Position numbers and translations under genes: made by a program. The notes beneath the pieces were generated by a model. That model was not told where the DNA came from. It saw nothing but the letters and a program-made list of their open reading frames with translations, and did not search any database. A stretch of DNA of 64,000 nucleotides. Source: a virus. Shown here one piece after another: positions 1-64,000 of the stretch. The stretch lies in the IMG/VR virus record IMGVR_UViG_3300044617_001156; one strand, given 5' to 3'. Positions within the stretch are counted from its first letter, which is position 1, and every line of letters starts with the position of its first letter.

Positions 1-123
1 ATGTCTCATAATAATCAACATCATCCTATGGAACCCTGGGTCATTTGGGCAGGTGTAGGTATGATGGTATTCACAGTTCTTGTGTTTGTTTTATTCACTC
101 TTGGGCAGATTTACTGGGGATGA
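1..123 (+). CDS. Small single-pass membrane protein (40 aa, MSHNNQHHPMEPWVIWAGVG...)
   Basis: ATG at 1, TGA at 121-123; long hydrophobic stretch; below the ORF-track cutoff; start at the window edge is uncertain. Confidence 0.55.
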   Translation: MSHNNQHHPMEPWVIWAGVGMMVFTVLVFVLFTLGQIYWG

Positions 124-136
124 GAATTAATACTCA

Positions 137-186
137 TTGACCTCTTTGTTAACATATGTTAACATAAATATGTAAAGTAATGTAAA
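137..186 (+). promoter_or_regulatory. psbD promoter: sigma70-like TTGACC-N17-TAACAT, overlapping late-type ATAAATA, and an HLR1 (RpaB)-like direct repeat at 169-186
   Basis: -35 at 137-142, -10 at 160-165; minus strand of 169-186 reads TTTACATT-AC-TTTACATA. Confidence 0.6.
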
Positions 187-193
187 GGGGGCT

Positions 194-1258
194 ATGACTT
201 CTTCTGTTTTACAGACACCCTCCCAATCACAGCGTGGATGGTTTGATGTCCTTGATGATTGGTTGAAAAGGGACAGATTTGTGTTCGTAGGTTGGTCTGG
301 CCTACTTTTATTTCCAACAGCATACCTCGCACTTGGTGGGTGGCTTACTGGAACGACATTTGTATCTTCGTGGTATACGCACGGTATTGCTTCCAGTTAT
401 TTGGAAGGATGTAATTTTTTAACATCCGCAGTATCAACCCCCGCAGATGCTATGGGTCATTCTCTTCTTCTACTTTGGGGTCCTGAGTCTCAAGGGGATT
501 TCGTCAGGTGGTGCCAACTTGGGGGACTCTGGACTTTTGTGGCACTCCACGGGGCCTTTAGTCTGATTGGATTCATGCTGCGTCAGTTCGAGATTGCACG
601 ACTGGTAGGTATCCGCCCTTATAATGCGATTGCATTCTCTGGTCCGATTGCAGTATTCGTTTCCGTATTCTTGATGTATCCACTGGGACAATCCAGTTGG
701 TTCTTTGCTCCATCCTTCGGTGTAGCAGCAATCTTCAGGTTCCTACTATTCTTACAAGGTTTTCATAACTGGACTCTTAACCCTTTCCATATGATGGGAG
801 TTGCTGGTATACTAGGTGGAGCACTTCTCTGTGCTATTCACGGAGCAACTGTAGAAAATACGCTGTATGAAGATGGCGAGCAAGCAAATACATTCAAAGG
901 ATTTGAACCAACTCAAGAAGAAGAAACCTACTCGATGGTTACTGCTAATAGATTCTGGTCTCAGATTTTTGGTATTGCTTTCAGTAATAAGCGTTGGCTT
1001 CATTTCTTTATGTTGTTTGTGCCTGTTATGGGTCTCTGGACCTCCAGTATCGGTATTATTGGTCTTGCCCTTAACCTTCGTGCTTACGATTTTGTTTCTC
1101 AGGAAATTCGTGCAGCGGAGGATCCTGAATTTGAAACTTTCTATACGAAGAATATTCTACTAAATGAAGGACTTCGTGCTTGGATGGCACCAGTAGACCA
1201 GCCACACGAAAATTTTATATTTCCAGAGGAAGTTCTACCTAGGGGCAACGCACTCTAA
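194..1258 (+). CDS. psbD: Photosystem II D2 protein
   Basis: [21 protein letters not shown]...[10 protein letters not shown]; intact 354 aa, no intron. Confidence 0.99.
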
Positions 1259-1268
1259 AAATAAATAT

Positions 1269-1294
1269 AAGGAGTTCTCTGAACTCCTTTTTTT
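1269..1294 (+). terminator. Rho-independent terminator after psbD
   Basis: aaggagttc-tct-gaactcctt followed by a T run. Confidence 0.85.
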
Positions 1295-1369
1295 ATGTTC
1301 CTCATCCTCCTCTTTTTCCAACTCTTTGGAATTTTTATGTTCATTATGTCTATCGCACAAGACCTATGA
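1295..1369 (+). CDS. Possible 24-aa hydrophobic micropeptide (MFLILLFFQLFGIFMFIMSIAQDL)
   Basis: ATG..TGA fills the gap between the terminator and the next late promoter. Confidence 0.3.
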   Translation: MFLILLFFQLFGIFMFIMSIAQDL

Positions 1370-1397
1370 AATAAATAATCATAAGTCGCAAGCACTT

Positions 1398-1769
1398 ATG
1401 GGCCCTCTCCAGTCGCCTCAAGAATACTTGTTCAATCTACAAGCAACAAGTCAATCGGAAGCAAAACGATTATGGAGAAAACAAATAAAAGAAAGTTGGG
1501 ATCATAAATGTGCTTATTGTGGTTCAGAAGAAGATTTAACTTTAGACCATGTTATTCCACAATCAAAAGGTGGTTTAGATATTACAGGAAATGTGGTATG
1601 TTGTTGCAAATCCTGCAACCAATCTAAAGGACACGAACACTGGAAATTGTGGTATGTTCAACAAGACTTTTATTGTGAAGATAAATTTGATATAATAGAA
1701 GAATGGATGAAACCACCAAAACCCACTAATTTATATTCATATCGTCCAAGAAAAAATATTGTATATTAG
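1398..1769 (+). CDS. HNH endonuclease (freestanding)
   Basis: CAYCG...LTLDHVIPQSKGG...NVVCCCKSCNQSKG; ATG 1398 follows late promoter ATAAATA at 1371. Confidence 0.9.
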   Translation: MGPLQSPQEYLFNLQATSQSEAKRLWRKQIKESWDHKCAYCGSEEDLTLDHVIPQSKGGLDITGNVVCCCKSCNQSKGHEHWKLWYVQQDFYCEDKFDIIEEWMKPPKPTNLYSYRPRKNIVY

Positions 1770-1802
1770 TAAATTTATACATACAACAGTTACTTCATAA
1801 TA

Positions 1803-1964
1803 ATGAAAAACTTATCTCTTTCAGAAGAGCAGATCAAACTTCTTGCTGATGCTCTTTGGATGCGCCAAAGATGTTTTATTGCAGGAGACAAAAGGTTTAA
1901 AGAATATGGAGCATTGCTAGATACACTTCTTGAAGATATGGATTATACTCCTCAAAGATTTTGA
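1803..1964 (+). CDS. Hypothetical protein (53 aa, MKNLSLSEEQIKLLADALW...)
   Basis: Hand-translated ORF tiling between neighbours. Confidence 0.6.
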   Translation: MKNLSLSEEQIKLLADALWMRQRCFIAGDKRFKEYGALLDTLLEDMDYTPQRF

Positions 1965-1965
1965 A

Positions 1966-2091
1966 ATGATTACTTCTACGACATCTCATAAACTTGCAGA
2001 AATCATTAGAGATACTTGGCCTGGACTTTACAGACCACCAGTAAAGACCTATAATAATCAAAAGACCTCAGATAATGAAAAAGTACAATAG
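1966..2091 (+). CDS. Small cyanophage hypothetical protein (41 aa, ...KLAEIIRDTWPGLYRPP...)
   Basis: Hand-translated; starts right after the previous stop; motif resembles small cyanomyovirus proteins. Confidence 0.6.
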   Translation: MITSTTSHKLAEIIRDTWPGLYRPPVKTYNNQKTSDNEKVQ

Positions 2092-2407
2092 TGAAGATTA
2101 CTTTTCAGTGATTGATAAAAAAACTGGAAGAAAGATTGTGGATTGTGCTGAGGAAACAGATGCTCTTATGATGGTTTCTTTTGATCCACAGAATCGCACC
2201 ATTACAAGAAATAAATTTATGATGGGTCCAGTTGTGGACATTGAAATTCCAAAAGCACTTCCCACAAATGAAATTGTTGACCTAGGGGGAAAATGGGAAG
2301 ACCCAATTCCAGAAGGTATTGACCCATACAATCTAAGAGGAAGAGGAAACAAACTCCCACAAATCAAACTTCCCGAAGGACAGGGAATTCCAGTTAATGC
2401 TAAATAA
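2075..2407 (+). CDS. Hypothetical protein
   Basis: ORF track; co-oriented and tiled. Confidence 0.75.
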   Translation: MKKYNSEDYFSVIDKKTGRKIVDCAEETDALMMVSFDPQNRTITRNKFMMGPVVDIEIPKALPTNEIVDLGGKWEDPIPEGIDPYNLRGRGNKLPQIKLPEGQGIPVNAK

Positions 2408-2428
2408 TTTTTCAGTTTATTGATAACT

Positions 2429-2665
2429 ATGAAGTTTACAGTTTATTCAAAAGATGGTTGCCCATATTGCACAAAAGTTCAACAGGTGCTAGAGTTAGCA
2501 GGACTACAACACGTGGTTTACAAATTGAATAATGATTTTACTCGCGATGAGTTTTACTCTGAATTTGGTCAAGGATCTACATTTCCTCAAGTGATTGTAG
2601 ATGATAAACATATTGGTGGTTGTACAGATACTGTTCAATATCTAAAGGAGCAAAATCTAGTTTAA
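2429..2665 (+). CDS. grx: Glutaredoxin
   Basis: CPYC active site, TFPQV, HIGGC. Confidence 0.95.
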   Translation: MKFTVYSKDGCPYCTKVQQVLELAGLQHVVYKLNNDFTRDEFYSEFGQGSTFPQVIVDDKHIGGCTDTVQYLKEQNLV

Positions 2666-3024
2666 TGGAAAATACTCTTCACGAAGTTTATTTCGATGTA
2701 GAAAAAGCAATTGATTATGCTTTCAATGGTCAATTTGTTTTAAAATTTTATGATTATCTAAAAGTTCGTGGAACAAAAAAAGTTGATGTTGAAAAATTTA
2801 TCGAAAGTTCAACTGCCAATGAACTTAACAATCTTGTAATGGATCTTGATGATTATCTTGAAGGTGGTTCTGACGAAATTCATAAACAACTTCGTGAAGG
2901 ATATGGGCATATTCCAAAACCACAAGCAAGAAAAATAAGAAATTACCTTTACGGTATTCTTGAGGATGCCTGGAGATATAATCATGATAAACGACCAGGG
3001 CGACGAAAGAAGCAAACTAAATAA
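2665..3024 (+). CDS. Conserved cyanophage hypothetical protein
   Basis: QLREGYGHIPKPQARKIRNYL; ATG overlaps the grx stop. Confidence 0.8.
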   Translation: MENTLHEVYFDVEKAIDYAFNGQFVLKFYDYLKVRGTKKVDVEKFIESSTANELNNLVMDLDDYLEGGSDEIHKQLREGYGHIPKPQARKIRNYLYGILEDAWRYNHDKRPGRRKKQTK

Positions 3025-3190
3025 TTCAGAACCTCAAATTAATAGAGGTGTTGAGTTATTGCTTAGGAATAGGAGGAGAAAATCATCAAGACCAAAAACT
3101 TTTCAAGTGAAGTTTGGTAAAATGATTTCTCTCCTCCGTAGAGAGTTTCATTTCTTTATAGAATTTCACTTTGATATCAGGAAAAAATAA
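2960..3190 (+). CDS. Hypothetical basic protein (start uncertain)
   Basis: INRGVELLLRNRRRK motif; fills the gap before the next gene. Confidence 0.6.
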   Translation: MRMPGDIIMINDQGDERSKLNNSEPQINRGVELLLRNRRRKSSRPKTFQVKFGKMISLLRREFHFFIEFHFDIRKK

Positions 3191-3208
3191 ACTCTCTGGA
3201 GAAAGCAA

Positions 3209-3442
3209 ATGGAAACAGCATACGTAGTAACATTCATTACAATGTTCACTTTGCTCTTTTTTATGGTCGGTGGTATAATAGGATGGTTAACTTATAGGCA
3301 TGTATTGGAAACAAGACCTCCGTATTTGCATCCAGAATTCTTTGATGAAAATGGTCAGGTAATACCTGATGAAATAGTATCTGTACGATTTGAAAACGAT
3401 TACGATTATGACTACGACGAAGACGAAGAGAGCAACGACTGA
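3209..3442 (+). CDS. Small membrane protein with acidic tail
   Basis: N-terminal TM helix; HPEFFDENG; GGAG RBS. Confidence 0.8.
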   Translation: METAYVVTFITMFTLLFFMVGGIIGWLTYRHVLETRPPYLHPEFFDENGQVIPDEIVSVRFENDYDYDYDEDEESND

Positions 3443-3977
3443 AAAACCGATCGAGACTCTTCCAACAAATCCTTTTGTGTTTGAAGTATTAGAACTCGCT
3501 TCAAAACAAAGGTCTAATTCAAAAAAAGTAGAAGTTCTAAAAACATATGAACATGATGCTTTAAAGTCAGTTTTTATTTGGAACTTCGACGAGAGTGTAA
3601 TCTCTTTACTTCCTGATGGTGAAGTACCTTATGGAGATCTGACTGACCAAAATGTTTATTCTGGAACATTGTCTCAGAATCTATCAAGAGAAGCAGTTGG
3701 TGGAGAATCTGCTACTGGACAAGATCTTGATGGTAGAGGAAAGACATCACTTCGCAGAGAATACCAGAATTTATATCATTATATAAAAGGTGGCAATAAT
3801 ACTTTGACATCTATTCGTAGGGAGATGATGTTTATTAATCTCCTACAAGGTCTTCATCCAAGAGAAGCCGAAGTGTTAATTCTTACTAAAGATAAGAAAC
3901 TCTCAGATAAATACAAAATCACTCTAGATAATGTAAAAGAGGCATACCCAGATATTACTTGGGGAGGTCGTTCGTGA
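3408..3977 (+). CDS. Conserved T4-like phage hypothetical protein
   Basis: RREMMFINLLQGLHPREAEVL motif. Confidence 0.8.
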   Translation: MTTTKTKRATTEKPIETLPTNPFVFEVLELASKQRSNSKKVEVLKTYEHDALKSVFIWNFDESVISLLPDGEVPYGDLTDQNVYSGTLSQNLSREAVGGESATGQDLDGRGKTSLRREYQNLYHYIKGGNNTLTSIRREMMFINLLQGLHPREAEVLILTKDKKLSDKYKITLDNVKEAYPDITWGGRS

Positions 3978-4309
3978 GGACGGTTGTAGCAAAGGAGGAA
4001 GCATTAGTGGAGTGGACACAAGAAGAGAAGAAAAATCTTCCTCCTAGATATGGTTGCGAACTTTTGTTTGAGCGAACTACTCTGCAGCAAATTAAAGATC
4101 CTTCTTTACCAAATGATGCGTACATTGTAGTTTATGAAATTGATGGCAACGCATATATGGATCTCTGCAGAGGAACAAGAGTAAGAATTTTTGACCTTTA
4201 TTATGATAAGTTCGGACCAGGAGCAGTTAAGAAAATTGATTTTGGATACGGAAGAACCAACCCAAAAATCTGGGGATATAAAGCACCTGATAAAAAGAAA
4301 AGAAAATGA
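3959..4309 (+). CDS. Conserved cyanophage hypothetical protein
   Basis: SLPNDAY...IFDLYYD...GYGRTNPKIWG. Confidence 0.75.
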   Translation: MGRSFVRTVVAKEEALVEWTQEEKKNLPPRYGCELLFERTTLQQIKDPSLPNDAYIVVYEIDGNAYMDLCRGTRVRIFDLYYDKFGPGAVKKIDFGYGRTNPKIWGYKAPDKKKRK

Positions 4310-4497
4310 GTGAAGGATTTCAAGATAATAAATTAAAAGTTGGAGTTGAAATTTCTACAGATGAAGTTGGAAAACTCATAAAGCAATATAAAAAAATTAA
4401 AAAATACATGAAGTCTCCTCTGTTTGCTGTGAAGACAATGGATGGAACTGAAAACTATGTGAGTGAACTATTAAAAGAAGCAGAGGAGAATGGGTGA
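4306..4497 (+). CDS. Hypothetical protein
   Basis: ORF track; ATGA overlap with the upstream gene. Confidence 0.7.
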   Translation: MSEGFQDNKLKVGVEISTDEVGKLIKQYKKIKKYMKSPLFAVKTMDGTENYVSELLKEAEENG

Positions 4498-4816
4498 TCA
4501 TTACTTACTAAACTTATTTGGATGCTCGTTTTCCCTTTTGGATGACGAGCGTTATCTTATAGACTTATTAGAAAATGCAGCAGTTGCTAGTGGCGCTACA
4601 GTTGTTCAAACAATCTCAAAAAAGTTTGAACCTCAGGGCGTCACTGTTATTTGTTTACTTTCTGAAAGTCATATTAGTATTCACACTTGGCCTGAGGAAG
4701 GTAAAGCAGCAGTGGATGTATACACCTGCGGTGATTGTAATCCTAAGATCGGGTGTGACATTATAGTTCACCAACTATGTGCAACTGAACACGAATTAAC
4801 TTATATTGAAAGGTAA
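4490..4816 (+). CDS. speD: S-adenosylmethionine decarboxylase proenzyme family (class 1B pyruvoyl decarboxylase)
   Basis: FEPQGVT...LLSESHISIHTWPE...VDVYTCG, with the self-cleavage ESH motif. Confidence 0.92.
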   Translation: MGDHYLLNLFGCSFSLLDDERYLIDLLENAAVASGATVVQTISKKFEPQGVTVICLLSESHISIHTWPEEGKAAVDVYTCGDCNPKIGCDIIVHQLCATEHELTYIER

Positions 4817-4845
4817 TAATAAATATCCTTATATGGAGATCACAT

Positions 4846-5163
4846 ATGCTTTCTACACAATATCGCCTTCGCCTTGAAGCAATTTGCAATAAGATTGCAA
4901 TGCACGAGGAGGTGAGTTTGGAAGATATGATCTGGGCCGAAAAACTTGCAAAGTCAAATAGATCCGCTGCAACTATCTTAAGACAAGCAAGGCGCCGCGC
5001 TTCTAATCCCAATATGCAAGAAGGCAGTCTTGATGACTTTATGAATGCCTTAGATTTAGGTGATCCAGATCCATCAAATCATCGCACAGGATTCAATGGT
5101 GCGGATGATATCATTGATTTCTTTACTGGAGATAAACCAGATGATTGGAGACAAAGAGATTAA
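4846..5163 (+). CDS. Conserved cyanophage hypothetical protein
   Basis: MLSTQYRLRLEAIC...DWRQRD; GGAG RBS. Confidence 0.8.
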   Translation: MLSTQYRLRLEAICNKIAMHEEVSLEDMIWAEKLAKSNRSAATILRQARRRASNPNMQEGSLDDFMNALDLGDPDPSNHRTGFNGADDIIDFFTGDKPDDWRQRD

Positions 5164-5165
5164 AT

Positions 5166-5217
5166 TGTAACATAAGTTACAAAAGAACTTGCCTAACTAT
5201 ACTAACAGGTCTATAAT
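5166..5217 (+). promoter_or_regulatory. NtcA box (tGTA-acataagt-TACa, 5167-5180) followed by sigma70 promoter TTGCCT-N17-TATAAT
   Basis: Exact GTA-N8-TAC with extended palindrome TGTAAC/GTTACA; -35 at 5189-5194, -10 at 5212-5217. Confidence 0.75.
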
Positions 5218-5224
5218 GACCTTA

Positions 5225-5322
5225 CGTTCATCTGGAATACCAGACGGAAGTAAGCCGACGCGGAACGGAACGTTCATTCGCTATTTGCGAATAGCGAACG
5301 CAAACGCCGACTGAAGGAACGC
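5225..5322 (+). ncRNA. Tandem glutamine-riboswitch-like RNA (glnA / Downstream-peptide motif type)
   Basis: Two units CGTTCA-hairpin-...GAACG (5225-5267, 5271-5321); contains GGAAGTAAG and CTGAAGGAACGC; lies in the 5' UTR of a DUF4278 gene. Confidence 0.85.
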
Positions 5323-5353
5323 TCTTTAACCTAAAAAACTAAGGAGAACCCTA

Positions 5354-5491
5354 ATGTCTAAAGTAGTTTATCGTGGTGTAGAGTATGATACTCAAAAGCG
5401 TCTTGAGTATCAACAGCAAATGATGCAGCAATCCCAACAATACAACGAAACCTATCGTGGTGTTAAGTTTGTAAAGGAGGGACACAAATGA
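5354..5491 (+). CDS. DUF4278-family small protein (45 aa, MSKVVYRGVEYD...QQQMMQQSQQYNETYRGVKF...)
   Basis: Two YRGV motifs; AAGGAG RBS at 5341; absent from the ORF track. Confidence 0.85.
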   Translation: MSKVVYRGVEYDTQKRLEYQQQMMQQSQQYNETYRGVKFVKEGHK

Positions 5492-5586
5492 AAAAACTCA
5501 ACTTCCTACAAATCATTAAAGAACAGAAGCAAAAAGAAGAGAGGCGTCGTAAAGCATCTCTTGCTACTCTGGTAGCAGCAAAATAA
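5488..5586 (+). CDS. Small basic peptide (32 aa, MKKLNFLQIIKEQKQKEERRRKASLATLVAAK)
   Basis: ATGA overlap with the DUF4278 stop; AAGGAGG RBS. Confidence 0.7.
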   Translation: MKKLNFLQIIKEQKQKEERRRKASLATLVAAK

Positions 5587-5589
5587 TTC

Positions 5590-5628
5590 AGAGAGGGACT
5601 TGACTCCCTCTCTTTTTTTGTCTATAAT
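5590..5628 (+). terminator. Intrinsic terminator overlapping the next sigma70 promoter (TTGACT-N17-TATAAT)
   Basis: agagaggga-cttgac-tccctctct plus T run; -35 at 5600-5605, -10 at 5623-5628. Confidence 0.8.
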
Positions 5629-5650
5629 TACTTTGTTGGGATTTGTGTAA

Positions 5651-5812
5651 ATGGATAGAGAAAAACTTAAGTTGATTGTACGAAATCTTGAGTCTCTTGT
5701 AGAATGTCTAAAAACTGAGATTGACTCTGATATTAAAGATCCTCAGTATGAGGAAATTAAAAACTTTTTAAACGATTACGACGAAGTATTTTATGACGAT
5801 GATGCCGACTGA
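5651..5812 (+). CDS. Hypothetical protein (53 aa, MDREKLKLIVRNLESLVECLK...)
   Basis: Hand-translated; acidic C-terminus; lies downstream of the promoter. Confidence 0.7.
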   Translation: MDREKLKLIVRNLESLVECLKTEIDSDIKDPQYEEIKNFLNDYDEVFYDDDAD

Positions 5813-6512
5813 ATTTGAATTCATGAAACCAGAAGTAAAACTGATTAGTGTTACTCCTGACGCAGAAAAACATATGGCTTACTGTGCCCGAGTAAGTAAT
5901 CCTGCTAACCAAGAAAATGAAAAGTTCTCTGGATTGCTCAAGTATTGTATCCAGCACCAGCACTGGAGTATCTTCGAACAGGCAACGATGACCGTAGAGA
6001 TCAATACAACTCGCGGTATCGCAGCCCAAATCTTGCGCCATAGGAGTTTCACCTATCAAGAATTTTCACAACGATATGCTGATGCAAGTCTCCTAGGTAA
6101 ATCTATTCCTCTTCCGGAACTACGTCGTCAGGATGATAAGAATCGACAGAACAGCATTGACGATATTCCCGATTATCTGAAACTGACTCTGACTGAAGAC
6201 ATTCGCGTTCATTTTGAGCAAGGTCTACGCCTTTATAATCGCCTTCTGGAGAAAGGTGTAGCAAAGGAGTGTGCTAGGTTTGTATTGCCTCTAGCAACTC
6301 CCACACGCCTCTATATGACTGGTTCTGTGCGCTCATGGATTCATTATATTGATCTTCGTTCTTCGCACGGAACTCAGAAAGAACATATGGAAATTGCGGA
6401 ATTGGTTCGTTGTATCTTCACTTGCCAGTTTCCTGCAGTATCTGAGGCACTTGGTTGGACTCGTGAGGATTGTCCAGAATGTGTTGATGCACCTTCTATT
6501 ACTATTGAATAA
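5793..6512 (+). CDS. thyX: Flavin-dependent thymidylate synthase (start possibly 5823)
   Basis: HWSIFE, QILRHRSFTYQEFSQRY, KECARFVLP. Confidence 0.97.
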   Translation: MTMMPTEFEFMKPEVKLISVTPDAEKHMAYCARVSNPANQENEKFSGLLKYCIQHQHWSIFEQATMTVEINTTRGIAAQILRHRSFTYQEFSQRYADASLLGKSIPLPELRRQDDKNRQNSIDDIPDYLKLTLTEDIRVHFEQGLRLYNRLLEKGVAKECARFVLPLATPTRLYMTGSVRSWIHYIDLRSSHGTQKEHMEIAELVRCIFTCQFPAVSEALGWTREDCPECVDAPSITIE

Positions 6513-6541
6513 ATATCCTTACATACAATGGAGGTGTAACG

Positions 6542-6790
6542 TTGGCAACATATCCAGTTTATAACAAAGTTACTGGTGAGCAAAAAGAAGTTGTTCTCAG
6601 TGTTCATGATTGGGATCAGTGGAAAAAAGATAATCCAAACTGGGATAGGGATTGGAGCGATCCATCTACTTGCCCCAGTGCTGGAGAACTTGGTGAGGTT
6701 TATGATCGTCTCAAAAAATCTCACCCAGGTTGGAACGATGTACTCGCTAAAGCTAGTAAGGCTCCAGGATCAAAAGTAAAACCAGTTTAA
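6542..6790 (+). CDS. Conserved cyanophage hypothetical protein
   Basis: MATYPV...WDQWKKDNPNW...GWNDVL; GGAGG RBS, TTG start. Confidence 0.8.
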   Translation: MATYPVYNKVTGEQKEVVLSVHDWDQWKKDNPNWDRDWSDPSTCPSAGELGEVYDRLKKSHPGWNDVLAKASKAPGSKVKPV

Positions 6791-6799
6791 ATTTTTTAT

Positions 6800-7552
6800 A
6801 TGGCAAGAAGAAGAAGAGAAGATCAACCAATTGGTGTTGGAATGACTGCAAAGCAAATGAAAAGGAAAAAACCAATTGGTTCTGATTTGATGAGAACTAT
6901 TGAACCTCTCACGGATAATCAGAAACTATTATACGAAGCATATGAAAAAAATAAACATATAGTTGCTTATGGATGTGCTGGTACAGGTAAAACGTTCATT
7001 ACACTTTACAATGCTCTTCAAGATGTTCTAGATGAAAGAACTCCTTATGAAAAGATTTACATTGTAAGATCTCTTGTTGCCACTCGTGAGATAGGTTTTC
7101 TTCCAGGAGATCACGAAGATAAATCATCTCTTTACCAGATTCCATATAAGAATATGGTAAAGTATATGTTCCAACTGCCAGATGACGCATCATTTGAAAT
7201 GCTCTATGGAAACCTTAAAACTCAAGGCACGATTAGTTTTTGGAGTACTTCTTTTATTCGGGGAACTACTCTGGATAATGCTATCATTATCGTAGATGAA
7301 TTCCAGAATCTTAACTTCCACGAACTAGATTCTATTATCACTCGTGTAGGTGAGAATAGTAAGATTATGTTCTGTGGTGATGCCACACAATCAGATCTTA
7401 TTAAGACGAATGAGAAGAATGGAATCATTGACTTTATGAGAATTCTTCGTATTATGCCATCTATGGATGTTGTTGAATTTGGTGTTGATGATATTGTTCG
7501 CTCTGGATTCGTTAAGGAGTATATTCTTGCAAAAATGGAAGTCTGCGTATGA
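6800..7552 (+). CDS. phoH: PhoH-family ATPase
   Basis: GCAGTGKT, REIGFLPG, RGTTLDNAIIIVDEFQN, GDATQSD. Confidence 0.96.
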   Translation: MARRRREDQPIGVGMTAKQMKRKKPIGSDLMRTIEPLTDNQKLLYEAYEKNKHIVAYGCAGTGKTFITLYNALQDVLDERTPYEKIYIVRSLVATREIGFLPGDHEDKSSLYQIPYKNMVKYMFQLPDDASFEMLYGNLKTQGTISFWSTSFIRGTTLDNAIIIVDEFQNLNFHELDSIITRVGENSKIMFCGDATQSDLIKTNEKNGIIDFMRILRIMPSMDVVEFGVDDIVRSGFVKEYILAKMEVCV

Positions 7553-8223
7553 CCTTTAATCATGTTGAATTGAATCTACCAGTTCTTGATCGTGAACTGA
7601 TAGATGGCGTGAGATACTATAAATTACCTTCGGGAAATAAAAAATTAGTATCAATCACTTCGGTCATTAGTCATTATAAAAAAGACTTTTTCAATAAGTG
7701 GAGAAAGCGGATTGGTGCGGAAGAAGCTGATAAGATTACGAAGAGAGCAACAAGTCGGGGAACTGATATGCATACTCTTGTTGAAAATCATTTATATAAC
7801 AAAGATCTTCCTTCAGTACAACCAATCTCAGAACATCTCTTTAAAATTTCTAAACCAACATTAGAACGTATAAATAATATCCATGCTCTTGAAGGAGCAT
7901 TATATAGTGAAGTTCTTGGTGTTGCCGGAACATGTGACTGTATAGCAGAGTTTGATGGAGAACTTTCCATCATTGACTTTAAGACTTCTAAACAAGAAAA
8001 ACCCAGAGAATGGATTGATGGGTATTTTGTTCAGTGTGCTGCATATGCTGCAATGCTTTATGAACTCACTGGACTAGTGGTAAAGAAATTTGTTATCATT
8101 ATGGCATGTGAAGATGGAGACTGTGTTGTTTATGAAGAGAGAGATAAGAAAAAATATTTAAAATTACTAACACAGTACATTAAGAAATTTGTTAATGATA
8201 AATTAGATGAATTGACAGCATAA
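7549..8223 (+). CDS. PD-(D/E)XK exonuclease
   Basis: SITSVI, RGTDMH, AGTCDC...IIDFKTS, QCAAYA. Confidence 0.9.
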   Translation: MTFNHVELNLPVLDRELIDGVRYYKLPSGNKKLVSITSVISHYKKDFFNKWRKRIGAEEADKITKRATSRGTDMHTLVENHLYNKDLPSVQPISEHLFKISKPTLERINNIHALEGALYSEVLGVAGTCDCIAEFDGELSIIDFKTSKQEKPREWIDGYFVQCAAYAAMLYELTGLVVKKFVIIMACEDGDCVVYEERDKKKYLKLLTQYIKKFVNDKLDELTA

Positions 8224-8240
8224 GAATATATTGGTATACT
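8212..8240 (+). promoter_or_regulatory. sigma70-like promoter TTGACA-N17-TATACT
   Basis: Near-consensus hexamers with a 17-nt spacer upstream of gp33. Confidence 0.7.
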
Positions 8241-8288
8241 TATAGTAAGTTTACGTTTAAAGTTTTGCATATTACTGTTTTAGGTCAA

Positions 8289-8546
8289 ATGGAAAATGAA
8301 TTAGAAAAAGTACTAGAAAGTAAATTTTTCTGCCCGTCCAAATTCGCACAAGAAATAGAAAAACTTGTTCAGGTAAATGTTGAAATGAATTATATCGATG
8401 CAATCGTATATTTCTGTGAGCAAAATAGTATTGATCTAGAATCAGTTCCAAAACTAATTTCTAAACCATTGAAGGAAAAAATTAAGTACGAAGCAATGGA
8501 ACTTAATTTTCTCAAGAAAACCTCACGCGCTAAATTGATTTTTTGA
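8289..8546 (+). CDS. gp33: Late transcription co-activator gp33
   Basis: YIDAIVYFCEQN...KLISKPLKEKIKYEAMELNFL. Confidence 0.9.
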   Translation: MENELEKVLESKFFCPSKFAQEIEKLVQVNVEMNYIDAIVYFCEQNSIDLESVPKLISKPLKEKIKYEAMELNFLKKTSRAKLIF

Positions 8547-8587
8547 TTTATTTTTATATAAATATTTAAAGACTTTTCTTAAATAAA

Positions 8588-9025
8588 ATGAGTTGGTCTA
8601 AAGAACAGAAAGCAGAGTATATGCGAAATTATCGTAAAGATCCTGCTAAGAAAAAAAGAACTCAAGAACTACAAAGAGAGTGGTATCATAGAAATAAAGA
8701 GACAATATTAGAAAAACAAAAAGATTTATACTATTCATTAAAAGAACAAATTATTAAAAATCTTGGCGGAAAATGTAAAAACTGTTCTTCAACACAAAAC
8801 TTAGAATTCAATCATATTGATCCTCTAGTTAAAATAACAGAAGCATCTTATCGTCACACAATGATTAGTGGTGAATGGAAAAAATGTGAGATTTTATGTA
8901 AAAAATGTCATAGGAAATATACTAATGCTGAAAATAAACTGATGAGAAAGTATTGGTTAGAAAATGTTGATTTTGATATGAGGAGAAAATTAATTTATGA
9001 GTATCTCCAAAGTGACACCATTTGA
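8588..9025 (+). mobile_element. HNH homing endonuclease inserted between gp33 and gp59
   Basis: GGKCKNC...LEFNHIDP...CEILCKKCH; own late promoter TATAAATA at 8557-8564; overlaps the gp59 start. Confidence 0.8.
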
Positions 9026-9608
9026 AGTATATAAAACATATTTGTCTCTAAAAAATCATTTCACCAAAGAAAATTTTGATTATCATAAATTTCGCGGAAA
9101 ATCAAAATGTAGTATTGAATCTTTCTACGGCCGGCGGGACAGATTTTGGTTTGAAAAACTTTCCCGACAAAAATCAGATAAAGAAATAATTGATTTTTTT
9201 GTATCTAATTTTGTTTCCTATGACAATCCAGAAACATTATGGGTTGGAAGCATAGTAAAAGAAGGTGAAGATAGGTACAGAAACTGGCAGAAAAAAGTTC
9301 AATCATTATCCTATATTTTTAAACAAGAATCTCAAAGTTTCTTTGAAGAGAATAAATTTGATGATGTATTTAAATGTAATAAAGGACATCCACCACTCTT
9401 AAAGAAGTTTCTGAGTGGAAAACTTAGTCTAGAGACTTTAGTAATCTATGATAAAATTTTTCTGTTTAGAAATAACTTTGATAAAAAACTTAAAGACCCT
9501 GTGTGGGAAACCGTAAGTAGAAGAATTCAAAAGTATTCTCCTTTCATACATATAGATGTATTTTGTTATAAGAGAATTTTGAAAGAAGTTATTTTAGGAG
9601 AACAATGA
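8997..9608 (+). CDS. gp59: Helicase loader gp59
   Basis: TPFEVYKTYLSLKNHFT...FWFEKLSR...HPPLLK; synteny with gp33 and gp32. Confidence 0.92.
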   Translation: MSISKVTPFEVYKTYLSLKNHFTKENFDYHKFRGKSKCSIESFYGRRDRFWFEKLSRQKSDKEIIDFFVSNFVSYDNPETLWVGSIVKEGEDRYRNWQKKVQSLSYIFKQESQSFFEENKFDDVFKCNKGHPPLLKKFLSGKLSLETLVIYDKIFLFRNNFDKKLKDPVWETVSRRIQKYSPFIHIDVFCYKRILKEVILGEQ

Positions 9609-9949
9609 GTTTTTTTGAATCTGAAGTCGTCCGCGCAGAGATGACTGAAATTTCTGAACTTCAAGAAGACATATACGGAAACGTATTTAGGTTTCCTGGT
9701 ATGACTAAAGAAGATAAGATGAAGCATGTTGAACTTTTAGAAAGACTTCTTGACAAACAAAAAGTTCTTTATACGCGATTAAGTCTTTCCGATGATATTG
9801 AAGCAAAAGAAATGAAGGAAAGAATCATGGATTCTGCAATCCTAATGGGTCTTCCTTCTGGAGTTGATATGAACGTCATTTTCAATAACATGTCCAAAAT
9901 GCTTGAGGTCATGAAAGACCAGATTGACAAAGCAGAGTCAGACCTGTAG
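9605..9949 (+). CDS. Conserved cyanophage protein (DUF1825-like)
   Basis: MSFFESEVVR...QKVLYTRLSLSDD. Confidence 0.75.
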   Translation: MSFFESEVVRAEMTEISELQEDIYGNVFRFPGMTKEDKMKHVELLERLLDKQKVLYTRLSLSDDIEAKEMKERIMDSAILMGLPSGVDMNVIFNNMSKMLEVMKDQIDKAESDL

Positions 9950-9952
9950 AAT
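9924..9952 (+). promoter_or_regulatory. sigma70-like promoter for gp32 (TTGACA-N17-TAGAAT)
   Basis: Hexamers at 9924-9929 and 9947-9952. Confidence 0.7.
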
Positions 9953-9996
9953 AGCAAAGTACACAAAGGCCAAATCCTATTCAATACGAGGCATAA

Positions 9997-10953
9997 ATGT
10001 CAAATTTTTCAAATCTTAAAAAGCAATCCTCCCTTGGTTCACTGACTGAAAAACTGGTGAAGCAAGTTGAGAAGATGAGTACAACATCAAATAATGGTGC
10101 TGATGAACGTCTCTGGAAACCAGAGATGGATAAAACGGGTGTAGGTTCTGCAGTCATTCGCTTCCTACCTGCTCCTGATGGCGAAGAGGTTCCCTGGGCA
10201 AAAATGTATTCTCATGCATTCCAAGGTAACGGAGGATGGTATATTGAAAACAGTCTCACTACCATTGGACAAAAAGACCCCGTGAGTGAGTATAATCGCG
10301 GTCTGTGGAACAGTGGCAATGAGAAAGATAAAGAAACTGTACGTAAGCAAAAGCGTAAACTATCTTACTACTCTAACATCTACGTTGTAAAGGATCCTGC
10401 AAATCCTCAGAACGAAGGTAAAGTATTTCTGTTTAAGTATGGTAAGAAAATCTTTGATAAGATTCTTAATGCTATGCAACCAGAATTTGATGATGAGGAT
10501 CCAATCAATCCTTTTGATTTCTGGCAGGGTGCTAACTTCAAACTCAAAATCGTAAAGAAAGATGGGTATTGGAATTACGACAAGTCGGAATTTGACCGAG
10601 TTGCACCACTACTGGATGATGATGATGCTCTTGAAGCCCTCTGGAAGAAAGAGTATTCCCTGAGTGCAATTACATCACCAGACCAATTCAAGTCCTATGA
10701 GGATCTTGAACGACGTATGAATAATGTCCTTGGTCTCAGTAAAACTTCTTCTCCCACACAGTCTCGTGCTGTACTGGAGCAAGAAGATGAGTATGAGTCT
10801 TACAGTGCTCCTGCAAGTCGTGAAGAACGTGTAATGGAAGAACTAGAAGAATCCTATAGTCGTTCTAAGTCTCCTTCACTTCCTAAGATTACTCAGGATG
10901 ACGATGATGAAGATGATGCAATGTCGTATTTCCAGAAATTGGCTGAAGACTGA
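9997..10953 (+). CDS. gp32: Single-stranded DNA-binding protein gp32
   Basis: DERLWKP...AVIRFLPAP...WYIENSLTT...YGKKIFDKI; acidic tail. Confidence 0.97.
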   Translation: MSNFSNLKKQSSLGSLTEKLVKQVEKMSTTSNNGADERLWKPEMDKTGVGSAVIRFLPAPDGEEVPWAKMYSHAFQGNGGWYIENSLTTIGQKDPVSEYNRGLWNSGNEKDKETVRKQKRKLSYYSNIYVVKDPANPQNEGKVFLFKYGKKIFDKILNAMQPEFDDEDPINPFDFWQGANFKLKIVKKDGYWNYDKSEFDRVAPLLDDDDALEALWKKEYSLSAITSPDQFKSYEDLERRMNNVLGLSKTSSPTQSRAVLEQEDEYESYSAPASREERVMEELEESYSRSKSPSLPKITQDDDDEDDAMSYFQKLAED

Positions 10954-10962
10954 TAAATTTCT

Positions 10963-10987
10963 AAAGGAGCAGCAATGCTCCTTTTTT
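10963..10987. terminator. Intrinsic terminator between convergent gp32 and gp53
   Basis: aaaggagca-gcaa-tgctccttt plus T run. Confidence 0.85.
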
Positions 10988-10992
10988 ATTAT

Positions 10993-12015
10993 TCAAGTAT
11001 ATAAGCGTATATTGTCTCCGCGCTTAAGAGTTGGTGAAATGAACTGAGAACCTCCTCTCTTATAAGGAAAAACATCATCAAGGTCATTGAATACAACATT
11101 CAGGTATCTTGGTTTAAGTACATAAATGTTTCTCTTATCGTCTTCAATTCTTAATTCATATTGATAATTAGTAATCGGTCTCACAAACTCACTTGAAGGA
11201 ACTAAGACAGTATTGCCTTGACCTGGATCCCAGAATTCATAGTAATAAGAGTTACCACGTGTTTCTGTTGTCTCCGGAAGAACATAACTGATTAATTCTG
11301 TTCTTGCTGTTGATAATACTGGAGTTGCTATATTTGGTACTGATGCAAGTTCAAATGTAAAGTTGAAAGCAATATTACCAGAAAACGCACTGATACCAGT
11401 AACAACGAATCTACCGTTGTATTCAACTTCAGATACACCATCAATAATAACTTCACTTCCAACTTCAAGACCTATAATACCATTAGTAGTTCCTACATTT
11501 ACTGTGGTTGATGGATTAACGCCATCGCCCGAAGAAATGAAAAGAATAGATGAGTTGCTGATTTCTACAAAGTTTCCGTTAGTTTTCCAATCAGGAGGAA
11601 CACGAATACCCGACTTCAGAACAACAAAACCTAAAGAGTCACGTATCTCCTCTGTTTCATAATGATGAATACCTGAATATAAGTTTTCATAAGAACCATA
11701 TTTTTCTAACATTACCTTATCAAAAGTTCTTTGCGTCATAGGCCATTCTGATTGGATATTCAGAATGTTATTTGAAAGAAGAACTATCCAGTCTAAAGTA
11801 TCATCATTGTAGTACTTAAAGGCAACATTATCAGGTCTTTCGTTACCAATGATTGAATACTTCTCAAAGAAGTTTAGATTGCCGAAAATATCATCGCGAA
11901 GTTTTCCACGTTTGAAGAAATTCTTTACGGGTACATAGTCAGAAATATTCTGTTCGTCAGTATTTCTACTGATGTACTCAAAGTTAGGTACTTGTCTGAA
12001 GTATGGTTTTGCCAT
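10993..12015 (-). CDS. gp53: Baseplate wedge protein gp53 with an internal inserted domain
   Basis: YFRQVPNFEY...ERPDNVA...WIVLLSNNI...EWP...IHHYET; longer than a typical gp53. Confidence 0.88.
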   Translation of the reverse strand: MAKPYFRQVPNFEYISRNTDEQNISDYVPVKNFFKRGKLRDDIFGNLNFFEKYSIIGNERPDNVAFKYYNDDTLDWIVLLSNNILNIQSEWPMTQRTFDKVMLEKYGSYENLYSGIHHYETEEIRDSLGFVVLKSGIRVPPDWKTNGNFVEISNSSILFISSGDGVNPSTTVNVGTTNGIIGLEVGSEVIIDGVSEVEYNGRFVVTGISAFSGNIAFNFTFELASVPNIATPVLSTARTELISYVLPETTETRGNSYYYEFWDPGQGNTVLVPSSEFVRPITNYQYELRIEDDKRNIYVLKPRYLNVVFNDLDDVFPYKRGGSQFISPTLKRGDNIRLYT

Positions 12016-12016
12016 T

Positions 12017-13204
12017 TTAGTATCCTATGGGGTGATCTTTTCCTTCACCGGTGAGATAATCTCTATCATAAACTGGGGTAAGTTCTTGGAATGATAACGT
12101 CATAGTATAGGCAATCATTGTAGCCTCATCATCACTGTAAGTCATATAACTTCCTAGGGGAGTATAATCAACGGAGCAATTTGTAAGAGCACATTCTTTG
12201 ATTAAATTTATTGACCGGTGTTTGGTTGTTCTTCCTTTTTGATATTCAATTTTAAAGATGTTAGGTGCTTTTAAAAATAAACCATTATCTCCAACACTAG
12301 ACGACATATTTTGTTTAAAGTATTTTATAATTTTTTTAATAATTATTGCTTCTGGTCTATTTCTAGCAGACATTTTAAAGGTAAAATTGAAAGGTCTTAA
12401 CTGTGGACCTTGAAATAATAACTCTAAGTTTGGATTAAGGACTTGTCCATCCAATCTGGAAAGAAGGTTATTAACACCAACTGCTTGTCCGGCAAGATAA
12501 GTTCTTACTGCTTGCGATTCTTTTTTTAAGGTATTCATAGCAGCAGTAAAAGTTTTTGCTACCTCTTGTTGCAATTGCTCCATATTTTCGTTTTGCATCA
12601 GAGATAATGATAACTGAACTGCTTTCAATTCAATTGGATTCAATGTATCTCCTTCCCATCCAACGGAATTTTGATCTGTGATTGGAGACTGAATTGGTAA
12701 AAATACTGGTATATCTGCTATTTCGTAATTTGGTTTGATTGATTCAAATTGCCCTGAAGTATTATCTGGTAATCCTCTTGGAACATATTTTAATGCCTGA
12801 AATTTAATTCTATCTTGCTCGGTACTTCCAAGATCTTCGGGATACACCAACATAGCAGCAGTAAGTTCAGTACCCGTGGTCGGTTGAGTTATCGGAGCAG
12901 AACCGCCTTGTTGATCCGAATTTGGTGCTGCTGTCTGAGTAGGACCACCACTTGCCTGAATTATAGAATTGCCGATTGTTGATCTATATCCCTGAGAATT
13001 CTGTGCTAAATTTCTATTAAATTCTTCCGAGGCAAATGTAGATGATTCAAGAATAGTATTTCCGTTCTCTACAAAATAATCAGCGTAAATCGTCCTGGTT
13101 CCATCGTCATTTATACGATAGACTTCTCCACTTGTATTTGTAACAGGTACTGTAACGTATCTTCCCTGAGTATTCGGAAGAAGATATGGGGTTGATTCCG
13201 CCAT
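12017..13204 (-). CDS. gp48: Baseplate tail-tube cap gp48
   Basis: NPNLELLFQGPQLRPFNFTF...CALTNCSVDYTP...LSFQELTP. Confidence 0.88.
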   Translation of the reverse strand: MAESTPYLLPNTQGRYVTVPVTNTSGEVYRINDDGTRTIYADYFVENGNTILESSTFASEEFNRNLAQNSQGYRSTIGNSIIQASGGPTQTAAPNSDQQGGSAPITQPTTGTELTAAMLVYPEDLGSTEQDRIKFQALKYVPRGLPDNTSGQFESIKPNYEIADIPVFLPIQSPITDQNSVGWEGDTLNPIELKAVQLSLSLMQNENMEQLQQEVAKTFTAAMNTLKKESQAVRTYLAGQAVGVNNLLSRLDGQVLNPNLELLFQGPQLRPFNFTFKMSARNRPEAIIIKKIIKYFKQNMSSSVGDNGLFLKAPNIFKIEYQKGRTTKHRSINLIKECALTNCSVDYTPLGSYMTYSDDEATMIAYTMTLSFQELTPVYDRDYLTGEGKDHPIGY

Positions 13205-13230
13205 TATAGACTTTTTAACTATTTAGACCC

Positions 13231-13668
13231 TTAAAACAAATCTTCTTCAGTAATAATTTTAAATTCTAATAGTCTATCTTTACACCATTCCTCAGCAGCT
13301 TTCCACTTCGCTTGATTCACTGCATAAGTTCTACACTCGTTCAAGTATGTTTTAGTTACTCTTGATTTTTTCTTCGGAGCAACAGTTTGTTTTTTTGGTT
13401 TTACTTCAATTACGTATGTTTTAATATTTCCAGATTGCTCTTTTACTTTAATTAAGTAGTCTGGAAAGTACCGATGAATTCTATTATCCACTGGTGAGAT
13501 ATACTTGATACAAAATTCTTCTGATGCCCAAGAAACTATGTCTGGATTATGATCACAATAATAACAAAACCGCCTTTCCCAACTACTTCTACAGACGATA
13601 TTGTTTGGATTCCCCTGATACTTTTCAGGATGCGATGGTTTATAGATGCTCTTTATACTTTCCGCCAT
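13231..13668 (-). CDS. gp4: Head completion nuclease gp4
   Basis: YKPSHPEKY...RSSWE...WASEE...YFPD...IEVKP...NQAKWKAA. Confidence 0.92.
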   Translation of the reverse strand: MAESIKSIYKPSHPEKYQGNPNNIVCRSSWERRFCYYCDHNPDIVSWASEEFCIKYISPVDNRIHRYFPDYLIKVKEQSGNIKTYVIEVKPKKQTVAPKKKSRVTKTYLNECRTYAVNQAKWKAAEEWCKDRLLEFKIITEEDLF

Positions 13669-13710
13669 TACGTCGCATACATAATATATAAGCAAATCTA
13701 TTTATAAATC

Positions 13711-14904
13711 GTGGCTAGATTCCCGGTAACTTCATCCGATCAGTTTCAAAATCCTGAGTTTGGTGTTGATCCGAGTGTGCCTGGATTGCCTGGATTAGAT
13801 CAAAATCCACTTGGACCAACTCCAGCACCTGGTGTTCCAAATCCTACATCTTCTACGCCCGGTGATTCGCCATCATCTTCATCTGGTGGTAGTCCAACTC
13901 CATCTATAGTAAGTAATTTTAAAGTTAAGGCACTTCTATTAAATAATGCCTTAACATCTCATTATGTGTGTAAATTTCAACCACCTGGACCTGCGTTAGC
14001 GTTTATACAACAAGGTGGAGTTAATTATAATAACCCCACGAGTCAAGAACTCATTGAACTTTCTTGTTCTGAGGCATCTCTTCCAGGGTCCTCAATGATG
14101 ACGAACGAAATCAATGATGATCATACTGGAGTTACTGAAAGGCACGCATACAGAAAACAATATGATGATAGAATTGATTTTACTTTTTATGTAGATCGTA
14201 ATTATGATATTATAACTTTCTTTGAAAGGTGGATTTCTTACTGCGCTGGGGAAAATTTACAAACTGCTTTAGAAACTAGAAATTATTTTTATCGTGTAAA
14301 TTTTCCAAATGATTATCAAACAGATGCTTTATATATTACTAAATTTGAAAGAGATGTTTTTGGAACTGCTTTAGAATACAAGTTTATCCGAGCGTATCCG
14401 ATTAGTATTACATCAATGCCTGTTTCTTATGATTCCTCGCAACTATTAAAATGTACGGTATCATTTACATATATTCGTTATGTGAGAAAAGTAGTGAAGG
14501 CAGGTAGACCAACAGAACCTGGACCAACACCAGTACCAGGACTTCCATCTATAGGAAATCCAAATGTTCCTTCGACTCTTCCCGCAATTCCAGAATTCAC
14601 AAATCCAGTGTTTGGTGGACCTGCTGCAGGAATTCCTTCGTTTGGAGGATCTCCACTTGCTCCACAGAGTACTGCTCCTGGAGTTCCTTCTACGTTACTT
14701 GGACAACCAACTGGATCTGGTTCAGCCACTTTAGTTAGAGGAAACAATTCGGGATCTCAGAGAACATCTGCAGGATCTCAGAGAACATCTGCAGGATCTC
14801 AGGAGTTATCTAGAGTATCAACGCAAACTGCATCAGAACCTAATTACAATAAAAATGCTGGAACTGGTGCTGTTGCTGATAACCCCAGTATATCTTTATT
14901 CTAA
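13711..14904 (+). CDS. Tail-tube-fold baseplate protein (gp54/gp19-like) with Pro-rich terminal extensions
   Basis: CSEASLPG...FTFYVD...FFERW...AYPISITSMPVSY...CTVSFTY. Confidence 0.7.
   Translation: MARFPVTSSDQFQNPEFGVDPSVPGLPGLDQNPLGPTPAPGVPNPTSSTPGDSPSSSSGGSPTPSIVSNFKVKALLLNNALTSHYVCKFQPPGPALAFIQQGGVNYNNPTSQELIELSCSEASLPGSSMMTNEINDDHTGVTERHAYRKQYDDRIDFTFYVDRNYDIITFFERWISYCAGENLQTALETRNYFYRVNFPNDYQTDALYITKFERDVFGTALEYKFIRAYPISITSMPVSYDSSQLLKCTVSFTYIRYVRKVVKAGRPTEPGPTPVPGLPSIGNPNVPSTLPAIPEFTNPVFGGPAAGIPSFGGSPLAPQSTAPGVPSTLLGQPTGSGSATLVRGNNSGSQRTSAGSQRTSAGSQELSRVSTQTASEPNYNKNAGTGAVADNPSISLF
14752..14802 (+). repeat. 21-bp tandem repeat (ggatctcagagaacatctgca) x2.4
   Basis: Encodes GSQRTSA-GSQRTSA-GSQ. 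Confidence 0.9.
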
Positions 14905-14955
14905 GTCCCAATAAACTAAAATAAATAAACCAGATAGTATTAATTGAATTTTAAA

Positions 14956-15675
14956 ATGGTATTACCTCGCATTTCTACACCAACGTATGAACTTGAACTT
15001 CCATCTACCGGACAAACAATTAAGTATCGTCCATTTTTGGTAAAGGAAGAAAAACTTTTGGTTCTCGCTTTGGAATCTGAAGACACCAAACAAATTACTA
15101 CAGCAATTAAAACTGTTATTAAAAACTGCATTGAAACAAAGGGTATTAAAGTAGAAGCATTACCTACTTTTGATATTGAATATTTGTTCTTGAATATTCG
15201 TGGAAAATCAGTCGGTGAAGAAATTGAAGTCAATCTTATCTGTCCTGATGATGAGACTACTACAGTTCCTGTAAAAATCAACGTTGATGATATTAAGGTT
15301 CAAAAGAACCCGGATCATAATAAACAAATCAAAGTTGATGATTCGATTATGATGGAAATGAAATATCCATCACTGGATCAATTTATTAAGAGTAACTTTG
15401 ATTTATCCGCTGATAATACAATGGATCAATCATTTGATTTAATTGCTTCTTGTATTGATAAGATTTATACGGAAGATGAAGTTTGGGCTTCTGCTGATGT
15501 TTCTAAGAAAGAAATATTAGAGTTCTTAGAACAAATGAATTCCACTCAGTTCAAAGATATTGAAAAGTTCTTTGAAACAATGCCTAAACTATCTCATAAA
15601 GTTACTATTAAAAATCCAAATACTGAAGTTGAAAGTGAAGTTGTTCTTGAAGGGTTATCAAGTTTTTTCGCGTAA
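14956..15675 (+). CDS. gp26: Baseplate hub assembly protein gp26
   Basis: LPRISTPTYEL...YRPFLVKEEK...DIEYLFLNIRGKSVGE...LEGLSSFF. Confidence 0.92.
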   Translation: MVLPRISTPTYELELPSTGQTIKYRPFLVKEEKLLVLALESEDTKQITTAIKTVIKNCIETKGIKVEALPTFDIEYLFLNIRGKSVGEEIEVNLICPDDETTTVPVKINVDDIKVQKNPDHNKQIKVDDSIMMEMKYPSLDQFIKSNFDLSADNTMDQSFDLIASCIDKIYTEDEVWASADVSKKEILEFLEQMNSTQFKDIEKFFETMPKLSHKVTIKNPNTEVESEVVLEGLSSFFA

Positions 15676-15677
15676 GT

Positions 15678-15857
15678 ATGAGTCACATGGACTTGGAGAG
15701 TTACTTCAAGTTAAATTTTGCCCTGATTCAATATCATAAATGGAGTCTTACTGAAATTGAAAATATGATGCCCTTTGAAAGAGACATCTATACAATTTTA
15801 TTAAAGCAACATATAGAAGAAGAAGAGCAAAAAGCACAACAGAGAGCAAATGGTTAG
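15678..15857 (+). CDS. gp51: Baseplate hub assembly catalyst gp51 (59 aa)
   Basis: Hand-translated MSHMDLESYFKLNFALIQYHKWSLTEIENMMPFERDIY...; in the -1 frame relative to gp26. Confidence 0.88.
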   Translation: MSHMDLESYFKLNFALIQYHKWSLTEIENMMPFERDIYTILLKQHIEEEEQKAQQRANG

Positions 15858-18477
15858 TAATCCAAGTAACAAAGTAAAAACCGAAGCAATCGATGAAGTA
15901 ATTTTACGGTTACTTGGATTAAATCCTGGCGTTGAATTAGATTATCAGACTTATTTTAATATATTAAAAAAGAAATTAGCAATTGGAAGATTAGTTGGTA
16001 AAGAACTTCCAAGAGAAGAAGACGAACTTTTAAGGGAAGAACTTAAAAAAGTTCGTGCAATAAAAGATAAAGGATTAAGATTTAAAGTTAAGACATCAAA
16101 AGCAAAAGTTTCTGCTGGTACTACTGGTGCTGGTGTTGGTGGAGCATCGCCAAAAACAGGAGCAATTGTAAAAGCAAAAACTGCAAAGATAGTTCCTCAA
16201 AAAATTATACCAACTAATGTAAAAGATGTTACTGAGAAAAAAGAAGAAAGTGTAGGTGGTTTCAATCAGATCAAAAAAACCCTAAATTCTATCTTAGGTG
16301 TTTTAGCATCAAAGTTTAAGTTTGATAAGAAGCAATCAGATCAAGAAAGAAAAGAAAAAGAAACTGAGAAAAGAGGGAAAAGAGAAGCAGGTCTTGAAGG
16401 ATTTAGAAAAGGTATCTCTGCGATCTCTGGAGCAGCAAAGAAGATGCTTGCTCCTTTTCAAAGTATCATAGATCGTATCTGGAAATTTATATTCTTCACT
16501 TTACTTGGTAGAGCATTTACTCAGTTGATGGGTTGGTTAGGTGACCCAGCAAATAAAAAGAAAATTCAAGTTCTCGGAAGATTTTTAAAGGACTGGTGGC
16601 CCACATTACTTGGTGCTGCTATTCTTTTCTTTACTCCTTTCGGAAAATTTGTTAGAGTAACTTTAAAAATAGTTGGATCTTTTGCTGGTAAATTAGTAAA
16701 GTTAATACCAAGAATAGCAAAAGCAGTTGCTGGACTAGGAAGATTTGCAGCCGCTAATCCATTAGCAACTTTAATTACAACAACTGCTGTTGCTGGAACC
16801 ATAGCAAGAACAGGGGAAAGAGAGAGATTAAAACCAGAACTTGATAAGCAAAGAGAAAGCGCAGCGGCAACTCAGAAAGATCCTGGAGCTCCTTGGTATA
16901 AGAAACTTGGTGGATTTTTCGCTCAACAAGAACTAACAACAGGACAACAACAGCAGGGAATTGTTGCTCCAGTTCCAGGAGCAATGTTTAATGCTGGAGG
17001 AGAAGTACCTAAACTATCGACTGGTTATGATGGTATAGACAGCACAACAGGACAAAAAGTATCTGGATTTGGTCCTGATACTCAGATGATTATCGCTCAA
17101 CCAGGCGAAGTTGTAATGAATAAAAAGACAGTTGATGCTGTAGGTGCGAATAATCTTCTTGCTTTAAATCGCCAGTATGGTGGTCCTGGTGCGAATAAAC
17201 CCAAGATGGGTAAGATGTATAATACTGGTGGTATTGTTGGTAATATTACACCAGAAAGTTTAGAAAGAACTTATATACAGGGACAAAAGTCTGGAATGAA
17301 TCCTGATGCATTAAAAGCAATCGGTGATGAAGCATTCTTACTTAAGAATTTCGGTGTCGGTGGAACCTGGAAAAACTTCAAGGGAAGTGGTGCTTCTGAT
17401 ATGAGAGGAGAACCACTACCAAGAAAACAAGGTGGTGGTATTGTTGGTATGCAGGGTGGTGGTAATATTCAGGTAAAAATTGGAAGTCCAAAGATGACTT
17501 CTTCCCGTTCTGCTTGGGATGCACTTAATAATGCTAGGACGCCATTAAAATATGCTATAGGAGACGCAAGAAAAAGATTATTTGATTTGGAAGGATTCAA
17601 AAATAGAAATATTGATAATAACGTAAGACCTTGGTGGGAAAGAATTAATCCTTTTAGGGATAAAAGAACTTTTGCTGATAAATTACCGGGCAAACCAATA
17701 GAAAACTATAGAATGCCTGGATTTGATTTAAGAGAATGGAGTGATTTAAAAAGTTTTAGAGAAAGTCCATATCCATATAACCCGAATCCAAAAAGTCCAA
17801 AAATTAAATATGCTCCTGGTGATAGATATAGAAGACCTGGAATTGATAGACCACTGATGCTTCAAGGTGGTGGAGAAGTTACTGCTGAGAGTTTAGAAAA
17901 AACTTATATTCAAGGACAAAGAAGCGGAGTAAATCCAGAGACTTTGAAGGCAATCGGCGACGAAGCATTCTTACTTAAGAATTTTGGTGTTGGTGGGACT
18001 TGGAGAAACTTTAGGGGAAGTGGTGCTTCTAATATGAGAGGAGAACCATTACCAAGAAAGCAAGGTGGAGGACCAATCCGTGGCTTAGTCAAGGAAAATA
18101 GTGGATTTAACATTCGCGGAGCAACTGCAGACAGACAACTTACTGCATTGCAACCAGGCGAGTATGTTCTTCCTGTAGATACTGTATCACGTCTTGGAAC
18201 TTCTTTAATTGATAAACTTGTTGCTATGACTGATAGTAACTCCAATCCAGCAAAAGTTGGAATGAAATCCAAGAATGTACCAAACATTACTCCTCTTTCT
18301 AGAGGTGGTAGTGGTGGTATAATGACCCTCCCACCAATCGTACAATCTGCATCTGGATCTGGGAATGCAGGGAACTCTTCAGGTGCAGGTTCAAGAGCAC
18401 CTGTGTTCCCTGTAGTTTCTGTAAGTGGAGCAAGACAAATTGCAGAAACCGCAAGCATTCTAGGAATAGTAGGATAG
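15850..18477 (+). CDS. Large baseplate hub / tape-measure-like protein
   Basis: Position after gp26/gp51; helical and hydrophobic central part; repeated GG(I/V) and QPGE(V/Y)V motifs. Confidence 0.6.
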   Translation: MVSNPSNKVKTEAIDEVILRLLGLNPGVELDYQTYFNILKKKLAIGRLVGKELPREEDELLREELKKVRAIKDKGLRFKVKTSKAKVSAGTTGAGVGGASPKTGAIVKAKTAKIVPQKIIPTNVKDVTEKKEESVGGFNQIKKTLNSILGVLASKFKFDKKQSDQERKEKETEKRGKREAGLEGFRKGISAISGAAKKMLAPFQSIIDRIWKFIFFTLLGRAFTQLMGWLGDPANKKKIQVLGRFLKDWWPTLLGAAILFFTPFGKFVRVTLKIVGSFAGKLVKLIPRIAKAVAGLGRFAAANPLATLITTTAVAGTIARTGERERLKPELDKQRESAAATQKDPGAPWYKKLGGFFAQQELTTGQQQQGIVAPVPGAMFNAGGEVPKLSTGYDGIDSTTGQKVSGFGPDTQMIIAQPGEVVMNKKTVDAVGANNLLALNRQYGGPGANKPKMGKMYNTGGIVGNITPESLERTYIQGQKSGMNPDALKAIGDEAFLLKNFGVGGTWKNFKGSGASDMRGEPLPRKQGGGIVGMQGGGNIQVKIGSPKMTSSRSAWDALNNARTPLKYAIGDARKRLFDLEGFKNRNIDNNVRPWWERINPFRDKRTFADKLPGKPIENYRMPGFDLREWSDLKSFRESPYPYNPNPKSPKIKYAPGDRYRRPGIDRPLMLQGGGEVTAESLEKTYIQGQRSGVNPETLKAIGDEAFLLKNFGVGGTWRNFRGSGASNMRGEPLPRKQGGGPIRGLVKENSGFNIRGATADRQLTALQPGEYVLPVDTVSRLGTSLIDKLVAMTDSNSNPAKVGMKSKNVPNITPLSRGGSGGIMTLPPIVQSASGSGNAGNSSGAGSRAPVFPVVSVSGARQIAETASILGIVG
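17245..18072 (+). repeat. Internal 195-bp (65-aa) duplication: 17245-17439 and 17878-18072
   Basis: ESLE.TYIQGQ.SG.NP..LKAIGDEAFLLKNFGVGGTW.NF.GSGAS.MRGEPLPRKQGGG occurs twice. Confidence 0.95.
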
Positions 18478-18481
18478 CACA

Positions 18482-21472
18482 ATGGCGAAAATTACAAACC
18501 CATCTAAGTTACTTCCATCAGCAAAGTCCACATCAATCACTAAGATTGGAAAGTCAAACTTTACTAGTCCTCTTAAGATCTCTAAAAAAAGTACTTCAAT
18601 AACAAAAGGATTACTTGATGAAAGTAATCAAAAAGATGCAGTAGATGTAAACAATAAGTTAGTTAAGGTTGAAAAGTTTTTCCAATCGGATCTTTTAGTA
18701 TCTAAGAAAAAATCAGAAACCAAAAGAAAAGAAAAAGAGAAAGAAGAATTTAAAAAAGAAGAAGAAAAATTAGAAGCACCGAAGGAAGCAAAGAAATTTA
18801 ATCTACCTGGTCTTTCCGTTCCAGGAATGAGTTTCTTGGATAGAATTAAAAGGTTCTTATTCTTCACTGCTCTTGGTTGGTTATTTACTAAGTTCCAAGA
18901 TCAACTTCCGAAACTTCTTGGTGTAGTAAAACTCATTAGTGGAGTTTATGGTGTAGTAGAGAATACATTTAAGTTTCTTCTTTCATCTTTTGTTAGTTTT
19001 GTTGAACGTGGATATGATGCTTATGATAAGATAAGAGGAATTGCAAAGAGTATTGGTGGAGATAAAGCACAGAAAGATTTTGATAATCTATCAGGCAAGC
19101 TAAACGAATATATTAACTATGCTCTGATTGGTGGAATGGCTCTTACGGGAGCGATTGACGCTTTTGGCAAACAATTAAAAGCAGAAAAAATTGCAAAAGA
19201 AACATCTAAAAAAGCAGGTGCAAAGGAAGTAGGGAAAGGTGCCGCACAAGAATTAACTAAAAGAGCAGCGAAAAAAGGAATTATACAAAGAACCGCACAG
19301 GCATCAAGAATTGGAATAAAAAAAGGAGCTCAAGCAGTTGTTGGTAAGCAAGGTGTTAAACAATTATTAAGGTTAGCAAAAGGTCCCCTATCAAGACTTC
19401 CAATTCTTGGAGCATTAATTGAATTTGGTTTATCTTGGGCTCTTGGAGATAATCCAGGTAAAGCTGCTTTTAGAGGTGTTGGAACTTTATTACTTGGTGC
19501 TGTTGGATCTTTAATTCTTCCTGGATTTGGAACTTTTATTGGTGGATTAGCGGGCGCTGAACTAGCAGGAAAGTTATATGAAGTTTTATTTGAAAATAAA
19601 AAATCACAAGGTAACGTTCAGAGAAAACAAGGTGGCGGTTCAGTAACAAGAGGCGGAAAACCTCAAGGGCGTGGTCCATCCAGAACACTTAAGATTACGC
19701 AGAGAAGACCACCAAAAATTAAACCAAAGCAATCTCAACCAGGAAAAGATGTTGGTGGAAAGAAAAAAATACGTGAATTATATCCAGACCCATCAATAAG
19801 AACTGATATTGAAGGCGAACAGAAGGGTGCTTGGTGGAACTTGCTTCCCCCACTACCAGAAAATGCAAGTGCAGAACAGATAGCACAAAGAGAAGCAAAA
19901 ATTAAGGCACTACCAAATCCATATAAGGCATTAACAAACGCAGCAAAAGTTCTTAAGGATATTCCTTTTGGTATTGGTGCTTTAATGGGAGGTGCTGTTG
20001 ATATTGCTTTAGGTCAAAAGTTACCTAAAGATGCAATCAGAGGATTAAGTGGTGGAATATCACATCTAATTACTTCTATTGCAAATAGACAAATATCTGC
20101 AAGCATTTCGAATATTGAAAAAGAAGTCTCTAAAATGCAGACTGGTGGTGTGATTAAACCAAGAGATCTCACTAAAAGTAGTGAAGTGGGTCCTGCAGAA
20201 GGTATTACAAAAGCATTAGATAATCTAATTTACCAGAAAGTTGATGAGGCAATTAGAGAAGTTCAAAAGCAATTGATGCCTGGTAAGTATAATGAGTTTA
20301 AGAAAGATACTACAGGAGAGGAAGGAAAAGAGGGAACAGAACTTGATACAAGTCCAGGAAGTATGGGAAGTGTAAAGGTCACTTCAGAAAGTCCTGATTT
20401 TTGGTTACTAGTTACTGCTGCTCTGTTTGAAAATGGAATACCTACCGATGGATATCAAGGTGCTGTTGATGCAGCTCAAGCAATTTATAATAGAGTTTCT
20501 TTACCTGGATGGCCAAAAAATATAAAGGGAGTTATTTTACAACCAGGTCAGTTTCAACCAGTTAGTGACTATGGTGGAGTTAATGAGTGGGGAAAAATAA
20601 ACTCAAAAGAAACTGCTATTGCATTTGCTAAAAAATATAAAGGATATACTGGAAATATTGTTGAAAAAATTGCAGCAGCATTATTAGATAGAAGTAAACA
20701 AGAAAAAGCAAGAACTTTTGTTGGACCCAGAGATAATTTTAGATCAGACTCTTTTGAAAAAAAATATGATGATCTTGATAATTCTACAGAGGTAAGTCGT
20801 TATGGCCATACTTTTGGGTTTGAACCAAGAGGTGCAAACATTGGTAGGTTTAAAAAAGGAACATTGATGCCGGCAGAAGTTAATAAAGAAGTTGTTAAAG
20901 GTAAAGTTGATGAATCTACTCCTTCTACTAAAACGGATTTAGGTAAAGGATATGGATCCGCAGGTAGCAAAATTGCAGGTGAACTTGGAAGGTTTATGAA
21001 GAAAAAAGGAGTTGTTCCTGGTAGCATTCATAGGCATCCGGAACATCCCCCATATAGTTTAACTTCGGGTCATAGTCCAGGATCTTTGCATTATCAGGGA
21101 AGAGCTATTGATCTTGGTGCTTATGCTAATGAACAAGGACCAATATTGAAAGCAGTTGCAGAATTTAATAAGATAAAAGGCGTTAAACCAGTTGAACTTC
21201 TTCATGCAGGAAATGAACCATCTGGTCATAGTGATCACGTTCATGTTGCTTATCAAGGTGGCGGAGTTGTTCCAAAACAATCTCCAAACAGAAATGTATC
21301 ATCTCTAAGATCTTATCCTTCTTATGCTGATGGAGGTATGATGATTGCAATACAACCAATGATTATTGAAAAACCAGTTCCTGTACCAATGGGAAGAAGT
21401 AAAGGTATTTCTTTCCCAGTTGCTGGTGTAAATAATAGTACTGGTAATACTCCAAGTCTAAGTAAAGGATAA
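18482..21472 (+). CDS. Large tail protein with SleB-like cell-wall hydrolase and M15-like metallopeptidase domains
   Basis: AALFENG..AVDAAQAIYNRV..WPKNIKGVILQPGQF; HSPGSLHYQGRAID...HSDHVHV. Confidence 0.75.
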   Translation: MAKITNPSKLLPSAKSTSITKIGKSNFTSPLKISKKSTSITKGLLDESNQKDAVDVNNKLVKVEKFFQSDLLVSKKKSETKRKEKEKEEFKKEEEKLEAPKEAKKFNLPGLSVPGMSFLDRIKRFLFFTALGWLFTKFQDQLPKLLGVVKLISGVYGVVENTFKFLLSSFVSFVERGYDAYDKIRGIAKSIGGDKAQKDFDNLSGKLNEYINYALIGGMALTGAIDAFGKQLKAEKIAKETSKKAGAKEVGKGAAQELTKRAAKKGIIQRTAQASRIGIKKGAQAVVGKQGVKQLLRLAKGPLSRLPILGALIEFGLSWALGDNPGKAAFRGVGTLLLGAVGSLILPGFGTFIGGLAGAELAGKLYEVLFENKKSQGNVQRKQGGGSVTRGGKPQGRGPSRTLKITQRRPPKIKPKQSQPGKDVGGKKKIRELYPDPSIRTDIEGEQKGAWWNLLPPLPENASAEQIAQREAKIKALPNPYKALTNAAKVLKDIPFGIGALMGGAVDIALGQKLPKDAIRGLSGGISHLITSIANRQISASISNIEKEVSKMQTGGVIKPRDLTKSSEVGPAEGITKALDNLIYQKVDEAIREVQKQLMPGKYNEFKKDTTGEEGKEGTELDTSPGSMGSVKVTSESPDFWLLVTAALFENGIPTDGYQGAVDAAQAIYNRVSLPGWPKNIKGVILQPGQFQPVSDYGGVNEWGKINSKETAIAFAKKYKGYTGNIVEKIAAALLDRSKQEKARTFVGPRDNFRSDSFEKKYDDLDNSTEVSRYGHTFGFEPRGANIGRFKKGTLMPAEVNKEVVKGKVDESTPSTKTDLGKGYGSAGSKIAGELGRFMKKKGVVPGSIHRHPEHPPYSLTSGHSPGSLHYQGRAIDLGAYANEQGPILKAVAEFNKIKGVKPVELLHAGNEPSGHSDHVHVAYQGGGVVPKQSPNRNVSSLRSYPSYADGGMMIAIQPMIIEKPVPVPMGRSKGISFPVAGVNNSTGNTPSLSKG

Positions 21473-21473
21473 G

Positions 21474-22802
21474 ATGGCGGAAAATTTTGCAGCACAGGCA
21501 GGTAGCGGCCAGATAAATTTATTTGAAGTTTATTCAAATTATAATGATCCCGTTGATGTTGCTTCAGCGTGCATTGAATTAAATTACTATGAAAGTATTC
21601 TTGATAATACAGTAAGAGCAGAGGCAACTTTTGTTGATACTGGATACAGAAAAGATGAAGATGGATCATCTGTCTTTGAGAAAGATGATGTCAATATGAC
21701 TTCAGGCGAAAAAGTCTTCTTAAAGATTACTGATGGATATGAAACTCAATTAAGTTTTATTGAAGACAAACAATTACGTATTAATGGAGACCCAGGTGCA
21801 TCAAGTGAAGATGTAAACAAAGTGGTCTTTAGTGTTGATATGTACTCTAAAGAAGCAATTGATAATAAGATTGCAGACAACTGGGTCTATGGAAGATATG
21901 ATGGAAAAATTACAGACTCAGTGGAATCGATACTGAGAAATTGTTTGAAGACTCCTAAGAATCTTATTATTGATCCTGGACTAAACGGTTATAATTTTAT
22001 AGGACATACCGAAAAACCTTTTTATCTTTGCACTTTATTAGGTAAGAAGTGTGTTCCTCAACTTCCAGATGCTTTTGGTAAACTTGCAGGGTACCTATTC
22101 TATGAAACTTATGATGGATATAATTTTAGATCCATCGATGTGCTTTTCAAACAAAAACCAAAAAGAAAGTTGATCTTTAATCAATTAATTGGAGAAATAC
22201 CTGAGGGATATGACGGTAAAATTTTAGATTACTCATTTATTGGAACTATAAATCTTGATAAACTTGTTAATTCTGGTGCTATGTCTACAATCAGAAAACA
22301 AGAATTTAACAGAATGAAGAATGTCTATAATGAGGTATCTATAGGATCATCTATTTCATATATGGGTGATAACAATGGTGGGTTGGAAAGACCAAAGATT
22401 GCTGAGGACTTGAAGATACAAGAAAAACCCACTCGTACTGTAAGTGCTAAGATGTCTGATGATGGTATTCTTCCTACAGGTACAACTCTAGCTCAACAGA
22501 TACCATTGTCTCAACAACCAAACTTTAATATGGATGAGATTATAAGACAGTCAATAATGAGATACAATCAATTATATTCAAATAAACTTTCTATTGCTAT
22601 TGCTGGAGACTTTAGATTAAGAGCAGGCGATTTGATTTACTGTGACTTCCCAGAAGTTTCCGGAAAGACTAGTAGAGTTGTAAGCCAGAAAGTTGGTGGT
22701 ATATATATGATAGCGGATGTGTGTCACCGCATAACAAAAAATAATTGTTATACAAGACTCAATCTAGTTAGAGATTCAATTTACAGAAAGCCATTTAAGT
22801 AA
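21474..22802 (+). CDS. Baseplate hub / tail protein (gp27-like position)
   Basis: YYESILDN...GYLFYETYDGYNFRSID...GDFRLRAGD...GIYMIADVCH...TRLNLVRDS. Confidence 0.65.
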   Translation: MAENFAAQAGSGQINLFEVYSNYNDPVDVASACIELNYYESILDNTVRAEATFVDTGYRKDEDGSSVFEKDDVNMTSGEKVFLKITDGYETQLSFIEDKQLRINGDPGASSEDVNKVVFSVDMYSKEAIDNKIADNWVYGRYDGKITDSVESILRNCLKTPKNLIIDPGLNGYNFIGHTEKPFYLCTLLGKKCVPQLPDAFGKLAGYLFYETYDGYNFRSIDVLFKQKPKRKLIFNQLIGEIPEGYDGKILDYSFIGTINLDKLVNSGAMSTIRKQEFNRMKNVYNEVSIGSSISYMGDNNGGLERPKIAEDLKIQEKPTRTVSAKMSDDGILPTGTTLAQQIPLSQQPNFNMDEIIRQSIMRYNQLYSNKLSIAIAGDFRLRAGDLIYCDFPEVSGKTSRVVSQKVGGIYMIADVCHRITKNNCYTRLNLVRDSIYRKPFK

Positions 22803-22803
22803 A

Positions 22804-23016
22804 ATGGAAAAATCAATTCAACAACACATTAATAATGATCGCGATGAGTTAGATAACCCTAACACAAGCGGACAACGCCGTCGTCATTTGGAAGACGAAT
22901 TAGAGCACTTAGAAAAGTATCAAGCAAATCATCCAGATACTGATCATGATCCAACTCCATTTGAAATGTACTGTGATGAGAACCCTAATGCCTTAGAGTG
23001 TAGAATTTACGACTGA
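22804..23016 (+). CDS. cp12: CP12 Calvin-cycle inhibitor (phage type)
   Basis: C-terminal PFEMYCDENPNALECRIYD. Confidence 0.92.
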   Translation: MEKSIQQHINNDRDELDNPNTSGQRRRHLEDELEHLEKYQANHPDTDHDPTPFEMYCDENPNALECRIYD

Positions 23017-23024
23017 GATAATCA

Positions 23025-25508
23025 ATGAACGATAATTTTTTTGATGACGAATCAGCCCACTCTATGCTTATGTACTGGTGGCATGGAGTCATTGTTGACG
23101 ACATGTACTGGGCAGGTTGCACTAATGATGATAGATCTAATGAGTACTCTAAAATACATAATGCGGATAAGTTAGAGGCTCGTCCAAGAAAAGGATGGGG
23201 TAAGAGGTATAAAGTCGCTGTTGTAGGAAGACACTACGCAATCAAAGGAAAATCAGATGAAGCAGATCTGCTGGAGATGGCGGAAGTTGTTTATCCAGTT
23301 ACAGCAGGATCTGGTCTTGGTGGAACAAAACAAACTTCCGCGCTGAGACAAGGAGCACATGTAATTGGTTTTTATGCTGACGGAAAAGAAGGAAGAAATC
23401 CTGTAATTCTTGGATGCTTTGGTGTAAACGAACAGAATGAACCAAGTATATTTCAAGGAGATCCTCCACAGTTCTTTCAGTTAAGAACTGCAAACAAAGG
23501 AATGTGTGGGGAAAAATTAAAAAAAGTCCCAGAAAAGGATCAGAATTTAGAGAAAGATAAAAAACCAATTGAAGCAAATGCAAGTCCTCAACAAGCAAGC
23601 ATTGCACACCAAACAAAACTTTATGATGGTAACGCAAAAGAACCGATATATAAACCACTAAAGTGTGAGGGGCCCGCTGATATTATTAGCAATATAAAAT
23701 TACTATTAAACAAATTATCTTATTACACCAATCTAGCAAAGAGAGGTGCTTCTGACCTTGTATCAAGTATTGATGGGATAATCAAATCAGTAACAAGGGC
23801 AATAGCAGGTCTTACAAACACTCTTTTAGATCGTGCGAGAGGATTTCTTATTAATTTAATTAATAAAGGGATTTCTGGAGTGATGAATCTCCTCCCTCCT
23901 TTCCTAAGACCTGGATTTAATTTAAATGTCCAAGGAGCACTGAGTGGTTTAGCATGTGCTTTCAATAAAATTAAAGATAAGGTTCTTGGTGTTGTAAAAA
24001 ACCTTACTAAGCAGTTTATTGATAATTATGTAACTGCTCCCTTATGTGCTGCAACTTCATTTGTTGGTGCTTTACTTGGAAATGTACTTGGTCAGATTAA
24101 TGGCGCTGTCGATACTGCAGTTAACGCGATTAATTCTGTTATAAACATTGGTGCTGGATTTGCAGATAAAGTTCTTGACGTTCTAGACTTTGTTTTAGAT
24201 CTTCTTGGATTTTTTGAATGTGATACTGACGAGAAGAAATGTCCAGATACTAAACAATGGAGTTTCTGGAATGGACCAAAAGATATTGAAGTGGAGGTTG
24301 AAGCAGGGATAAGTAGAAAGATAAGAAATATTATTAGTGAAGTTGAAACTGCATTGCCTGGAAGTGAATCAGGAACGGCTTCAAATCCATGTAATTCAAG
24401 ACAAGTTCCATGTGGTCCACCAAGAGTACAAATCGTTGGTGGAGGTGGCCGCGGTGCTGAAGCAAATGCAGTTGTAAGTGCGACTGGAGCAATTTTAGGT
24501 CTTGACTTCTCTGCTTTTGGTTCTGGATATACATACGAACCGCAGATTAGAGTTATAGACTCCTGTGGTATTGGTGGTGGTGCTGTGCTCCAACCAATTA
24601 TGGAACCAACAGGAAGATTCAATCGCTTTGAACAGGAAATATTAAATCTTACTGGTGCTATTCCTATTGATTCAGGAACTCAGTATTTACCTGCTCCCAA
24701 TGGATCTACTGGTGGTGCTGGATTTATTTTCTCCCTACCCGATGAGACTATTCTGTTTAGAACAGGAAGCACCCAAACCATTAATGGTAAAGAAGTAAAT
24801 GGTGTTGGTTATGAAGTTTATTCCTGCGGAGAAACTTTCAGTGTTGTTCCTGGGGATGAAGTTTATCTACCCAATGGAACTACAGCAGATCTTTTTGGTG
24901 TAACTGGAGAAGTACAACAATCTTTAACTGGTCTTGGACCTCTTGCTAAAATTGTTATCGAAGGAACTGGAACAATTACTGCACCATGTCTTCCTACAAA
25001 TGTTCCTACCTTACCACCGATAACTACTCCAATCTCTTCTGGCGAGACAACAATCGGAATTACAACTATTGCCCCATCTATTCCAGGAACCACTGCACCT
25101 TCCACCGGAACTCCTACTGAAACTGGTGGACAACCAGCACCAACTCCAGGAGTTCCGTTACCAACCACAGTTCCTGTGATAACAGTCATTGATACGGTTG
25201 TTATTACTAATCCCGGATTTGGATTTACAACAACAGATACGATTACAATTGATGATAATAAAGGTGCTGATTTAGACTTTGATGTAAATGAGAACGGTGA
25301 AGTTACTACGGTGACTGTAATTAATGGTGGTCTTGGATTTGACGAAGTTCCCTTTATTCGTATAGAATCAAAAACAGGATTTAATTTTGAAGCAGTACCA
25401 GTATTCAAATTTATTCCTGTTTCTAGCATAGACCTAAATAACATCACCATACCACCTGGTTCAAAAATTATTAGTGTAGTAGACTGTGTAGGTAAGTATA
25501 ATGAGTAG
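23025..25508 (+). CDS. gp5: gp5-like baseplate hub/spike protein (N-terminal OB-fold region)
   Basis: WWHGVI...RYKVAVVG.H...VIGFYADG...PVILG; C-terminal ISVVDCV; no lysozyme motif recognised. Confidence 0.7.
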   Translation: MNDNFFDDESAHSMLMYWWHGVIVDDMYWAGCTNDDRSNEYSKIHNADKLEARPRKGWGKRYKVAVVGRHYAIKGKSDEADLLEMAEVVYPVTAGSGLGGTKQTSALRQGAHVIGFYADGKEGRNPVILGCFGVNEQNEPSIFQGDPPQFFQLRTANKGMCGEKLKKVPEKDQNLEKDKKPIEANASPQQASIAHQTKLYDGNAKEPIYKPLKCEGPADIISNIKLLLNKLSYYTNLAKRGASDLVSSIDGIIKSVTRAIAGLTNTLLDRARGFLINLINKGISGVMNLLPPFLRPGFNLNVQGALSGLACAFNKIKDKVLGVVKNLTKQFIDNYVTAPLCAATSFVGALLGNVLGQINGAVDTAVNAINSVINIGAGFADKVLDVLDFVLDLLGFFECDTDEKKCPDTKQWSFWNGPKDIEVEVEAGISRKIRNIISEVETALPGSESGTASNPCNSRQVPCGPPRVQIVGGGGRGAEANAVVSATGAILGLDFSAFGSGYTYEPQIRVIDSCGIGGGAVLQPIMEPTGRFNRFEQEILNLTGAIPIDSGTQYLPAPNGSTGGAGFIFSLPDETILFRTGSTQTINGKEVNGVGYEVYSCGETFSVVPGDEVYLPNGTTADLFGVTGEVQQSLTGLGPLAKIVIEGTGTITAPCLPTNVPTLPPITTPISSGETTIGITTIAPSIPGTTAPSTGTPTETGGQPAPTPGVPLPTTVPVITVIDTVVITNPGFGFTTTDTITIDDNKGADLDFDVNENGEVTTVTVINGGLGFDEVPFIRIESKTGFNFEAVPVFKFIPVSSIDLNNITIPPGSKIISVVDCVGKYNE

Positions 25509-26109
25509 TGGACCTAAGGAAACTTTTGAAGCATTAGAATATGGAAATCGCTGGGGTAAAGTATACTTTGGTGGTCTGAATCTATCTGGTCAAGGTGGTC
25601 TTGAAGCAGATGTGTTGTCTGGGATTGGATTGCAAGCATTCAATTCTTTACATTATATTCAGATGGAAAATGATGGTCCAAGAAAAGGTTGGACTCTTCA
25701 AAGAAATCCTGGTGTATGGGAAGTCAAGTGTGGCGACAATGTAAAAGAAGGTGAAATTGGTGGATACATACAGGTAGAAAATGGGGACCTAGTTCTAAAA
25801 GCACCAAATGGAAGAATTCGTCTGCAGGCAGTCGATATTGATTTAAGAGCAGATGGTTATGATGAAACAACAGGTGTTATCAACATAGATTCTAATAATG
25901 AAGTTAGAATTAAAACTGGAAAGTTTAAAGTTACTTCAGAAAATGGAATTAAGTTATTCAGTCCTCAAGCAGTAGATATAGTAAGTAATACTGCTATGAA
26001 CTTAGCATCAAACTTCGTTGGTGGATTTACATCAGCAGCCGCACAACTGGGAGCAAAAGCACTCCCAGCAACAAGTCAAGTATTTGATACAGTCAATCGT
26101 TTCTTATAA
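25501..26109 (+). CDS. Baseplate spike-associated beta-helix-like protein
   Basis: ENGDLVLKAPNGRIRLQA; follows gp5. Confidence 0.55.
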   Translation: MSSGPKETFEALEYGNRWGKVYFGGLNLSGQGGLEADVLSGIGLQAFNSLHYIQMENDGPRKGWTLQRNPGVWEVKCGDNVKEGEIGGYIQVENGDLVLKAPNGRIRLQAVDIDLRADGYDETTGVINIDSNNEVRIKTGKFKVTSENGIKLFSPQAVDIVSNTAMNLASNFVGGFTSAAAQLGAKALPATSQVFDTVNRFL

Positions 26110-26114
26110 AAAAT

Positions 26115-26990
26115 ATGTCTTTTCAATTTGATACACTTCATATTTCCCATCAGTTAACCACTGGTATTGGTTATCCTGAATGTTTTGGACTTGATAGAAA
26201 AGTAATTAGAGGGTCTGTTTATTTGGATGGACCGACAATCATTGGTGATGAAAATACATTTAGAACTGTAGAAGCATCATTAATGATTGGCCCCTGCAAT
26301 AACACAGACTCTCCCATTCCCACATCATCATGTTTTGGAGGATTATCAATTTGTAATAAGAATATCATAGGTCCATATTCATTAGTAGTAAAAGCAGGTC
26401 CTCACGTTACAAGAAATGTAAGATGTGCTCCAGATGGCGCAGGTCCAGGAGATGTTGTAACAACTCCATCGACGGAATCTGCACTATTCGTTGGTAATGT
26501 TGATATTGTTGGATTTCATAAGGTTCAAAATGATATAGACGCGGGAGGTGATGTATACTCTAATTGTAGAAGACATAGATTGCGTAGTAAAAAGAACTTT
26601 GATATTCCTCACCCTTCAAAGGAAGGATGGAGACTTACTCACGCCTGCGTAGAAGGTCCTGAGGCTGCTGTTTATGTTAGAGGAAGAGTTAAGAACCAAA
26701 CAGAAATTCATCTTCCCGAATACTGGACAAATTTAGTAGATGAGAATACAATTACAGTTTCACTTACTCCTGTTGGTTCGCATCAGGATGTAATTGTTAA
26801 AAGAATTGGAGATAATAAAATCTATCTTCAATCAAAAGGCGGTATGCCGATAGATTGCTTCTATCATATCTTCGGTGAACGAATTGATACAGAAAAACTC
26901 ATTCCAGAATATAAGGGAACCATTGAAGATTATCCAGGAGATAATACTCAACGGTCCATTGCTGGATATACTTACGATACAAAGGAGTGA
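26115..26990 (+). CDS. Tail/baseplate protein with C-terminal chaperone-like domain
   Basis: KNFDIPHP...LTHACVEGPEAAVYVRG...LPEYW. Confidence 0.6.
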   Translation: MSFQFDTLHISHQLTTGIGYPECFGLDRKVIRGSVYLDGPTIIGDENTFRTVEASLMIGPCNNTDSPIPTSSCFGGLSICNKNIIGPYSLVVKAGPHVTRNVRCAPDGAGPGDVVTTPSTESALFVGNVDIVGFHKVQNDIDAGGDVYSNCRRHRLRSKKNFDIPHPSKEGWRLTHACVEGPEAAVYVRGRVKNQTEIHLPEYWTNLVDENTITVSLTPVGSHQDVIVKRIGDNKIYLQSKGGMPIDCFYHIFGERIDTEKLIPEYKGTIEDYPGDNTQRSIAGYTYDTKE

Positions 26991-26994
26991 TTGA

Positions 26995-27291
26995 ATGTCT
27001 AAAGCACAGATTTATACTGAATTAGATGATCCACAAGATATTGAGGACCTGGAACTTCAAAATCTTACAGTTTCTAGTAATATTGGAATAGGAATTACAA
27101 CTCCAACATCAAAACTTCACGTTGTTGGTAGCACTCTTATTACTGGAATATCAACGGTTGGATTAGGAACAACATCAACTCCACCATCTAACTCTCAATT
27201 CTCGTTTGAACTTACAAGTAATACAAATTTAAGAATTAAGGTTCGCGGTACTGACGGAGTGTTAAGATCTGCTAATATCACCCTCTCTTGA
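26995..27291 (+). CDS. Small tail-fibre-like protein
   Basis: NIGIGITTPTSKLHVVG motif. Confidence 0.6.
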   Translation: MSKAQIYTELDDPQDIEDLELQNLTVSSNIGIGITTPTSKLHVVGSTLITGISTVGLGTTSTPPSNSQFSFELTSNTNLRIKVRGTDGVLRSANITLS

Positions 27292-27316
27292 CGGGGACCC
27301 CAAAAGACCCTATAAT
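27288..27316 (+). promoter_or_regulatory. sigma70-like early promoter TTGACG-N17-TATAAT
   Basis: Hexamers at 27288-27293 and 27311-27316. Confidence 0.8.
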
Positions 27317-27340
27317 ACGAGGGTAATCAGGAAACCCCCA

Positions 27341-27523
27341 ATGCAAGACGAATTCCTTTCACGGTGCGTGGTTGACCCCATCAAGCGAACTGTTTACCTT
27401 TACTCCAGTGAAGGTTCCGAGAAGCAAGTGACCTGTGATACGGTGGATGAGTTTATGAATGTTCTGGAGTTCGTTCGTGCTACTGTGAGTGAGGATGTAC
27501 TCTCATACGCAAACCCACTCTGA
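27341..27523 (+). CDS. Conserved cyanophage hypothetical protein
   Basis: ORF track; directly downstream of the promoter. Confidence 0.75.
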   Translation: MQDEFLSRCVVDPIKRTVYLYSSEGSEKQVTCDTVDEFMNVLEFVRATVSEDVLSYANPL

Positions 27524-27529
27524 AGTTCT

Positions 27530-27733
27530 ATGAACCCTTATAAAATCAATTATAAGGTCCTCAAAGAGGAACCAAACAAGACAACTCCAGAGAATGTGAG
27601 AGAAGCAAATGAAAACTTGTTTCAAGCTAAGTGGAACCTACCACAGGCAGCGAAGCACTGTGGTATGAATGAAAAAGAGATGCGTCTTACGTTCTTTGAA
27701 TATGTAAAATACCATCCACCTACCTACAATTAA
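27530..27733 (+). CDS. Hypothetical protein
   Basis: KTTPENVREAN...NLPQAAKHCGM. Confidence 0.75.
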   Translation: MNPYKINYKVLKEEPNKTTPENVREANENLFQAKWNLPQAAKHCGMNEKEMRLTFFEYVKYHPPTYN

Positions 27734-27761
27734 ATAAATACACAAAGGTGGGACTAATTCT

Positions 27762-28031
27762 ATGAAGTATAGAATTGATGCTAGATACGTCTGGTATAAT
27801 AAAGGATCACAATTAGTCCTTATGTACTTCATAAATCAGATCCCCTTTACTTTTGATGATGTTCCTGATAGTCTTATGTACGATCTAGAACTTATTGAAC
27901 TAGCAGACAATGAAAGACGCTTTGAACCAGAAGACTTGTATAAGTCCTCATACTATCTGATAGCAGAGGAAGCACATCCAATGTTGTTCGACGTTGAACT
28001 GGAAAATCCAGAAATGTTGCCTGCTGATTAA
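27762..28031 (+). CDS. Hypothetical protein
   Basis: ORF track; preceded by TAAATA. Confidence 0.75.
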   Translation: MKYRIDARYVWYNKGSQLVLMYFINQIPFTFDDVPDSLMYDLELIELADNERRFEPEDLYKSSYYLIAEEAHPMLFDVELENPEMLPAD

Positions 28032-28036
28032 TTTTT

Positions 28037-28108
28037 GCCCTTGTAGCTCAGTGGTAGAGCAACGGTTTTGTAAACCGTCGGCCGTCTGTTCGAATCAGAT
28101 CGGGGGCT
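28037..28108 (+). tRNA. trnT: tRNA-Thr(UGU), CCA not encoded
   Basis: GCCCTTG/CGGGGGC acceptor stem, TAGCTCAGTGGTAGAGC D-arm, acggt-tt-TGT-aa-accgt anticodon arm, TTCGAAT T-loop. Confidence 0.93.
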
Positions 28109-28130
28109 CTGAGTTTCGCATAACTCCAAA

Positions 28131-28337
28131 ATGTCGCTAATTTCACAACGAGATAGAAAACTTGCTATCGAAGCATTAGAGCATTATCGTAATGATACTC
28201 TAATGAAAGTACAAGCATGTAAAGAACTTAAAGAACCATTTGATTTACCTGACGTTGAAGTCAATAATACCTTTATGATGGAACTTAATGCTCTTTTAAA
28301 TTGGATCAAATTGGAATATAGTAAGAATGAAAATTAA
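28131..28337 (+). CDS. Hypothetical protein
   Basis: MSLISQRDRKLAIEALE...ALLNWIKLE. Confidence 0.75.
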   Translation: MSLISQRDRKLAIEALEHYRNDTLMKVQACKELKEPFDLPDVEVNNTFMMELNALLNWIKLEYSKNEN

Positions 28338-28500
28338 TCTTTGGTATTGTGAGTCTATGAAGCAATGGCGATGGACTCTTACTGATAACTCTCACCCAAT
28401 TGTCAGGCAAGAATCAGGACAACGACCATTTCTTCGTGATGCAATGAATGATGTTGCAAACACCGTAGAATATATGTTAGAATGCAAACAAAGTGAGTAA
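28327..28500 (+). CDS. Hypothetical protein (57 aa, MKINLWYCESMKQWRWTL...)
   Basis: Hand-translated; overlaps the upstream stop. Confidence 0.7.
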   Translation: MKINLWYCESMKQWRWTLTDNSHPIVRQESGQRPFLRDAMNDVANTVEYMLECKQSE

Positions 28501-28591
28501 AGGTGGGCGGCAACTTGTGTCTTGGCGGATATAGTTGCATAAGTCCCACTTTTATGCTATAAATAGTAATAGTCAACGCCAAGACACGATG
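28500..28591 (+). promoter_or_regulatory. Structured leader and late promoter of the GIY-YIG gene
   Basis: gtgtcttggcg (28517-28527) is the exact reverse complement of cgccaagacac (28577-28587) next to ATG 28589; TATAAATA at 28558-28565 lies between them. Confidence 0.75.
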
Positions 28592-29156
28592 AACGAATAT
28601 TACACTTACGCATATCTGCGTGAAGACGGAACTCCTTACTATATTGGTAAGGGTAGAGGAAGAAGAGTTTATAAAAGTCATATTAGACAAAATAAAACGA
28701 ACTTAAAACCAAAAGATAATAATAAAATCATTTTCTTAAAGGAAAATATTACAGAAGAAGAGGCAAATAAACACGAAGTTTATATGATTTTTATTTTTGG
28801 TAGAAAAGACTTGGGAACGGGCATTCTTCGTAATATGACTAATGGTGGTGATGGAATATCTGGATATTCTCATACTGAAGAAACAAAAAAAACTTCTTTC
28901 CGAAAAAAACTCTAGGGAAAACAATGCTTGGTATGGTAAAAATCATACTGAAGAAACAAAAAGTAAAATGAGAGAGTCAAGTAAAAATAGAAAAAGAACT
29001 CCTCATAGTGAAGAAACAAAAAGAAAAATGAGAGAATCCGCCAAAAAATATTGGAAAGAAAAAGGTAGGGATATTTCTGGGGAGAATAATCCGTTTTATG
29101 GTAAATCTCATAGTGAAGAAACTAAGAAAAAAATAGGCGACAATGTTAGGAAATGA
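28589..29156 (+). pseudogene. GIY-YIG homing endonuclease with NUMOD3 repeats, split by a +1 frameshift in an A8 run (28885-28892)
   Basis: YYTYAY...PYYIGKG...RV...LRNMTNGGDG; HTEETK/HSEETK repeats continue in the next frame. Confidence 0.85.
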
Positions 29157-29174
29157 GTACAAATACTTAATTTT

Positions 29175-29816
29175 ATGAAAAGTGACTTCTATATAGAAAG
29201 AGTGAAAAAAAAGGAAGTTGAACCACTCCTTTTAACTTATCATTACCTTAAAGATGAAAGTAAATCATACAAGTCGGGTTTCAACTATGGGCTTTTTAGA
29301 TCCTCGGTTTCTGATATTCTTAGGGTTGGCGGTTGCCTGGGTTGCTGTATCTTTACTGGGATACCAACACCCGAAATAGCAGTAGGTGCCTTTGGATTAG
29401 AAAGAAACCAGCAAGAAGGAATATGCGAATTATCCAGACTTTGTGTACACCCAGATTTACAAAAAGAAGAATATAATATTACATCTTGGTTTGTTAGTCG
29501 TTGTATAAAGAGGTTTAAAAAAGATGCCCCAGTTCGTGCTGTTCTTAGTTACGCTGACGATAATCACCACTCTGGAATTATATACAGAGCTTGCAATTTT
29601 CAATACTATGGCCTGACTGATAAGAAATCAGACTTTTGGATTAAACAACCTGATGGGTCTTTCGTTAAGCACTCTAGAGGTCCTATAAGAGGACTAGAAG
29701 GTGAATGGAGACCCAGAAGTAGAAAGCATAGATACCTAATGGTATTCGATAAACAGTTGAAAGAGAAACTTAAGTGGGAAGAAGTTTCTTGGAAAACAGA
29801 AGAGAATGGTAGTTGA
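29175..29816 (+). CDS. Mom-like GNAT-fold DNA-modification protein
   Basis: YHYL...ELSRLC...SWFVSRCIK...LSYAD...HSGIIYRACNF.YYG...KHRY. Confidence 0.7.
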   Translation: MKSDFYIERVKKKEVEPLLLTYHYLKDESKSYKSGFNYGLFRSSVSDILRVGGCLGCCIFTGIPTPEIAVGAFGLERNQQEGICELSRLCVHPDLQKEEYNITSWFVSRCIKRFKKDAPVRAVLSYADDNHHSGIIYRACNFQYYGLTDKKSDFWIKQPDGSFVKHSRGPIRGLEGEWRPRSRKHRYLMVFDKQLKEKLKWEEVSWKTEENGS

Positions 29817-29853
29817 TAAATAAGTCATAAGGAACTTATGGTAAAATAAGAAG

Positions 29854-32800
29854 ATGGGTCTATCACGTCTTGATAACTTCTTAAAGTCAGTTAGGGGAAC
29901 GATACTTCACGTTAATCCAGATAGTTTAGATGCTACTGATAGCATAGAGAACACTGGAAGTTCGCCTCTGCGTCCCTTCAAAACAATTCAACGTGCTGTC
30001 GCAGAGGCAGTTAGGTACTCATACCAAAGTGGAAAAGATAACGATAGGTTTGATAGAACTACTATTCTATTATATCCAGGAGAGCACGTTGTTGATAATC
30101 GTCCGGGGTATATTCCAGACGGAGTAGGAACCTTCAAACTCAGAAGTGGTGAGACTGTATCAGACTTTGGTGAATGGGATAATATTACTAACTTTGACCT
30201 TACTAGTCCTAATAATGCATTATATAAGTTAAACTCAGTTCATGGTGGTGTAATTCTTCCCAGAGGTGTGTCTATTGTAGGTCAAGACCTCAGAAAGACA
30301 ACCGTCAGACCTCTATATGTTCCAAATCCAGTCAATGATAACATTGAAACATCAGCAGTCTTTAGAGTAACTGGTGGATGTTTCGTTTATGGATTTACTA
30401 TTTTTGACGCAGACCCAAATGGTATTTGCTATAAGGATTATACGAAGAACATCTTCATTCCTAACTTCTCACACCATAAACTCAACGTATTTGAATATGC
30501 TGATGGTGTAAATGACGTAAGTATTGCTGATGATTTCCTTACTTATAGTTCCACCAGAACTGACCTGGAGATGTTCTATGAGAAGGTAGGAATTGCTTAT
30601 GGTCCTTCAAGTGGAAGACCCATTGATAATGATTATCCTTCAGCAAACGTTGATATTGAACCTGTTGTTGATGAATTCAGAATTGTTGCCTCTAGAGGAA
30701 GACAAATTGGTATCAGTAGTATCTTTGCTGGAGACAGTGTTGTCTCAAGTACTACAATCACCGTAACTCTTTCTGAAAGTGTTGGCGATATCAGCACTGA
30801 TACTCCAATTGAAATTCAAGGTATTGCCGTATCTGGATATGATGGAAACTATGTTGTAAGTGCTGTACCAAACTCCACAACAATTCAATATAGCGTTCAA
30901 AATTCTCCCATAAATCCCGCACCATCTTCAGCAGGAGCAACAGTCAATATTGTTGTTGATAGTGTAACTTCATCCTCTCCATATATCTTTAACTGTACTC
31001 TACGTTCAGTTTATGGTATGTGCGGTCTTCTTGCCGATGGTGATAAGGCCACTGGATTTAAGAGCATGATGGTTGCTCAATTCACTGGTATTGGACTGCA
31101 GAAAGATACCAATGCCTTTGTAAAGTATGATGAGGATGCTGGTGTTTATTTGGATAACACCGAAATCGCAAATCTACAAAGTGATAGTAGAGCAATTTAT
31201 AAACCAGAATATGAGAACTATCATATTAAAGCAACCAATGATGCTTTCTTACAATTAGTTTCTATCTTCTCTATTGGTTTCGCTCAACATTTTCTTGCTG
31301 AGAATGGTGGTGACTTCTCAATTACCAACTCAAACTCTAACTTTGGTGCGAAAGCATTAGTATCCAAAGGATTTAGAGATGATGCGTTCTCTAGAGATAA
31401 TCAAGGATACATTACTCATATTATCAATCCAAAAGAACTTGATACTGAAGAAACAACTGTTGAATTCTTACCAATTGATGTTGCCGCAACCATTAGTGTA
31501 GGTAACACCAGTCGTCTTTATATTTACGGTCATCAAACTGCGGGGAATATTCCAAATAACGTTCTAGATGGTTACCGTATTGGTGCAAAAGAAGGAGACG
31601 AACTCTACGTTCAAGTAGCACAGGGTGGCGTAACAAACACCTATTCGGCAAAGATTGTAATGCCGAATACTGCATATACAACTCGCGCATCAGCAGAAAA
31701 GTCTTTTATTGTTGGTACTAATGTTTCTGGTATTAACAGTATTGGTGTAAGTGGTGTTAATATCCTTGACTTAACCTCAGCACATACATTCGTTAGTGGT
31801 GAGAATGTAAAGGTCATTAGTGAAAATGGAAGTCTTCCTGACGGTATTGACGCGAGTAAGTTATATTATGTAATCGCATCAGATATTGACGGTACTTTAA
31901 CATCTACTCAGATTAAACTCGCACAAACTGAAACGAATGCAATTAATAATCAAGCACTCACTCTCAATAATAGTGGTGGAAAACTTCATGTTGTAAGTAA
32001 AGTCATCTATAAAGCAAGTGGTGATTACGGCCACCCAATTCAAAGTGATAGTGTAAGTGGTGGTTGGTATTTAACTGTTTCTGGAATTGGAACTGAGAAC
32101 AACATTTACTCTACAATTGTTGGTCTTGGAACTACTGGTCTTGGTGAAGCAACATCAAGAACCTATATTATGAGAAGACAGGATGACCGTAAGTTAGATG
32201 ATAAGATTTATAAAGTTCGTTATGTAATTCCAAAGGATAGTTCTACAGTCGCACGTCCTCCACTGGAAGGATATGTAATTCAAGAAGCAAATAGTGGAAT
32301 TGGTACTGGTACTGCTGAAATTCAGAAGTATTTTGCTTCTTCAGCAACTCTTCTAAATTCTACAGAACTCAGAAACTTCAATTTCATTGCTGGAGCAACT
32401 TGGAGTTCAAATGCTGTAACCGTTACAACTGAACTTCCACATTACCTCTCCGTTGGTTCTGAAGTTATAATTCAGAACGTTACTCCAACAGGATATAATG
32501 GTACTTATACTGTTACAAGCACTCCAACATCCAGACAATTTACTTATGCTCTGACTACAAACCCTGGTGTTTTTGCTACAAATACAGTAGTACGTAACTC
32601 AGACCTACCAAGATTTACACGTAAGAGATATAACGACACCTATTACATTTACAGAACTGAAGAAGTTCATGAGTACATACCAAACGTTCAAGATGGTGTA
32701 TATCATCTCACCATCTTAAACTCATCAAACTCACCTTCTGTTGCTCCATTCACTAATCAGAAGTTCTCTCAACCAGTTCAAAATCTCTACCCACAACTGA

Positions 32801-35800
32801 ATAGAGATAATCCAGATACTAATCCTGAGGCTTCTACTTCTTTTGCTATATCATCACCAGTCGGTCAAGTTGTTATTAATGACCCCGAAAGGTCAATTAC
32901 TAGAGAAGCACTACAAAAGAACCTTTCTGATAATTACGTTGGTGCTGGACTTACTAACATTGTATCCTCAAGTGCTACCGTACATACAATCTATACCAAT
33001 AAGGATCATGAGTTTGCTGGTATTGGTACAATTACACTTACTACCACAGGAAGTAATTATCTAGAAGGTACTTATTATGGTGTTGGATTAACTGGAGGAA
33101 GTGGTTCTTCAGCAAGTGCTAAAGTTACAGTCAATGCAAGTGGAAATGTAACTGCGGTTTCAATTATGTATCCTGGTGGTGGTTATGTCGCATCAGATAC
33201 TCTTTCTGTTGTACCACCTGTTGGTGTTGGAACCACTGCTGGATTTGCACCAGCAACCATTACCGTAAGTTCTATTCGCAATAGTGTTGGTGAAGTCATT
33301 CGTGTCTATGGAGTTTCCAACAAGCAATATGAGAACTATAATACTCACTACAGAATTACTGCAGTCAATGGACCAAAGCAACTGAGTGTTGTTTCTAGTT
33401 CTACAGTAAGTGGATTTACTGGAACTGGTATTGGAGCAACTGCTACTGCTGACGCATCTTATATTCTTGCTGGAAGAAGTGTTGGTGTTTCAAGTGTTGT
33501 CTATAATGCTTCTACTGGAACCGCAACTCTTGGTTTCTCAACCAGTCACGGATTTAGAGTTAATCAGAAGATTATTCTCTCTGGAGCAACTGATAACTTC
33601 TTTAATGGTGAGTTCATTGTTTCTAATGTAACTAGCGTAACATCAGCAGCCATTAACACTGGTGTTTCTACAACAACTCCTGTTACCACTGGAACAATTG
33701 TCGCTCATAGAGCAGTTCTAAGTTCTTCTGCTGGAGAAGACCCCACAAATGAGAATAGAAGTGGTAGATTGTCTTATGAGTATGCTGGCATTACTACCGT
33801 CTCAGGTTCTGTTCTGAACTACAATGCACCAGACAACACTACAATTACAATTCCAAATGCCGTTTCTCTTGGATTAAAACTAGGTGATTATCTACTGATT
33901 GATGATGAAATCTTTAGAATTCGTGCTACTGTTGCCGGAAATACCATTAGTATCTTCAGAACTCTCTTTGGTACTCCAAGACAAACGCACCCAATTAATT
34001 CAGTTGTACGCACTATTCACGTACATCCTATTGAATTCCGCAGAAACTCAATCATTCGTGCCTCAGGTCATACCTTCGAATATCTTGGTTTTGGTCCCGG
34101 TAACTATTCATCAGCACTTCCAGATAGACAAGACCGCATTCTAAGTCCTGCTGAAGAAATTCTATCACAATCCACCAAGTATGATGGTGGTGCGATCGTA
34201 TTCTCTGGAATGAATAATGATGGAGATTTCTATACTGGTAATAAGATTATCAAGTCTTCTACAGGTCAAGAAGAGATTTATGATTCGCCAATTCCTTCTG
34301 TCTCCGGTGAAGAAGATTTAAGTGGAAGTATCACATCCGAAATCATTTCTTCTTCTGACTTGTTTATCTTCCGCTCACTCAAAGTTGAAGGCGGCGGCGA
34401 TAAGAACTTAATCAGTGAGTTCTCTGGTCCTGTCGTATTTAATAATAAAGTCACTTCAAGCAATGGAATTGAAGCAAGAGACCTATACTTACAAGGCGAA
34501 AATGAAGTCTCAAGAAAGTTCAGTGTAGCAGATGATAAACCAACTTATGCTGGAAACTATGGTGATGTTGTTTGGAATGCTATACCTCAAGAGGATAGTT
34601 CGAGTGGTTGGATTTATACCATCAATAACGAATGGTTACCTTTTGGTAAAGTTGGTAATACTAAGATTGGTGTTTCCACCGGAACATTCAATACTTATGT
34701 TGGACTTGCAACTCAACTGAACTTCGATGCATATGGAATTGATTTCGTTGCAACTTTAGGTAATACTGGACTTGCAACAGTTTTTCTTGATACAACACCT
34801 ATTTTCGATGCAATTCAAGCAGTTGGCGTAGGAACTACAGCATCTATCGTATATCTTGATGATATTTCCCCTTCTTTCAACGGCATCACAACTTCATTCC
34901 CACTTTCTGTGGGCGGAACTTCTTACACTCCAGCAAGCAGCAATCAATTATTAATTGCTCTTAGTGGTATAGTTCAACTACCATCCAGAAGTTTCAATAT
35001 TTCTGGGTCAAATATTATCTTCAATCATCCGCCAAATTCTACTTTAGAATTCTATGGAATTGCATATGGTGGTTCAACGACTTTTGTAAGCAGTCCAGGT
35101 CTACCAAATAAATCAGTACAGTATAATAATGGTGGAAGATTTGCAGGGGTTCCATCTCTAATTTACAATGATATTGGAAATACTTTAGAACTTTCCGGGT
35201 CTTCTTCAGGAACACTTTTAGATATCAATCAGTCAGGTGGAGGACATGCTCTAACTGTTGAAGATTTCTGCATCGCAGGTACTGGTTATGTGGGTCTTGG
35301 TTCTACTGCACCAGCTGCAAAACTTGATATCTTTGCTCCATCCCAAGAAGCAATAAGAATTCGTTCTTCTAGTGGTACTGGAAATATTATTACTATTGAA
35401 AAACAACCTAATGATACTCAACCTATTATCTTTGACGCTCAAGGTAATCTAGGTATTAATACATCATTTGCTTCTGAAAAATTTGAAGTTCTAGGTAATG
35501 CTAAAGTTCATGGTGCTCTTCGTATAACTGATACCACCACACCTTATTACATAGGCATCCAAGCACCCGTTCTTGAAAGAAATTACAACTACATCCTACC
35601 AAATTCTTATGGAACAAATGGTCAGGTTCTAGTATCTAATGGTGTTGGTGGTCTCAGTTGGACCAACAACGGTGGAATGACCAGTAGTAATATTGCTGCT
35701 GGCGCTGGAATAAGTGTTAGTTATGCTACTGTTGATGGACAGACAGTGGCAACTATCAGCAACTCTGGAGTTTCTGGAATTGTTGCTGGTGCTGGTATAA

Positions 35801-35910
35801 CAATAAGTCCAGCAGGCGGAACTGGAACTGTTACAATTAGTGCAACTGGTTCTGGTTCTGCTGCTGGACCTTATCCATTCACCACTCGCGGATTTAGTAT
35901 TCCTATCTGA
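29854..35910 (+). CDS. Very large virion structural / tail-fibre protein (2018 aa)
   Basis: MGLSRLDNFLK...RPFKTIQRA N-terminus typical of cyanomyovirus structural proteins; S/T/G-rich beta-strand repeats. Confidence 0.85.
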   Translation: MGLSRLDNFLKSVRGTILHVNPDSLDATDSIENTGSSPLRPFKTIQRAVAEAVRYSYQSGKDNDRFDRTTILLYPGEHVVDNRPGYIPDGVGTFKLRSGETVSDFGEWDNITNFDLTSPNNALYKLNSVHGGVILPRGVSIVGQDLRKTTVRPLYVPNPVNDNIETSAVFRVTGGCFVYGFTIFDADPNGICYKDYTKNIFIPNFSHHKLNVFEYADGVNDVSIADDFLTYSSTRTDLEMFYEKVGIAYGPSSGRPIDNDYPSANVDIEPVVDEFRIVASRGRQIGISSIFAGDSVVSSTTITVTLSESVGDISTDTPIEIQGIAVSGYDGNYVVSAVPNSTTIQYSVQNSPINPAPSSAGATVNIVVDSVTSSSPYIFNCTLRSVYGMCGLLADGDKATGFKSMMVAQFTGIGLQKDTNAFVKYDEDAGVYLDNTEIANLQSDSRAIYKPEYENYHIKATNDAFLQLVSIFSIGFAQHFLAENGGDFSITNSNSNFGAKALVSKGFRDDAFSRDNQGYITHIINPKELDTEETTVEFLPIDVAATISVGNTSRLYIYGHQTAGNIPNNVLDGYRIGAKEGDELYVQVAQGGVTNTYSAKIVMPNTAYTTRASAEKSFIVGTNVSGINSIGVSGVNILDLTSAHTFVSGENVKVISENGSLPDGIDASKLYYVIASDIDGTLTSTQIKLAQTETNAINNQALTLNNSGGKLHVVSKVIYKASGDYGHPIQSDSVSGGWYLTVSGIGTENNIYSTIVGLGTTGLGEATSRTYIMRRQDDRKLDDKIYKVRYVIPKDSSTVARPPLEGYVIQEANSGIGTGTAEIQKYFASSATLLNSTELRNFNFIAGATWSSNAVTVTTELPHYLSVGSEVIIQNVTPTGYNGTYTVTSTPTSRQFTYALTTNPGVFATNTVVRNSDLPRFTRKRYNDTYYIYRTEEVHEYIPNVQDGVYHLTILNSSNSPSVAPFTNQKFSQPVQNLYPQLNRDNPDTNPEASTSFAISSPVGQVVINDPERSITREALQKNLSDNYVGAGLTNIVSSSATVHTIYTNKDHEFAGIGTITLTTTGSNYLEGTYYGVGLTGGSGSSASAKVTVNASGNVTAVSIMYPGGGYVASDTLSVVPPVGVGTTAGFAPATITVSSIRNSVGEVIRVYGVSNKQYENYNTHYRITAVNGPKQLSVVSSSTVSGFTGTGIGATATADASYILAGRSVGVSSVVYNASTGTATLGFSTSHGFRVNQKIILSGATDNFFNGEFIVSNVTSVTSAAINTGVSTTTPVTTGTIVAHRAVLSSSAGEDPTNENRSGRLSYEYAGITTVSGSVLNYNAPDNTTITIPNAVSLGLKLGDYLLIDDEIFRIRATVAGNTISIFRTLFGTPRQTHPINSVVRTIHVHPIEFRRNSIIRASGHTFEYLGFGPGNYSSALPDRQDRILSPAEEILSQSTKYDGGAIVFSGMNNDGDFYTGNKIIKSSTGQEEIYDSPIPSVSGEEDLSGSITSEIISSSDLFIFRSLKVEGGGDKNLISEFSGPVVFNNKVTSSNGIEARDLYLQGENEVSRKFSVADDKPTYAGNYGDVVWNAIPQEDSSSGWIYTINNEWLPFGKVGNTKIGVSTGTFNTYVGLATQLNFDAYGIDFVATLGNTGLATVFLDTTPIFDAIQAVGVGTTASIVYLDDISPSFNGITTSFPLSVGGTSYTPASSNQLLIALSGIVQLPSRSFNISGSNIIFNHPPNSTLEFYGIAYGGSTTFVSSPGLPNKSVQYNNGGRFAGVPSLIYNDIGNTLELSGSSSGTLLDINQSGGGHALTVEDFCIAGTGYVGLGSTAPAAKLDIFAPSQEAIRIRSSSGTGNIITIEKQPNDTQPIIFDAQGNLGINTSFASEKFEVLGNAKVHGALRITDTTTPYYIGIQAPVLERNYNYILPNSYGTNGQVLVSNGVGGLSWTNNGGMTSSNIAAGAGISVSYATVDGQTVATISNSGVSGIVAGAGITISPAGGTGTVTISATGSGSAAGPYPFTTRGFSIPI

Positions 35911-36270
35911 TTAACCTGCTTCGGGGATGACTACGATATTAAATGCGCCACAATTAGCAAAAAAAGTCTGACCCGGAGCAATCATCAATTCGGTTGGTAG
36001 TGCTTCGGCAAGATTTTCAGGCCCTCCTAGTGCATTATTTGCAGTAGAAGAAGAGCTATTAAATGAACTAGTATCTGAATTATAATATGCTAAGTTTCTA
36101 CCAATCGCCAATAATCCTCTGGTTATTACGCTCGCCCCAGACCAAGATATCTGTATATTTGGAATAGTAGGACTATTAGCAGCCATATAATTAATCACAA
36201 TTCTCACATTCTGTCCTGTGTTATTTGTATAAGTTACCACACCAGTACCACTTAATACCTGAGAAGCCAT
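35911..36270 (-). CDS. Hypothetical protein (likely structural)
   Basis: ORF track; late-type ATAAATA on the minus strand near 36295. Confidence 0.75.
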   Translation of the reverse strand: MASQVLSGTGVVTYTNNTGQNVRIVINYMAANSPTIPNIQISWSGASVITRGLLAIGRNLAYYNSDTSSFNSSSSTANNALGGPENLAEALPTELMIAPGQTFFANCGAFNIVVIPEAG

Positions 36271-36352
36271 ATTTACCCTTGAAATACTTTTTTATATTTA
36301 TTAATTCATAAATAAGTAAAAAGGGTGGATAGTGAAACCCTAGGAGAAAGCC

Positions 36353-37804
36353 ATGAGCGTCCAAAAACCATTCGTCGTAAAGAATGGAATAGAAGTCAAT
36401 TCCAATCTTATTTTTGGCGACATAGTAACTGATAGAGTTGGTATCGGAACCACAAGACCAACAGACACTTTACAAGTCGTTGGTGGTATTGCAGGTACTT
36501 CAATTAATATATCAGGTATTGGTACGATACCCTCACTCAGAGGAACCACACTAAACTACTTAACAGGTAATATCGTTACTGGTATAATTACCAGTATCAG
36601 TGGAAGCACTATCAACTATAGTGGTATTGTAACTGGTGGTTCTTATAGAGTAGGAAGCACAGAAGTCATTAGTTCAGCGAGAGAACTAAAGAATATTGTT
36701 TCTCTTGATGCTATCACTACAGCAACAATTGAAAGTGCAATAGCAAACGCACCAAATACTTTCACTGACCTCAACGTAACTGGTATTAGTACTTTAAATA
36801 CCGTTGGAATTTCATCAAACTTAAATGTTGCTGGTATTAGTACTTTAAATACCGTTGGAATTTCATCAAACTTAAATGTTGCTGGTATTAGCACTTTAAG
36901 CACTGCTGTAATTTCTTCAAACTTAAATGTTGTTGGTATTAGCACCTTAAGCACTGCTGTAATTTCATCAAACTTAAATGTATCTGGTGTCAGTACGTTA
37001 GGTAATGTTAGAATTACTTCTGGTATTGTTACGGCATCATCAGGTATCGTCACCTACTATGGTGATGGTTCATACCTCAATCTCGCAGCAAACCCAGGCA
37101 TGGGTGTGGGTATTGCTACCGCTGGAGGAACTGTAGGTTCTGGGGCAACTATCTTAGATTTCCGTGGTCCTGGTATCTCTACGATTACTGTTTCCTCTGG
37201 TATTGCTACCATCAATATCACTGGTGGAGGTGGTGGTGGAGCAGTTAGTATTGGTTCTACAGCACCCCCAGCACCAACGAATGGTGACTTATGGTATAGT
37301 CCTGAGTATGCTAGAACCTTCGTCTGGTATGATGAAGTCGCATTAGGTATTGGAAGTACTGCCGTATGGGTTGATGCAGCTCCCTTTAATATAAATCTAT
37401 CACAACTTGGTGATTTACAAGTTAATAGTTTAGTTGTTGTTAATCATACTGATTTAAATACTTTAGATGTAAGTGGTATTAGTACATTAGGTAACGTAGT
37501 TTCATCTGGTATTATCACTGCTGTTGATTTTAACTCTACTTCTGATGAGAACTTAAAGCATAATGTAGAGACTGTACATAACGCATTAGACACTGTAAAT
37601 TCACTCAGAGGTGTGAAGTTCCAATGGAAGGAAGATGATAGAGTATCTTATGGTGTAATCGCACAAGAACTTCAACAAGTCTTACCTGAACTTGTAAGTG
37701 CTGGCGACATTAAAACTGTGAATTACAATGGTATTATTGGAGTTCTGATAGAAGCAGTGAAGGAACTTAAGGCAGAAATAGAAGATCTTAAAAATACTAA
37801 ATAA
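36353..37804 (+). CDS. Tail fibre protein with C-terminal S74 intramolecular chaperone
   Basis: RVGIGTT; FNSTSDENLK...LRGVKFQWK...GVIAQE...VNYNGIIGVLIEAVKEL. Confidence 0.88.
   Translation: MSVQKPFVVKNGIEVNSNLIFGDIVTDRVGIGTTRPTDTLQVVGGIAGTSINISGIGTIPSLRGTTLNYLTGNIVTGIITSISGSTINYSGIVTGGSYRVGSTEVISSARELKNIVSLDAITTATIESAIANAPNTFTDLNVTGISTLNTVGISSNLNVAGISTLNTVGISSNLNVAGISTLSTAVISSNLNVVGISTLSTAVISSNLNVSGVSTLGNVRITSGIVTASSGIVTYYGDGSYLNLAANPGMGVGIATAGGTVGSGATILDFRGPGISTITVSSGIATINITGGGGGGAVSIGSTAPPAPTNGDLWYSPEYARTFVWYDEVALGIGSTAVWVDAAPFNINLSQLGDLQVNSLVVVNHTDLNTLDVSGISTLGNVVSSGIITAVDFNSTSDENLKHNVETVHNALDTVNSLRGVKFQWKEDDRVSYGVIAQELQQVLPELVSAGDIKTVNYNGIIGVLIEAVKELKAEIEDLKNTK
36773..36996 (+). repeat. 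51-bp (17-aa) tandem repeat x4 (NV.GISTL.T..ISSNL)
   Basis: Near-identical nucleotide copies. Confidence 0.9.
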
Positions 37805-37833
37805 GATTAGTATAGCCTAGTGGAGACACGAAG

Positions 37834-38025
37834 ATGGCGATTAAAGTCAATAATGTCGATGTTATTGATAACAATCGAAAGTTTATTCCAGTTACAATTC
37901 AAGCAGATGGAACTGTAGGAACTGCTGGAAGTGTCCTTGCTTCCACAGGATCCGGAATTCAATGGATCACTGTAAGTAGTGGTAGTTCCAAGGGATTTAC
38001 TTATTTTGCAGCAGCAACTGTTTAG
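37834..38025 (+). CDS. Small tail-associated protein
   Basis: MAIKV...VID...GTAGSVLASTGSGIQW; GGAG RBS. Confidence 0.7.
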   Translation: MAIKVNNVDVIDNNRKFIPVTIQADGTVGTAGSVLASTGSGIQWITVSSGSSKGFTYFAAATV

Positions 38026-38038
38026 GGGAATAATATAA

Positions 38039-38356
38039 ATGGCAAACGGAAGATTAGCAGCAGTTACTCCAACTGCAAATACAGATACTTTATTGTATCA
38101 AGTTCCATCAACATCAACTGCAAGCACTGTAATTAATATCTGCAATACGAATACTTCATCTGCCGGTATTCGCATTTCAATTGAAAACAGTAGCGCAGTA
38201 GGAATTGCATCAACCAACTGTATTGAATTTGATACAATAGTTTCGGCAAAATCTGTTCTTGAAAGAGGTGGAATTGTTTTAGGAAATCAACAGAAACTGT
38301 TCTGCAATTCATCAATTTCTGGTGTTAACTTTATTGTTTACGGGTACGAAGAATAA
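38039..38356 (+). CDS. Small structural beta-sandwich-like protein
   Basis: LLYQVP...INICN...IEFD...LERGGIVL...VYGYEE. Confidence 0.7.
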   Translation: MANGRLAAVTPTANTDTLLYQVPSTSTASTVINICNTNTSSAGIRISIENSSAVGIASTNCIEFDTIVSAKSVLERGGIVLGNQQKLFCNSSISGVNFIVYGYEE

Positions 38357-39711
38357 TGTCTAGAAATTTCGATTCATCAACAAGACTTTCTAATACCGCA
38401 AGTTTTTCTAGGTATGCTCCCTTACAATTAGATTTTGAAAGCCAAATTCTAATTACCTCCAATACAACTTTCATTGTTCCTCCAAATGCTAAGGCAGTTA
38501 AGTTTACTGCAGTAGGTGGAGGACAAGCAGGTGTTGGAACTACTTCTGGACCTGGAGCAGGATATTTTGAAAAAACTTTTTATGGTCCATTTATTGGACT
38601 TACAACAAGTTTTCAATTGACTATTGGAGCTGCAAATGGTGGTAATACAATTCTTAGAGATAGTGCAGGAACCACACTCGCAACAGCATTTGGAGCAACT
38701 GCAATTAGTACTGGTGCAACTGTAGGTGTTGGAGGAACTGCATTTGGAGGTGATCTAAACGCTCAAGGTTCTCCTGGTGGAATAACACCTGGAGTTGGTG
38801 GAGCATCTGGTGGTGCATTAGGCAATAGTGTTTATGATGCAACATATGCTGGTCGATGGGTTTATTTTAAAGAAAGTATTGTAAATGATAGCGTAAGAAA
38901 TTATTTTGTTAATACTTTAGAACTTAGTAGAGGTTCTAGAGTCACAACAATAGGATTTAATACTTTAGGAACTGTTACCGCGCAATATGGTGCTTTGATA
39001 AATCCTTCAGGACCAGGAGCAACTGTTGCTGGTATATTTGCTAATGGTGCAGGTGTTGGCGGTGCCGGTGGTTTTGGTGGAGATGGCGGTACCGGCGGCC
39101 CTGGTGGTTATGGAGGTAATGGCGGCGTTGCACCATATTCTGGCGGTACTGGAGGTTCTGGCGGTTATGGGGGCAGTGGAGGTCCTGGAAGGTCACCAGG
39201 TCCTGGTGGAGCTCCAGGTGGTGCTGGTGGTGCTGGCGGTTATGGTGGTGCCGGCGGAGCAGCATCTAGTGGAGTAGGAGGTCCAACAGGAACTACTCCG
39301 TATACTGGAGGTTTTCCTTCAGGTGGTGCTGGTGGTGCTGGTGGTGCTGGTGGTACTAGTGGTTTTGGTGGTGGAGGCGGCGCAGGAGGTTTTGGTGCTG
39401 CTGGTGGTCCTGGTGCTCCAAGAGTGTCTCGGCCCATGGGTCCTACTGGCGGATCTGGCGGTCCTGGCGGTCCTGGCGGCCCTGGCGGTCCCGGTGGTTT
39501 TGGTGGAGGAGGAGGCAGGGGCGGTGTCGGGGGAGCTGGTGGACTAGGGGGTCCAGGAGCATTATTACCGGCGACACCATATCAACCATCATCTCCAGGA
39601 GCACCAGGAGCAGCGGGTGCTGCTGGTGTCACAGGAACTCCGGGAAACGGAGGCGCTGGAGCAGTATATATTGAATGGACTATGAAAGAACCAAATAAAT
39701 TAGGAGTATAA
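38356..39711 (+). CDS. Glycine-rich (GGX repeat) adhesin-like protein
   Basis: FIVP...AVGGG N-terminus; about 200 aa of GGX repeats; G.V.IEW end. Confidence 0.75.
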   Translation: MSRNFDSSTRLSNTASFSRYAPLQLDFESQILITSNTTFIVPPNAKAVKFTAVGGGQAGVGTTSGPGAGYFEKTFYGPFIGLTTSFQLTIGAANGGNTILRDSAGTTLATAFGATAISTGATVGVGGTAFGGDLNAQGSPGGITPGVGGASGGALGNSVYDATYAGRWVYFKESIVNDSVRNYFVNTLELSRGSRVTTIGFNTLGTVTAQYGALINPSGPGATVAGIFANGAGVGGAGGFGGDGGTGGPGGYGGNGGVAPYSGGTGGSGGYGGSGGPGRSPGPGGAPGGAGGAGGYGGAGGAASSGVGGPTGTTPYTGGFPSGGAGGAGGAGGTSGFGGGGGAGGFGAAGGPGAPRVSRPMGPTGGSGGPGGPGGPGGPGGFGGGGGRGGVGGAGGLGGPGALLPATPYQPSSPGAPGAAGAAGVTGTPGNGGAGAVYIEWTMKEPNKLGV

Positions 39712-39714
39712 GAA

Positions 39715-40335
39715 ATGTCAATTTACGCAGTTATAAACAAAGATACTAATTCTGCTGTAAATATCATTAATGTTGAAGATGAAAAATTCATTTTCTTAGG
39801 TCCTGATGAATATTATGCTCGTGCAAATAGAGCAGTTCGAATTGGAATGCTTTATGATAAACAAACTGGCACATTCCCAGAAGTAGGTGATAGAGGCGAA
39901 CTATTAGATTTAAGAGATGAAGTAGAATCTTTAATTACATCTCACCAATTAAAGATAGCAGAAAATTCTCATATGACTCCAGAACAACTGGAACCTCATA
40001 CCAATTATATAAGTCAATTGCAATCTATTTTGGCACTTGATTCTTATGTCGAAATGAAATCTCAGTTTGATACTATTGGACCCGAACCGGAATTTCCCCC
40101 CAAACCAAGAGAAATCACTCAAGATGTTTTCAGAAGTGTACTGAATCTTTCAGAAAAAATTCTCTGGGATAATCCAGAAATAGGAACAATACAACAAAAG
40201 GCAACAATTAATACTCTTAAGATGGACTTTCCTCATTATGGAGTTGAAAGTATGAGTGATGAACTTTCATTATTGGAGCAAGTTGAATTCTTTACACCAG
40301 AACGACTCACTGAAGTTACACGAGCACTTTCATAA
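39715..40335 (+). CDS. Hypothetical protein (tail-fibre assembly-like N-terminus)
   Basis: YAVI...VNII...IG..YD..TGTF. Confidence 0.6.
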   Translation: MSIYAVINKDTNSAVNIINVEDEKFIFLGPDEYYARANRAVRIGMLYDKQTGTFPEVGDRGELLDLRDEVESLITSHQLKIAENSHMTPEQLEPHTNYISQLQSILALDSYVEMKSQFDTIGPEPEFPPKPREITQDVFRSVLNLSEKILWDNPEIGTIQQKATINTLKMDFPHYGVESMSDELSLLEQVEFFTPERLTEVTRALS

Positions 40336-40353
40336 TTCTTTACTTTCTTTACA

Positions 40354-41031
40354 ATGATACCTAAAATTATTCATCAAACTGGACCTGACAGAAAAAAGTG
40401 GCATTCAATCTGGAAAGAGTGTTCCGAAAGTTGGAAGAACACCTTTCCAGATTTTCAATATATGTACTGGACTGATGATGACATAAGAAATCTAGTCAAA
40501 GAACAATATTCAGAATTTTTAGAATTATACGATGCTTTCCCGCATCATATAATGAGAGTTGATTTTGCAAGATTCTGCATTTTACATTCTTATGGTGGAA
40601 TTTATGCAGATCTCGATATGTATTGTTATAAAAACTTTTATGATTTACTAAAAAGAAACCTTTATATTGCAGAATCTTGGAGTGAATGGGGAGAAAAGGT
40701 TCAGAATTCATTAATGATTTCTACGCCAAATCAAGAGTTCTGGGAAAAATGTATGTTTTTTTCTGGCGTTAAGTTTCTCTCAAATCATCAAAATTATTTT
40801 GATGATTATATTTTAGAATCGTGCGGTCCTAAGTTAATTTCTAGAATCTTAGATCCTTCTGTCAAATTTCTCCCAAAGGAATTGTTTAATCCTAAAGTTG
40901 AAAACCAGTTTAGTTTGTGTTGTGATAATGCAGAAAAATATAAAACTGCTCTCGATGACTTCAATAATTTAAAAAAAGAAAAAACTATTTTTACCAGACA
41001 CTTTTTAACTGGAGAATGGCCTACTAGTTGA
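40354..41031 (+). CDS. Glycosyltransferase, GT32/DxD family
   Basis: MIPKIIHQT...W.D...DFAR..IL...GGIYADLD...GP. Confidence 0.9.
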   Translation: MIPKIIHQTGPDRKKWHSIWKECSESWKNTFPDFQYMYWTDDDIRNLVKEQYSEFLELYDAFPHHIMRVDFARFCILHSYGGIYADLDMYCYKNFYDLLKRNLYIAESWSEWGEKVQNSLMISTPNQEFWEKCMFFSGVKFLSNHQNYFDDYILESCGPKLISRILDPSVKFLPKELFNPKVENQFSLCCDNAEKYKTALDDFNNLKKEKTIFTRHFLTGEWPTS

Positions 41032-41071
41032 AATAAATAATATTGACTGAATAATATAAAGAGTTTGAACT

Positions 41072-41707
41072 ATGGCATTTCAGAGTATCTGGTTTGAAAC
41101 CGGATTAAATCAAAAAATCATAGACATCATCGAAGAAGATCTCAAAGATAATTTCGATTCGCAACTACAAGACTCACGAGTTGGTGATGGTGATTATGGA
41201 ACAGTAGATAGAAATAAAAGAAACGCAAAAAATGCATGGGTTCCTACAACACACTGGGTTGCTGGTTTCGTATGGCATTACGTGCAGAGAGCAAATAGAG
41301 AAAACTTTCTTTATGATTTAACAAATATTGATGGAGAATCACTTCAATACACTGTGTATGGCGAAGGTGAATATTATGGTTGGCATAATGATGCGGGTAT
41401 TTCCACGTATTACAAACCAGTATCGTCAGGTAATCGCGGGCATACTGGAGACTGTTTAAGCGACTTTGTAAATGAAAACTGCGAGAAAGTAAGAAAGTTA
41501 TCTTTTAGTTTGCTTTTATCTGATCCTGATACTTATGAGGGTGGTAATCTTCAATTATTAGATGAAACGGGAAAGTCTTATATTTCTCCACGACAAAAAG
41601 GAACCATTATTCTTTTTGATTCTAGAACACAACATAGAGTTCAAAAAGTAACTAAAGGTGTTCGCAAGTCATTAGTTGGTTGGGTAGTTGGTCCACGTTT
41701 TAAATAA
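41072..41707 (+). CDS. 2OG-Fe(II) oxygenase (PKHD/P4H-like)
   Basis: WHND...RKLSFS..LSDP..YEGG...FDS...HRV..VTKG.R.SLVGW..GP. Confidence 0.92.
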   Translation: MAFQSIWFETGLNQKIIDIIEEDLKDNFDSQLQDSRVGDGDYGTVDRNKRNAKNAWVPTTHWVAGFVWHYVQRANRENFLYDLTNIDGESLQYTVYGEGEYYGWHNDAGISTYYKPVSSGNRGHTGDCLSDFVNENCEKVRKLSFSLLLSDPDTYEGGNLQLLDETGKSYISPRQKGTIILFDSRTQHRVQKVTKGVRKSLVGWVVGPRFK

Positions 41708-41722
41708 GAATGAGGTGATAAT

Positions 41723-42439
41723 ATGGCAGAACAAATGACACAACAAGAACTTGACTATCAAGAAAGAGTCAATTCTGGAACATCACCAACAAATAATAAG
41801 GAGTTTGATAAGAATGGATACCTAGTCTTAAGAAATCTATGGGATCCAAAAGATCTTTACTGTGAACCACCAACAATCAAAGGTCAATATAATTACTTTG
41901 GAAAAATTGATAAGTTTAACCATAATCCTGCAGAAAATCAGGTAGAAGGTTCAACTTCAAGGTATTATTATCCACCTTATAAGTACGCCCATTCGCAAAT
42001 TCGAATGAAACTTGAAAAAGCGATTGGCAAAAAACTTTATAATACTTATTATTATGACCGCTTTTATAATCCAGGGCAAGCACTGACTAAACATGCAGAT
42101 CGTCCAGCATGTGAGATTTCAGTTACAGTCCATGTGGGATCTAATATCAAAACTCCATGGCCTATTTGGATCAAAACACCGGACATTTACACGAGTGATG
42201 AAAAAACCAATGTTATAAGGAGAGGCGAAAATCGCTCAGTGATTTTAAATCCTGGTGATGGTATGATTTACAAAGGATGTGAAAGACCTCATTGGAGAGA
42301 TCCAATGCCAACCGAATATCATAGAACTTGGTATGGTAAGAAAACAGAAAAGGAAGGTTTATATTATCATCAAATCTTTTTCCACTATGTTCTTGCCGAT
42401 GGCATTCGTTCACATTATGCAGGTGATTCTGGAAATTAA
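41723..42439 (+). CDS. 2OG-Fe(II) oxygenase-like protein
   Basis: HADRPACEISVT...PGDG.IY.G...HWR...QIFFHYV. Confidence 0.8.
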   Translation: MAEQMTQQELDYQERVNSGTSPTNNKEFDKNGYLVLRNLWDPKDLYCEPPTIKGQYNYFGKIDKFNHNPAENQVEGSTSRYYYPPYKYAHSQIRMKLEKAIGKKLYNTYYYDRFYNPGQALTKHADRPACEISVTVHVGSNIKTPWPIWIKTPDIYTSDEKTNVIRRGENRSVILNPGDGMIYKGCERPHWRDPMPTEYHRTWYGKKTEKEGLYYHQIFFHYVLADGIRSHYAGDSGN

Positions 42440-42444
42440 TTTTT

Positions 42445-43266
42445 ATGAACTTTATACCATTAACAAGTTTACCTAGAAGTGGATCAACTTTACTTCTTTA
42501 CATTCTAAATCAGAATCCAAAATTTACAATTGGACCTGATTCTGAAATCGGTCAGTTACTGAATATTAATAAAGAATTTATATGTAGTAGTATATCACAT
42601 TTCCAATTACCCCACGAAACCGTTTCGGATTGTTTTTACAATTTTTGTAGGTCTGGGGTAGATTCGTGGATTAAAACAATCTCAGAACCAGAAACTATTT
42701 TCGTAGATAAGTCTAGACACTGGTTAAAAGATTTGGATTATATTTTTCAACTTTTCCCAAAATTAAAAATAGTAGTTACAATCAGAGATTTAAGGTCCGT
42801 CATAAATTCCTTCGAAAAAATATCACAAGATTCTTTATTCGTTAATAGATCAGATTCATTTCATACAATACACGAAGATCTACAATACCAAAGAGTAGAT
42901 AATATTTTAAATTTAGATTATCTCAGAGATGGATTATTTTCGCTAAGACAACTCATAGATATTCCAAAAAAATATAAGAACCAAATCTTTATTTCCAGAT
43001 ACGAAGATCTTATTGAAGACCCACAAAATCAGTTAAATGAGATTTATGATTTTCTTGGACTTGATCGATACACACATGATTTTAATAATTTAACTCAAGA
43101 TTTTTATAATGATAATCCATATCAACCCTTTGGACGCCATAAGATAAAATCAAAAATAGAAAAATCAAACACAGAAAGTTCTCTAAGATTAAGAGAGGAT
43201 ATTCAAGATATGATTTTTAGTCATTATCACTGGTACTTTAAGGAATTCTATCCAGAAAAATTATGA
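42445..43266 (+). CDS. Sulfotransferase
   Basis: SLPRSGSTLL (5'-PSB motif), DKSR.W, RD...S, RYEDL..P. Confidence 0.9.
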   Translation: MNFIPLTSLPRSGSTLLLYILNQNPKFTIGPDSEIGQLLNINKEFICSSISHFQLPHETVSDCFYNFCRSGVDSWIKTISEPETIFVDKSRHWLKDLDYIFQLFPKLKIVVTIRDLRSVINSFEKISQDSLFVNRSDSFHTIHEDLQYQRVDNILNLDYLRDGLFSLRQLIDIPKKYKNQIFISRYEDLIEDPQNQLNEIYDFLGLDRYTHDFNNLTQDFYNDNPYQPFGRHKIKSKIEKSNTESSLRLREDIQDMIFSHYHWYFKEFYPEKL

Positions 43267-43841
43267 ATATTGTCAAACTATATGATACATTTCCCATTTA
43301 TTTGATTAAAGATTTCGAACAAGTTGAAGATAGTTTAAGAATTGCTTTAATGGCAGTTGTTTTAGAAAATAAAGTTCGAAACCATAGAGGAAAAGGTGGT
43401 TCTTTTTTAATTGATGAAGACTATAAAAATTTCTTCAAAAGTCTTTATAGTAAATTTTTCGAATTCTCAAAAACTATATTTGGAGATTTTACCACCTCAA
43501 ATAATAACGAAAGTTGTTGGTCTTATGCAAGTAATAAATTCGATCATGGTCCAGGATTATTACATAATCACCGGAATACTTCAACAATAAATTCGGTTTA
43601 TTATTTGAATGTTCCACAAACAGTATCAATATCTAATGGATCAATATCTTTTATATTAAATGGGGAGACATTTTCATATAAACCTGAAAATGGAGATCTA
43701 TTAATTTTTCCAAATTATCTAAATCATAAGATTAATTTTCTAGACGATGAAGAATATAGAATTTCTATTAATATGGAAATTAAATGTGAAGAGTCTTCAG
43801 AAGAATTATTTTCAAAAGTGGATATTTTAAATATTACATAA
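43263..43841 (+). CDS. Putative 2OG-Fe(II) oxygenase (HxH type)
   Basis: HNH...SVYYL...P..GDLLIFP.YL.H...RISI. Confidence 0.8.
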   Translation: MNIVKLYDTFPIYLIKDFEQVEDSLRIALMAVVLENKVRNHRGKGGSFLIDEDYKNFFKSLYSKFFEFSKTIFGDFTTSNNNESCWSYASNKFDHGPGLLHNHRNTSTINSVYYLNVPQTVSISNGSISFILNGETFSYKPENGDLLIFPNYLNHKINFLDDEEYRISINMEIKCEESSEELFSKVDILNIT

Positions 43842-43862
43842 ATACCTAAAAAGTATAAGATA

Positions 43863-45941
43863 ATGGCTCTTAACTTCCCAGATAGTCCTACACTGAATCA
43901 AATATACACTGATAGTACTTCAGGTTTTTCTTATCAGTGGAATGGAACAGTATGGATAAGTTTTACACCATCATCTACGGGTAATATTAAAGTACTGGAT
44001 GATATTTCAGGTTCTTTCAATGGTTCTACACAGACCTTTGCATTAACCTCATCAACTATTGCACTGGCCCCACCAAACCCACAATCAGTCATTGTAAATC
44101 TTGGTGGTGTTGTACAAGACCCAAGTGATGACTATACAATCTCAGGGTCAAACATCATATTCTCCACACCGCCGACAGCAGGTCTTACATTCTCTGGTAT
44201 TGTCTTAGGTGTTGCAGTTCCTGTTGGAATTTCAACTGCAGATGCATACTATCGTCAGATTTATACACCAACAGGAGTACAGACCTCATTTAATTTCGTC
44301 AATGGATATACGGTAGGTTATCTGGATGTTTATCATAATGGTGCAAAGTTAGTTCCAGCAACAGACTACACAGCAACTGATGGCCTTAATTTCTCACTGA
44401 TTACTGCAGCACAATCAGGAGACGTTGTAGAAGCAATCGGATATAGAGTATCTGCAGTTACGATTGTAAATGGAAACTTAAATTCCTTAACCGTCAGTGG
44501 AATTTCAAGTCTTGCTGGTGCTACAAACCTTGGAAGTACTCTAAACGTAACTGGAGTTTCTACATTAGGTACTGTAAGAATTGCTTCAGGTATCGTTACT
44601 GCATCATCAGGTATTGTTACTTATTATGGTGATGGCAGTAATCTAAACTTAACAGGTAATACAACTGCTGGTGTAACTTCCACAAGTTCAGTCAATACCG
44701 TTGGTGTTGTTACTGCAGGTATCATTGATAGTTTTATTCCAGTAGATCAGAAGTTAGTAAGCACCAATTTAACTATTAATAACGGCCAAGAGAACATTAG
44801 TTTTGCCGAAGAATTAGTAGTTGATACTGGTTCGATATTCACAGTCAGTGCTGGAAGCACTGTGAGAATGAATGCTCTCGATACCATTAATGCATCTATA
44901 GTATCTGCTTCGGTAGATTTAGATATTCCTAGTGGTACTATAGCACAAAGACCTTCTGCTCCTACTTCAGGTTCTTTTAGATACAATAGTACATATGGTA
45001 TTCTAGAGTTTTATGATGGAACTAATTGGAGATTAGTATCATTAGGTGAACCATTATTTTCAAGTTCATCTAGTATCGGCGTCTTTGGTGGGGGCAGTTC
45101 ACCAATAAATGTAATAGATTACATAACCATAGAAACTACAGGAAATGCTGCTAACTTCGGAACCCTTACTGGAGCTCGCCAATCACTTGCCGCGTGTTCT
45201 TCCATTGCCAGAGGTGTTTTTGGTGGTGGTTTTGTTCCAGCAACTCCATCAGGTATAAGTTTAAGTGCAATAGATTACGTTGCCATAATATCTAGAGGAA
45301 CTGCCACTAATTTTGGAACCCTTACTGGAGCACGCTATAATTTAGCAGCGTGTTCTTCAAGCACTCGCGGTGTCTTTGGTGGTGGTAATAATGGTTCTAA
45401 CATCATAGATTACATCACAATAGCATCTACAGGAGACGCTATTGACTTTGGTGACCTTACTGTAGCACGTGGTGGTATTGCTGCATGTTCTTCTAGTACC
45501 AGAGGTGTTTTTGGTGGAGGTTATTTTACAGCACCATTTCCAGGAACACCATCAATTTATGCCACAATAGACTACATCAACTTCACATCCGTGGGAAATG
45601 CTACTAATTTTGGTTCACTTTCAACAAACCGCCGAAGTCTAGCAGCATGTTCTTCAAGCACCAGAGGTGTCTTTGGTGGTGGTTATACTCCATCACTAAC
45701 AAACGTAATAGACTTTATCACCATAGCATCCACAGGTAGCGCAACTGACTTTGGAGATTTAACTACTGCACGCTCTGGTTTAGCAGCTTGTTCCTCAAGT
45801 ACCAGAGGTGTCTTTGGTAGTGCAAATATAATGGACTACATTACAATAGCATCCACAGGAAATGCGCTTAACTTTGGTTCTTTTTCCACGTCACGTAGTG
45901 GATTAGCAGCCTGCTCCAACGCACACGGTGGTCTCTCATAA
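43863..45941 (+). CDS. Tail fibre with C-terminal six-repeat (putative beta-propeller) domain
   Basis: MALNFPDSP; LDDIS..F.G; PSGT..QRP...RYN; 6x FGGG..IDY..I...GNA..FG.L...R...ACSS. Confidence 0.85.
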   Translation: MALNFPDSPTLNQIYTDSTSGFSYQWNGTVWISFTPSSTGNIKVLDDISGSFNGSTQTFALTSSTIALAPPNPQSVIVNLGGVVQDPSDDYTISGSNIIFSTPPTAGLTFSGIVLGVAVPVGISTADAYYRQIYTPTGVQTSFNFVNGYTVGYLDVYHNGAKLVPATDYTATDGLNFSLITAAQSGDVVEAIGYRVSAVTIVNGNLNSLTVSGISSLAGATNLGSTLNVTGVSTLGTVRIASGIVTASSGIVTYYGDGSNLNLTGNTTAGVTSTSSVNTVGVVTAGIIDSFIPVDQKLVSTNLTINNGQENISFAEELVVDTGSIFTVSAGSTVRMNALDTINASIVSASVDLDIPSGTIAQRPSAPTSGSFRYNSTYGILEFYDGTNWRLVSLGEPLFSSSSSIGVFGGGSSPINVIDYITIETTGNAANFGTLTGARQSLAACSSIARGVFGGGFVPATPSGISLSAIDYVAIISRGTATNFGTLTGARYNLAACSSSTRGVFGGGNNGSNIIDYITIASTGDAIDFGDLTVARGGIAACSSSTRGVFGGGYFTAPFPGTPSIYATIDYINFTSVGNATNFGSLSTNRRSLAACSSSTRGVFGGGYTPSLTNVIDFITIASTGSATDFGDLTTARSGLAACSSSTRGVFGSANIMDYITIASTGNALNFGSFSTSRSGLAACSNAHGGLS

Positions 45942-45956
45942 ATACCTAAAAAACTT

Positions 45957-47027
45957 ATGGCTAACCTAAGAGTTGATACCATCAAAAATAGAAGTGGTGA
46001 TAATGGACCAATCTTTGAAGGAAACCTAAGTTTTTCTTCTACCTCACATATGGTTCTACCAAAAGGAACAACAGGAGAAAGACCTGTTGGAGTTTCCACC
46101 GGTTCTATGAGATATAATACAGATACCAGTCTTGTAGAGTATTGGAATGGAACTTCTTGGTCTTCCGTAAGTACTTTTGATAGTAGTTTCCGTGGTGTCT
46201 TTGGTGGTGGTAGTCCAATCTCTACAATAGATTATATTCTGATTGCTGGAAGTGGTGGCAATTCAAATAACTTCGGAGACCTTACTGTACCACGCTATAA
46301 TTTAGCAGCGTGTTCTTCAAGCACTCGCGGTGTCTTTGGTGGTGGTGTTCCTACGGTAAACGTAATTGACTTCATTACAATAGCATCTACAGGAAACGCA
46401 ACTGACTTTGGCGATTTAACTGTAGCACGTGGATATCCTGCTTCATGTTCATCAAGTACTAGAGGTGTCTTTGGTGGTGGTTATGCTCCATCATCATCAA
46501 ACGTAATTGACTTCATTACAATAGCATCTACAGGTAATGCCACTGACTTTGGAGACCTTACTGTAGCACGTCAATATCTTGCTGCATGTTCCTCAAGCAC
46601 TCGTGGTGTCTTTGGTGGGGGTCTTGCTGGACCAACAGCATCAAACGTAATAGACTTCATTACAATAGCATCTACAGGAAACGCAACTGACTTTGGAGAC
46701 CTTACAACAACATCTTATTATGTATCATCTTGTTCCTCAAGCACTAGAGGTGTCTTTGGTGGTGGCGCTCCTGCGACAAACACAATAGATTACATCACTA
46801 TAGCAACTACAGGAAATGCTATTAACTTTGGAAACCTTACAGTCCCACGTTATGCGACAGGATCTTGCTCTTCAAGCACTCGCGGTGTCTTTGGTGGTGG
46901 TGTTCCTGCGGCAAACATAATAGACTACATTACCATAACAACCACAGGAAATGCTATTAACTTTGGAACCCTTAGTGTAGCACGTTCTAGTCTTGCTGCA
47001 TGTTCAGATTCACACGGTGGTCTCTAA
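45957..47027 (+). CDS. Six-repeat putative beta-propeller fibre-tip protein
   Basis: LPKGTTGERP..GSMRYN..EYWNG followed by 6 repeats; ends SDSHGGL. Confidence 0.85.
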   Translation: MANLRVDTIKNRSGDNGPIFEGNLSFSSTSHMVLPKGTTGERPVGVSTGSMRYNTDTSLVEYWNGTSWSSVSTFDSSFRGVFGGGSPISTIDYILIAGSGGNSNNFGDLTVPRYNLAACSSSTRGVFGGGVPTVNVIDFITIASTGNATDFGDLTVARGYPASCSSSTRGVFGGGYAPSSSNVIDFITIASTGNATDFGDLTVARQYLAACSSSTRGVFGGGLAGPTASNVIDFITIASTGNATDFGDLTTTSYYVSSCSSSTRGVFGGGAPATNTIDYITIATTGNAINFGNLTVPRYATGSCSSSTRGVFGGGVPAANIIDYITITTTGNAINFGTLSVARSSLAACSDSHGGL

Positions 47028-47078
47028 TAATACACTAAAGAAAATCAAATAAATACTCCAGAACATTCGTAATATGAT

Positions 47079-47972
47079 ATGACTGAAAATACTTCAGCAA
47101 TTACTACACAAGAATTCACACCAAGCGCAGAAATATCTATTAGTTCTCTAAAAAGCGAACTTACACAATTACCAAAAGAATATTCTCCAATGTTACAAAA
47201 CATTCAGGAGAATTTACCTGTTATTCAAGCAACATCAGAGAACTTCTATAAGTCTCATTCACAATATATGAATGCGACTGTAGATATCACTGACCTTACA
47301 CCACTTCATAGTGTTCGGCATATTCTAGCACGTGTTGAACGTAAGAAAGCAGCACTTGCCGAAGCACAAATCAAGAGACGTAAGGATGATATTGAACTTC
47401 GCCGTAAGCAAAAGCAACTAGAAGAAACCACTGATGAGTTTGATCGCGAACTTCTAGAGATTGAAATCATTGAACTGATGAATGGTTTAACCTCTGGTGA
47501 GAATTACATCAAGGGTGCAATTCGGGAAATGTCCTTCTTGATGACCCAATATCAATCGGTTCTTGATAAACTAGGTAAGGAACACCTAACTGAAGAGGAC
47601 TTTGAAGAAGATGAAAAGCGTTATCACGTGATGACTGCTCTGAAGCAAGCACTCAATGCATCCCGTCCCCGTGGTGGTTTGATTGACGAAGGAAACTCCA
47701 TTTATCTGTTTGATATTGGAGTCAACGTCGCACACGCACAAGCAGAAATCTTCAATTATCTCAAACAAGAACAAGAGATGATTGAAAATGGGCTTGCTCC
47801 ATCACATGAAATGACGATGGAATGGTTGGAAAGGTGTGCTGATAAGTTCAAGGACTGCGGAACCCGATTTGCAGAAAGTCGTGGTCTTATTCCATTGGAC
47901 CAGAAATCATTAGCACAACCAGAACCAGTACAATTACTGAAAGGAACTACTGAACCTACTGAAGAGAACTAA
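47079..47972 (+). CDS. Coiled-coil hypothetical protein
   Basis: Charged helical heptads; embedded in the repeat-protein operon. Confidence 0.75.
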   Translation: MTENTSAITTQEFTPSAEISISSLKSELTQLPKEYSPMLQNIQENLPVIQATSENFYKSHSQYMNATVDITDLTPLHSVRHILARVERKKAALAEAQIKRRKDDIELRRKQKQLEETTDEFDRELLEIEIIELMNGLTSGENYIKGAIREMSFLMTQYQSVLDKLGKEHLTEEDFEEDEKRYHVMTALKQALNASRPRGGLIDEGNSIYLFDIGVNVAHAQAEIFNYLKQEQEMIENGLAPSHEMTMEWLERCADKFKDCGTRFAESRGLIPLDQKSLAQPEPVQLLKGTTEPTEEN

Positions 47973-47975
47973 ATT

Positions 47976-48707
47976 ATGAACTTCCATCTTGCTATCGGCA
48001 CACCAATGTATGGTGGTGCTTGTACCAGTGAATATACACAATCACTTTTAGCACTCACGGAAAGTGTAAAGAATAGTGGAAATGAGATTACATCAATCTT
48101 TCTTGGAAATGAAAGTCTTATTCAACGTGGAAGAAACACGATTGCTTATCACTTTCTAAACAGTTCTGCGACACACTTAATGTTTATTGATGCAGACATT
48201 AAGTTTAGTCCAAGAGATATTGCAAGAATGATTGCTGCCGATAAGGAACTCATTATTGGTCCAGTACCACTGAAAGGTATTGACTGGGAACAAGTGAGAA
48301 CGGCTGCATTGGAAGGCAAACAAGACCTTTATTCACATACTGGTGTCTTTAATATCAATCATCTTCCTGGACATTCAATGGTAAGTGAAGATGAACCATT
48401 TGAAATTGAACACGGCGGTGCTGCTTTTATGATGATAAGACGTGATGCTTTTGAAGCACTTATTCCTCATACTCCAACGTATGTAAATGGTGGTCGTTCA
48501 GTTCCTCCTGGTGCTGAGGTACACGATTTCTTTCGTGTAGAAATCAAACCAGAAACAAAACATCTACTCTCTGAGGATTATTTCTTCTGCGAGAGTTATC
48601 GTAAGATTGGTGGAAAAACTTGGATTGCCCCCTGGGTTCAAACGGGACATTTTGGTTCCTACCTATTCAACGGTAACTATTCAGAATTCGCTAAGTCTAA
48701 TAAATAA
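47976..48707 (+). CDS. GT-A-fold glycosyltransferase-like protein
   Basis: TPMYGG, ESLIQRGRN, LMFIDAD (DxD), SEDYFFC, H.G. Confidence 0.8.
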   Translation: MNFHLAIGTPMYGGACTSEYTQSLLALTESVKNSGNEITSIFLGNESLIQRGRNTIAYHFLNSSATHLMFIDADIKFSPRDIARMIAADKELIIGPVPLKGIDWEQVRTAALEGKQDLYSHTGVFNINHLPGHSMVSEDEPFEIEHGGAAFMMIRRDAFEALIPHTPTYVNGGRSVPPGAEVHDFFRVEIKPETKHLLSEDYFFCESYRKIGGKTWIAPWVQTGHFGSYLFNGNYSEFAKSNK

Positions 48708-48726
48708 CTAAAAATACCAAAGAACA

Positions 48727-49077
48727 ATGGCTATAACCCATCAAATGATAAAATACCGTCTCAATCCAGACGGAACCGTACCTGAATTCTTATGTAAAGA
48801 AGGTATGGGTGGTATTTTTCTAAAGTATGACCCAACCACTCCAGCACCACAAGACAATATTATGTTTGGTCTTAGTGAGTATCCAGTAACTACAGATACT
48901 CCTGGTATCGTTGGTATTCTCACAACTAAGACCGAACTCACCGCATATCTCAATGAGGTTCTTGCTGGTGCTACTCAACCAAACCCAGAAGACCCCCAAG
49001 GCGAACCCATTCCAGTAGATATCCCTGCTCAAGTAGAATGGGCGTGGGGCATTTATAAAGCACAAAACGGTCTCTAA
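48727..49077 (+). CDS. Hypothetical protein
   Basis: KYRL..DGT.PEFL; preceded by TAAATA. Confidence 0.75.
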   Translation: MAITHQMIKYRLNPDGTVPEFLCKEGMGGIFLKYDPTTPAPQDNIMFGLSEYPVTTDTPGIVGILTTKTELTAYLNEVLAGATQPNPEDPQGEPIPVDIPAQVEWAWGIYKAQNGL

Positions 49078-49094
49078 TATTTCTTTCCTACATA

Positions 49095-49898
49095 ATGACT
49101 AAATCATTCTTTTTTGACTCCGGACTTCCACGTTCCGGTTCAACTGCTTTCTCTTCCATACTCAATCAAAACCCACAAATTCACGCAGGGGCATTGTCTC
49201 CTGCGTTTGAATTAATGTATCAAATTCAATCTTATTTTGAAATCAGCGAACAAGCAAAGGCATATCCAAAACCAGAGTGTAATTCAAAGATTATCTCCAG
49301 TGTCCTAGAGAACTACTATAGTGATACAGAGAAACCTTATATTGTAGATAAAAGTCGTGCGTGGATAGGTCAAATACCATTCATAAGACAATATATTACA
49401 CAGAACCCCAAGATTATTTGTACGGTAAGACACCCACTAGATATTCTTGCTTCCTTTATTGATTTAATTCATAAGCATCCTAATGAGGTTTCATTCTTAG
49501 ATAAGGCGTTGATTTCTCAAAGAATATCACTGACTGACGATAATCGATGCGAGTTTCTAATGTCTCCTTCTGGAGTTGTTTTTAATTCAATGAATGGATT
49601 AGCAAAAGCATTCCACGAAGGTGATAGAAATTGTATTCACTTGATTGATTATGATGACTTAGTGAATAATCCAGAAGAAGTAATGAATGGTGTCTATGAG
49701 TTCTTGGAGTTAGAACCTTATCAACACGACTTCAATTCCATTACCAATAGTCACCGCGAAAGAGACACTGAGGTTTATGGACTAAGCACAATGCATCAGG
49801 TTAAAGGAACACTTGAAAAAACTTCACGTTCTTATTCTGATGTGCTGAGTGATACTGTGATAAATAAATACAGAAATCTTGATTTTTGGAACAAATAG
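49095..49898 (+). CDS. Sulfotransferase
   Basis: GLPRSGST, NQNP, DKSRAW, VR.P.DILASF, YDDLV..P. Confidence 0.9.
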   Translation: MTKSFFFDSGLPRSGSTAFSSILNQNPQIHAGALSPAFELMYQIQSYFEISEQAKAYPKPECNSKIISSVLENYYSDTEKPYIVDKSRAWIGQIPFIRQYITQNPKIICTVRHPLDILASFIDLIHKHPNEVSFLDKALISQRISLTDDNRCEFLMSPSGVVFNSMNGLAKAFHEGDRNCIHLIDYDDLVNNPEEVMNGVYEFLELEPYQHDFNSITNSHRERDTEVYGLSTMHQVKGTLEKTSRSYSDVLSDTVINKYRNLDFWNK

Positions 49899-50120
49899 AT
49901 GTCTGAGATCAGAGTTGATAAAATACAACCTGTGCTTAATGGAGGAACTGTTACTCTTACGGGTATCACTACATTCTCTGGTACTGGTTCATTGACGCCT
50001 CCTGGAGGTCTTCCAGAGCAAAGAACTTCGGCACCAAGAGCGGGGCAGATTAGATTCGTTCAGGGTGATCTTGGAAATGCTGTAGAATATTATAACGGTA
50101 CTACTTGGACGCAGGTATAA
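49899..50120 (+). CDS. Short fibre adaptor-like protein (N-terminal module only)
   Basis: MSEIRVDKI...P.G..EQR...GQIRF...EYYNGTTW. Confidence 0.7.
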   Translation: MSEIRVDKIQPVLNGGTVTLTGITTFSGTGSLTPPGGLPEQRTSAPRAGQIRFVQGDLGNAVEYYNGTTWTQV

Positions 50121-51220
50121 TGTCTTCTCTTAAAATCACAAATATCTCAAATAAGAATAATAATAGTGGGGCAGTTATCTCAGGTATCTCTACTGTCTCG
50201 AGTGGAAATTTTACGTTGCCTTCGGGTACAACGGGACAAAGAGTAGGAATTGAATCTGGTTCTCTGAGATATAACACCACAGATAATATTTTAGAGTTTT
50301 ATACTGGAACTAGTTGGCTTGCAATTTCGCAGACTTCTACTTCACTATTTTCTCGCGGTCTTTTTGGTGGTGGTTTAGTCTCACCTGCATTATTAAACGT
50401 AATAGACTACATCACCATAGCAACTACAGGTAATGCTATTGACTTTGGCGACCTTACAGTAGCACGTCGTAATCCAGCGGCTTGTTCTTCAAGCACTCGT
50501 GGTGTCTTTGGTGGTGGTTATGCTCCATCAGTAACAAACACAGTAGACTATATCACTATAGCATCAGTAGGAAATGCTACTGACTTTGGTGACCTTACTG
50601 TAGCACGTCCTGCGGCAGCAGGTTGTTCCTCAAGTACTAGAGGTGTCTTTGGTGGTGGTCTTACTACCCCAACAGAATCAAACGTAATAGACTACATCAC
50701 CATAGCAACTACAGGCAATGCCACTGACTTTGGTGACCTTACTTTAGGACGCCGAACACCGGCAGCTTGTTCTTCAAGCACCAGAGGTGTATTTTCTGGT
50801 GGTTATAGTCCAACAATCACAAATGTAATAGATTACATTACTATAGCATCAGTAGGAAACGCAATTGACTTTGGCGATTTAACTGCAGCAAGTCGTACCC
50901 AAGGCGGGTGCTCATCAAGCACTCGCGGTGTTTTTGGTGGGGGTCTTGCTGGACCAGCAGCAACAAACACAATAGACTACATCACCATAGCAACTACAGG
51001 TAATGCCACTGACTTTGGTGACCTTACTGACGCACGTTATTTATTAGCAGCGTGTTCCTCAAGTACTAGAGGTGTCTTTGGTGGTGGATATAGTCCAAGT
51101 AAAAGCATAATGGACTATATTACCATAGCAACTACAGGAAATGCAACTAACTTTGGAGACCTTACTCTAGCACGTGCTTATCTAGCAGCTTGCTCCAGCA
51201 ACCACGGCGGTCTTTTATAA
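50120..51220 (+). CDS. Six-repeat putative beta-propeller fibre-tip protein
   Basis: LPSGTTGQR..GSLRYN..EFY followed by 6 repeats; ends SSNHGGLL. Confidence 0.85.
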   Translation: MSSLKITNISNKNNNSGAVISGISTVSSGNFTLPSGTTGQRVGIESGSLRYNTTDNILEFYTGTSWLAISQTSTSLFSRGLFGGGLVSPALLNVIDYITIATTGNAIDFGDLTVARRNPAACSSSTRGVFGGGYAPSVTNTVDYITIASVGNATDFGDLTVARPAAAGCSSSTRGVFGGGLTTPTESNVIDYITIATTGNATDFGDLTLGRRTPAACSSSTRGVFSGGYSPTITNVIDYITIASVGNAIDFGDLTAASRTQGGCSSSTRGVFGGGLAGPAATNTIDYITIATTGNATDFGDLTDARYLLAACSSSTRGVFGGGYSPSKSIMDYITIATTGNATNFGDLTLARAYLAACSSNHGGLL

Positions 51221-51223
51221 GTT

Positions 51224-51817
51224 TCACCAGCACCACAGCACTCCCGAGTAACGAAGACCAGAAGTAACCTCATCAACACGATGAGGATAAAGAAATAAAC
51301 TAGGCCAAGCAATAATTGATCCTGCTTTTGGTTTGACCTTATAGTCATCCCAGAAGACTAATTCACCACCTTCATAATCATCATTAAAACAAATAATCAT
51401 ACTCAACACAGGAATACCTTGTTCGGGTGGAGTAAATAATGACTTAATGTGATCTATGTGGCAACGCATAATTTGCCCTGGAACATAACGATTAAAACGG
51501 ATTTTAGAGAACTTATTCATAATTTGAAGAGTTCTCTCACCACCACCTTCAAATAAGACCTTCTCATTATAAGAAGCACCAGCAGCAATCACATAAGGTG
51601 TGAGAAGTGCTTGAAGTTCTTCAGTGGTATTCTGTACGTCAAGTTCTTTGGTTGGTTCGCTATTAAAAGTACCTGCCTGAGCGTTATACCAGGTGTGTGG
51701 TTTCCATTCACGATTTCCAATATCTTGGATAACGTAATCGCAAATATTCTTAGGTATCAGACCTTCCTCTACAACAATCAGGTCTTTTAGTTTGCTTTCT
51801 GGTTGATTTAATGTCAT
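51224..51817 (-). CDS. Prolyl-4-hydroxylase-like 2OG-Fe(II) oxygenase
   Basis: HIDH...NDDYEGGEL.F...WPS.FLYPH.V..V.SG.RYS; ATGA overlap with the rSAM stop. Confidence 0.88.
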   Translation of the reverse strand: MTLNQPESKLKDLIVVEEGLIPKNICDYVIQDIGNREWKPHTWYNAQAGTFNSEPTKELDVQNTTEELQALLTPYVIAAGASYNEKVLFEGGGERTLQIMNKFSKIRFNRYVPGQIMRCHIDHIKSLFTPPEQGIPVLSMIICFNDDYEGGELVFWDDYKVKPKAGSIIAWPSLFLYPHRVDEVTSGLRYSGVLWCW

Positions 51818-52752
51818 ATTACCTCTGCGGATTTTAATGGTCTTGCCTGTTCGCACTTACGGCAGAATGCTTGTTGGAACTTTGCCTTCTGAGTTTGATA
51901 TTCTTCTGAGTTCAGTATTTCTCTTAGTGATTGTTCTCTTATGTTACCACAACTATAGTCCTGATGGTAATCGTGACAACAATAAAACACATTACCATTC
52001 ACACCGAAATATAAGTTCTCAAAGTAACCAGCAGAACATCCAAGTGGTTGGTCTCCCCAATCAATTTCACCATGAGCAATCTTCTGGGTATCACATTCTG
52101 CACCATCGAGTGTTCCTGCACGGTCAACTAGTCCAGTCATAGAGAAGTTAATCCCCGGAGGACAACGTTGGAACTTTTCATAAACCTTAAGAAACTCTTG
52201 TTTATGATTTTCGCTTCCATCACCATTCACAATGACTGTAATAGGAAAGTTCAACCTAGAAGAATTCTCAAAGAGATACATTAACTGATAGTACATTCGG
52301 TACATTACAGAAACCGAAGAACCAGTCATATCTTTCCACTTCTTCTCATCCATCGTTGGAATATTCAATCGAAACTGCTTGATATTCTGTGGATTTTCAA
52401 TCAACCAATCAGTGAGTTCAGTGGTAATCATACTTCCATTGGAAATATGTTCGTAACGGAACCCAAGGTCCGTCATGATTTGCAGTTTCTCTTTGAATGT
52501 ATCATCTAGATTTGGTTCATTATAAGTTGCAAATGAGATATCATTGAACTCTTGAATGCTGTAAACTGAACGGATTTCAGTGAGTATTCTTTTAAATAAA
52601 TCCAAGTCCATACACTGCTTAGGTGCAGGAGTATCATAAGCATTTGGACAGAACCAACACTTGTAGTTACAATGAGTATTATTTTCTATCTGTGCAATAC
52701 GATATCCAAATCCGTGAAACTCTGGAAGTGGACGTGCTAATGCTGAAGTCAT
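51814..52752 (-). CDS. Radical SAM protein with SPASM/twitch domain
   Basis: CNYKCWFC motif; C-terminal C...G.V..CC.D...GNI...FCRKC. Confidence 0.9.
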   Translation of the reverse strand: MTSALARPLPEFHGFGYRIAQIENNTHCNYKCWFCPNAYDTPAPKQCMDLDLFKRILTEIRSVYSIQEFNDISFATYNEPNLDDTFKEKLQIMTDLGFRYEHISNGSMITTELTDWLIENPQNIKQFRLNIPTMDEKKWKDMTGSSVSVMYRMYYQLMYLFENSSRLNFPITVIVNGDGSENHKQEFLKVYEKFQRCPPGINFSMTGLVDRAGTLDGAECDTQKIAHGEIDWGDQPLGCSAGYFENLYFGVNGNVFYCCHDYHQDYSCGNIREQSLREILNSEEYQTQKAKFQQAFCRKCEQARPLKSAEVI

Positions 52753-53378
52753 TTATTCAAAGGAAGATAAGTTAGACTATCAATGGAACCCAGAGAGTTC
52801 TTTGCAAAGGTATTAAATGCAAGACTAATTCTTGGAAGGTCTGCTTTATTTTCAGGAACACTATGAGTAAGATTAGATGGGAACAGGATAAGTTCTCCAC
52901 TATTCAAAGGAAGCAAGAACGTTGCACTATTAAAGTTATTCTGCTTTTGAATGTTTAGATTGAATGAATGAGTGTTTGGATTACGGAACTCAATCGGTGG
53001 TAGGTTCTCATTGATTTGGAAATAAAACACACCACTTACAATACTATTAGGATGTACGTGTTCGTGATGTTTCTTTCCTTTCTCACAGATATTACTCCAT
53101 GCCTGGGTAATCACAAGTTCATCAGTACATTCAAGGACATTATGTACGTAAAACTTAAGGTATGCTTCAATGAACTCGCGGATGGATGCAAGTTCAGGTT
53201 CATCTAGCAGAAAAGTATTGGTTGATTGCTTCGCGTATTCTTTCTGCGACTTTTCGTTTAACTTATGTTCTAAAGACTTTACGTATTCTAGTTCCTTTGA
53301 AAAGTCTTTATGGTACTTGGAAATAAGAACTGGTTTTGGAAAGAGTTGAATTAATTCAGGTTGTTTCGGGGTTTCCAT
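52749..53378 (-). CDS. 2OG-Fe(II) oxygenase (TIGR02466-like)
   Basis: LFP.P...H.HPNS..SGVFY...LILFPS.L.H.V..N...RISLAFN. Confidence 0.88.
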   Translation of the reverse strand: METPKQPELIQLFPKPVLISKYHKDFSKELEYVKSLEHKLNEKSQKEYAKQSTNTFLLDEPELASIREFIEAYLKFYVHNVLECTDELVITQAWSNICEKGKKHHEHVHPNSIVSGVFYFQINENLPPIEFRNPNTHSFNLNIQKQNNFNSATFLLPLNSGELILFPSNLTHSVPENKADLPRISLAFNTFAKNSLGSIDSLTYLPLNK

Positions 53379-53436
53379 AAACAAATAAGATTATTGATTT
53401 TCAGTATACGATATTTAGAGAGAAAGCACAAGGGGT

Positions 53437-53444
53437 TATAAATA
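53437..53444 (+). promoter_or_regulatory. T4-type late promoter TATAAATA
   Basis: Exact consensus 18 nt upstream of ATG 53463; ATAAATA variants precede most tail genes (e.g. 29817, 36308, 43838, 45938, 61744). Confidence 0.75.
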
Positions 53445-53462
53445 TCTAAAAAGTATAATAAG

Positions 53463-54749
53463 ATGTCCTCTAGAGCAGCCAGACTTGCTGGATTTTCTAC
53501 AAGTATCTCACCACCAAGTAACTTAACAGTTGGTGTTGTAACTGCTACAAGTTTCGTTGGAAATGTAACGGGAACTGCAACAGGATTAAGTGGAACTCCA
53601 AATCTTAATGTTGGCGTGATTACTGCAACTTCTTATAGAGGTGATGGTTCTCAATTAACTGGTGTTGGTATTGGTGCTTCTAGTAATGTAAATACAACGG
53701 GTATTGGTACTTTTGGTACTGTTGTTGCTACTAATGACCTTGATATACCGAATGGAACCACTGAACAAAGACCTTTAGTACCAGTAACAGGTTCTATAAG
53801 ATATAATACCCAGTCTTCTGTTATTGAAGTTTATGATGGGTCATCGTGGAAAGGTGTAAGTTTATTAAATACTACTTTAAGTGGTGATATTGGAGTTTTC
53901 TCAAGTTTTAACGAAACTTATTATATTAATATTGCATCAACTGGTAATGCCTCTGATTTTGGAGACCTTAATTTAACAAAAAGAACTCATGCTGCATGTT
54001 CTTCAAGTACTAGAGGTTTATTTGGTGGAGGAACCTTCCCCTTTAGTGCTCCAACACCTGTTTTTCTGTCTGATATACAGTACAACAATCTATCAACAAC
54101 AGGAAATAATAAGTATTTTGGTGAGTTAACGGTAGCACGTACCCAACTTACTGCATGTTCTTCAAGTACTAGAGGTGTCTTTGGTGGTGGTATCATTACT
54201 CCAGCAGCAAATAATACAATAGACTACATCACCATAGCATCACTAGGGAATGGAACTGACTTTGGTGATTTAACCGTAGTACGTAGTAGTCTTTCTGCAT
54301 GTTCCTCAAGCACCCGTGGTATTTTTGGTGGAGGTACTCCATTATCAAACATAATAGACTACATCACCATAGCAACCACCGGTAACGCAACTGACTTTGG
54401 TGACCTCACAGTAGCACGCAGTAGTCTTGCTGCATGTTCCTCAAGTACTAGAGGTGTCTTTGGTGGTGGTCTTACTACCCCAACAGAATCAAACGTAATA
54501 GACTACATCACCATAGCATCAGTAGGAAATGCAACTGACTTTGGAGACTTAAGTGTAACACGTAGATCTCTTGCCGCATGTTCTTCATCAACTAGGGGTG
54601 TCTTTGGTGGTGGTTATGGTCCAACAGCATCAAACACAATAGACTACATCACCATAGCATCAGTAGGAAATGCACTTGACTTCGGTGATTTAACTATGCC
54701 TATTTCTAATCTTTCTGGATGCTCTAATGCACACGGTGGTCTCTCATAA
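53463..54749 (+). CDS. Six-repeat putative beta-propeller fibre-tip protein
   Basis: IPNGTTEQRP..GSIRYN..EVYDG followed by 6 repeats; ends SNAHGGLS. Confidence 0.85.
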   Translation: MSSRAARLAGFSTSISPPSNLTVGVVTATSFVGNVTGTATGLSGTPNLNVGVITATSYRGDGSQLTGVGIGASSNVNTTGIGTFGTVVATNDLDIPNGTTEQRPLVPVTGSIRYNTQSSVIEVYDGSSWKGVSLLNTTLSGDIGVFSSFNETYYINIASTGNASDFGDLNLTKRTHAACSSSTRGLFGGGTFPFSAPTPVFLSDIQYNNLSTTGNNKYFGELTVARTQLTACSSSTRGVFGGGIITPAANNTIDYITIASLGNGTDFGDLTVVRSSLSACSSSTRGIFGGGTPLSNIIDYITIATTGNATDFGDLTVARSSLAACSSSTRGVFGGGLTTPTESNVIDYITIASVGNATDFGDLSVTRRSLAACSSSTRGVFGGGYGPTASNTIDYITIASVGNALDFGDLTMPISNLSGCSNAHGGLS

Positions 54750-54755
54750 GACCAC

Positions 54756-54784
54756 TTGACGAACACCACTAATCTCTATAGAAT
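54756..54784 (+). promoter_or_regulatory. sigma70-like promoter TTGACG-N17-TAGAAT
   Basis: Hexamers at 54756-54761 and 54779-54784. Confidence 0.6.
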
Positions 54785-54843
54785 ACCTTTGCTGGGTTTG
54801 AAGAACACCGGTATCTTAAAGTAAATAAATACTTAAAAAACTC

Positions 54844-55179
54844 ATGGCCGCAGTCGTAGCAGAGAACTTTAATCTTCAGCAAGGAGAGGACTTTGAACGG
54901 GTCTTTACGATTAAGAACCCAGACCAGTCTTTAAAGAACCTCTCAGGGTACTCTGGTACTGCTTATATGGCGAAGTATGCGAGTGATGCTACAACATATC
55001 CTTTTACTGTGGGTATTGGTACAACCACCAGTAAGATTACAATTTCAATGGCGAGTACAATTACTGCAACATTAGACCCTGGACGTTATTATTATAATAT
55101 CATTACCATTAACGGAAGTTCCAAAAAAGCAAAAGAAAGAGAAGGTTCAATCATTGTAAATGGGTCTGTTCTGAGTTAA
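54844..55179 (+). CDS. Small structural protein (Ig-like baseplate/fibre connector)
   Basis: QGEDF...NLSGY...T..L.PGRYYY.I...EG.I.V. Confidence 0.7.
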   Translation: MAAVVAENFNLQQGEDFERVFTIKNPDQSLKNLSGYSGTAYMAKYASDATTYPFTVGIGTTTSKITISMASTITATLDPGRYYYNIITINGSSKKAKEREGSIIVNGSVLS

Positions 55180-55220
55180 ACTAAATATCATTATGCAAAG
55201 AAAAGAAATCCAGAATTGCT

Positions 55221-58200
55221 TTGAAAAAGAAATTATTATCACCCACTGAACTCAAGCAACTTCACGCTCAGCAAGAAGAGCAGAAGAAAATTCTTGCTAC
55301 CCAAAAATTAGAAGAAGAGAAAAATAAGAAATTAGTATCACCAAAGGAACTTCTAGACCCAGTAGTAGAACCCGTACCAATCGTTGAAAGTGTAGAAGTA
55401 TCTGAGGTTCCAAAGGACCCGATTGAAGTTCTGCGTGAGCGTATAGAAGAAGTACAATATTCAATACCAGAACCAAAGGATTATGACGAAGAGATTGCTT
55501 ATCTAGAAGCAATCCTTTCTACTAAATTAAATTCAAGTGACTTAAATCTTGAACCAATTCAGAATAGACTTTATGAACTAAAGGAAGAGATTTTAAATCT
55601 TCCTGAGGTTAAGTACTATGATGATGAGATTTCAGCACTTCAAGAACAACTGAACTCCATCGTAATTCCAGAAGTCAGATATTATGATGAGGAGATTTCA
55701 AGTCTTCAGCAGGAAATAAATGCGATTGAAATTCCTGAAGTTAAGTATTATGATAAAGACGTTCGGGATATTCACGAAAGACTAGACCTCATTAAACTAT
55801 CTGAAGATAATACCTTTCAGAAGCATGAAAGTATTCTGAATGAACTTAAAACTCTTACAAAGGAACTTACAAATAACTTAGAGCAGTTATACATTCCTGA
55901 AGAGTTTGATGCGTCTGAACTTGAAAATCATATCTCTACACTTCAAGAGAATGTAGTAGAAATCAAGAATGAATTATCTTCACTACCTGAAGTGAAGTAT
56001 TATGAGAATGAATTAACTGAACTTTCTCAGATGATAGAGAATGTAAGGAATTCTATTCCAAGCATTCCAGAAATTAAATACTATGATACTGAACTTCAAG
56101 ACTTAAGTTCTTTAATTGAAGAAGTTCGTAAGAATATTCCTGAACTTCCTGAGGTTCGTTATTATGAAAATGAAATCTCAGTACTGGAACAGAAGATTTT
56201 AGACGTTGAAAATCAAATTCCAGAGCTTCCAGAACTTCCTGAAGTTAAGTATTACGATAAAGAGATTACTCAACTTGAAGATAATGTTGTTTCTGTTAAG
56301 AAATCAATCAGCGAACTGAAGAAGTTAGTTGATGGTATTGAAATTCCAGTACCAACTGATTGGTCTTCAGATATTCAATCCATTTATAGAGAGATTGAAA
56401 AACTTAAGGAAGTACCAGTCCTTGAAGAAAGTACAGATCCCTTAGTACCATTAGATCAAAAGTTCGCAACTCTTGATGATCTCCAAAATCATTATCGGTT
56501 GTTTATCAATCGTATTCAACAACAACTCGCATCACTTGGTGGTGGTGGAGAAACACGTCTAGAGTTTTTAGATGATATAGACCGTACATCAGCAAAGACT
56601 GATGGTTACGTACTGTCTTATCAGGCATCTACTGGTAAGTTCATTGGTGTTCCGATGAGTGGCGGTGGTGGTGGTGGTGGTTCAGGCATCTCCACTTATG
56701 CTGATGTTGCTGGAATTGCTACCTATGCTACCAGTGCTGGAGTATCAACTTATGCTTCGATCGCAGGTATTGCTACTTATTCAAGTACTTCTGGTATCGC
56801 CACTTATGCGACAACTGCTGGTGTAGCAACTTACTCATCAGTATCTGGAATTTCCACTTACTCAGGCATTGCTGGTATCGCCACATATGCTACTACTGCT
56901 GGAATTGCTACCTATTCTGGTATTTCTGGTATTGCTACTTATGCCTCTAATGCAGGAGTAGCAACTTATTCTACATTCAGTGGTATTGCTACTTATTCCT
57001 CTAATGCAGGCGTAGCAACTTACTCAGGCATCGCTGGTGTTTCCACTTATTCAGCAACGGCTGGAATTGCTACCTATGCTTCAACCGCAGGTATCGCCAC
57101 TGTTTCTCAAGGACTAACAGGAACTCCTAGTATTTCTGTAAGTTCATTAACAGCATCTAATGCTTCTTTTAGTGGTATTGTAACCGCATCAAATAGTGCT
57201 GTAATCAAGACAGGAACAGCAACAACGGCATTAATTGTAGAAGGTGACGCAAGAGTTATTGGTATTCTTACGATTGGTACTTCCAGTATTACCTTGGATG
57301 GTACTATTAACCAAGTCAATGTAGGCACAGGTGTTACACTTCATCATACCAATGGAGTTCAAGTAGGAGGGAATACTCTTCATACTACTGGTCTCACACT
57401 TAATCATATTAATGTCTCAGGTATTTCTACAATATCTCAGTTAGACATCACTAATGGTATCAATGTAAGTGGAGTAATTAGCGCAACTGAATTTATTGGA
57501 AACTTTAGTGGTAATTCTTCAACAGCATCTTATGCTACTAATTCTGGTATTGCTACTTATGCCTCTAGTGCTGGTGTATCAACATACTCAAGTACTTCTG
57601 GTATCGCCACTTATTCAACAGCGGCTGGTATTGCTACTTATGCTTCTACAGCAGGTATCTCCACATACTCTACAACCGCTGGTGTAGCAACATATTCACC
57701 AGTATCTGGAGTGTCCACTTATTCAAATACTGCGGGTATAGCGACTTATTCTTCAGTATCTGGAATTGCTACCTACGCTATCAACGCGGGTATCTCCACT
57801 TATGCTTCTAGTGCTGGAATTGCTACTTATTCAAGTACTTCTGGTATTGCTACTTACGCTACCAATGCTGGTATATCAACTTACGCATCTACATCTGGTG
57901 TTTCTACTTATTCAGAAACTTCAGGTATCTCCACATATGCTAGCACTGCGGGAGTATCCACTTATGCTTCTAATGCTGGTGTAGCAACTTACTCATCAGT
58001 ATCAGGAATTGCTACTTATTCAACATCAAGTGGTATTGCAACTTATGCTTCATCAGCAGGCATAGCGACTTATGCACAAACTGCTGGTATTGCTACCTCT
58101 GCTGGAGCCGCAACGACAGCAACTTATCTTGCTGATGCTGCAAATATAATTACAGGAACAATTAATAAGGACAGAATTAGCACCACAAATGCTCTGACTA

Positions 58201-59984
58201 TTCTTGGTGACCTGTATGTAAGCAATAATATTTCTTTCGGTGGAACAGCAACTCAACTTAATACGCAGCAACTACAAATTTCTGATGCTGATATTGTATT
58301 AGGTATTGGAACCTCATTCAGTCCCACAGATAACACCGCAAATCACGGTGGTGTTGCAGTTGCTTCCACAGAAGGAACACCACTTGTAGATTTAAATATT
58401 GTTCCTGGTGAAACAAACCCATCCACATATAAGAAAATTATGTGGTTCAGGGGTGATACGATTGGTACTGGCCTAACTGATGCTTGGTTATTTAACTATG
58501 GTGTTGGTATTGGTTCTACACAAGTTCCCAATGGTGTAAGACTTGCTGCAGGTGCAGTTCAATTTACACAAAATGATTTAGCAGTCGTAAGAAATGTAAA
58601 CGCATCTGGTATTGTAACCGCATCAAATAGTGCTGTAATCAAAGCAGGAACCGCAACAACTGCTCTCATTGTTGAAGGCAACACCAGAATTGTTGGTATT
58701 CTCACCATTGGTAATTCTAGTATCACCTTAGATGGTGATATTAACCAAGTTAATGTTGGTTCTGGGGTTACACTTCACCATACCAATGGAGTTCAGGTAG
58801 GTGGAAATACTTTACATACTTCTGGTCTCACACTTAATCACGTCAATCTTTCTGGTATTACAACATTAGGTACTGTAAAGATTGCTTCAGGTATCGTTAC
58901 CGCAACTTCAGGTGTTGTTACTTATTATGGTGACGGTCAATATCTACAAAACATTCTTTCTGGAGTTGGTGTTGCTACTGCTGGAGGACTGGTAGGCACT
59001 GGGGCAACTATTTTAGATTTCCGTGGTGCTGGAATTTCTACAGTTACAGTTTCTGCTGGTATTGCAACCATCAATATAGTTGGTGGTGGAGGTGGTGGAG
59101 CAGTTAGTATTGGAACTCAAGCACCACCATCACCAACAAATGGTGACTTATGGTACAGTCCTGATTACGGAAGAACTTTCGTTTGGTATGATGAAGTAGC
59201 ATTAGGAATTGGTTCTACCTCAGTATGGGTTGATGCAGCTCCATTCAATAACTTCAAAGAAGAAGAATTAACTTCAGGAAAAGCAACAAATTCATTTACT
59301 GCAACTGGAAATCAATCACTATTCCCAGTAAGTTATACTGTTGGATATATTGATGTTTATTTGAATGGTATTCGCTTAAGTGATACTGAGTTCGTAGCAA
59401 CTAATGGTTCATCAATAACCTTAACTCAACCAGCATCATCTGGAGATATTATAGATGTCGTTCAATATACATTAGGCATTGGTGCTACTGGACCACAAGG
59501 TCCTCAGGGTCCTCTATCTCAAGTTGTTGGTATTACTTCAAGCATCGTACATTACCCATTAATCGTCTCTGGTGTTGGTAGTGTAACCGCATCCGTCACA
59601 ACAACATCCAATTACTTTAGTTTCACTCCATCCTCAGGAACTTTATCCGTAAATCAATTAAGTGTTGTTGGTGTAGCAACCGCAACTGATTTTAACTCAA
59701 CATCAGACATTAATCTGAAGGAAAATGTTAAGATTATTGATAACGCAGTTGATAAAGTAAATTCTATATCTGGTATTACCTTTAACTGGAAAGAAACTAA
59801 GAAACCTTCTGCTGGTGTAATTGCACAAGAAGTAGAAAAAGTTCTCCCAGAAATCGTACATGAAAATGATGGAAATAAAACTCTGAATTATAATGGTCTT
59901 ATTGGTCTTCTGATTGAAGCAGTCAAAGAGCAACAAGAGGAAATAAATAATTTGAAGACTAGACTTGAACGTTTGGAAGGATAA
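55221..59984 (+). CDS. Long tail fibre: PEVKYYD coiled-coil repeats, 9-aa AGIATYAST repeats, C-terminal S74 chaperone
   Basis: Repeats visible in the translation; FNSTSDINLK...GVIAQE...NYNGLIGLLIEAVKE. Confidence 0.88.
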   Translation: MKKKLLSPTELKQLHAQQEEQKKILATQKLEEEKNKKLVSPKELLDPVVEPVPIVESVEVSEVPKDPIEVLRERIEEVQYSIPEPKDYDEEIAYLEAILSTKLNSSDLNLEPIQNRLYELKEEILNLPEVKYYDDEISALQEQLNSIVIPEVRYYDEEISSLQQEINAIEIPEVKYYDKDVRDIHERLDLIKLSEDNTFQKHESILNELKTLTKELTNNLEQLYIPEEFDASELENHISTLQENVVEIKNELSSLPEVKYYENELTELSQMIENVRNSIPSIPEIKYYDTELQDLSSLIEEVRKNIPELPEVRYYENEISVLEQKILDVENQIPELPELPEVKYYDKEITQLEDNVVSVKKSISELKKLVDGIEIPVPTDWSSDIQSIYREIEKLKEVPVLEESTDPLVPLDQKFATLDDLQNHYRLFINRIQQQLASLGGGGETRLEFLDDIDRTSAKTDGYVLSYQASTGKFIGVPMSGGGGGGGSGISTYADVAGIATYATSAGVSTYASIAGIATYSSTSGIATYATTAGVATYSSVSGISTYSGIAGIATYATTAGIATYSGISGIATYASNAGVATYSTFSGIATYSSNAGVATYSGIAGVSTYSATAGIATYASTAGIATVSQGLTGTPSISVSSLTASNASFSGIVTASNSAVIKTGTATTALIVEGDARVIGILTIGTSSITLDGTINQVNVGTGVTLHHTNGVQVGGNTLHTTGLTLNHINVSGISTISQLDITNGINVSGVISATEFIGNFSGNSSTASYATNSGIATYASSAGVSTYSSTSGIATYSTAAGIATYASTAGISTYSTTAGVATYSPVSGVSTYSNTAGIATYSSVSGIATYAINAGISTYASSAGIATYSSTSGIATYATNAGISTYASTSGVSTYSETSGISTYASTAGVSTYASNAGVATYSSVSGIATYSTSSGIATYASSAGIATYAQTAGIATSAGAATTATYLADAANIITGTINKDRISTTNALTILGDLYVSNNISFGGTATQLNTQQLQISDADIVLGIGTSFSPTDNTANHGGVAVASTEGTPLVDLNIVPGETNPSTYKKIMWFRGDTIGTGLTDAWLFNYGVGIGSTQVPNGVRLAAGAVQFTQNDLAVVRNVNASGIVTASNSAVIKAGTATTALIVEGNTRIVGILTIGNSSITLDGDINQVNVGSGVTLHHTNGVQVGGNTLHTSGLTLNHVNLSGITTLGTVKIASGIVTATSGVVTYYGDGQYLQNILSGVGVATAGGLVGTGATILDFRGAGISTVTVSAGIATINIVGGGGGGAVSIGTQAPPSPTNGDLWYSPDYGRTFVWYDEVALGIGSTSVWVDAAPFNNFKEEELTSGKATNSFTATGNQSLFPVSYTVGYIDVYLNGIRLSDTEFVATNGSSITLTQPASSGDIIDVVQYTLGIGATGPQGPQGPLSQVVGITSSIVHYPLIVSGVGSVTASVTTTSNYFSFTPSSGTLSVNQLSVVGVATATDFNSTSDINLKENVKIIDNAVDKVNSISGITFNWKETKKPSAGVIAQEVEKVLPEIVHENDGNKTLNYNGLIGLLIEAVKEQQEEINNLKTRLERLEG
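55465..56280 (+). repeat. (L/I)PEV(K/R)YY(D/E) helical repeats, about 8 copies
   Basis: Seen in the translation. Confidence 0.85.
56683..58130 (+). repeat. 27-bp (9-aa, [AS]G[IV][AS]TY[AS]xx) tandem arrays in two blocks (about 56683-57110 and 57520-58130)
   Basis: Seen in the translation and DNA. Confidence 0.9.
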
Positions 59985-59986
59985 TA

Positions 59987-60724
59987 ATGGGAAAGGCACG
60001 TCAGTCAGCAAATCTAGTCAGCGACGATAATATCTTCGTAGATGTTAGTAACGATAGAGTTGGTATTGGAAGCACTGCACCAACCACAAAACTAGATGTA
60101 AATGGAACAGTCAAAGCAACTAGTTTCAGTGGTAATGGAAGTGGATTAACTAATCTATCAGTATCTTATGTTCCTACTGCTGGAGTTGCTACTTATTCTT
60201 CAACAGCAGGAGTATCTACAGTATCACAAGGTCTTACTGGAACTCCTAATATCTCAGTTGGTTTCGCCACAGTATCAAATAATCTTAATGTAAGTGGAGT
60301 TTCAACATCAAATGAAGCTAGATTTTTATCAGTTGCTGAAAGAATTGTAAGAGTTGATGGAAATACAGTAAGTATTGCTTATACAACCACTGGAGCAAAT
60401 ATTGGTTTATGTACCAATCCAACGGGTAATATTACATTAGCAGTTACTGGAATTCCAACTGATAGTTCTTTTGATAACCACGCCATTTCTTTTTCAATTT
60501 TCATCAATCAAACTGGGACGGCAAGAAGTTGTACGGCAGTGACTTTGAATGGAGTACCAGAAACTATTCGTTGGGCTGGTGGTTCGTTAGCAGCTGCTAT
60601 TGTCGGTGTTACGACATTAAGAGGATATGATATTTACAATTTCACAGGAATTAATACAATTGGTTCCGCAAGTACGGCAGCAAACTATGAAGTTCTCGGT
60701 GTTGTAAATGGAGGATTTAGATAA
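59987..60724 (+). CDS. Tail-fibre-associated protein
   Basis: NDRVGIGSTAPTTKLDVNG; shares TAGVATYS...VSQGLTGTP with the upstream fibre. Confidence 0.75.
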   Translation: MGKARQSANLVSDDNIFVDVSNDRVGIGSTAPTTKLDVNGTVKATSFSGNGSGLTNLSVSYVPTAGVATYSSTAGVSTVSQGLTGTPNISVGFATVSNNLNVSGVSTSNEARFLSVAERIVRVDGNTVSIAYTTTGANIGLCTNPTGNITLAVTGIPTDSSFDNHAISFSIFINQTGTARSCTAVTLNGVPETIRWAGGSLAAAIVGVTTLRGYDIYNFTGINTIGSASTAANYEVLGVVNGGFR

Positions 60725-60727
60725 GTT

Positions 60728-61720
60728 ATGTCTCCACTTATTTCTAGGATTAGTTCTGCTGGTATTATTAATTCGACAAGTGGATTTAATGTAGGAAGAA
60801 GAAGACCTGGTTTAGCACTGGGTCTTTATGATTTTACGACATTTACTTTTACTAACGGAACACAAACTGGACCAACTGGACCTGCATTAGCAAATCTTTT
60901 ATCAGCATATAATACTGGTACAAATCCTTGGTTGAATAATACCGCATATTTTAATACTACGAGTGGAATTCAATTATGGACTGTTCCTAAAACTGGTTCA
61001 TATACAATTGATGCTTATGGTGCTGCGGGTGGTAATGGTTCTCCAGGAACCGGCGGAGGTGCTGGTGCTCGCATGATGGGAACATTTAGCCTAACTCAAG
61101 GTGATAAAATAAGAATACTTGTCGGTCAAATGGGAGCATCTTCTGGTTTAGTTGGTGGTGGAGGTGGAGGAACTTTCGTCATGAAAGAAACTGGAACTGT
61201 AACATCAGACATTTATGTAATCGCTGGTGGTGGTGGAGGAGGATATTATTCTTCTTATAATAGTGGGTCGCAGACAGGAACAACATCATCGACAGGACAA
61301 ACCGGAAGAGATGGAGGATATGGTAGAAATGCTGGTTCTGGTGGAGCAGGTCCAAATGGAGGAAGTATCTCTCCAAATTTAAACGATGGTGGAGGAGCAG
61401 GTGGCGGATTAACTGGTAATGGAGCAAGTAGTCCATATTCAGCACAAGCAGCTGCTGGTTCTGGTGGAAATTCTTTCAGTAATGGTGGTAATGCAGCCAC
61501 TGGTAAGAGTTACCCCGGTGGTTTTGGTGGTGGTGGTTCCGGAGATTGGTATTCTTGGACCGGCGGCGGTGGCGGAGGAGGATATGGCGGTGGAGGTAGT
61601 GGATCTTATTATGGAAACGGTGGAGGTGGAGGTTCCTATAATAATGGAACCAGTCAAACAAATACATCTGGAGCAAGGTCAGGTGCTCATGGACAAGTAA
61701 TCATAACCTTCGTTTCTTAA
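60728..61720 (+). CDS. Glycine-rich adhesin-like protein (ALK/LTK-like Gly-rich domain)
   Basis: GIQLWTVP.TG.Y.I.A.GA.GG...G.GA...LVGQ.G...GGGGGTFV...IAGGGGG. Confidence 0.8.
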   Translation: MSPLISRISSAGIINSTSGFNVGRRRPGLALGLYDFTTFTFTNGTQTGPTGPALANLLSAYNTGTNPWLNNTAYFNTTSGIQLWTVPKTGSYTIDAYGAAGGNGSPGTGGGAGARMMGTFSLTQGDKIRILVGQMGASSGLVGGGGGGTFVMKETGTVTSDIYVIAGGGGGGYYSSYNSGSQTGTTSSTGQTGRDGGYGRNAGSGGAGPNGGSISPNLNDGGGAGGGLTGNGASSPYSAQAAAGSGGNSFSNGGNAATGKSYPGGFGGGGSGDWYSWTGGGGGGGYGGGGSGSYYGNGGGGGSYNNGTSQTNTSGARSGAHGQVIITFVS

Positions 61721-61769
61721 GACACTAAAAGAGTTCTAATAGAATAAATAGATGTAAAAAGAAATAAAA

Positions 61770-62849
61770 ATGTCTTTAATTCGCTCAAGATTAGTAGGAG
61801 ATGTTGTCTCCGGTTCGACATTTGCCGGTATTGTAACAGCAACTGGTTTTCAAGGGAATTTAGTAGGCAATGTAACTGGTAATGTAACTGGAAACGTCAC
61901 TGGAAATGTAACGGGTAACCTTACTGGAAACGTCACTGGAAATGCAAATATAGGAATTCTTACAGTAACATCAACAATTACTGTAGGTAATAGCACTGGT
62001 AACGCAGGACAATATCTCCAGTCTACTGGAGTTGGTGTTACCTGGGCAGATATCAGTACTTTTATAGGTGGGCGTGATTCTATTCTAATTGGTTTTAATT
62101 CTGTAGGTCTTAGAAGTGATAGTGGTAATGGAAGATTAGAAGTATTTGGAACTGGCAATTTTAGAGTGTATGACTCTCCAGGAACATTTGTAGTTAATCC
62201 TGGCATTTCATCAATTCGAGTAAGAGTTGTTGGTGCTGGTGGTAATGGAAGTCCATCAACATTAGGTCCAAGCGGCAACCCCGGAGTCAGCGGTGGTGGT
62301 GGAGGAGGTGGAGGATATGCCCATAAAGTAATCACTAGTTTCTCAGCACCAAGAACTTATACTGTTACCGTAGGAACTCCTGGTGGAGGAACAAGTTCTT
62401 TTGGAAGTGAGGTTTCGGCAACTGGCGGTTCAGTTGGATCAATTATCTTTGGAGGAACAGGTGGTTCTGGTATCAATGGAGATTTTAATGCAACAGGAGC
62501 TACAGGTCCATCAGTTTCACCAGGTGTGTTCCCACCAACGGGCGTTGGAGGAGGCACCGGTGCACCTGGCGGTGCTGCAGGAACTCAAAAAGGAAATGGT
62601 TCTGGTATCAATGTTCCGTCACCAGCAACCCCATCAACTACAAGACGTTTTATAAATAGATTTCCTTTTGATATTTTTGAAAGTGAATTAAGCGTCGGTA
62701 ACGGTGGCAGCTCCGGTTCTGGTGGCGGCCCATCTTTATCTGGCAGCCCAGGAGGAATTGGTGGCGGTGGTGGAGGTGGAGTTGGAGGTTTTCTTCAAGC
62801 GGGTGCTGGTGGAGCCGGTGGTCGCGGTATTGTAATCGTAGAATGGTAA
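61770..62849 (+). CDS. Glycine-rich tail adhesin-like protein with GNVT repeats
   Basis: (GNVT)n near 61866-61945; PGTFVV.PGI..IRVRVVGAGG...GGGGGYA; G.VIVEW end. Confidence 0.8.
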   Translation: MSLIRSRLVGDVVSGSTFAGIVTATGFQGNLVGNVTGNVTGNVTGNVTGNLTGNVTGNANIGILTVTSTITVGNSTGNAGQYLQSTGVGVTWADISTFIGGRDSILIGFNSVGLRSDSGNGRLEVFGTGNFRVYDSPGTFVVNPGISSIRVRVVGAGGNGSPSTLGPSGNPGVSGGGGGGGGYAHKVITSFSAPRTYTVTVGTPGGGTSSFGSEVSATGGSVGSIIFGGTGGSGINGDFNATGATGPSVSPGVFPPTGVGGGTGAPGGAAGTQKGNGSGINVPSPATPSTTRRFINRFPFDIFESELSVGNGGSSGSGGGPSLSGSPGGIGGGGGGGVGGFLQAGAGGAGGRGIVIVEW

Positions 62850-62862
62850 GGAGGTAAAAACC

Positions 62863-63408
62863 ATGCGTTACGCACTCATCGAAAATAATGTAGTCAAAGA
62901 TGTCTTTGAAGAACCAAATGGTTTTTCTATTCAAGAATGTTTTTGTCCTGAATTAGCATCTAAGTATATTCCGTGCCCTATTAATATTGCAGAGGGTGAC
63001 TTTTATGACCCCAACACCAACCAATTTGACGAAAACCCAGATAAGAAATTCCCATCTTATGCTGATTGGTTTAATTCAGTAACAAATAAGAGAAGTCAAC
63101 TCTTATCATATGCTTTGGAATTAAATCCAACAATCAATGGTCTTCCAATGAATTTTTCAAGACTCACAGAATATAAAACTGCATTGAGTCTTGTAATTTC
63201 TGGTGTTGACGATGTAGTAGAAATTGATAGAAAAGAATTTACTGGAGATGATTTTAAATTAATGATTAATGCTCTTAAGAAGTTCAATGAAGATAAGCAA
63301 TCAGTTGAACTAGACCACTTAAATAAAATCAATTCTTTAAATCATGCATCACATATTGATGCTTATGATTTCACCACTGGATGGCCAGAGACAACCATTT
63401 CAATCTGA
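62863..63408 (+). CDS. Tail-fibre assembly chaperone-like protein
   Basis: MRYALIENNVV...; C-terminal I.AYD...GWP; AGGAGG RBS. Confidence 0.6.
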   Translation: MRYALIENNVVKDVFEEPNGFSIQECFCPELASKYIPCPINIAEGDFYDPNTNQFDENPDKKFPSYADWFNSVTNKRSQLLSYALELNPTINGLPMNFSRLTEYKTALSLVISGVDDVVEIDRKEFTGDDFKLMINALKKFNEDKQSVELDHLNKINSLNHASHIDAYDFTTGWPETTISI

Positions 63409-63436
63409 ACTAGATAATACATCTTACATTTAAATT

Positions 63437-64000
63437 ATGATTTCGTCATATTTTACCGAACAGAAATTTGACCTCAATAAGATACCACCAGTCATAAATC
63501 CTGAGGAATTTAAACATAAAACTCAGGAATTTTGGTATCTAAAACATCATGACTACCAACCATTTGTATTCGTAGATGATGTATTTGGTGAAGATGAGGT
63601 CAATCAAATCATCAAACTTGGAAATCTTTATGTAGAAGAACAAGCATATACTGGCGGAACAATTGGTGCAATCAACAAAGAAATTCGTGCATGTAAACTT
63701 GCTTGGATGTTTCCAAATAACTACACTGAGTGGATTTATCGAAAAATTACTGATGTAGTCAATCAAGTTAATGAGCAGTACTTTAAGTTTGATTTGACCA
63801 AATTGGAAACTTTACAATTTACAAAGTATAAGGAAGAAGAAAGTGGATTTTATGAGAAACACACTGACCCAATACCAGGTCAATATCTACCAGAAAATCG
63901 TAAGTTAAGTCTTGTCGTTCAACTTTCAGACCCCAGTGAGTATGAAGGTGGAGACTTATGTTTGCATACAGCAAAGGACCCTACAGTTATTGAAAAGAAA
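63437..64000 (+). CDS. 2OG-Fe(II) oxygenase (PKHD-type), truncated by the window end
   Basis: Hand-translated: LQFTKY...FY..HTD...RKLS.VVQLSDPSEYEGGDL. Confidence 0.88.
   Translation, partial: MISSYFTEQKFDLNKIPPVINPEEFKHKTQEFWYLKHHDYQPFVFVDDVFGEDEVNQIIKLGNLYVEEQAYTGGTIGAINKEIRACKLAWMFPNNYTEWIYRKITDVVNQVNEQYFKFDLTKLETLQFTKYKEEESGFYEKHTDPIPGQYLPENRKLSLVVQLSDPSEYEGGDLCLHTAKDPTVIEKK

Follow-up and report, generated by a model that had tools for sequence, protein, structure and literature searches.

Results

Gene content of the window

The window is a stretch of 64,000 nucleotides (IMG/VR virus record IMGVR_UViG_3300044617_001156) from a T4-like virus of marine cyanobacteria, a cyanomyovirus, in which enzyme genes are interspersed with tail-fibre and propeller genes. 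Genes are on the plus strand unless the minus strand is named, and the comparison set consisted of about 200 related phage fragments (IMG/VR loci) together with cultured phages. The first-pass annotation had listed eleven enzyme genes, namely six 2OG-Fe(II) oxygenases, two glycosyltransferases, two sulfotransferases and one radical SAM (rSAM) enzyme, and Pfam matches and motifs indicate that all are real. Five of the six oxygenases are identified by Pfam; the assignment of the one at 41723 is less firm, being drawn from invariant residues and protein-atlas neighbours. The enzymes had also been described as interleaved with adhesins, and their neighbours are indeed S74 fibres, glycine-rich proteins and four six-bladed propellers.

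One fibre gene (36353..37804) encodes a tail fibre-like protein of 483 aa that ends in an intramolecular chaperone domain (Pfam Peptidase_S74, E 1.6e-17). It is followed by a glycine-rich protein of 451 aa (38356..39711), a candidate substrate with 32% Gly, 7.5% Pro and GPG runs but no Pfam match, and by a protein of 206 aa (39715..40335) that matched nothing in Pfam or PHROG and is conserved in the close relative L120. Further downstream, a small protein of 111 aa (54844..55179), whose relatives adjoin fibre genes, precedes the long tail fibre of 1587 aa (55221..59984), which has an S74 chaperone domain (Pfam Peptidase_S74, 1.1e-14) and includes a segment with 57% identity to the 5-kb fibre gene of phage S-SKS1. 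Next are a fibre-associated protein of 245 aa (59987..60724) with relatives in the fibre modules of many loci, two glycine-rich proteins, one of 330 aa with 28% Gly (60728..61720; Pfam ALK_LTK_GRD at 6e-5, below the cut-off) and one of 359 aa (61770..62849; Pfam Gly_rich_2, 1.1e-9), and a protein of 181 aa without a Pfam match (62863..63408).

Kelch-like propellers and the conserved module

Four proteins carry six blades each, giving 24 repeats with their own very regular consensus, CSSSTRGVFGGG...IDYITIASTGNATDFGDL; none of the four matched Kelch in Pfam. The first (43863..45941; 692 aa) joins a fibre-like N-terminal part to a six-bladed Kelch-like propeller, as judged from its repeats and its PHROG matches (phrog_18673, tail fiber, 3e-18; phrog_10330, virion structural protein, 3e-13; and phrog_19111). 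The second (45957..47027; 356 aa) was modelled with AF2 (pLDDT 84), and Foldseek aligned the model with the Kelch domains of Keap1 and KLHL12 (E 1e-18; TM 0.82-0.88 on the target). The remaining two, of 371 aa (50105..51220) and 428 aa (53463..54749), match phrog_19111 at 3.5e-30 and 5e-26, respectively, the repeats of the former being recognizable as well. A free-standing copy of the propeller proteins' N-terminal motif (49899..50120; 73 aa), detected by sequence, has relatives in propeller arrays. In other phage types the propellers are positioned after the tape measure or a tail fibre gene, and they are presumably parts of the virion. IMG/VR contains more than 574 matches to propeller loci.

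The propeller array at 43863 is followed by an all-alpha protein of 297 aa (47079..47972), predicted by AF2 (pLDDT 80) to form long helices; it had no fold or sequence match in the PDB and did not appear as an enzyme in any test. Then come the glycosyltransferase at 47976 and a small Pro-rich protein of 116 aa (48727..49077), which, like 47079, is assigned to the module by synteny. This order recurs in IMG/VR phages of several tail types, with or without a sulfotransferase: the 47079 family directly follows a propeller in 55 of the 66 loci with room for it, the glycosyltransferase family lies no more than two genes from the 47079 family in 28 of 49 loci, and the 48727 family is present in 24 of 49. 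An unrelated cultured siphovirus, S-SKS1, combines propellers and a related fibre with a sulfotransferase of 46% identity and three oxygenase homologues. Linkage to adhesin genes, which had been set beforehand as the point on which the proposal of the first-pass annotation could fail, is thus kept across many diverged phage loci as well as in S-SKS1.

Oxygenases, transferases and the minus-strand cassette

The oxygenase at 41072..41707 (211 aa) is prolyl-hydroxylase-like (P4H-like; Pfam 2OG-FeII_Oxy_3, E 3e-14), with H105-x-D107, H188 and R198 invariant in its family, and its closest solved structure is the PKHD-type hydroxylase PiuC. Its neighbour (41723..42439; 238 aa) matched nothing in Pfam or the PDB, and its family (phrog_2954, 1.5e-58) carries the label 'ferrochelatase' in GenBank and PHROGs. 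Because H124-x-D126, H190 and R192 are invariant among its homologues and it lies among P4H-like 2OG dioxygenases in the protein atlas (0.91-0.93), we regard it as a probable 2OG oxygenase. The two families are paired in about 75 of 80 IMG/VR loci, and both there and in S-SM2 the pair is inside the fibre module or terminates it. A 2OG-FeII_Oxy_5 type enzyme (43263..43841; 192 aa; Pfam 7.4e-10) overlaps the stop of sulfotransferase 42445 by 4 nt with its start, a pairing that recurs in L120, L150 and L151. At the right edge, another P4H-like oxygenase (63437..64000; 2OG-FeII_Oxy_3, 1.4e-7), truncated by the window end, has H142-x-D144.

Of the glycosyltransferases, the one at 40354..41031 (225 aa) is of the DXD type (Pfam Gly_transf_sug, E 9.6e-18; DLD at residues 86-88). 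The other (47976..48707; 243 aa) gave as a single sequence a weak Anp1 match only, and it was assigned to the GT-A fold from its family: DxD (D72, D74), ED and H are invariant in the alignment, 9 of 18 members match Anp1 or GT2, and the family profile matches GlfT2, Mnn9 and the STIV glycosyltransferase A197, the last being the best solved match (PDB 2c0n) although a weak one (E 3e-4 over about 80 residues).

Both sulfotransferases, of 273 aa (42445..43266; Pfam Sulfotransfer_3, 1.5e-21) and 267 aa (49095..49898; Sulfotransfer_3, 1e-18), have the PRSGST PAPS loop. The closest solved structures to 42445 are the protein-tyrosine sulfotransferases TPST1/2 (E 2e-6), in an alignment limited to the PAPS-binding half (residues 5-123), and the single NCBIfam match among the sulfotransferases, the carbohydrate sulfotransferase NoeE, is far below the cut-off. 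All 11 relatives of 49095 lie near propellers, and the S-SKS1 enzyme to which it has 46% identity is itself flanked by propeller genes. The nearest cultured homologue of 42445 (S-SCSM1, 37%), however, sits amid recombination and replication genes, which counts against a role in fibre modification.

A tightly overlapping cassette on the minus strand consists of a P4H-like oxygenase with retained catalytic residues (51224..51856; 210 aa; 2OG-FeII_Oxy_3, 5e-14), the rSAM enzyme (51814..52752; 312 aa) and a 2OG-FeII_Oxy_5/TIGR02466 oxygenase (52749..53384; 211 aa; Pfam 2OG-FeII_Oxy_5, 1.5e-22), which scores 88 bits against TIGR02466 and so exceeds the family cut-off. The rSAM enzyme has a SPASM/Twitch-type C-terminal domain (Pfam SPASM, 1.6e-13; Radical_SAM, 1.2e-6), the CxxxCxxC motif (C28, C32, C35) and five invariant C-terminal Cys, and its closest solved structure is BtrN, aligned over the cofactor-binding parts only. 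Its family was found solely on marine viral or metagenome contigs. In each of 15 loci the cassette adjoins a propeller array, in 13 of them with a propeller gene directly following the 51224 oxygenase, and a distant rSAM homologue stands directly after a cadherin/Big_9 adhesin-like gene. L033 and L205 have the alternative order propeller, 47079-like, glycosyltransferase, rSAM, oxygenase, sulfotransferase, the rSAM gene lying between the two transferase genes of the propeller module without the two oxygenases that flank it here.

Late promoter motifs

The motif NATAAATA occurs 25 times on the plus strand versus 3 times on the minus strand, mostly 20-50 nt upstream of plus-strand starts, and a longer form, ATAAATANNTAAAAA, was seen 8 times against 0.82 expected. 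A late motif (ATAAATAAGTAAAAA, 36308-36322) precedes the tail fibre-like gene 36353; others precede the propeller genes 43863, 45957 and 53463 (43838-43852, 45938-45952 and 53438-53452), 48727 (48700-48714) and 54844 (54825-54839). The first-pass annotation had placed late-type motifs before several of the enzyme genes, and NATAAATA is found upstream of such genes at 41032, 47048 and 48699; the plus-strand enzyme genes thus carry fibre-type late promoter motifs. The full NATAAATA box is absent from the minus-strand cassette, which has only TAAATA and a sigma-70-like TTGTGC-17-TATACT.

Proline in the propeller loops

Reading the loops after F/S-G-G-G bore out the earlier count of Pro in 21 of the 24 propeller loops. 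Across the loci, Pro was present in 80-84% of loops when a P4H-like gene lies beside the propellers (346 loops in the 80% figure) and in about 25% when none is adjacent (723 loops); S-SKS1-type propellers have it in 68 of 81. The difference is seen at loop position 3, where propellers with the adjacent gene have Pro and those without it have Gly or Ser instead. Outside the loops, Pro makes up 2.5% in both groups, and G+C is 37% in the group with the adjacent gene versus 47% in the group without. Pro-poor loops occur in L006, L033 and L205, where a sulfotransferase, glycosyltransferase, rSAM or 41723-like oxygenase is found but no P4H-like gene, and no 2OG family is among the 25 commonest Pfam families of loci lacking that gene (150 representative neighbour genes). 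In a tree of the 47079 family, the T4-like loci with oxygenases all form one clade, and therefore the Pro association rests on about two independent lineages, both of which infect marine Synechococcus-type hosts.

Discussion

These comparisons suggest that some of the enzymes decorate the virus's own host-binding proteins. Our preferred reading, to which we would give a probability of about one half, is that this part of the T4-like cyanomyovirus genome is its hyperplastic tail-fibre region, within which lies a fibre-tailoring module for those proteins. Soluble, late-expressed phage enzymes would act in the cytoplasm of the infected cell on newly made host-binding proteins before assembly; all four Kelch-like propellers would be substrates, and the glycine-rich fibres probably too. 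The P4H-like oxygenases 41072, 51224 and 63437 would act on the Pro that occupies position 3 in the loop behind GGG, hydroxylating it in the context [S/T/A/N/G]-P-[S/T/G/A]; in Kelch terms this would be the B-C loop of the ligand-binding face. The GT-A enzyme might place a sugar on Ser, Thr or hydroxyproline (Hyp) of the propellers, and because many propeller loci have this glycosyltransferase yet no oxygenase, it would not need Hyp; this wide occurrence of the glycosyltransferase module apart from oxygenases counts against the preferred reading. The sulfotransferases, both of them frequent partners of an Oxy_5-type oxygenase, could sulfate a hydroxyl of the protein or of its glycan, and the rSAM enzyme may oxidize or cross-link a residue or sugar. 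The likely outcome would be changed receptor specificity or shielding of exposed loops.

Hydroxylation, glycosylation and sulfation of the phage's own receptor-binding proteins had been proposed in the first-pass annotation, a proposal that receives partial support. Its prolyl-hydroxylation step is favored by the loop-Pro association, from which we infer a peptidyl-proline substrate for the P4H-like enzymes. Since the closest solved relatives of sulfotransferase 42445 are protein-tyrosine sulfotransferases, carbohydrate sulfation is not favored over protein sulfation, and an ordered series of hydroxylation, glycosylation and sulfation on one Pro is a conjecture. An Ofd1-like prolyl dihydroxylase was found in CsCl-purified virions of the cyanomyovirus S-SCSM2R (PMC12801897). 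Against tailoring, the literature examined yielded no chemical evidence of any modification in a cyanophage. An oxygen-sensitive rSAM enzyme also fits poorly with O2-dependent neighbours inside an oxygenic host.

One could instead suppose that the transferases, and perhaps the oxygenases, remodel glycans or proteins of the host surface during infection, blocking superinfection or sparing progeny from loss on debris. The genes would stay beside the adhesins because receptor specificity and masking must match, much as T5 llp adjoins its receptor-binding gene. The linkage of glycosyltransferase and sulfotransferase to adhesin genes fits this equally well, propeller arrays elsewhere adjoin extra GT1/GT2 enzymes, an NDP-sugar epimerase and a GDP-mannose dehydratase, and cyanophage glycosyltransferase/LPS genes are usually interpreted as host-surface modifiers (PMC12801897; PMC3037559). 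However, host remodelling gives no reason for the Pro that the phage's own propeller loops show wherever a neighbouring gene is P4H-like; simple hydropathy testing detected neither membrane segments nor export signals in any of the enzymes, and late, fibre-type promoters would act late for superinfection exclusion. We consider this explanation unlikely, with a chance of being right well short of that of self-decoration.

We give a similarly low chance to the possibility that an insertion-tolerant fibre region has gathered unrelated auxiliary genes, among them perhaps 2OG/nitrogen-signalling oxygenases or small-molecule tailoring enzymes, that are co-inherited without acting on fibres. Many 2OG oxygenases are also found in T4-like cyanophages without propellers, which counts against tailoring, and non-fibre roles, namely 2OG/NtcA signalling (PMC3037559) and, for dioxygenase arrays, secondary-metabolite synthesis (PMC2938197), have been suggested for these enzymes. 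In S-SCSM1 the sulfotransferase gene is part of a replication module, and as the oxygenase-bearing T4-like loci are a single clade, their common gene order may be descent. Against such accretion, the order propeller, 47079, glycosyltransferase, 48727 is kept at 25-70% protein identity across tail types, L033 and L205 have the gene mix in other arrangements and a siphovirus has it too, the rSAM cassette touches a propeller array in all of 15 loci, and a loop-specific Pro shift is not expected.

It is quite improbable that the minus-strand cassette (51224-53384) serves, independently of the propellers, to produce or modify a small molecule or ribosomal peptide: SPASM/Twitch enzymes do commonly mature peptides or oxidize sugars, BtrN is an aminocyclitol dehydrogenase, the NCBIfam matches of the rSAM enzyme, all far below cut-offs, span peptide and cofactor maturases, and the cassette is on the opposite strand lacking the full box, but no short precursor-like ORF was seen inside it, the rSAM family, distant members included, always adjoins propeller or adhesin-like genes and is confined to viral/marine contigs, and in L033 and L205 the enzyme sits in the propeller module itself.

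The proposed fibre-tailoring module resembles several known systems in part. Iyer et al. (2010) predicted hydroxylation and then sulfation of co-encoded collagen-like/tail-collar proteins in bacteria (PMC2938197), and, as in those neighborhoods, glycine-rich or fibre-type proteins are encoded here together with several 2OG oxygenases and with P-loop sulfotransferases. Their systems are bacterial operons, often with a PAPS synthetase, and are predictions; the genes described here belong to a phage fibre module and include Kelch propellers, an rSAM enzyme and two glycosyltransferases, and no PAPS synthetase was found by Pfam among the genes scanned. A viral GT-A enzyme beside structural genes is also known from archaeal STIV (A197) and from mycobacteriophages, where, as far as the work of Freeman et al. 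(2023) is cited in PMC12801897, the targets are capsid and tail-tube proteins with chemically proven glycans, whereas the presumed targets here are Kelch propellers.

The P4H-like enzymes share the 2OG-FeII_Oxy_3 domain and the H-x-D...H...R/K active site with the prolyl 4-hydroxylase of chlorovirus PBCV-1 and with PKHD-type enzymes (PiuC/YbiX, Ofd1/Tpa1), at low identity to the solved PiuC-type members (E about 1e-5 over 70 residues). For the PBCV-1 enzyme, the substrates are viral repeats rich in Pro. The sulfotransferases resemble TPST1/2 in belonging to the Sulfotransfer_3 family and in their RSGST/T PAPS loop. Like Keap1 and KLHL12, the propellers have six blades and a GG doublet before the variable loop, and Kelch-like domains are also present in 'virion structural proteins' of the jumbo phages Noxifer, PhiPA3 and Phabio; unlike those named Kelch proteins, the propellers are encoded by paralogous genes in tandem, with the gene for a dedicated helical protein behind them.

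Results

The psbA gene (194-1258), a gene for a gp32-type single-strand DNA-binding protein (9997-10953) and T4-type baseplate and tail genes (10993-25508), together with weak protein matches that are all to Synechococcus and Prochlorococcus myoviruses, assign the window to a T4-like cyanomyovirus. No match was found when 40000-54000 was searched at near-identity DNA level against 50,697 phage records. Among the related loci that we compared (given L-numbers here), metagenome contig L120 has the gene order of the window at ~90% protein identity. At 4020-5274, upstream of its Gly-rich gene, L120 also has an extra P4H-like oxygenase gene and a gene for a cytidylyltransferase (CTP_transf_3; nucleotide-sugar activation), which are absent from that place in the window.

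The first-pass annotation had counted a Pro in 21 of the 24 loops that follow the GGG motif in the propeller proteins encoded at 43863, 45957, 50105 and 53463, and direct reading of the four proteins, each with six repeats, confirmed this. The AlphaFold model of the 45957-47027 product (pLDDT 84) has six four-stranded blades, and Foldseek aligned it with the Kelch domains of Keap1/KLHL proteins (E 1e-18, TM 0.82-0.88); when the four propellers were searched against Pfam, Kelch models included, no family matched at E 0.01 or better. By the convention of known Kelch architecture, we infer that the loop which follows the GG doublet corresponds to B-C, a loop of the ligand-binding face.

Loops, defined as the stretch between the R-G-x-x-G-G-G strand and the I-D-Y-I-T-I strand, were extracted by these anchors from 239 distinct propeller proteins. 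Pro was present in 80% of the 346 loops from loci having a P4H-like gene and in 25% of the 723 from loci having none, and it accounted for 10.8% and 3.3% of loop residues, respectively, whereas outside the loops it stood at 2.5% in both groups. Composition does not explain the difference, because the loci with a P4H-like gene have the lower mean G+C (37% versus 47%), which disfavours Pro codons. The loop Pro is found mainly at position 3 in the context [S/T/A/N/G]-P-[S/T/G/A], the residue there being Gly or Ser in loci that lack a P4H-like oxygenase (xTGSxSNV versus xTPSxxNV). Loci of low G+C that carry a sulfotransferase, glycosyltransferase, radical SAM or 41723-like oxygenase gene and no P4H-like gene (L006, L033, L205) are Pro-poor, and when 150 representative genes neighbouring the propellers in loci without a P4H-like gene were scanned with Pfam, no 2OG family was among the 25 commonest families. 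The very different propellers of the type seen in cultured cyanophage S-SKS1, which have P4H-like genes adjoining, carry Pro in 68 of 81 loops. In a tree of the family of the helical protein encoded at 47079, the T4-like loci with oxygenases all fall in one well-supported clade, so that the association represents about two independent lineages; we used the clade structure of this tree and not label statistics, deduplication having mislabelled two rows. Both lineages infect marine Synechococcus-type hosts.

All eleven enzyme calls of the first-pass annotation were borne out, and five of the six oxygenases, both sulfotransferases, the glycosyltransferase at 40354 and the radical SAM/SPASM enzyme passed Pfam cut-offs. 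None of the enzymes has a membrane-like segment. The three P4H-like oxygenases, encoded at 41072, 51224 (minus strand) and 63437 (cut by the window end), score 54.1, 53.5 and 32.8 bits with PF13640 (cut-off 27), and their catalytic motifs are intact, with H105, D107, H188 and R198 (numbered as in 41072) invariant across nine homologues. The two Oxy_5 (TIGR02466) proteins, 43263-43841 and 52749-53384 (minus strand), have H-x-H-x-N-S plus a distal His in place of the canonical H-x-D/E, and their metal site may therefore be non-canonical.

The sixth oxygenase, encoded at 41723, gave no Pfam match and its PDB profile search was empty. One of nine homologues matched 2OG-FeII_Oxy_2 (E 0.015), and hhalign aligned only the H-x-D stretch with the P4H-like alignment (probability 2.7%). 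H124, D126, H190 and R192 (H-x-D, distal H, R) are nevertheless invariant among the homologues, and the atlas neighbours of the protein are P4H-like dioxygenases (0.91-0.93); the motif and the atlas evidence make it a probable 2OG oxygenase. Its family, T4-GC 615 of Sullivan et al. 2010 (PMC3037559), is large and widespread in cyanophages, with more than 2300 homologues and 153 phage records, and is annotated as 'ferrochelatase' in both GenBank and PHROGs; the member in S-SM2 is SSM2_036 (L124 14001-14732). Because the family has no match to the ferrochelatase Pfam, and in view of the invariant residues and the P4H-like neighbours, the label looks like a misannotation.

The glycosyltransferase at 40354 matches Gly_transf_sug at 65 bits (cut-off 23) with an intact DXD motif. 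The one at 47976 gives only a weak match when searched by itself, but D72-x-D74, E200-D201 and H225 are invariant throughout its family, the family profile matches the viral GT-A enzyme A197, GlfT2 and Mnn9, and nine of 18 members match Anp1 or GT2. Both sulfotransferases, at 42445 and 49095, match Sulfotransfer_3 (PF13469; 78.1 and 68.9 bits, cut-off 27) and have PRSGST, the 5'-phosphosulfate loop, at residues 10-16 and the 3'-phosphate motif R-D/H...S near residues 110-125. Their nearest solved relatives are protein-tyrosine sulfotransferases (TPST); their sole NCBIfam match, to the carbohydrate sulfotransferase NoeE, reached 29 bits against a cut-off of 500. At loop position 1, directly behind GGG, Tyr has a frequency of 0.30 in loci with a sulfotransferase gene (e.g. 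L081) and 0.17 overall, a mild enrichment that is confounded by relatedness; given TPST-like enzymes, this Tyr is a possible site of tyrosine sulfation, which we regard as a lead.

In the radical SAM enzyme encoded at 51814 (minus strand), the CxxxCxxC motif consists of C28, C32 and C35, which eight homologues with identities as low as 55% all keep, and the Pfam SPASM match is 51 bits (cut-off 21.5). Five C-terminal Cys residues are invariant (C239, C258, C259, C297 and C300), not the seven of the SPASM motif, and hence the C-terminal domain is possibly a single-cluster, Twitch-like one. All 14 NCBIfam matches fell far under their cut-offs (22 bits against 349 for sulfatase_rSAM), the enzyme thus scoring as neither an anaerobic sulfatase maturase, a peptide maturase nor a BtrN, and judged by these profiles it cannot be placed in any characterised subfamily. 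Its family is confined to marine viral or metagenome contigs; the cultured phages gave no relative except one weak gut-phage match. We considered CSSSTR, an invariant motif of each blade, as the substrate of a sulfatase-maturase-like enzyme and rejected it: its spacing is unlike C/S-x-P/A-x-R, it is equally common in loci without the radical SAM gene, and its Cys is less conserved where that gene is present.

Linkage of the enzyme genes to adhesin genes in related phages, the check proposed in the first-pass annotation, was found in many loci and in S-SKS1. The propeller-anchored set consisted of 78 IMG/VR loci, out of more than 574 matches, and spans 25 to 70% protein identity; some loci have a tape-measure or ordinary tail-fibre gene just upstream. 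The 47079 family directly follows the last propeller gene in 55 of the 66 loci with room for it, and is itself followed by the 47976 glycosyltransferase within two genes in 28 of 49 loci; the family of the small module protein encoded at 48727 is present in 24 of 49. The relatives of sulfotransferase 49095 are near propellers in 11 of 11 cases, and the three-gene radical SAM cassette (51224-53384, minus strand) abuts the propeller array in all 15 loci with available flank. An alternative order is seen in L033 and L205, where the radical SAM gene lies inside the module between the glycosyltransferase and sulfotransferase genes; L205 has a 41723-like oxygenase gene (203 aa) between the radical SAM and sulfotransferase genes. 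A distant radical SAM member (39% identity) overlaps the end of a cadherin/Big_9 adhesin-like gene. In S-SM2 and in about 75 of another 80 loci, the 41072/41723 oxygenase genes stand side by side, always within the fibre module or at its end, even in phages without true propellers. A sulfotransferase gene often lies beside an Oxy_5-type oxygenase gene (the window, L120, L150, L151, L180, L186). Sulfotransferase 42445 provides a counter-example: its closest homologue in a cultured phage, S-SCSM1, is encoded among recombination and replication genes.

In S-SKS1, a siphovirus (Llyrvirus) available in culture, the two ends of the linear record together encode propellers (SWZG_00001, 00289, 00291 and neighbours), a sulfotransferase with 46% identity and homologues of three of the oxygenases, and a segment of its fibre is 57% identical to the fibre encoded at 55221. 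The record (HQ633071; its ends are L002 and L003) is cut within a propeller gene, SWZG_00001, marked incomplete, which is why the module is split between the two ends. At L002 4850-6200, some 1.4 kb of coding sequence resembling propellers lacks annotation.

The all-alpha, long-helix protein 47079-47972 follows the last propeller-array gene in most loci (the window and 61 related loci). Its PDB profile search returned a chance match only, Foldseek with its good model generic coiled coils only, and the atlas search unnamed viral clusters only; its role could be to chaperone assembly of the propellers or to serve as their attachment adaptor. A 73-aa ORF at 49899-50120, which overlaps the TTG start of propeller 50105-51220 by 16 nt, is a stand-alone copy of the propeller N-terminal motif (G-x-x-R-[FY]-x...E-x-Y-x-G-x-x-W) and may be a recombination-junction remnant or a separate adaptor. 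Encoded just upstream of the glycosyltransferase/oxygenase/sulfotransferase block, the Gly-rich protein 38356-39711 repeats the triplet GPG in runs (GGPGGPGGPGGPGG) and so includes X-Pro-Gly, the minimal motif of collagen-type prolyl hydroxylases. A conserved ORF of ~125 aa directly precedes the propeller arrays of many non-cyanophage loci (L045, L054, L059, L066, L093 and others).

The late-type motifs described earlier ahead of the enzyme genes are also real: NATAAATA occurs at 25 sites on the plus strand and three on the minus strand, usually 20-50 nt ahead of gene starts, including 41072, 47079 and 48727. An extended late-promoter-like motif, ATAAATANNTAAAAA (ATAAATA-NN-TAAAAA), which is longer than the usual T4-type late box, occurs at eight sites versus 0.82 expected. 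Its sites include 36308 before the fibre gene at 36353; 43838, 45938 and 53438 before three of the four propeller genes (43863, 45957 and 53463); 54825 before 54844, which leads the long fibre; and 48700 before 48727, which heads the run of 48727, the sulfotransferase gene 49095, 49899 and propeller 50105. Judged by its sites, the extended motif belongs specifically to the genes for fibres and propellers. Neighbouring genes overlap or are separated by a few bases; at the 42445/43263 junction, for example, the sulfotransferase stop and the oxygenase start overlap. For the cassette on the minus strand, the signals are limited to a TAAATA core and a pair of hexamers of sigma-70-like type.

Discussion

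The most economical reading is that the region encodes a fibre-tailoring module that modifies the co-encoded propellers and probably the Gly-rich fibres as well. Late, soluble phage enzymes would act on these proteins before assembly, and the P4H-like enzymes would hydroxylate Pro residues of the B-C loops. Hydroxylation is the best-supported step, if indirectly, through the association of loop Pro with an adjacent P4H-like gene. For the reading as a whole, the bench offers indirect support in the form of an Ofd1-like prolyl dihydroxylase found in CsCl-purified virions of cyanomyovirus S-SCSM2R (PMC12801897). Tight linkage supports glycosylation by the 47976 family as a further candidate step; this glycosyltransferase cannot depend on hydroxyproline, since it is common in loci without oxygenases. 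The adjacency of sulfotransferase and Oxy_5 genes fits the hydroxylate-then-sulfate logic of Iyer et al. The full proposal, namely that marine cyanophages use P4H-like, GT-A and TPST-like enzymes of their own to hydroxylate the position-3 Pro in the ligand-face loop of every blade of their receptor-binding Kelch propellers and then to O-glycosylate and/or sulfate these loops, is tentative, and we would give it a probability of about one in four.

One could envision instead that the enzymes remodel the host receptor and that their genes are kept beside the adhesin genes. The linkage fits this scenario equally well, but the loop-Pro shift and the late promoters are left unexplained by it, and we consider it doubtful. 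Another scenario is passive accretion of genes in a hyperplastic region. The large number of 2OG genes that cyanophages carry and the position of the S-SCSM1 sulfotransferase gene speak for accretion, whereas an order conserved across phage types and the recurrence of the gene mix in different arrangements speak against it, so that it too seems unlikely. That the minus-strand cassette has a peptide or small-molecule role of its own strikes us as quite improbable.

With respect to self-modification of the propellers and fibres, the genomic module is well supported and the chemistry, read from genes, is unproven. Genes for 2OG-Fe(II) oxygenases rank with the commonest genes of marine cyanophages that still lack an explanation, and one GT-A enzyme and one prolyl hydroxylase of viruses are already known. 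In our literature search, we did not find a description of the propeller/helical protein/glycosyltransferase module, nor a paper that connects the 2OG oxygenases of cyanophages to fibre proteins. The roles proposed in print for cyanophage 2OG genes are in secondary metabolism (PMC2938197) and in 2OG/NtcA nitrogen signalling in the host (PMC3037559). If the full proposal is true, cyanophage 2OG oxygenases, which are abundant orphans, and the rare cyanophage sulfotransferases would gain their first substrates. If some of the oxygenases, together with phage glycosyltransferases and sulfotransferases, modify the receptor-binding proteins of the phage itself, an enzymatic layer besides fibre sequence would help to set host range in the most abundant virus-host systems of the ocean, and sequence-based host-range prediction would have to include that layer. 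The conserved module and the loop-Pro association are directly bench-testable, because S-SKS1, which grows on Synechococcus WH7803, is a cultured carrier of the same gene mix.

Three known systems invite comparison. Iyer et al. 2010 (PMC2938197) predicted hydroxylation and sulfation of co-encoded collagen-like and tail-collar proteins in bacterial operons, several of which co-encode PAPS synthetase, whereas APS kinase or ATP sulfurylase families matched none of the 28 proteins scanned in 36353-64000. Phage-encoded virion glycosylation in mycobacteriophages, as cited in PMC12801897, shares with the present case the linkage of phage transferase genes to structural genes. Finally, the proposed loop modification would, if true, give bacterial viruses their own version of the Hyp-glycomodules known from plant cell-wall proteins.

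Follow-up and report, generated by a model that had tools for sequence, protein, structure and literature searches.

Predicted Kelch-fold propellers in the tail-fibre module of a cyanomyovirus and probable conversion of single loops between paralogs

Four genes in the DNA of an uncultured virus end in the same conserved repeats, set apart by variable loops, and identical stretches of DNA recur in different members of the set. This arrangement raises the question of what the repeat domains are, and of whether, and how fast, their loops pass from one gene to another. The window analysed here is the whole 64,000-nucleotide stretch of IMG/VR record IMGVR_UViG_3300044617_001156. The best explanation for the locus as a whole, which we hold to be fairly probable, is that the four paralogs encode Kelch heads in the fibre module of a T4-like cyanomyovirus, and that ectopic conversion occasionally carries loops between them.

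Gene context and protein architecture

The window contains phage-type marker genes, namely psbA, gp32, baseplate and tail genes and long fibres with S74 chaperone ends, and by this gene content it is assigned to an uncultured T4-like cyanomyovirus. The four paralogs, A to D, all on the + strand, are flanked by S74-ended fibres at 36353-37804 and 55221-59984 and, judged from gene order, sit inside the tail-fibre module. Paralog A (43863-45941; 692 amino acids) matches the tail fiber family phrog_18673 (3e-18) as well as phrog_19111; its N-terminal part is long and fibre-like, with Ig-like domains, and is followed by a neck motif and a six-bladed propeller that starts at about 45078. In paralogs B (45957-47027; 356 amino acids) and C (50120-51220; 366 amino acids) a short N-terminal anchor precedes the neck and the six-bladed propeller, and in paralog D (53463-54749; 428 amino acids) this place is taken by a shaft-like N terminus. 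For paralog C, a TTG at 50105 is also open, and the ATG is used in the gene calls of sister contigs. The protein plan would thus be a stalk or anchor of variable length, a neck motif of about 45 amino acids and a C-terminal six-bladed Kelch-fold propeller. A preliminary description of this DNA had given each of the four reading frames exactly six repeats and a terminal HGGL, and a count of units anchored on the [DN]FG motif returned the same number, with HGGL(S/L) as the C-terminal end. The first blade of paralog D and the last B-C loop of paralog A are degenerate, core identity among the 24 blade units is 41-86%, and paralog C has an internal period of two blades (285 nt). Six is also the blade number in all 13 genes compared from four contigs.

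Megablast found no match to the 10.9-kb region among cultured phages, blastn with the adjacent tail genes yielded only short alignments to Synechococcus myoviruses, and a search with a 297-amino-acid neighbour protein found one distant locus in viral contigs and three in metagenomes. The propeller family comprises over 10,000 clusters at 50% identity, has so far been found in viruses only and is absent from Pfam and NCBIfam; in another phage type its genes follow the tail adaptor gene. The sole cultured phage with a homologue at E ≤ 1e-5 is the Synechococcus siphovirus S-SKS1, which has 21 matching places, one copy lying beside a tail-fiber gene and a 2OG oxygenase. The proteins of phrog_19111 and S-SKS1 belong to the same family as those of the window (PHROG E 1e-23 to 1e-30; 34% identity), although S-SKS1 is of another morphotype and its proteins are annotated only as hypothetical. 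In the sister contig L001, paralog D keeps its first 40 amino acids but carries a glycine-rich head, and a D-like propeller lies at another position; in contig L013, three propeller genes occupy the place of two in the window. Larger steps thus also occur between related phages, for example the replacement of a whole propeller by a glycine-rich head or a change in the number of propeller genes. Many modification enzymes are encoded between the paralog genes, whose neighbours include prolyl-hydroxylase-like oxygenases, sulfotransferases and a glycosyltransferase. A link between a radical SAM/SPASM gene and a blade cysteine was considered and dropped, as the cysteine is not conserved in the family consensus.

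Fold, variable face and likely role of the propellers

The AF2 model of the paralog C propeller (50351-51217), made for the domain alone from a 100-sequence alignment, had a pLDDT of 97.5 and a pTM of 0.94; with full-length paralog C and a 14-sequence alignment, the pLDDT was only 42. Foldseek matched the domain model to the Kelch domains of KLHL12, KLHL3 and Keap1 (E 2e-23; TM 0.86-0.88) and of KLHL17 (E 2e-23). VIA Z was 38.1 for KLHL17, 37.3 for KLHL12 and 36.8 for Keap1, then 24.6 for YjhT and 16 for galactose oxidase, with non-Kelch six-bladed propellers (YWTD, NHL, lectin) at 21 or below. The six-bladed beta-propeller first proposed from the repeats is therefore borne out by a high-confidence prediction, and specifically as a Kelch-type fold of six blades with four antiparallel strands each. 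Profile searches were silent on this point: no Pfam family was found at E ≤ 0.1 for any of paralogs A-D, Kelch profiles included, and a search against PDB sequences gave nothing significant, its single non-significant match falling in a BTB region. Among the Atlas neighbours, only 18-22% of members have Kelch Pfam matches.

Within a blade, strand A corresponds to ACSS, strand B to RGVFGGG, strand C to IDYITIA and strand D to DFGDL. By DSSP, strand B (RGLFGGG) comes first in the model and strand A (AACSS) last, and blade 1, whose strands B-D are N-terminal, is completed by the C-terminal A strand (3+1 closure); closure in Keap1 is likewise 3+1 (PMC12314335). An entropy map of 100 homologues assigns the variability to the B-C and D-A loops. 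These hypervariable loops would lie on the face opposite to the A-B and C-D turns, and these turns and the scaffold are almost invariant. The ligand pocket of Keap1 is made by the B-C and D-A loops (PMC12314335). Strand topology and the Kelch precedent thus place both loops on one face, as had been anticipated, where they most likely make up a surface for binding a structure of the host envelope. With the Kelch domains of KLHL12, KLHL17, KLHL3, Keap1 and YjhT/NanM, the phage propellers share the six four-stranded blades, the 3+1 closure through the C-terminal A strand, the glycine doublet that follows strand B, the Tyr of strand C, the Arg that precedes strand A and a ligand face drawn from the same two loops. 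They differ from them in sequence (identity only 12-18%, no Pfam Kelch match), in having Phe for the Kelch Trp of strand D, in lacking a BTB/BACK part, in their setting in a phage tail-fibre module, and in their very regular repeats, invariant C-D loop and conserved C-terminal HGGL. The scaffold has a dN/dS of 0.17-0.22; the values for the loops, 0.75-0.9 (D-A) and 1.3-2.7 (B-C), come from unreliable loop alignments and few codons. When the window is compared with sister contig L001, the propellers match the flanking genes in dS but have a dN 3-5 times higher.

On sequence evidence, the genes qualify as tail-fibre genes by their place in the module and by their fibre or anchor N-terminal parts, and gene context makes it likely that the propellers are exchangeable host-binding heads. 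They might instead be enzymes or sugar-handling modules like YjhT/NanM and galactose oxidase, both of which are among the structural matches (Z 24.6 and 16), and the numerous modification enzymes between the paralog genes would suit such a role; loops without conserved catalytic-looking pocket residues would not. Poxvirus Kelch proteins among the BFVD matches bring to mind intracellular adaptors that act on host proteins in eukaryotic or poxviral Kelch style, yet a BTB or other adaptor domain is absent. A further variant would be decorations of the capsid or tail with affinity for other material. We consider a role other than receptor binding unlikely, given the position of the paralogs between S74-type fibres, the tail-fibre PHROG domain of paralog A, the interchange of the propeller with a different C-terminal head behind the same N-terminal anchor, the concentration of variation on the Kelch ligand face, the propeller genes that follow a tail adaptor gene in another phage type, and the presence of the same fold in jumbo-phage Kelch-like proteins annotated as virion structural proteins. 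We found no description of Kelch or propeller heads in cyanophage fibres in the literature.

DNA tracts shared between the paralogs

Two blocks of 84 and 56 nt, as first reported, are exact and maximal, and no other exact repeat in the region is as long; all tracts given here are on the + strand. The 84-nt tract lies at 50624-50707 in blade 3 of paralog C, where it spans the end of strand A, strand B, the B-C loop LTTPTESN and the start of strand C, and at 54435-54518 in blade 5 of paralog D. The 56-nt tract, with the D-A loop RYNL and strands A and B, lies at 45331-45386 (blade 2/3 junction of paralog A) and 46291-46346 (blade 1/2 junction of paralog B). The loops YAPS (blades B3 and C2) and LAGP (B4 and C5) also recur across genes as described, and each comes with an exact DNA match that includes strand B, of 30 nt for YAPS (46464-46493 in B, 50501-50530 in C) and 24 nt for LAGP (46611-46634 in B, 50933-50956 in C). 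In the in-register flanks of the 84-nt and 56-nt blocks, identity drops to about 73-74%. A Sawyer-type permutation over 35 junction units gave global p values of 0.0005 for C2-3/D4-5 and 0.0025 for A2-3/B1-2; it ignores uneven variability along the repeat, so that fragments of 35-38 sites may be spurious and only the top five are safe. Significant tracts were seen both between and within genes and were enriched within genomes (7 of 530 within-genome pairs versus 3 of 1550 between genomes; Fisher p=0.004). When exact matches were compared among the 13 genes from four contigs, the longest five cross-gene matches (84, 75, 67, 56 and 54 nt) were all within a genome, against a between-genome maximum of 48 nt. 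Cross-gene tracts that carry a loop occur in all four related contigs examined, the window and three relatives, and a separate 67-nt tract, with a different loop, links A and C of L001. A blade tree gave no clustering by gene identity (p=0.81) and weak clustering by genome (p=0.008); with 42 blades, a 96-nt core and support for 2 of 39 branches, only its label-clustering counts were used. The mean synonymous difference between scaffolds (pS about 0.45) is alike for paralogs, positional orthologues and non-orthologues, a level at which genome-wide homogenisation is indistinguishable from a codon-usage plateau.

The tracts support a reading as short gene-conversion patches, each consisting of one loop and the conserved A-B hairpin. 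The preliminary description had blades exchanged by recombination through the conserved scaffold; the permutation and the enrichment within genomes uphold recombination between paralogs, but what appears to move is a single-loop patch of 56-84 nt and not a whole blade. About 36 nt of highly similar A-B hairpin DNA in every blade would let homologous recombination act, and phage recombination would occasionally copy a 56-84-nt patch, hairpin and adjacent loop together, into another paralog or within the same gene. Such ectopic conversion would spread single loops and partly homogenise the scaffolds within a genome. To common descent through recent blade duplication, or to selection for the same peptide, we give only a slender chance as the source of the tracts. 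All blades are homologous, the two-blade period of paralog C points to a history of duplication, and B1 and B2 of L013 resemble a tandem duplicate; even so, whole blades or genes should resemble each other after recent duplication, and peptide selection would not fix synonymous sites, whereas tract identity is perfect at every synonymous site over 28 codons (66-68 variable alignment sites), with an abrupt drop to background on both sides. The partners of each tract, moreover, differ in gene and in blade position (C3/D5; the A2/3 and B1/2 junctions).

Repeat exchange by conversion has a parallel in the HNWD genes (het-d/het-e) of Podospora anserina, paralogs that end in WD40 propeller repeats exchanged within and between paralogs, with variable residues on the interaction face and a highly variable repeat number (Paoletti, Saupe and Clave 2007, PMC1805685). 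The phage genes are alike in having paralogs that end in propeller repeats, a variable presumed interaction face and, judged from the shared tracts, exchange both within and between paralogs. HNWD propellers are of WD40 type with seven blades; those of the phage are predicted Kelch propellers, always with six, their blades are 55-86% identical, and only short patches appear to move. The repeat DNA of HNWD is reportedly very similar among repeats; neither near-identical repeat DNA nor a variable repeat number of that type was found in the 13 genes or the seven assemblies considered below. In the T-even adhesin gp38, conserved glycine-rich motifs alternate with hypervariable segments (Trojet et al. 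2011, PMC3157838), and recombination tends to fall in or near these motifs (PMC3157838). Conserved glycine-rich scaffold motifs separate hypervariable loops in a host-specificity head in both systems, this role being the presumed one for the propellers. There is no relation in sequence or fold, however: gp38, a tip protein with a polyglycine sandwich, is present in single copy, whereas four or more paralogous Kelch propellers occur per phage genome, with exchange apparently between paralogs of one genome.

Pace of exchange and its meaning

The preliminary description had gone further and seen in the locus a combinatorial receptor-binding repertoire that works without a reverse transcriptase. 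The second part of this claim holds for the 56 window ORFs scanned, among which no reverse transcriptase family was found with PHROGs, Pfam or NCBIfam (for 60728-64000, at most with PHROGs). A diversity-generating retroelement was rejected on this ground and because mismatches are not restricted to adenines; the mismatch spectrum of four closely matching blade-unit pairs spans all base pairs. The first part did not hold. The window has collinear counterparts in seven contigs from different JGI and ENA samples, all 99.7-100% identical to it and free of indels; three match it exactly, and at least four are independently assembled variants with 4-45 SNPs elsewhere. Across these seven assemblies of the same phage population, only 6 SNPs fall within paralogs A-D, and no blade-order, loop or length variants were present in these consensus assemblies, which rare population variants could escape. 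In the window, 23 of 24 B-C loops and 23 of 24 D-A loops are unique. We therefore consider it very improbable that blades or loops change places so frequently, in a population or during an infection cycle, that the receptor-binding repertoire of each phage lineage shifts. The loop-carrying tracts in all four related contigs, and hairpin DNA similar enough in all blades to anchor recombination, would fit such a process, but the unique loops, the blade number fixed at six, the collinear assemblies, mismatches that are not adenine-specific, and the lack of a recombinase, invertase or reverse transcriptase among the ORFs scanned all argue against it. Unique loops, fixed blade number and collinear assemblies point instead to slow concerted evolution with occasional conversion, which would work over evolutionary time and be neither programmed nor of high frequency. 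That the identical blocks are artefacts of repeat collapse or chimeric joining in a strongly repetitive region of 24 blade units at 55-86% identity is practically excluded by the seven collinear, near-identical JGI/ENA assemblies, four of them independent by SNPs, and by block lengths (84 and 56 nt) below the final k-mers in the contig names (k119, k141), with unique flanks.

A more far-reaching idea, to which we give a small chance, concerns the A-B hairpin DNA (C-S-S-S-T-R-G-V-F-G-G-G, about 36 nt). Beyond its protein function, it might be kept alike also as a recombination anchor, so that the 24 blades of one genome, together with the thousands in co-infecting relatives, would form a shared library of loop cassettes whose exchange alters host range at ecologically relevant rates. 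Such a library, if real, would parallel the gp38 motif system, with propellers as its basis and no need of a reverse transcriptase. On this view, the prolyl-hydroxylase-like oxygenases, sulfotransferases and glycosyltransferase encoded nearby may additionally alter the proline-containing loops.

Little is understood of how marine and freshwater cyanophages recognise their hosts, and unannotated genes abound in their tail-fibre regions. The propeller family offers a compact, well-predicted candidate binding head whose variable face can be read from sequence, which could aid the prediction of host range from metagenomes, and its stable six-bladed scaffold with 12 replaceable loops may be of use in binder engineering. 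For the phages themselves, the within-genome conversion tracts would show paralogous fibre heads sharing loops without dedicated machinery.

Fold and repeat architecture of the propellers

The four paralogous genes of the fibre locus, A, B, C and D (ORFs at 43863, 45957, 50120 and 53463, + strand), were described preliminarily as each ending in six repeats followed by HGGL. Their translations agree, and anchoring the repeats on [DN]FG yields exactly six units in every gene. Pfam and NCBIfam hold no model for the four proteins, and the sole PHROGs family for their propellers is phrog_19111, to which no function is assigned. Homologues are abundant: among 1.84 billion cluster representatives searched, 10,493 matched at E ≤ 0.001 and 3,800 at E ≤ 1e-30, including many proteins of 630 aa that carry two propellers.

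We modelled the C propeller (50351-51217) from an alignment of 100 homologues, with high confidence (pLDDT 97.5, pTM 0.94). Foldseek matched the model to the Kelch domains of KLHL12, KLHL3 and Keap1 (E 2e-23, TM 0.86-0.88), and VIA, which is independent of Foldseek, gave Z scores of 38.1 for KLHL17, 37.3 for KLHL12, 36.8 for Keap1 and 24.6 for the bacterial protein YjhT, against 21 or less for YWTD, NHL and lectin propellers. The closest viral models are uncharacterised Caudovirales proteins, proteins of the Synechococcus siphovirus S-SKS1, a Burkholderia phage "Kelch-motif" protein and jumbo-phage "virion structural proteins." DSSP assigns RGVFGGG to strand B, IDYITIA to strand C, DFGDL to strand D and ACSS to strand A. 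The chain begins with strand B and ends with strand A, so the first blade is closed by the C-terminal strand, as described for Keap1 (PMC12314335). Column entropy across the 100 homologues is high in just two segments, loop 1 (the B-C loop) and loop 2 (the D-A loop), and stays low in the strands and in both the A-B and the C-D turns. In Keap1 these two loops form the ligand pocket (PMC12314335). The topology of the four-stranded meander would place both on one face, and the modelled fold, together with this placement, thus bears out the earlier expectation of a six-bladed propeller with both variable loops on the same side.

Three further elements are conserved: the H-G-G-L that follows the closing strand at the end of all four genes (for example, 51203-51217), the invariant C-D loop T-G-N-A-x-D-F-G-D-L, and, on the side away from the variable loops, the turn S-S-S-T-R-G. 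They might provide a surface on which the neck motif preceding the propellers docks, or a metal site. The C propeller also shows a two-blade period of 285 nt (50352-51206), in which the B-C loops alternate between an eight-residue L-type and a seven-residue Y-type, and the C-D turns between ATT and ASV. This pattern suggests a triplicated two-blade unit with pseudo-threefold symmetry.

The phage and its tail-fibre module

Judging from its sequence, the source of the window is a T4-like cyanomyovirus. It carries psbA (194-1258), gp32, gp59, genes for baseplate proteins (gp48, gp53 and gp26-like) and a gp5-like hub, a gene for a 2018-aa fibre, and two fibre genes with S74 chaperone ends (36353-37804 and 55221-59984). 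Nucleotide searches against cultured phages gave no close match. A protein of the Mom family (DNA modification) is encoded directly upstream of the 2018-aa fibre gene (29175-29816; Pfam PF25680, E 2e-21).

Genes A to D lie in the tail-fibre module, interleaved with genes for modification enzymes (40354-43841, 49095-49898 and 51224-53384): one DXD glycosyltransferase, two sulfotransferases, at least four 2OG-Fe(II) oxygenases, some of them prolyl-hydroxylase-like, and a radical SAM/SPASM protein. A 2OG oxygenase adjoins a propeller gene in S-SKS1 as well, and a sulfotransferase and two oxygenases adjoin propeller genes in contig L018; no such enzymes were found beside the propeller genes of contigs L016 and L017. 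Most B-C loops have a proline at one aligned position, a possible target of hydroxylation. In the related phage contig L001, an insertion separates the radical SAM gene from the oxygenase that follows: an IS605 OrfB/TnpB-type gene (L001:12769-13947), which the window lacks.

Sequence exchange between the paralogs

The 84-nt block common to C and D (50624-50707 and 54435-54518) and the 56-nt block common to A and B (45331-45386 and 46291-46346) are exact, non-extendable and the two longest exact repeats in 43800-54800; in-register identity falls to 73-74% in their flanks. The loops YAPS and LAGP recur between B and C, as exact DNA matches of 30 nt and 24 nt. Misassembly of the blocks is ruled out. 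The same locus was found in 14 contigs by exact look-up of a neighbouring protein, and the seven for which DNA was available, from different JGI and ENA samples, are collinear with the window end to end (99.7-100% identity, zero indels). Four of them differ from it by 4-45 SNPs and are therefore independent assemblies.

For the gene-conversion analysis, the propellers were divided into units centred on the blade junctions, with the FG motifs of successive blades as their bounds, and named by gene and flanking blades; these were codon aligned, and variable sites only were used. The longest concordant run of each pair was compared with 2000 column permutations, a procedure that is blind to uneven variability along the repeat and is therefore trusted for the top five fragments alone. 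With the window and L001, a syntenic ENA contig whose flanking proteins are 88-96% identical, three fragments ranked highest: C2-3/D4-5 (66 sites, global p 0.0005), L001 A5-6/C5-6 (54 sites, p 0.0005) and, with 43 sites, A2-3/B1-2 (p 0.0025). Between the A and C genes of L001 there is a separate 67-nt exact tract, with a different loop (GAPGNTN). When different propeller genes of the window, L001, L012 and L013 are compared, the top five exact matches by length (84, 75, 67, 56 and 54 nt) are all intragenomic, compared with a maximum of 48 nt between genomes (62 pairs). Likewise, the 5% global threshold was passed by 7 of 530 within-genome pairs versus 3 of 1550 between-genome pairs (65 units; odds ratio 6.9, Fisher p 0.004), a contrast that the weakness of the permutation does not affect.

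Each of the three tracts from the window and L001 contains the block coding for the A-B hairpin plus one neighbouring variable loop, which points to the hairpin block as the shared homology for exchange. In a poorly resolved tree of 42 blade cores, the blades do not group by gene (p 0.81) and cluster weakly by genome (p 0.008) and blade position (p 0.026). The preliminary proposal of blade exchange among paralogs is therefore partly supported, insofar as conversion tracts do join different genes and blades do not sort by gene, but what moves is a hairpin with one loop, and it moves rarely.

The proposed combinatorial receptor-binding repertoire is not supported. No blade-order or loop variant appears at consensus level in the seven contigs, and the four propeller genes hold only 6 SNPs, against 43 in a single patch of the radical SAM gene. 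Within the window, 23 loops out of 24 are unique in each of the two classes, B-C and D-A, and the blade number is six in all 13 propeller genes of four contigs. As the preliminary description held, no reverse transcriptase was found among the ORFs scanned, nor was a site-specific recombinase. Exchange is thus a rare, evolutionary process and not a programmed one. Contig L006 differs from the window at 45 positions, 43 of which lie within the radical SAM/SPASM gene (51814-52752, - strand); this looks like a recombined segment in an otherwise near-identical phage.

Head modularity and probable role

When the window is compared with L001, the propellers have the same dS (0.62-0.89) as the flanking genes (0.75-0.88), and their dN is 3-5 times higher. 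By blade region, dN/dS is 0.17-0.22 in the scaffold, 0.75-0.9 in the D-A loops and above 1 in the B-C loops, the loop values resting on uncertain alignments. Whole heads also move between related phages. The D gene of L001 keeps the first 40 residues and has a glycine-rich C-terminal domain, which resembles a glycine-rich 451-aa protein of the window (38356-39711); at the position of the latter, L001 encodes a 434-aa D-like stalk plus propeller. The two sister phages have thus swapped heads (window 38356-39711 and 53463-54749 versus L001:2336-3640 and L001:14733-15869). In the related contig L013, three propeller genes (738, 376 and 375 aa; L013:5384-9940) lie upstream of a conserved 297-aa gene that has only two at this place in the window; an exact tract of 75 nt is common to the two shorter genes of L013. 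The family occurs at 21 places in S-SKS1 and also adjoins a podovirus-type tail adaptor gene.

The propellers of A to D are most likely exchangeable host-binding heads. Their location in the fibre module, the tail-fibre-type N-terminus of A (a PHROGs match), the neck motif common to all four immediately before the propeller, and the interchangeability of the heads with variation on the Kelch ligand face argue for this role. The closest analogues in mechanism are the fungal HNWD genes and the T-even gp38 adhesins. In HNWD, WD40 propeller repeats are exchanged within and between paralogs, with variable residues on the binding face (PMC1805685); in gp38, hypervariable segments are separated by conserved glycine-rich motifs in or near which recombination tends to occur (PMC3157838). 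A literature search found no published account of Kelch-type heads in cyanophage fibres. The contributions of this window are stability of the locus at the population level, a contrast between within-genome and between-genome exchange, and a head swap between sister phages.
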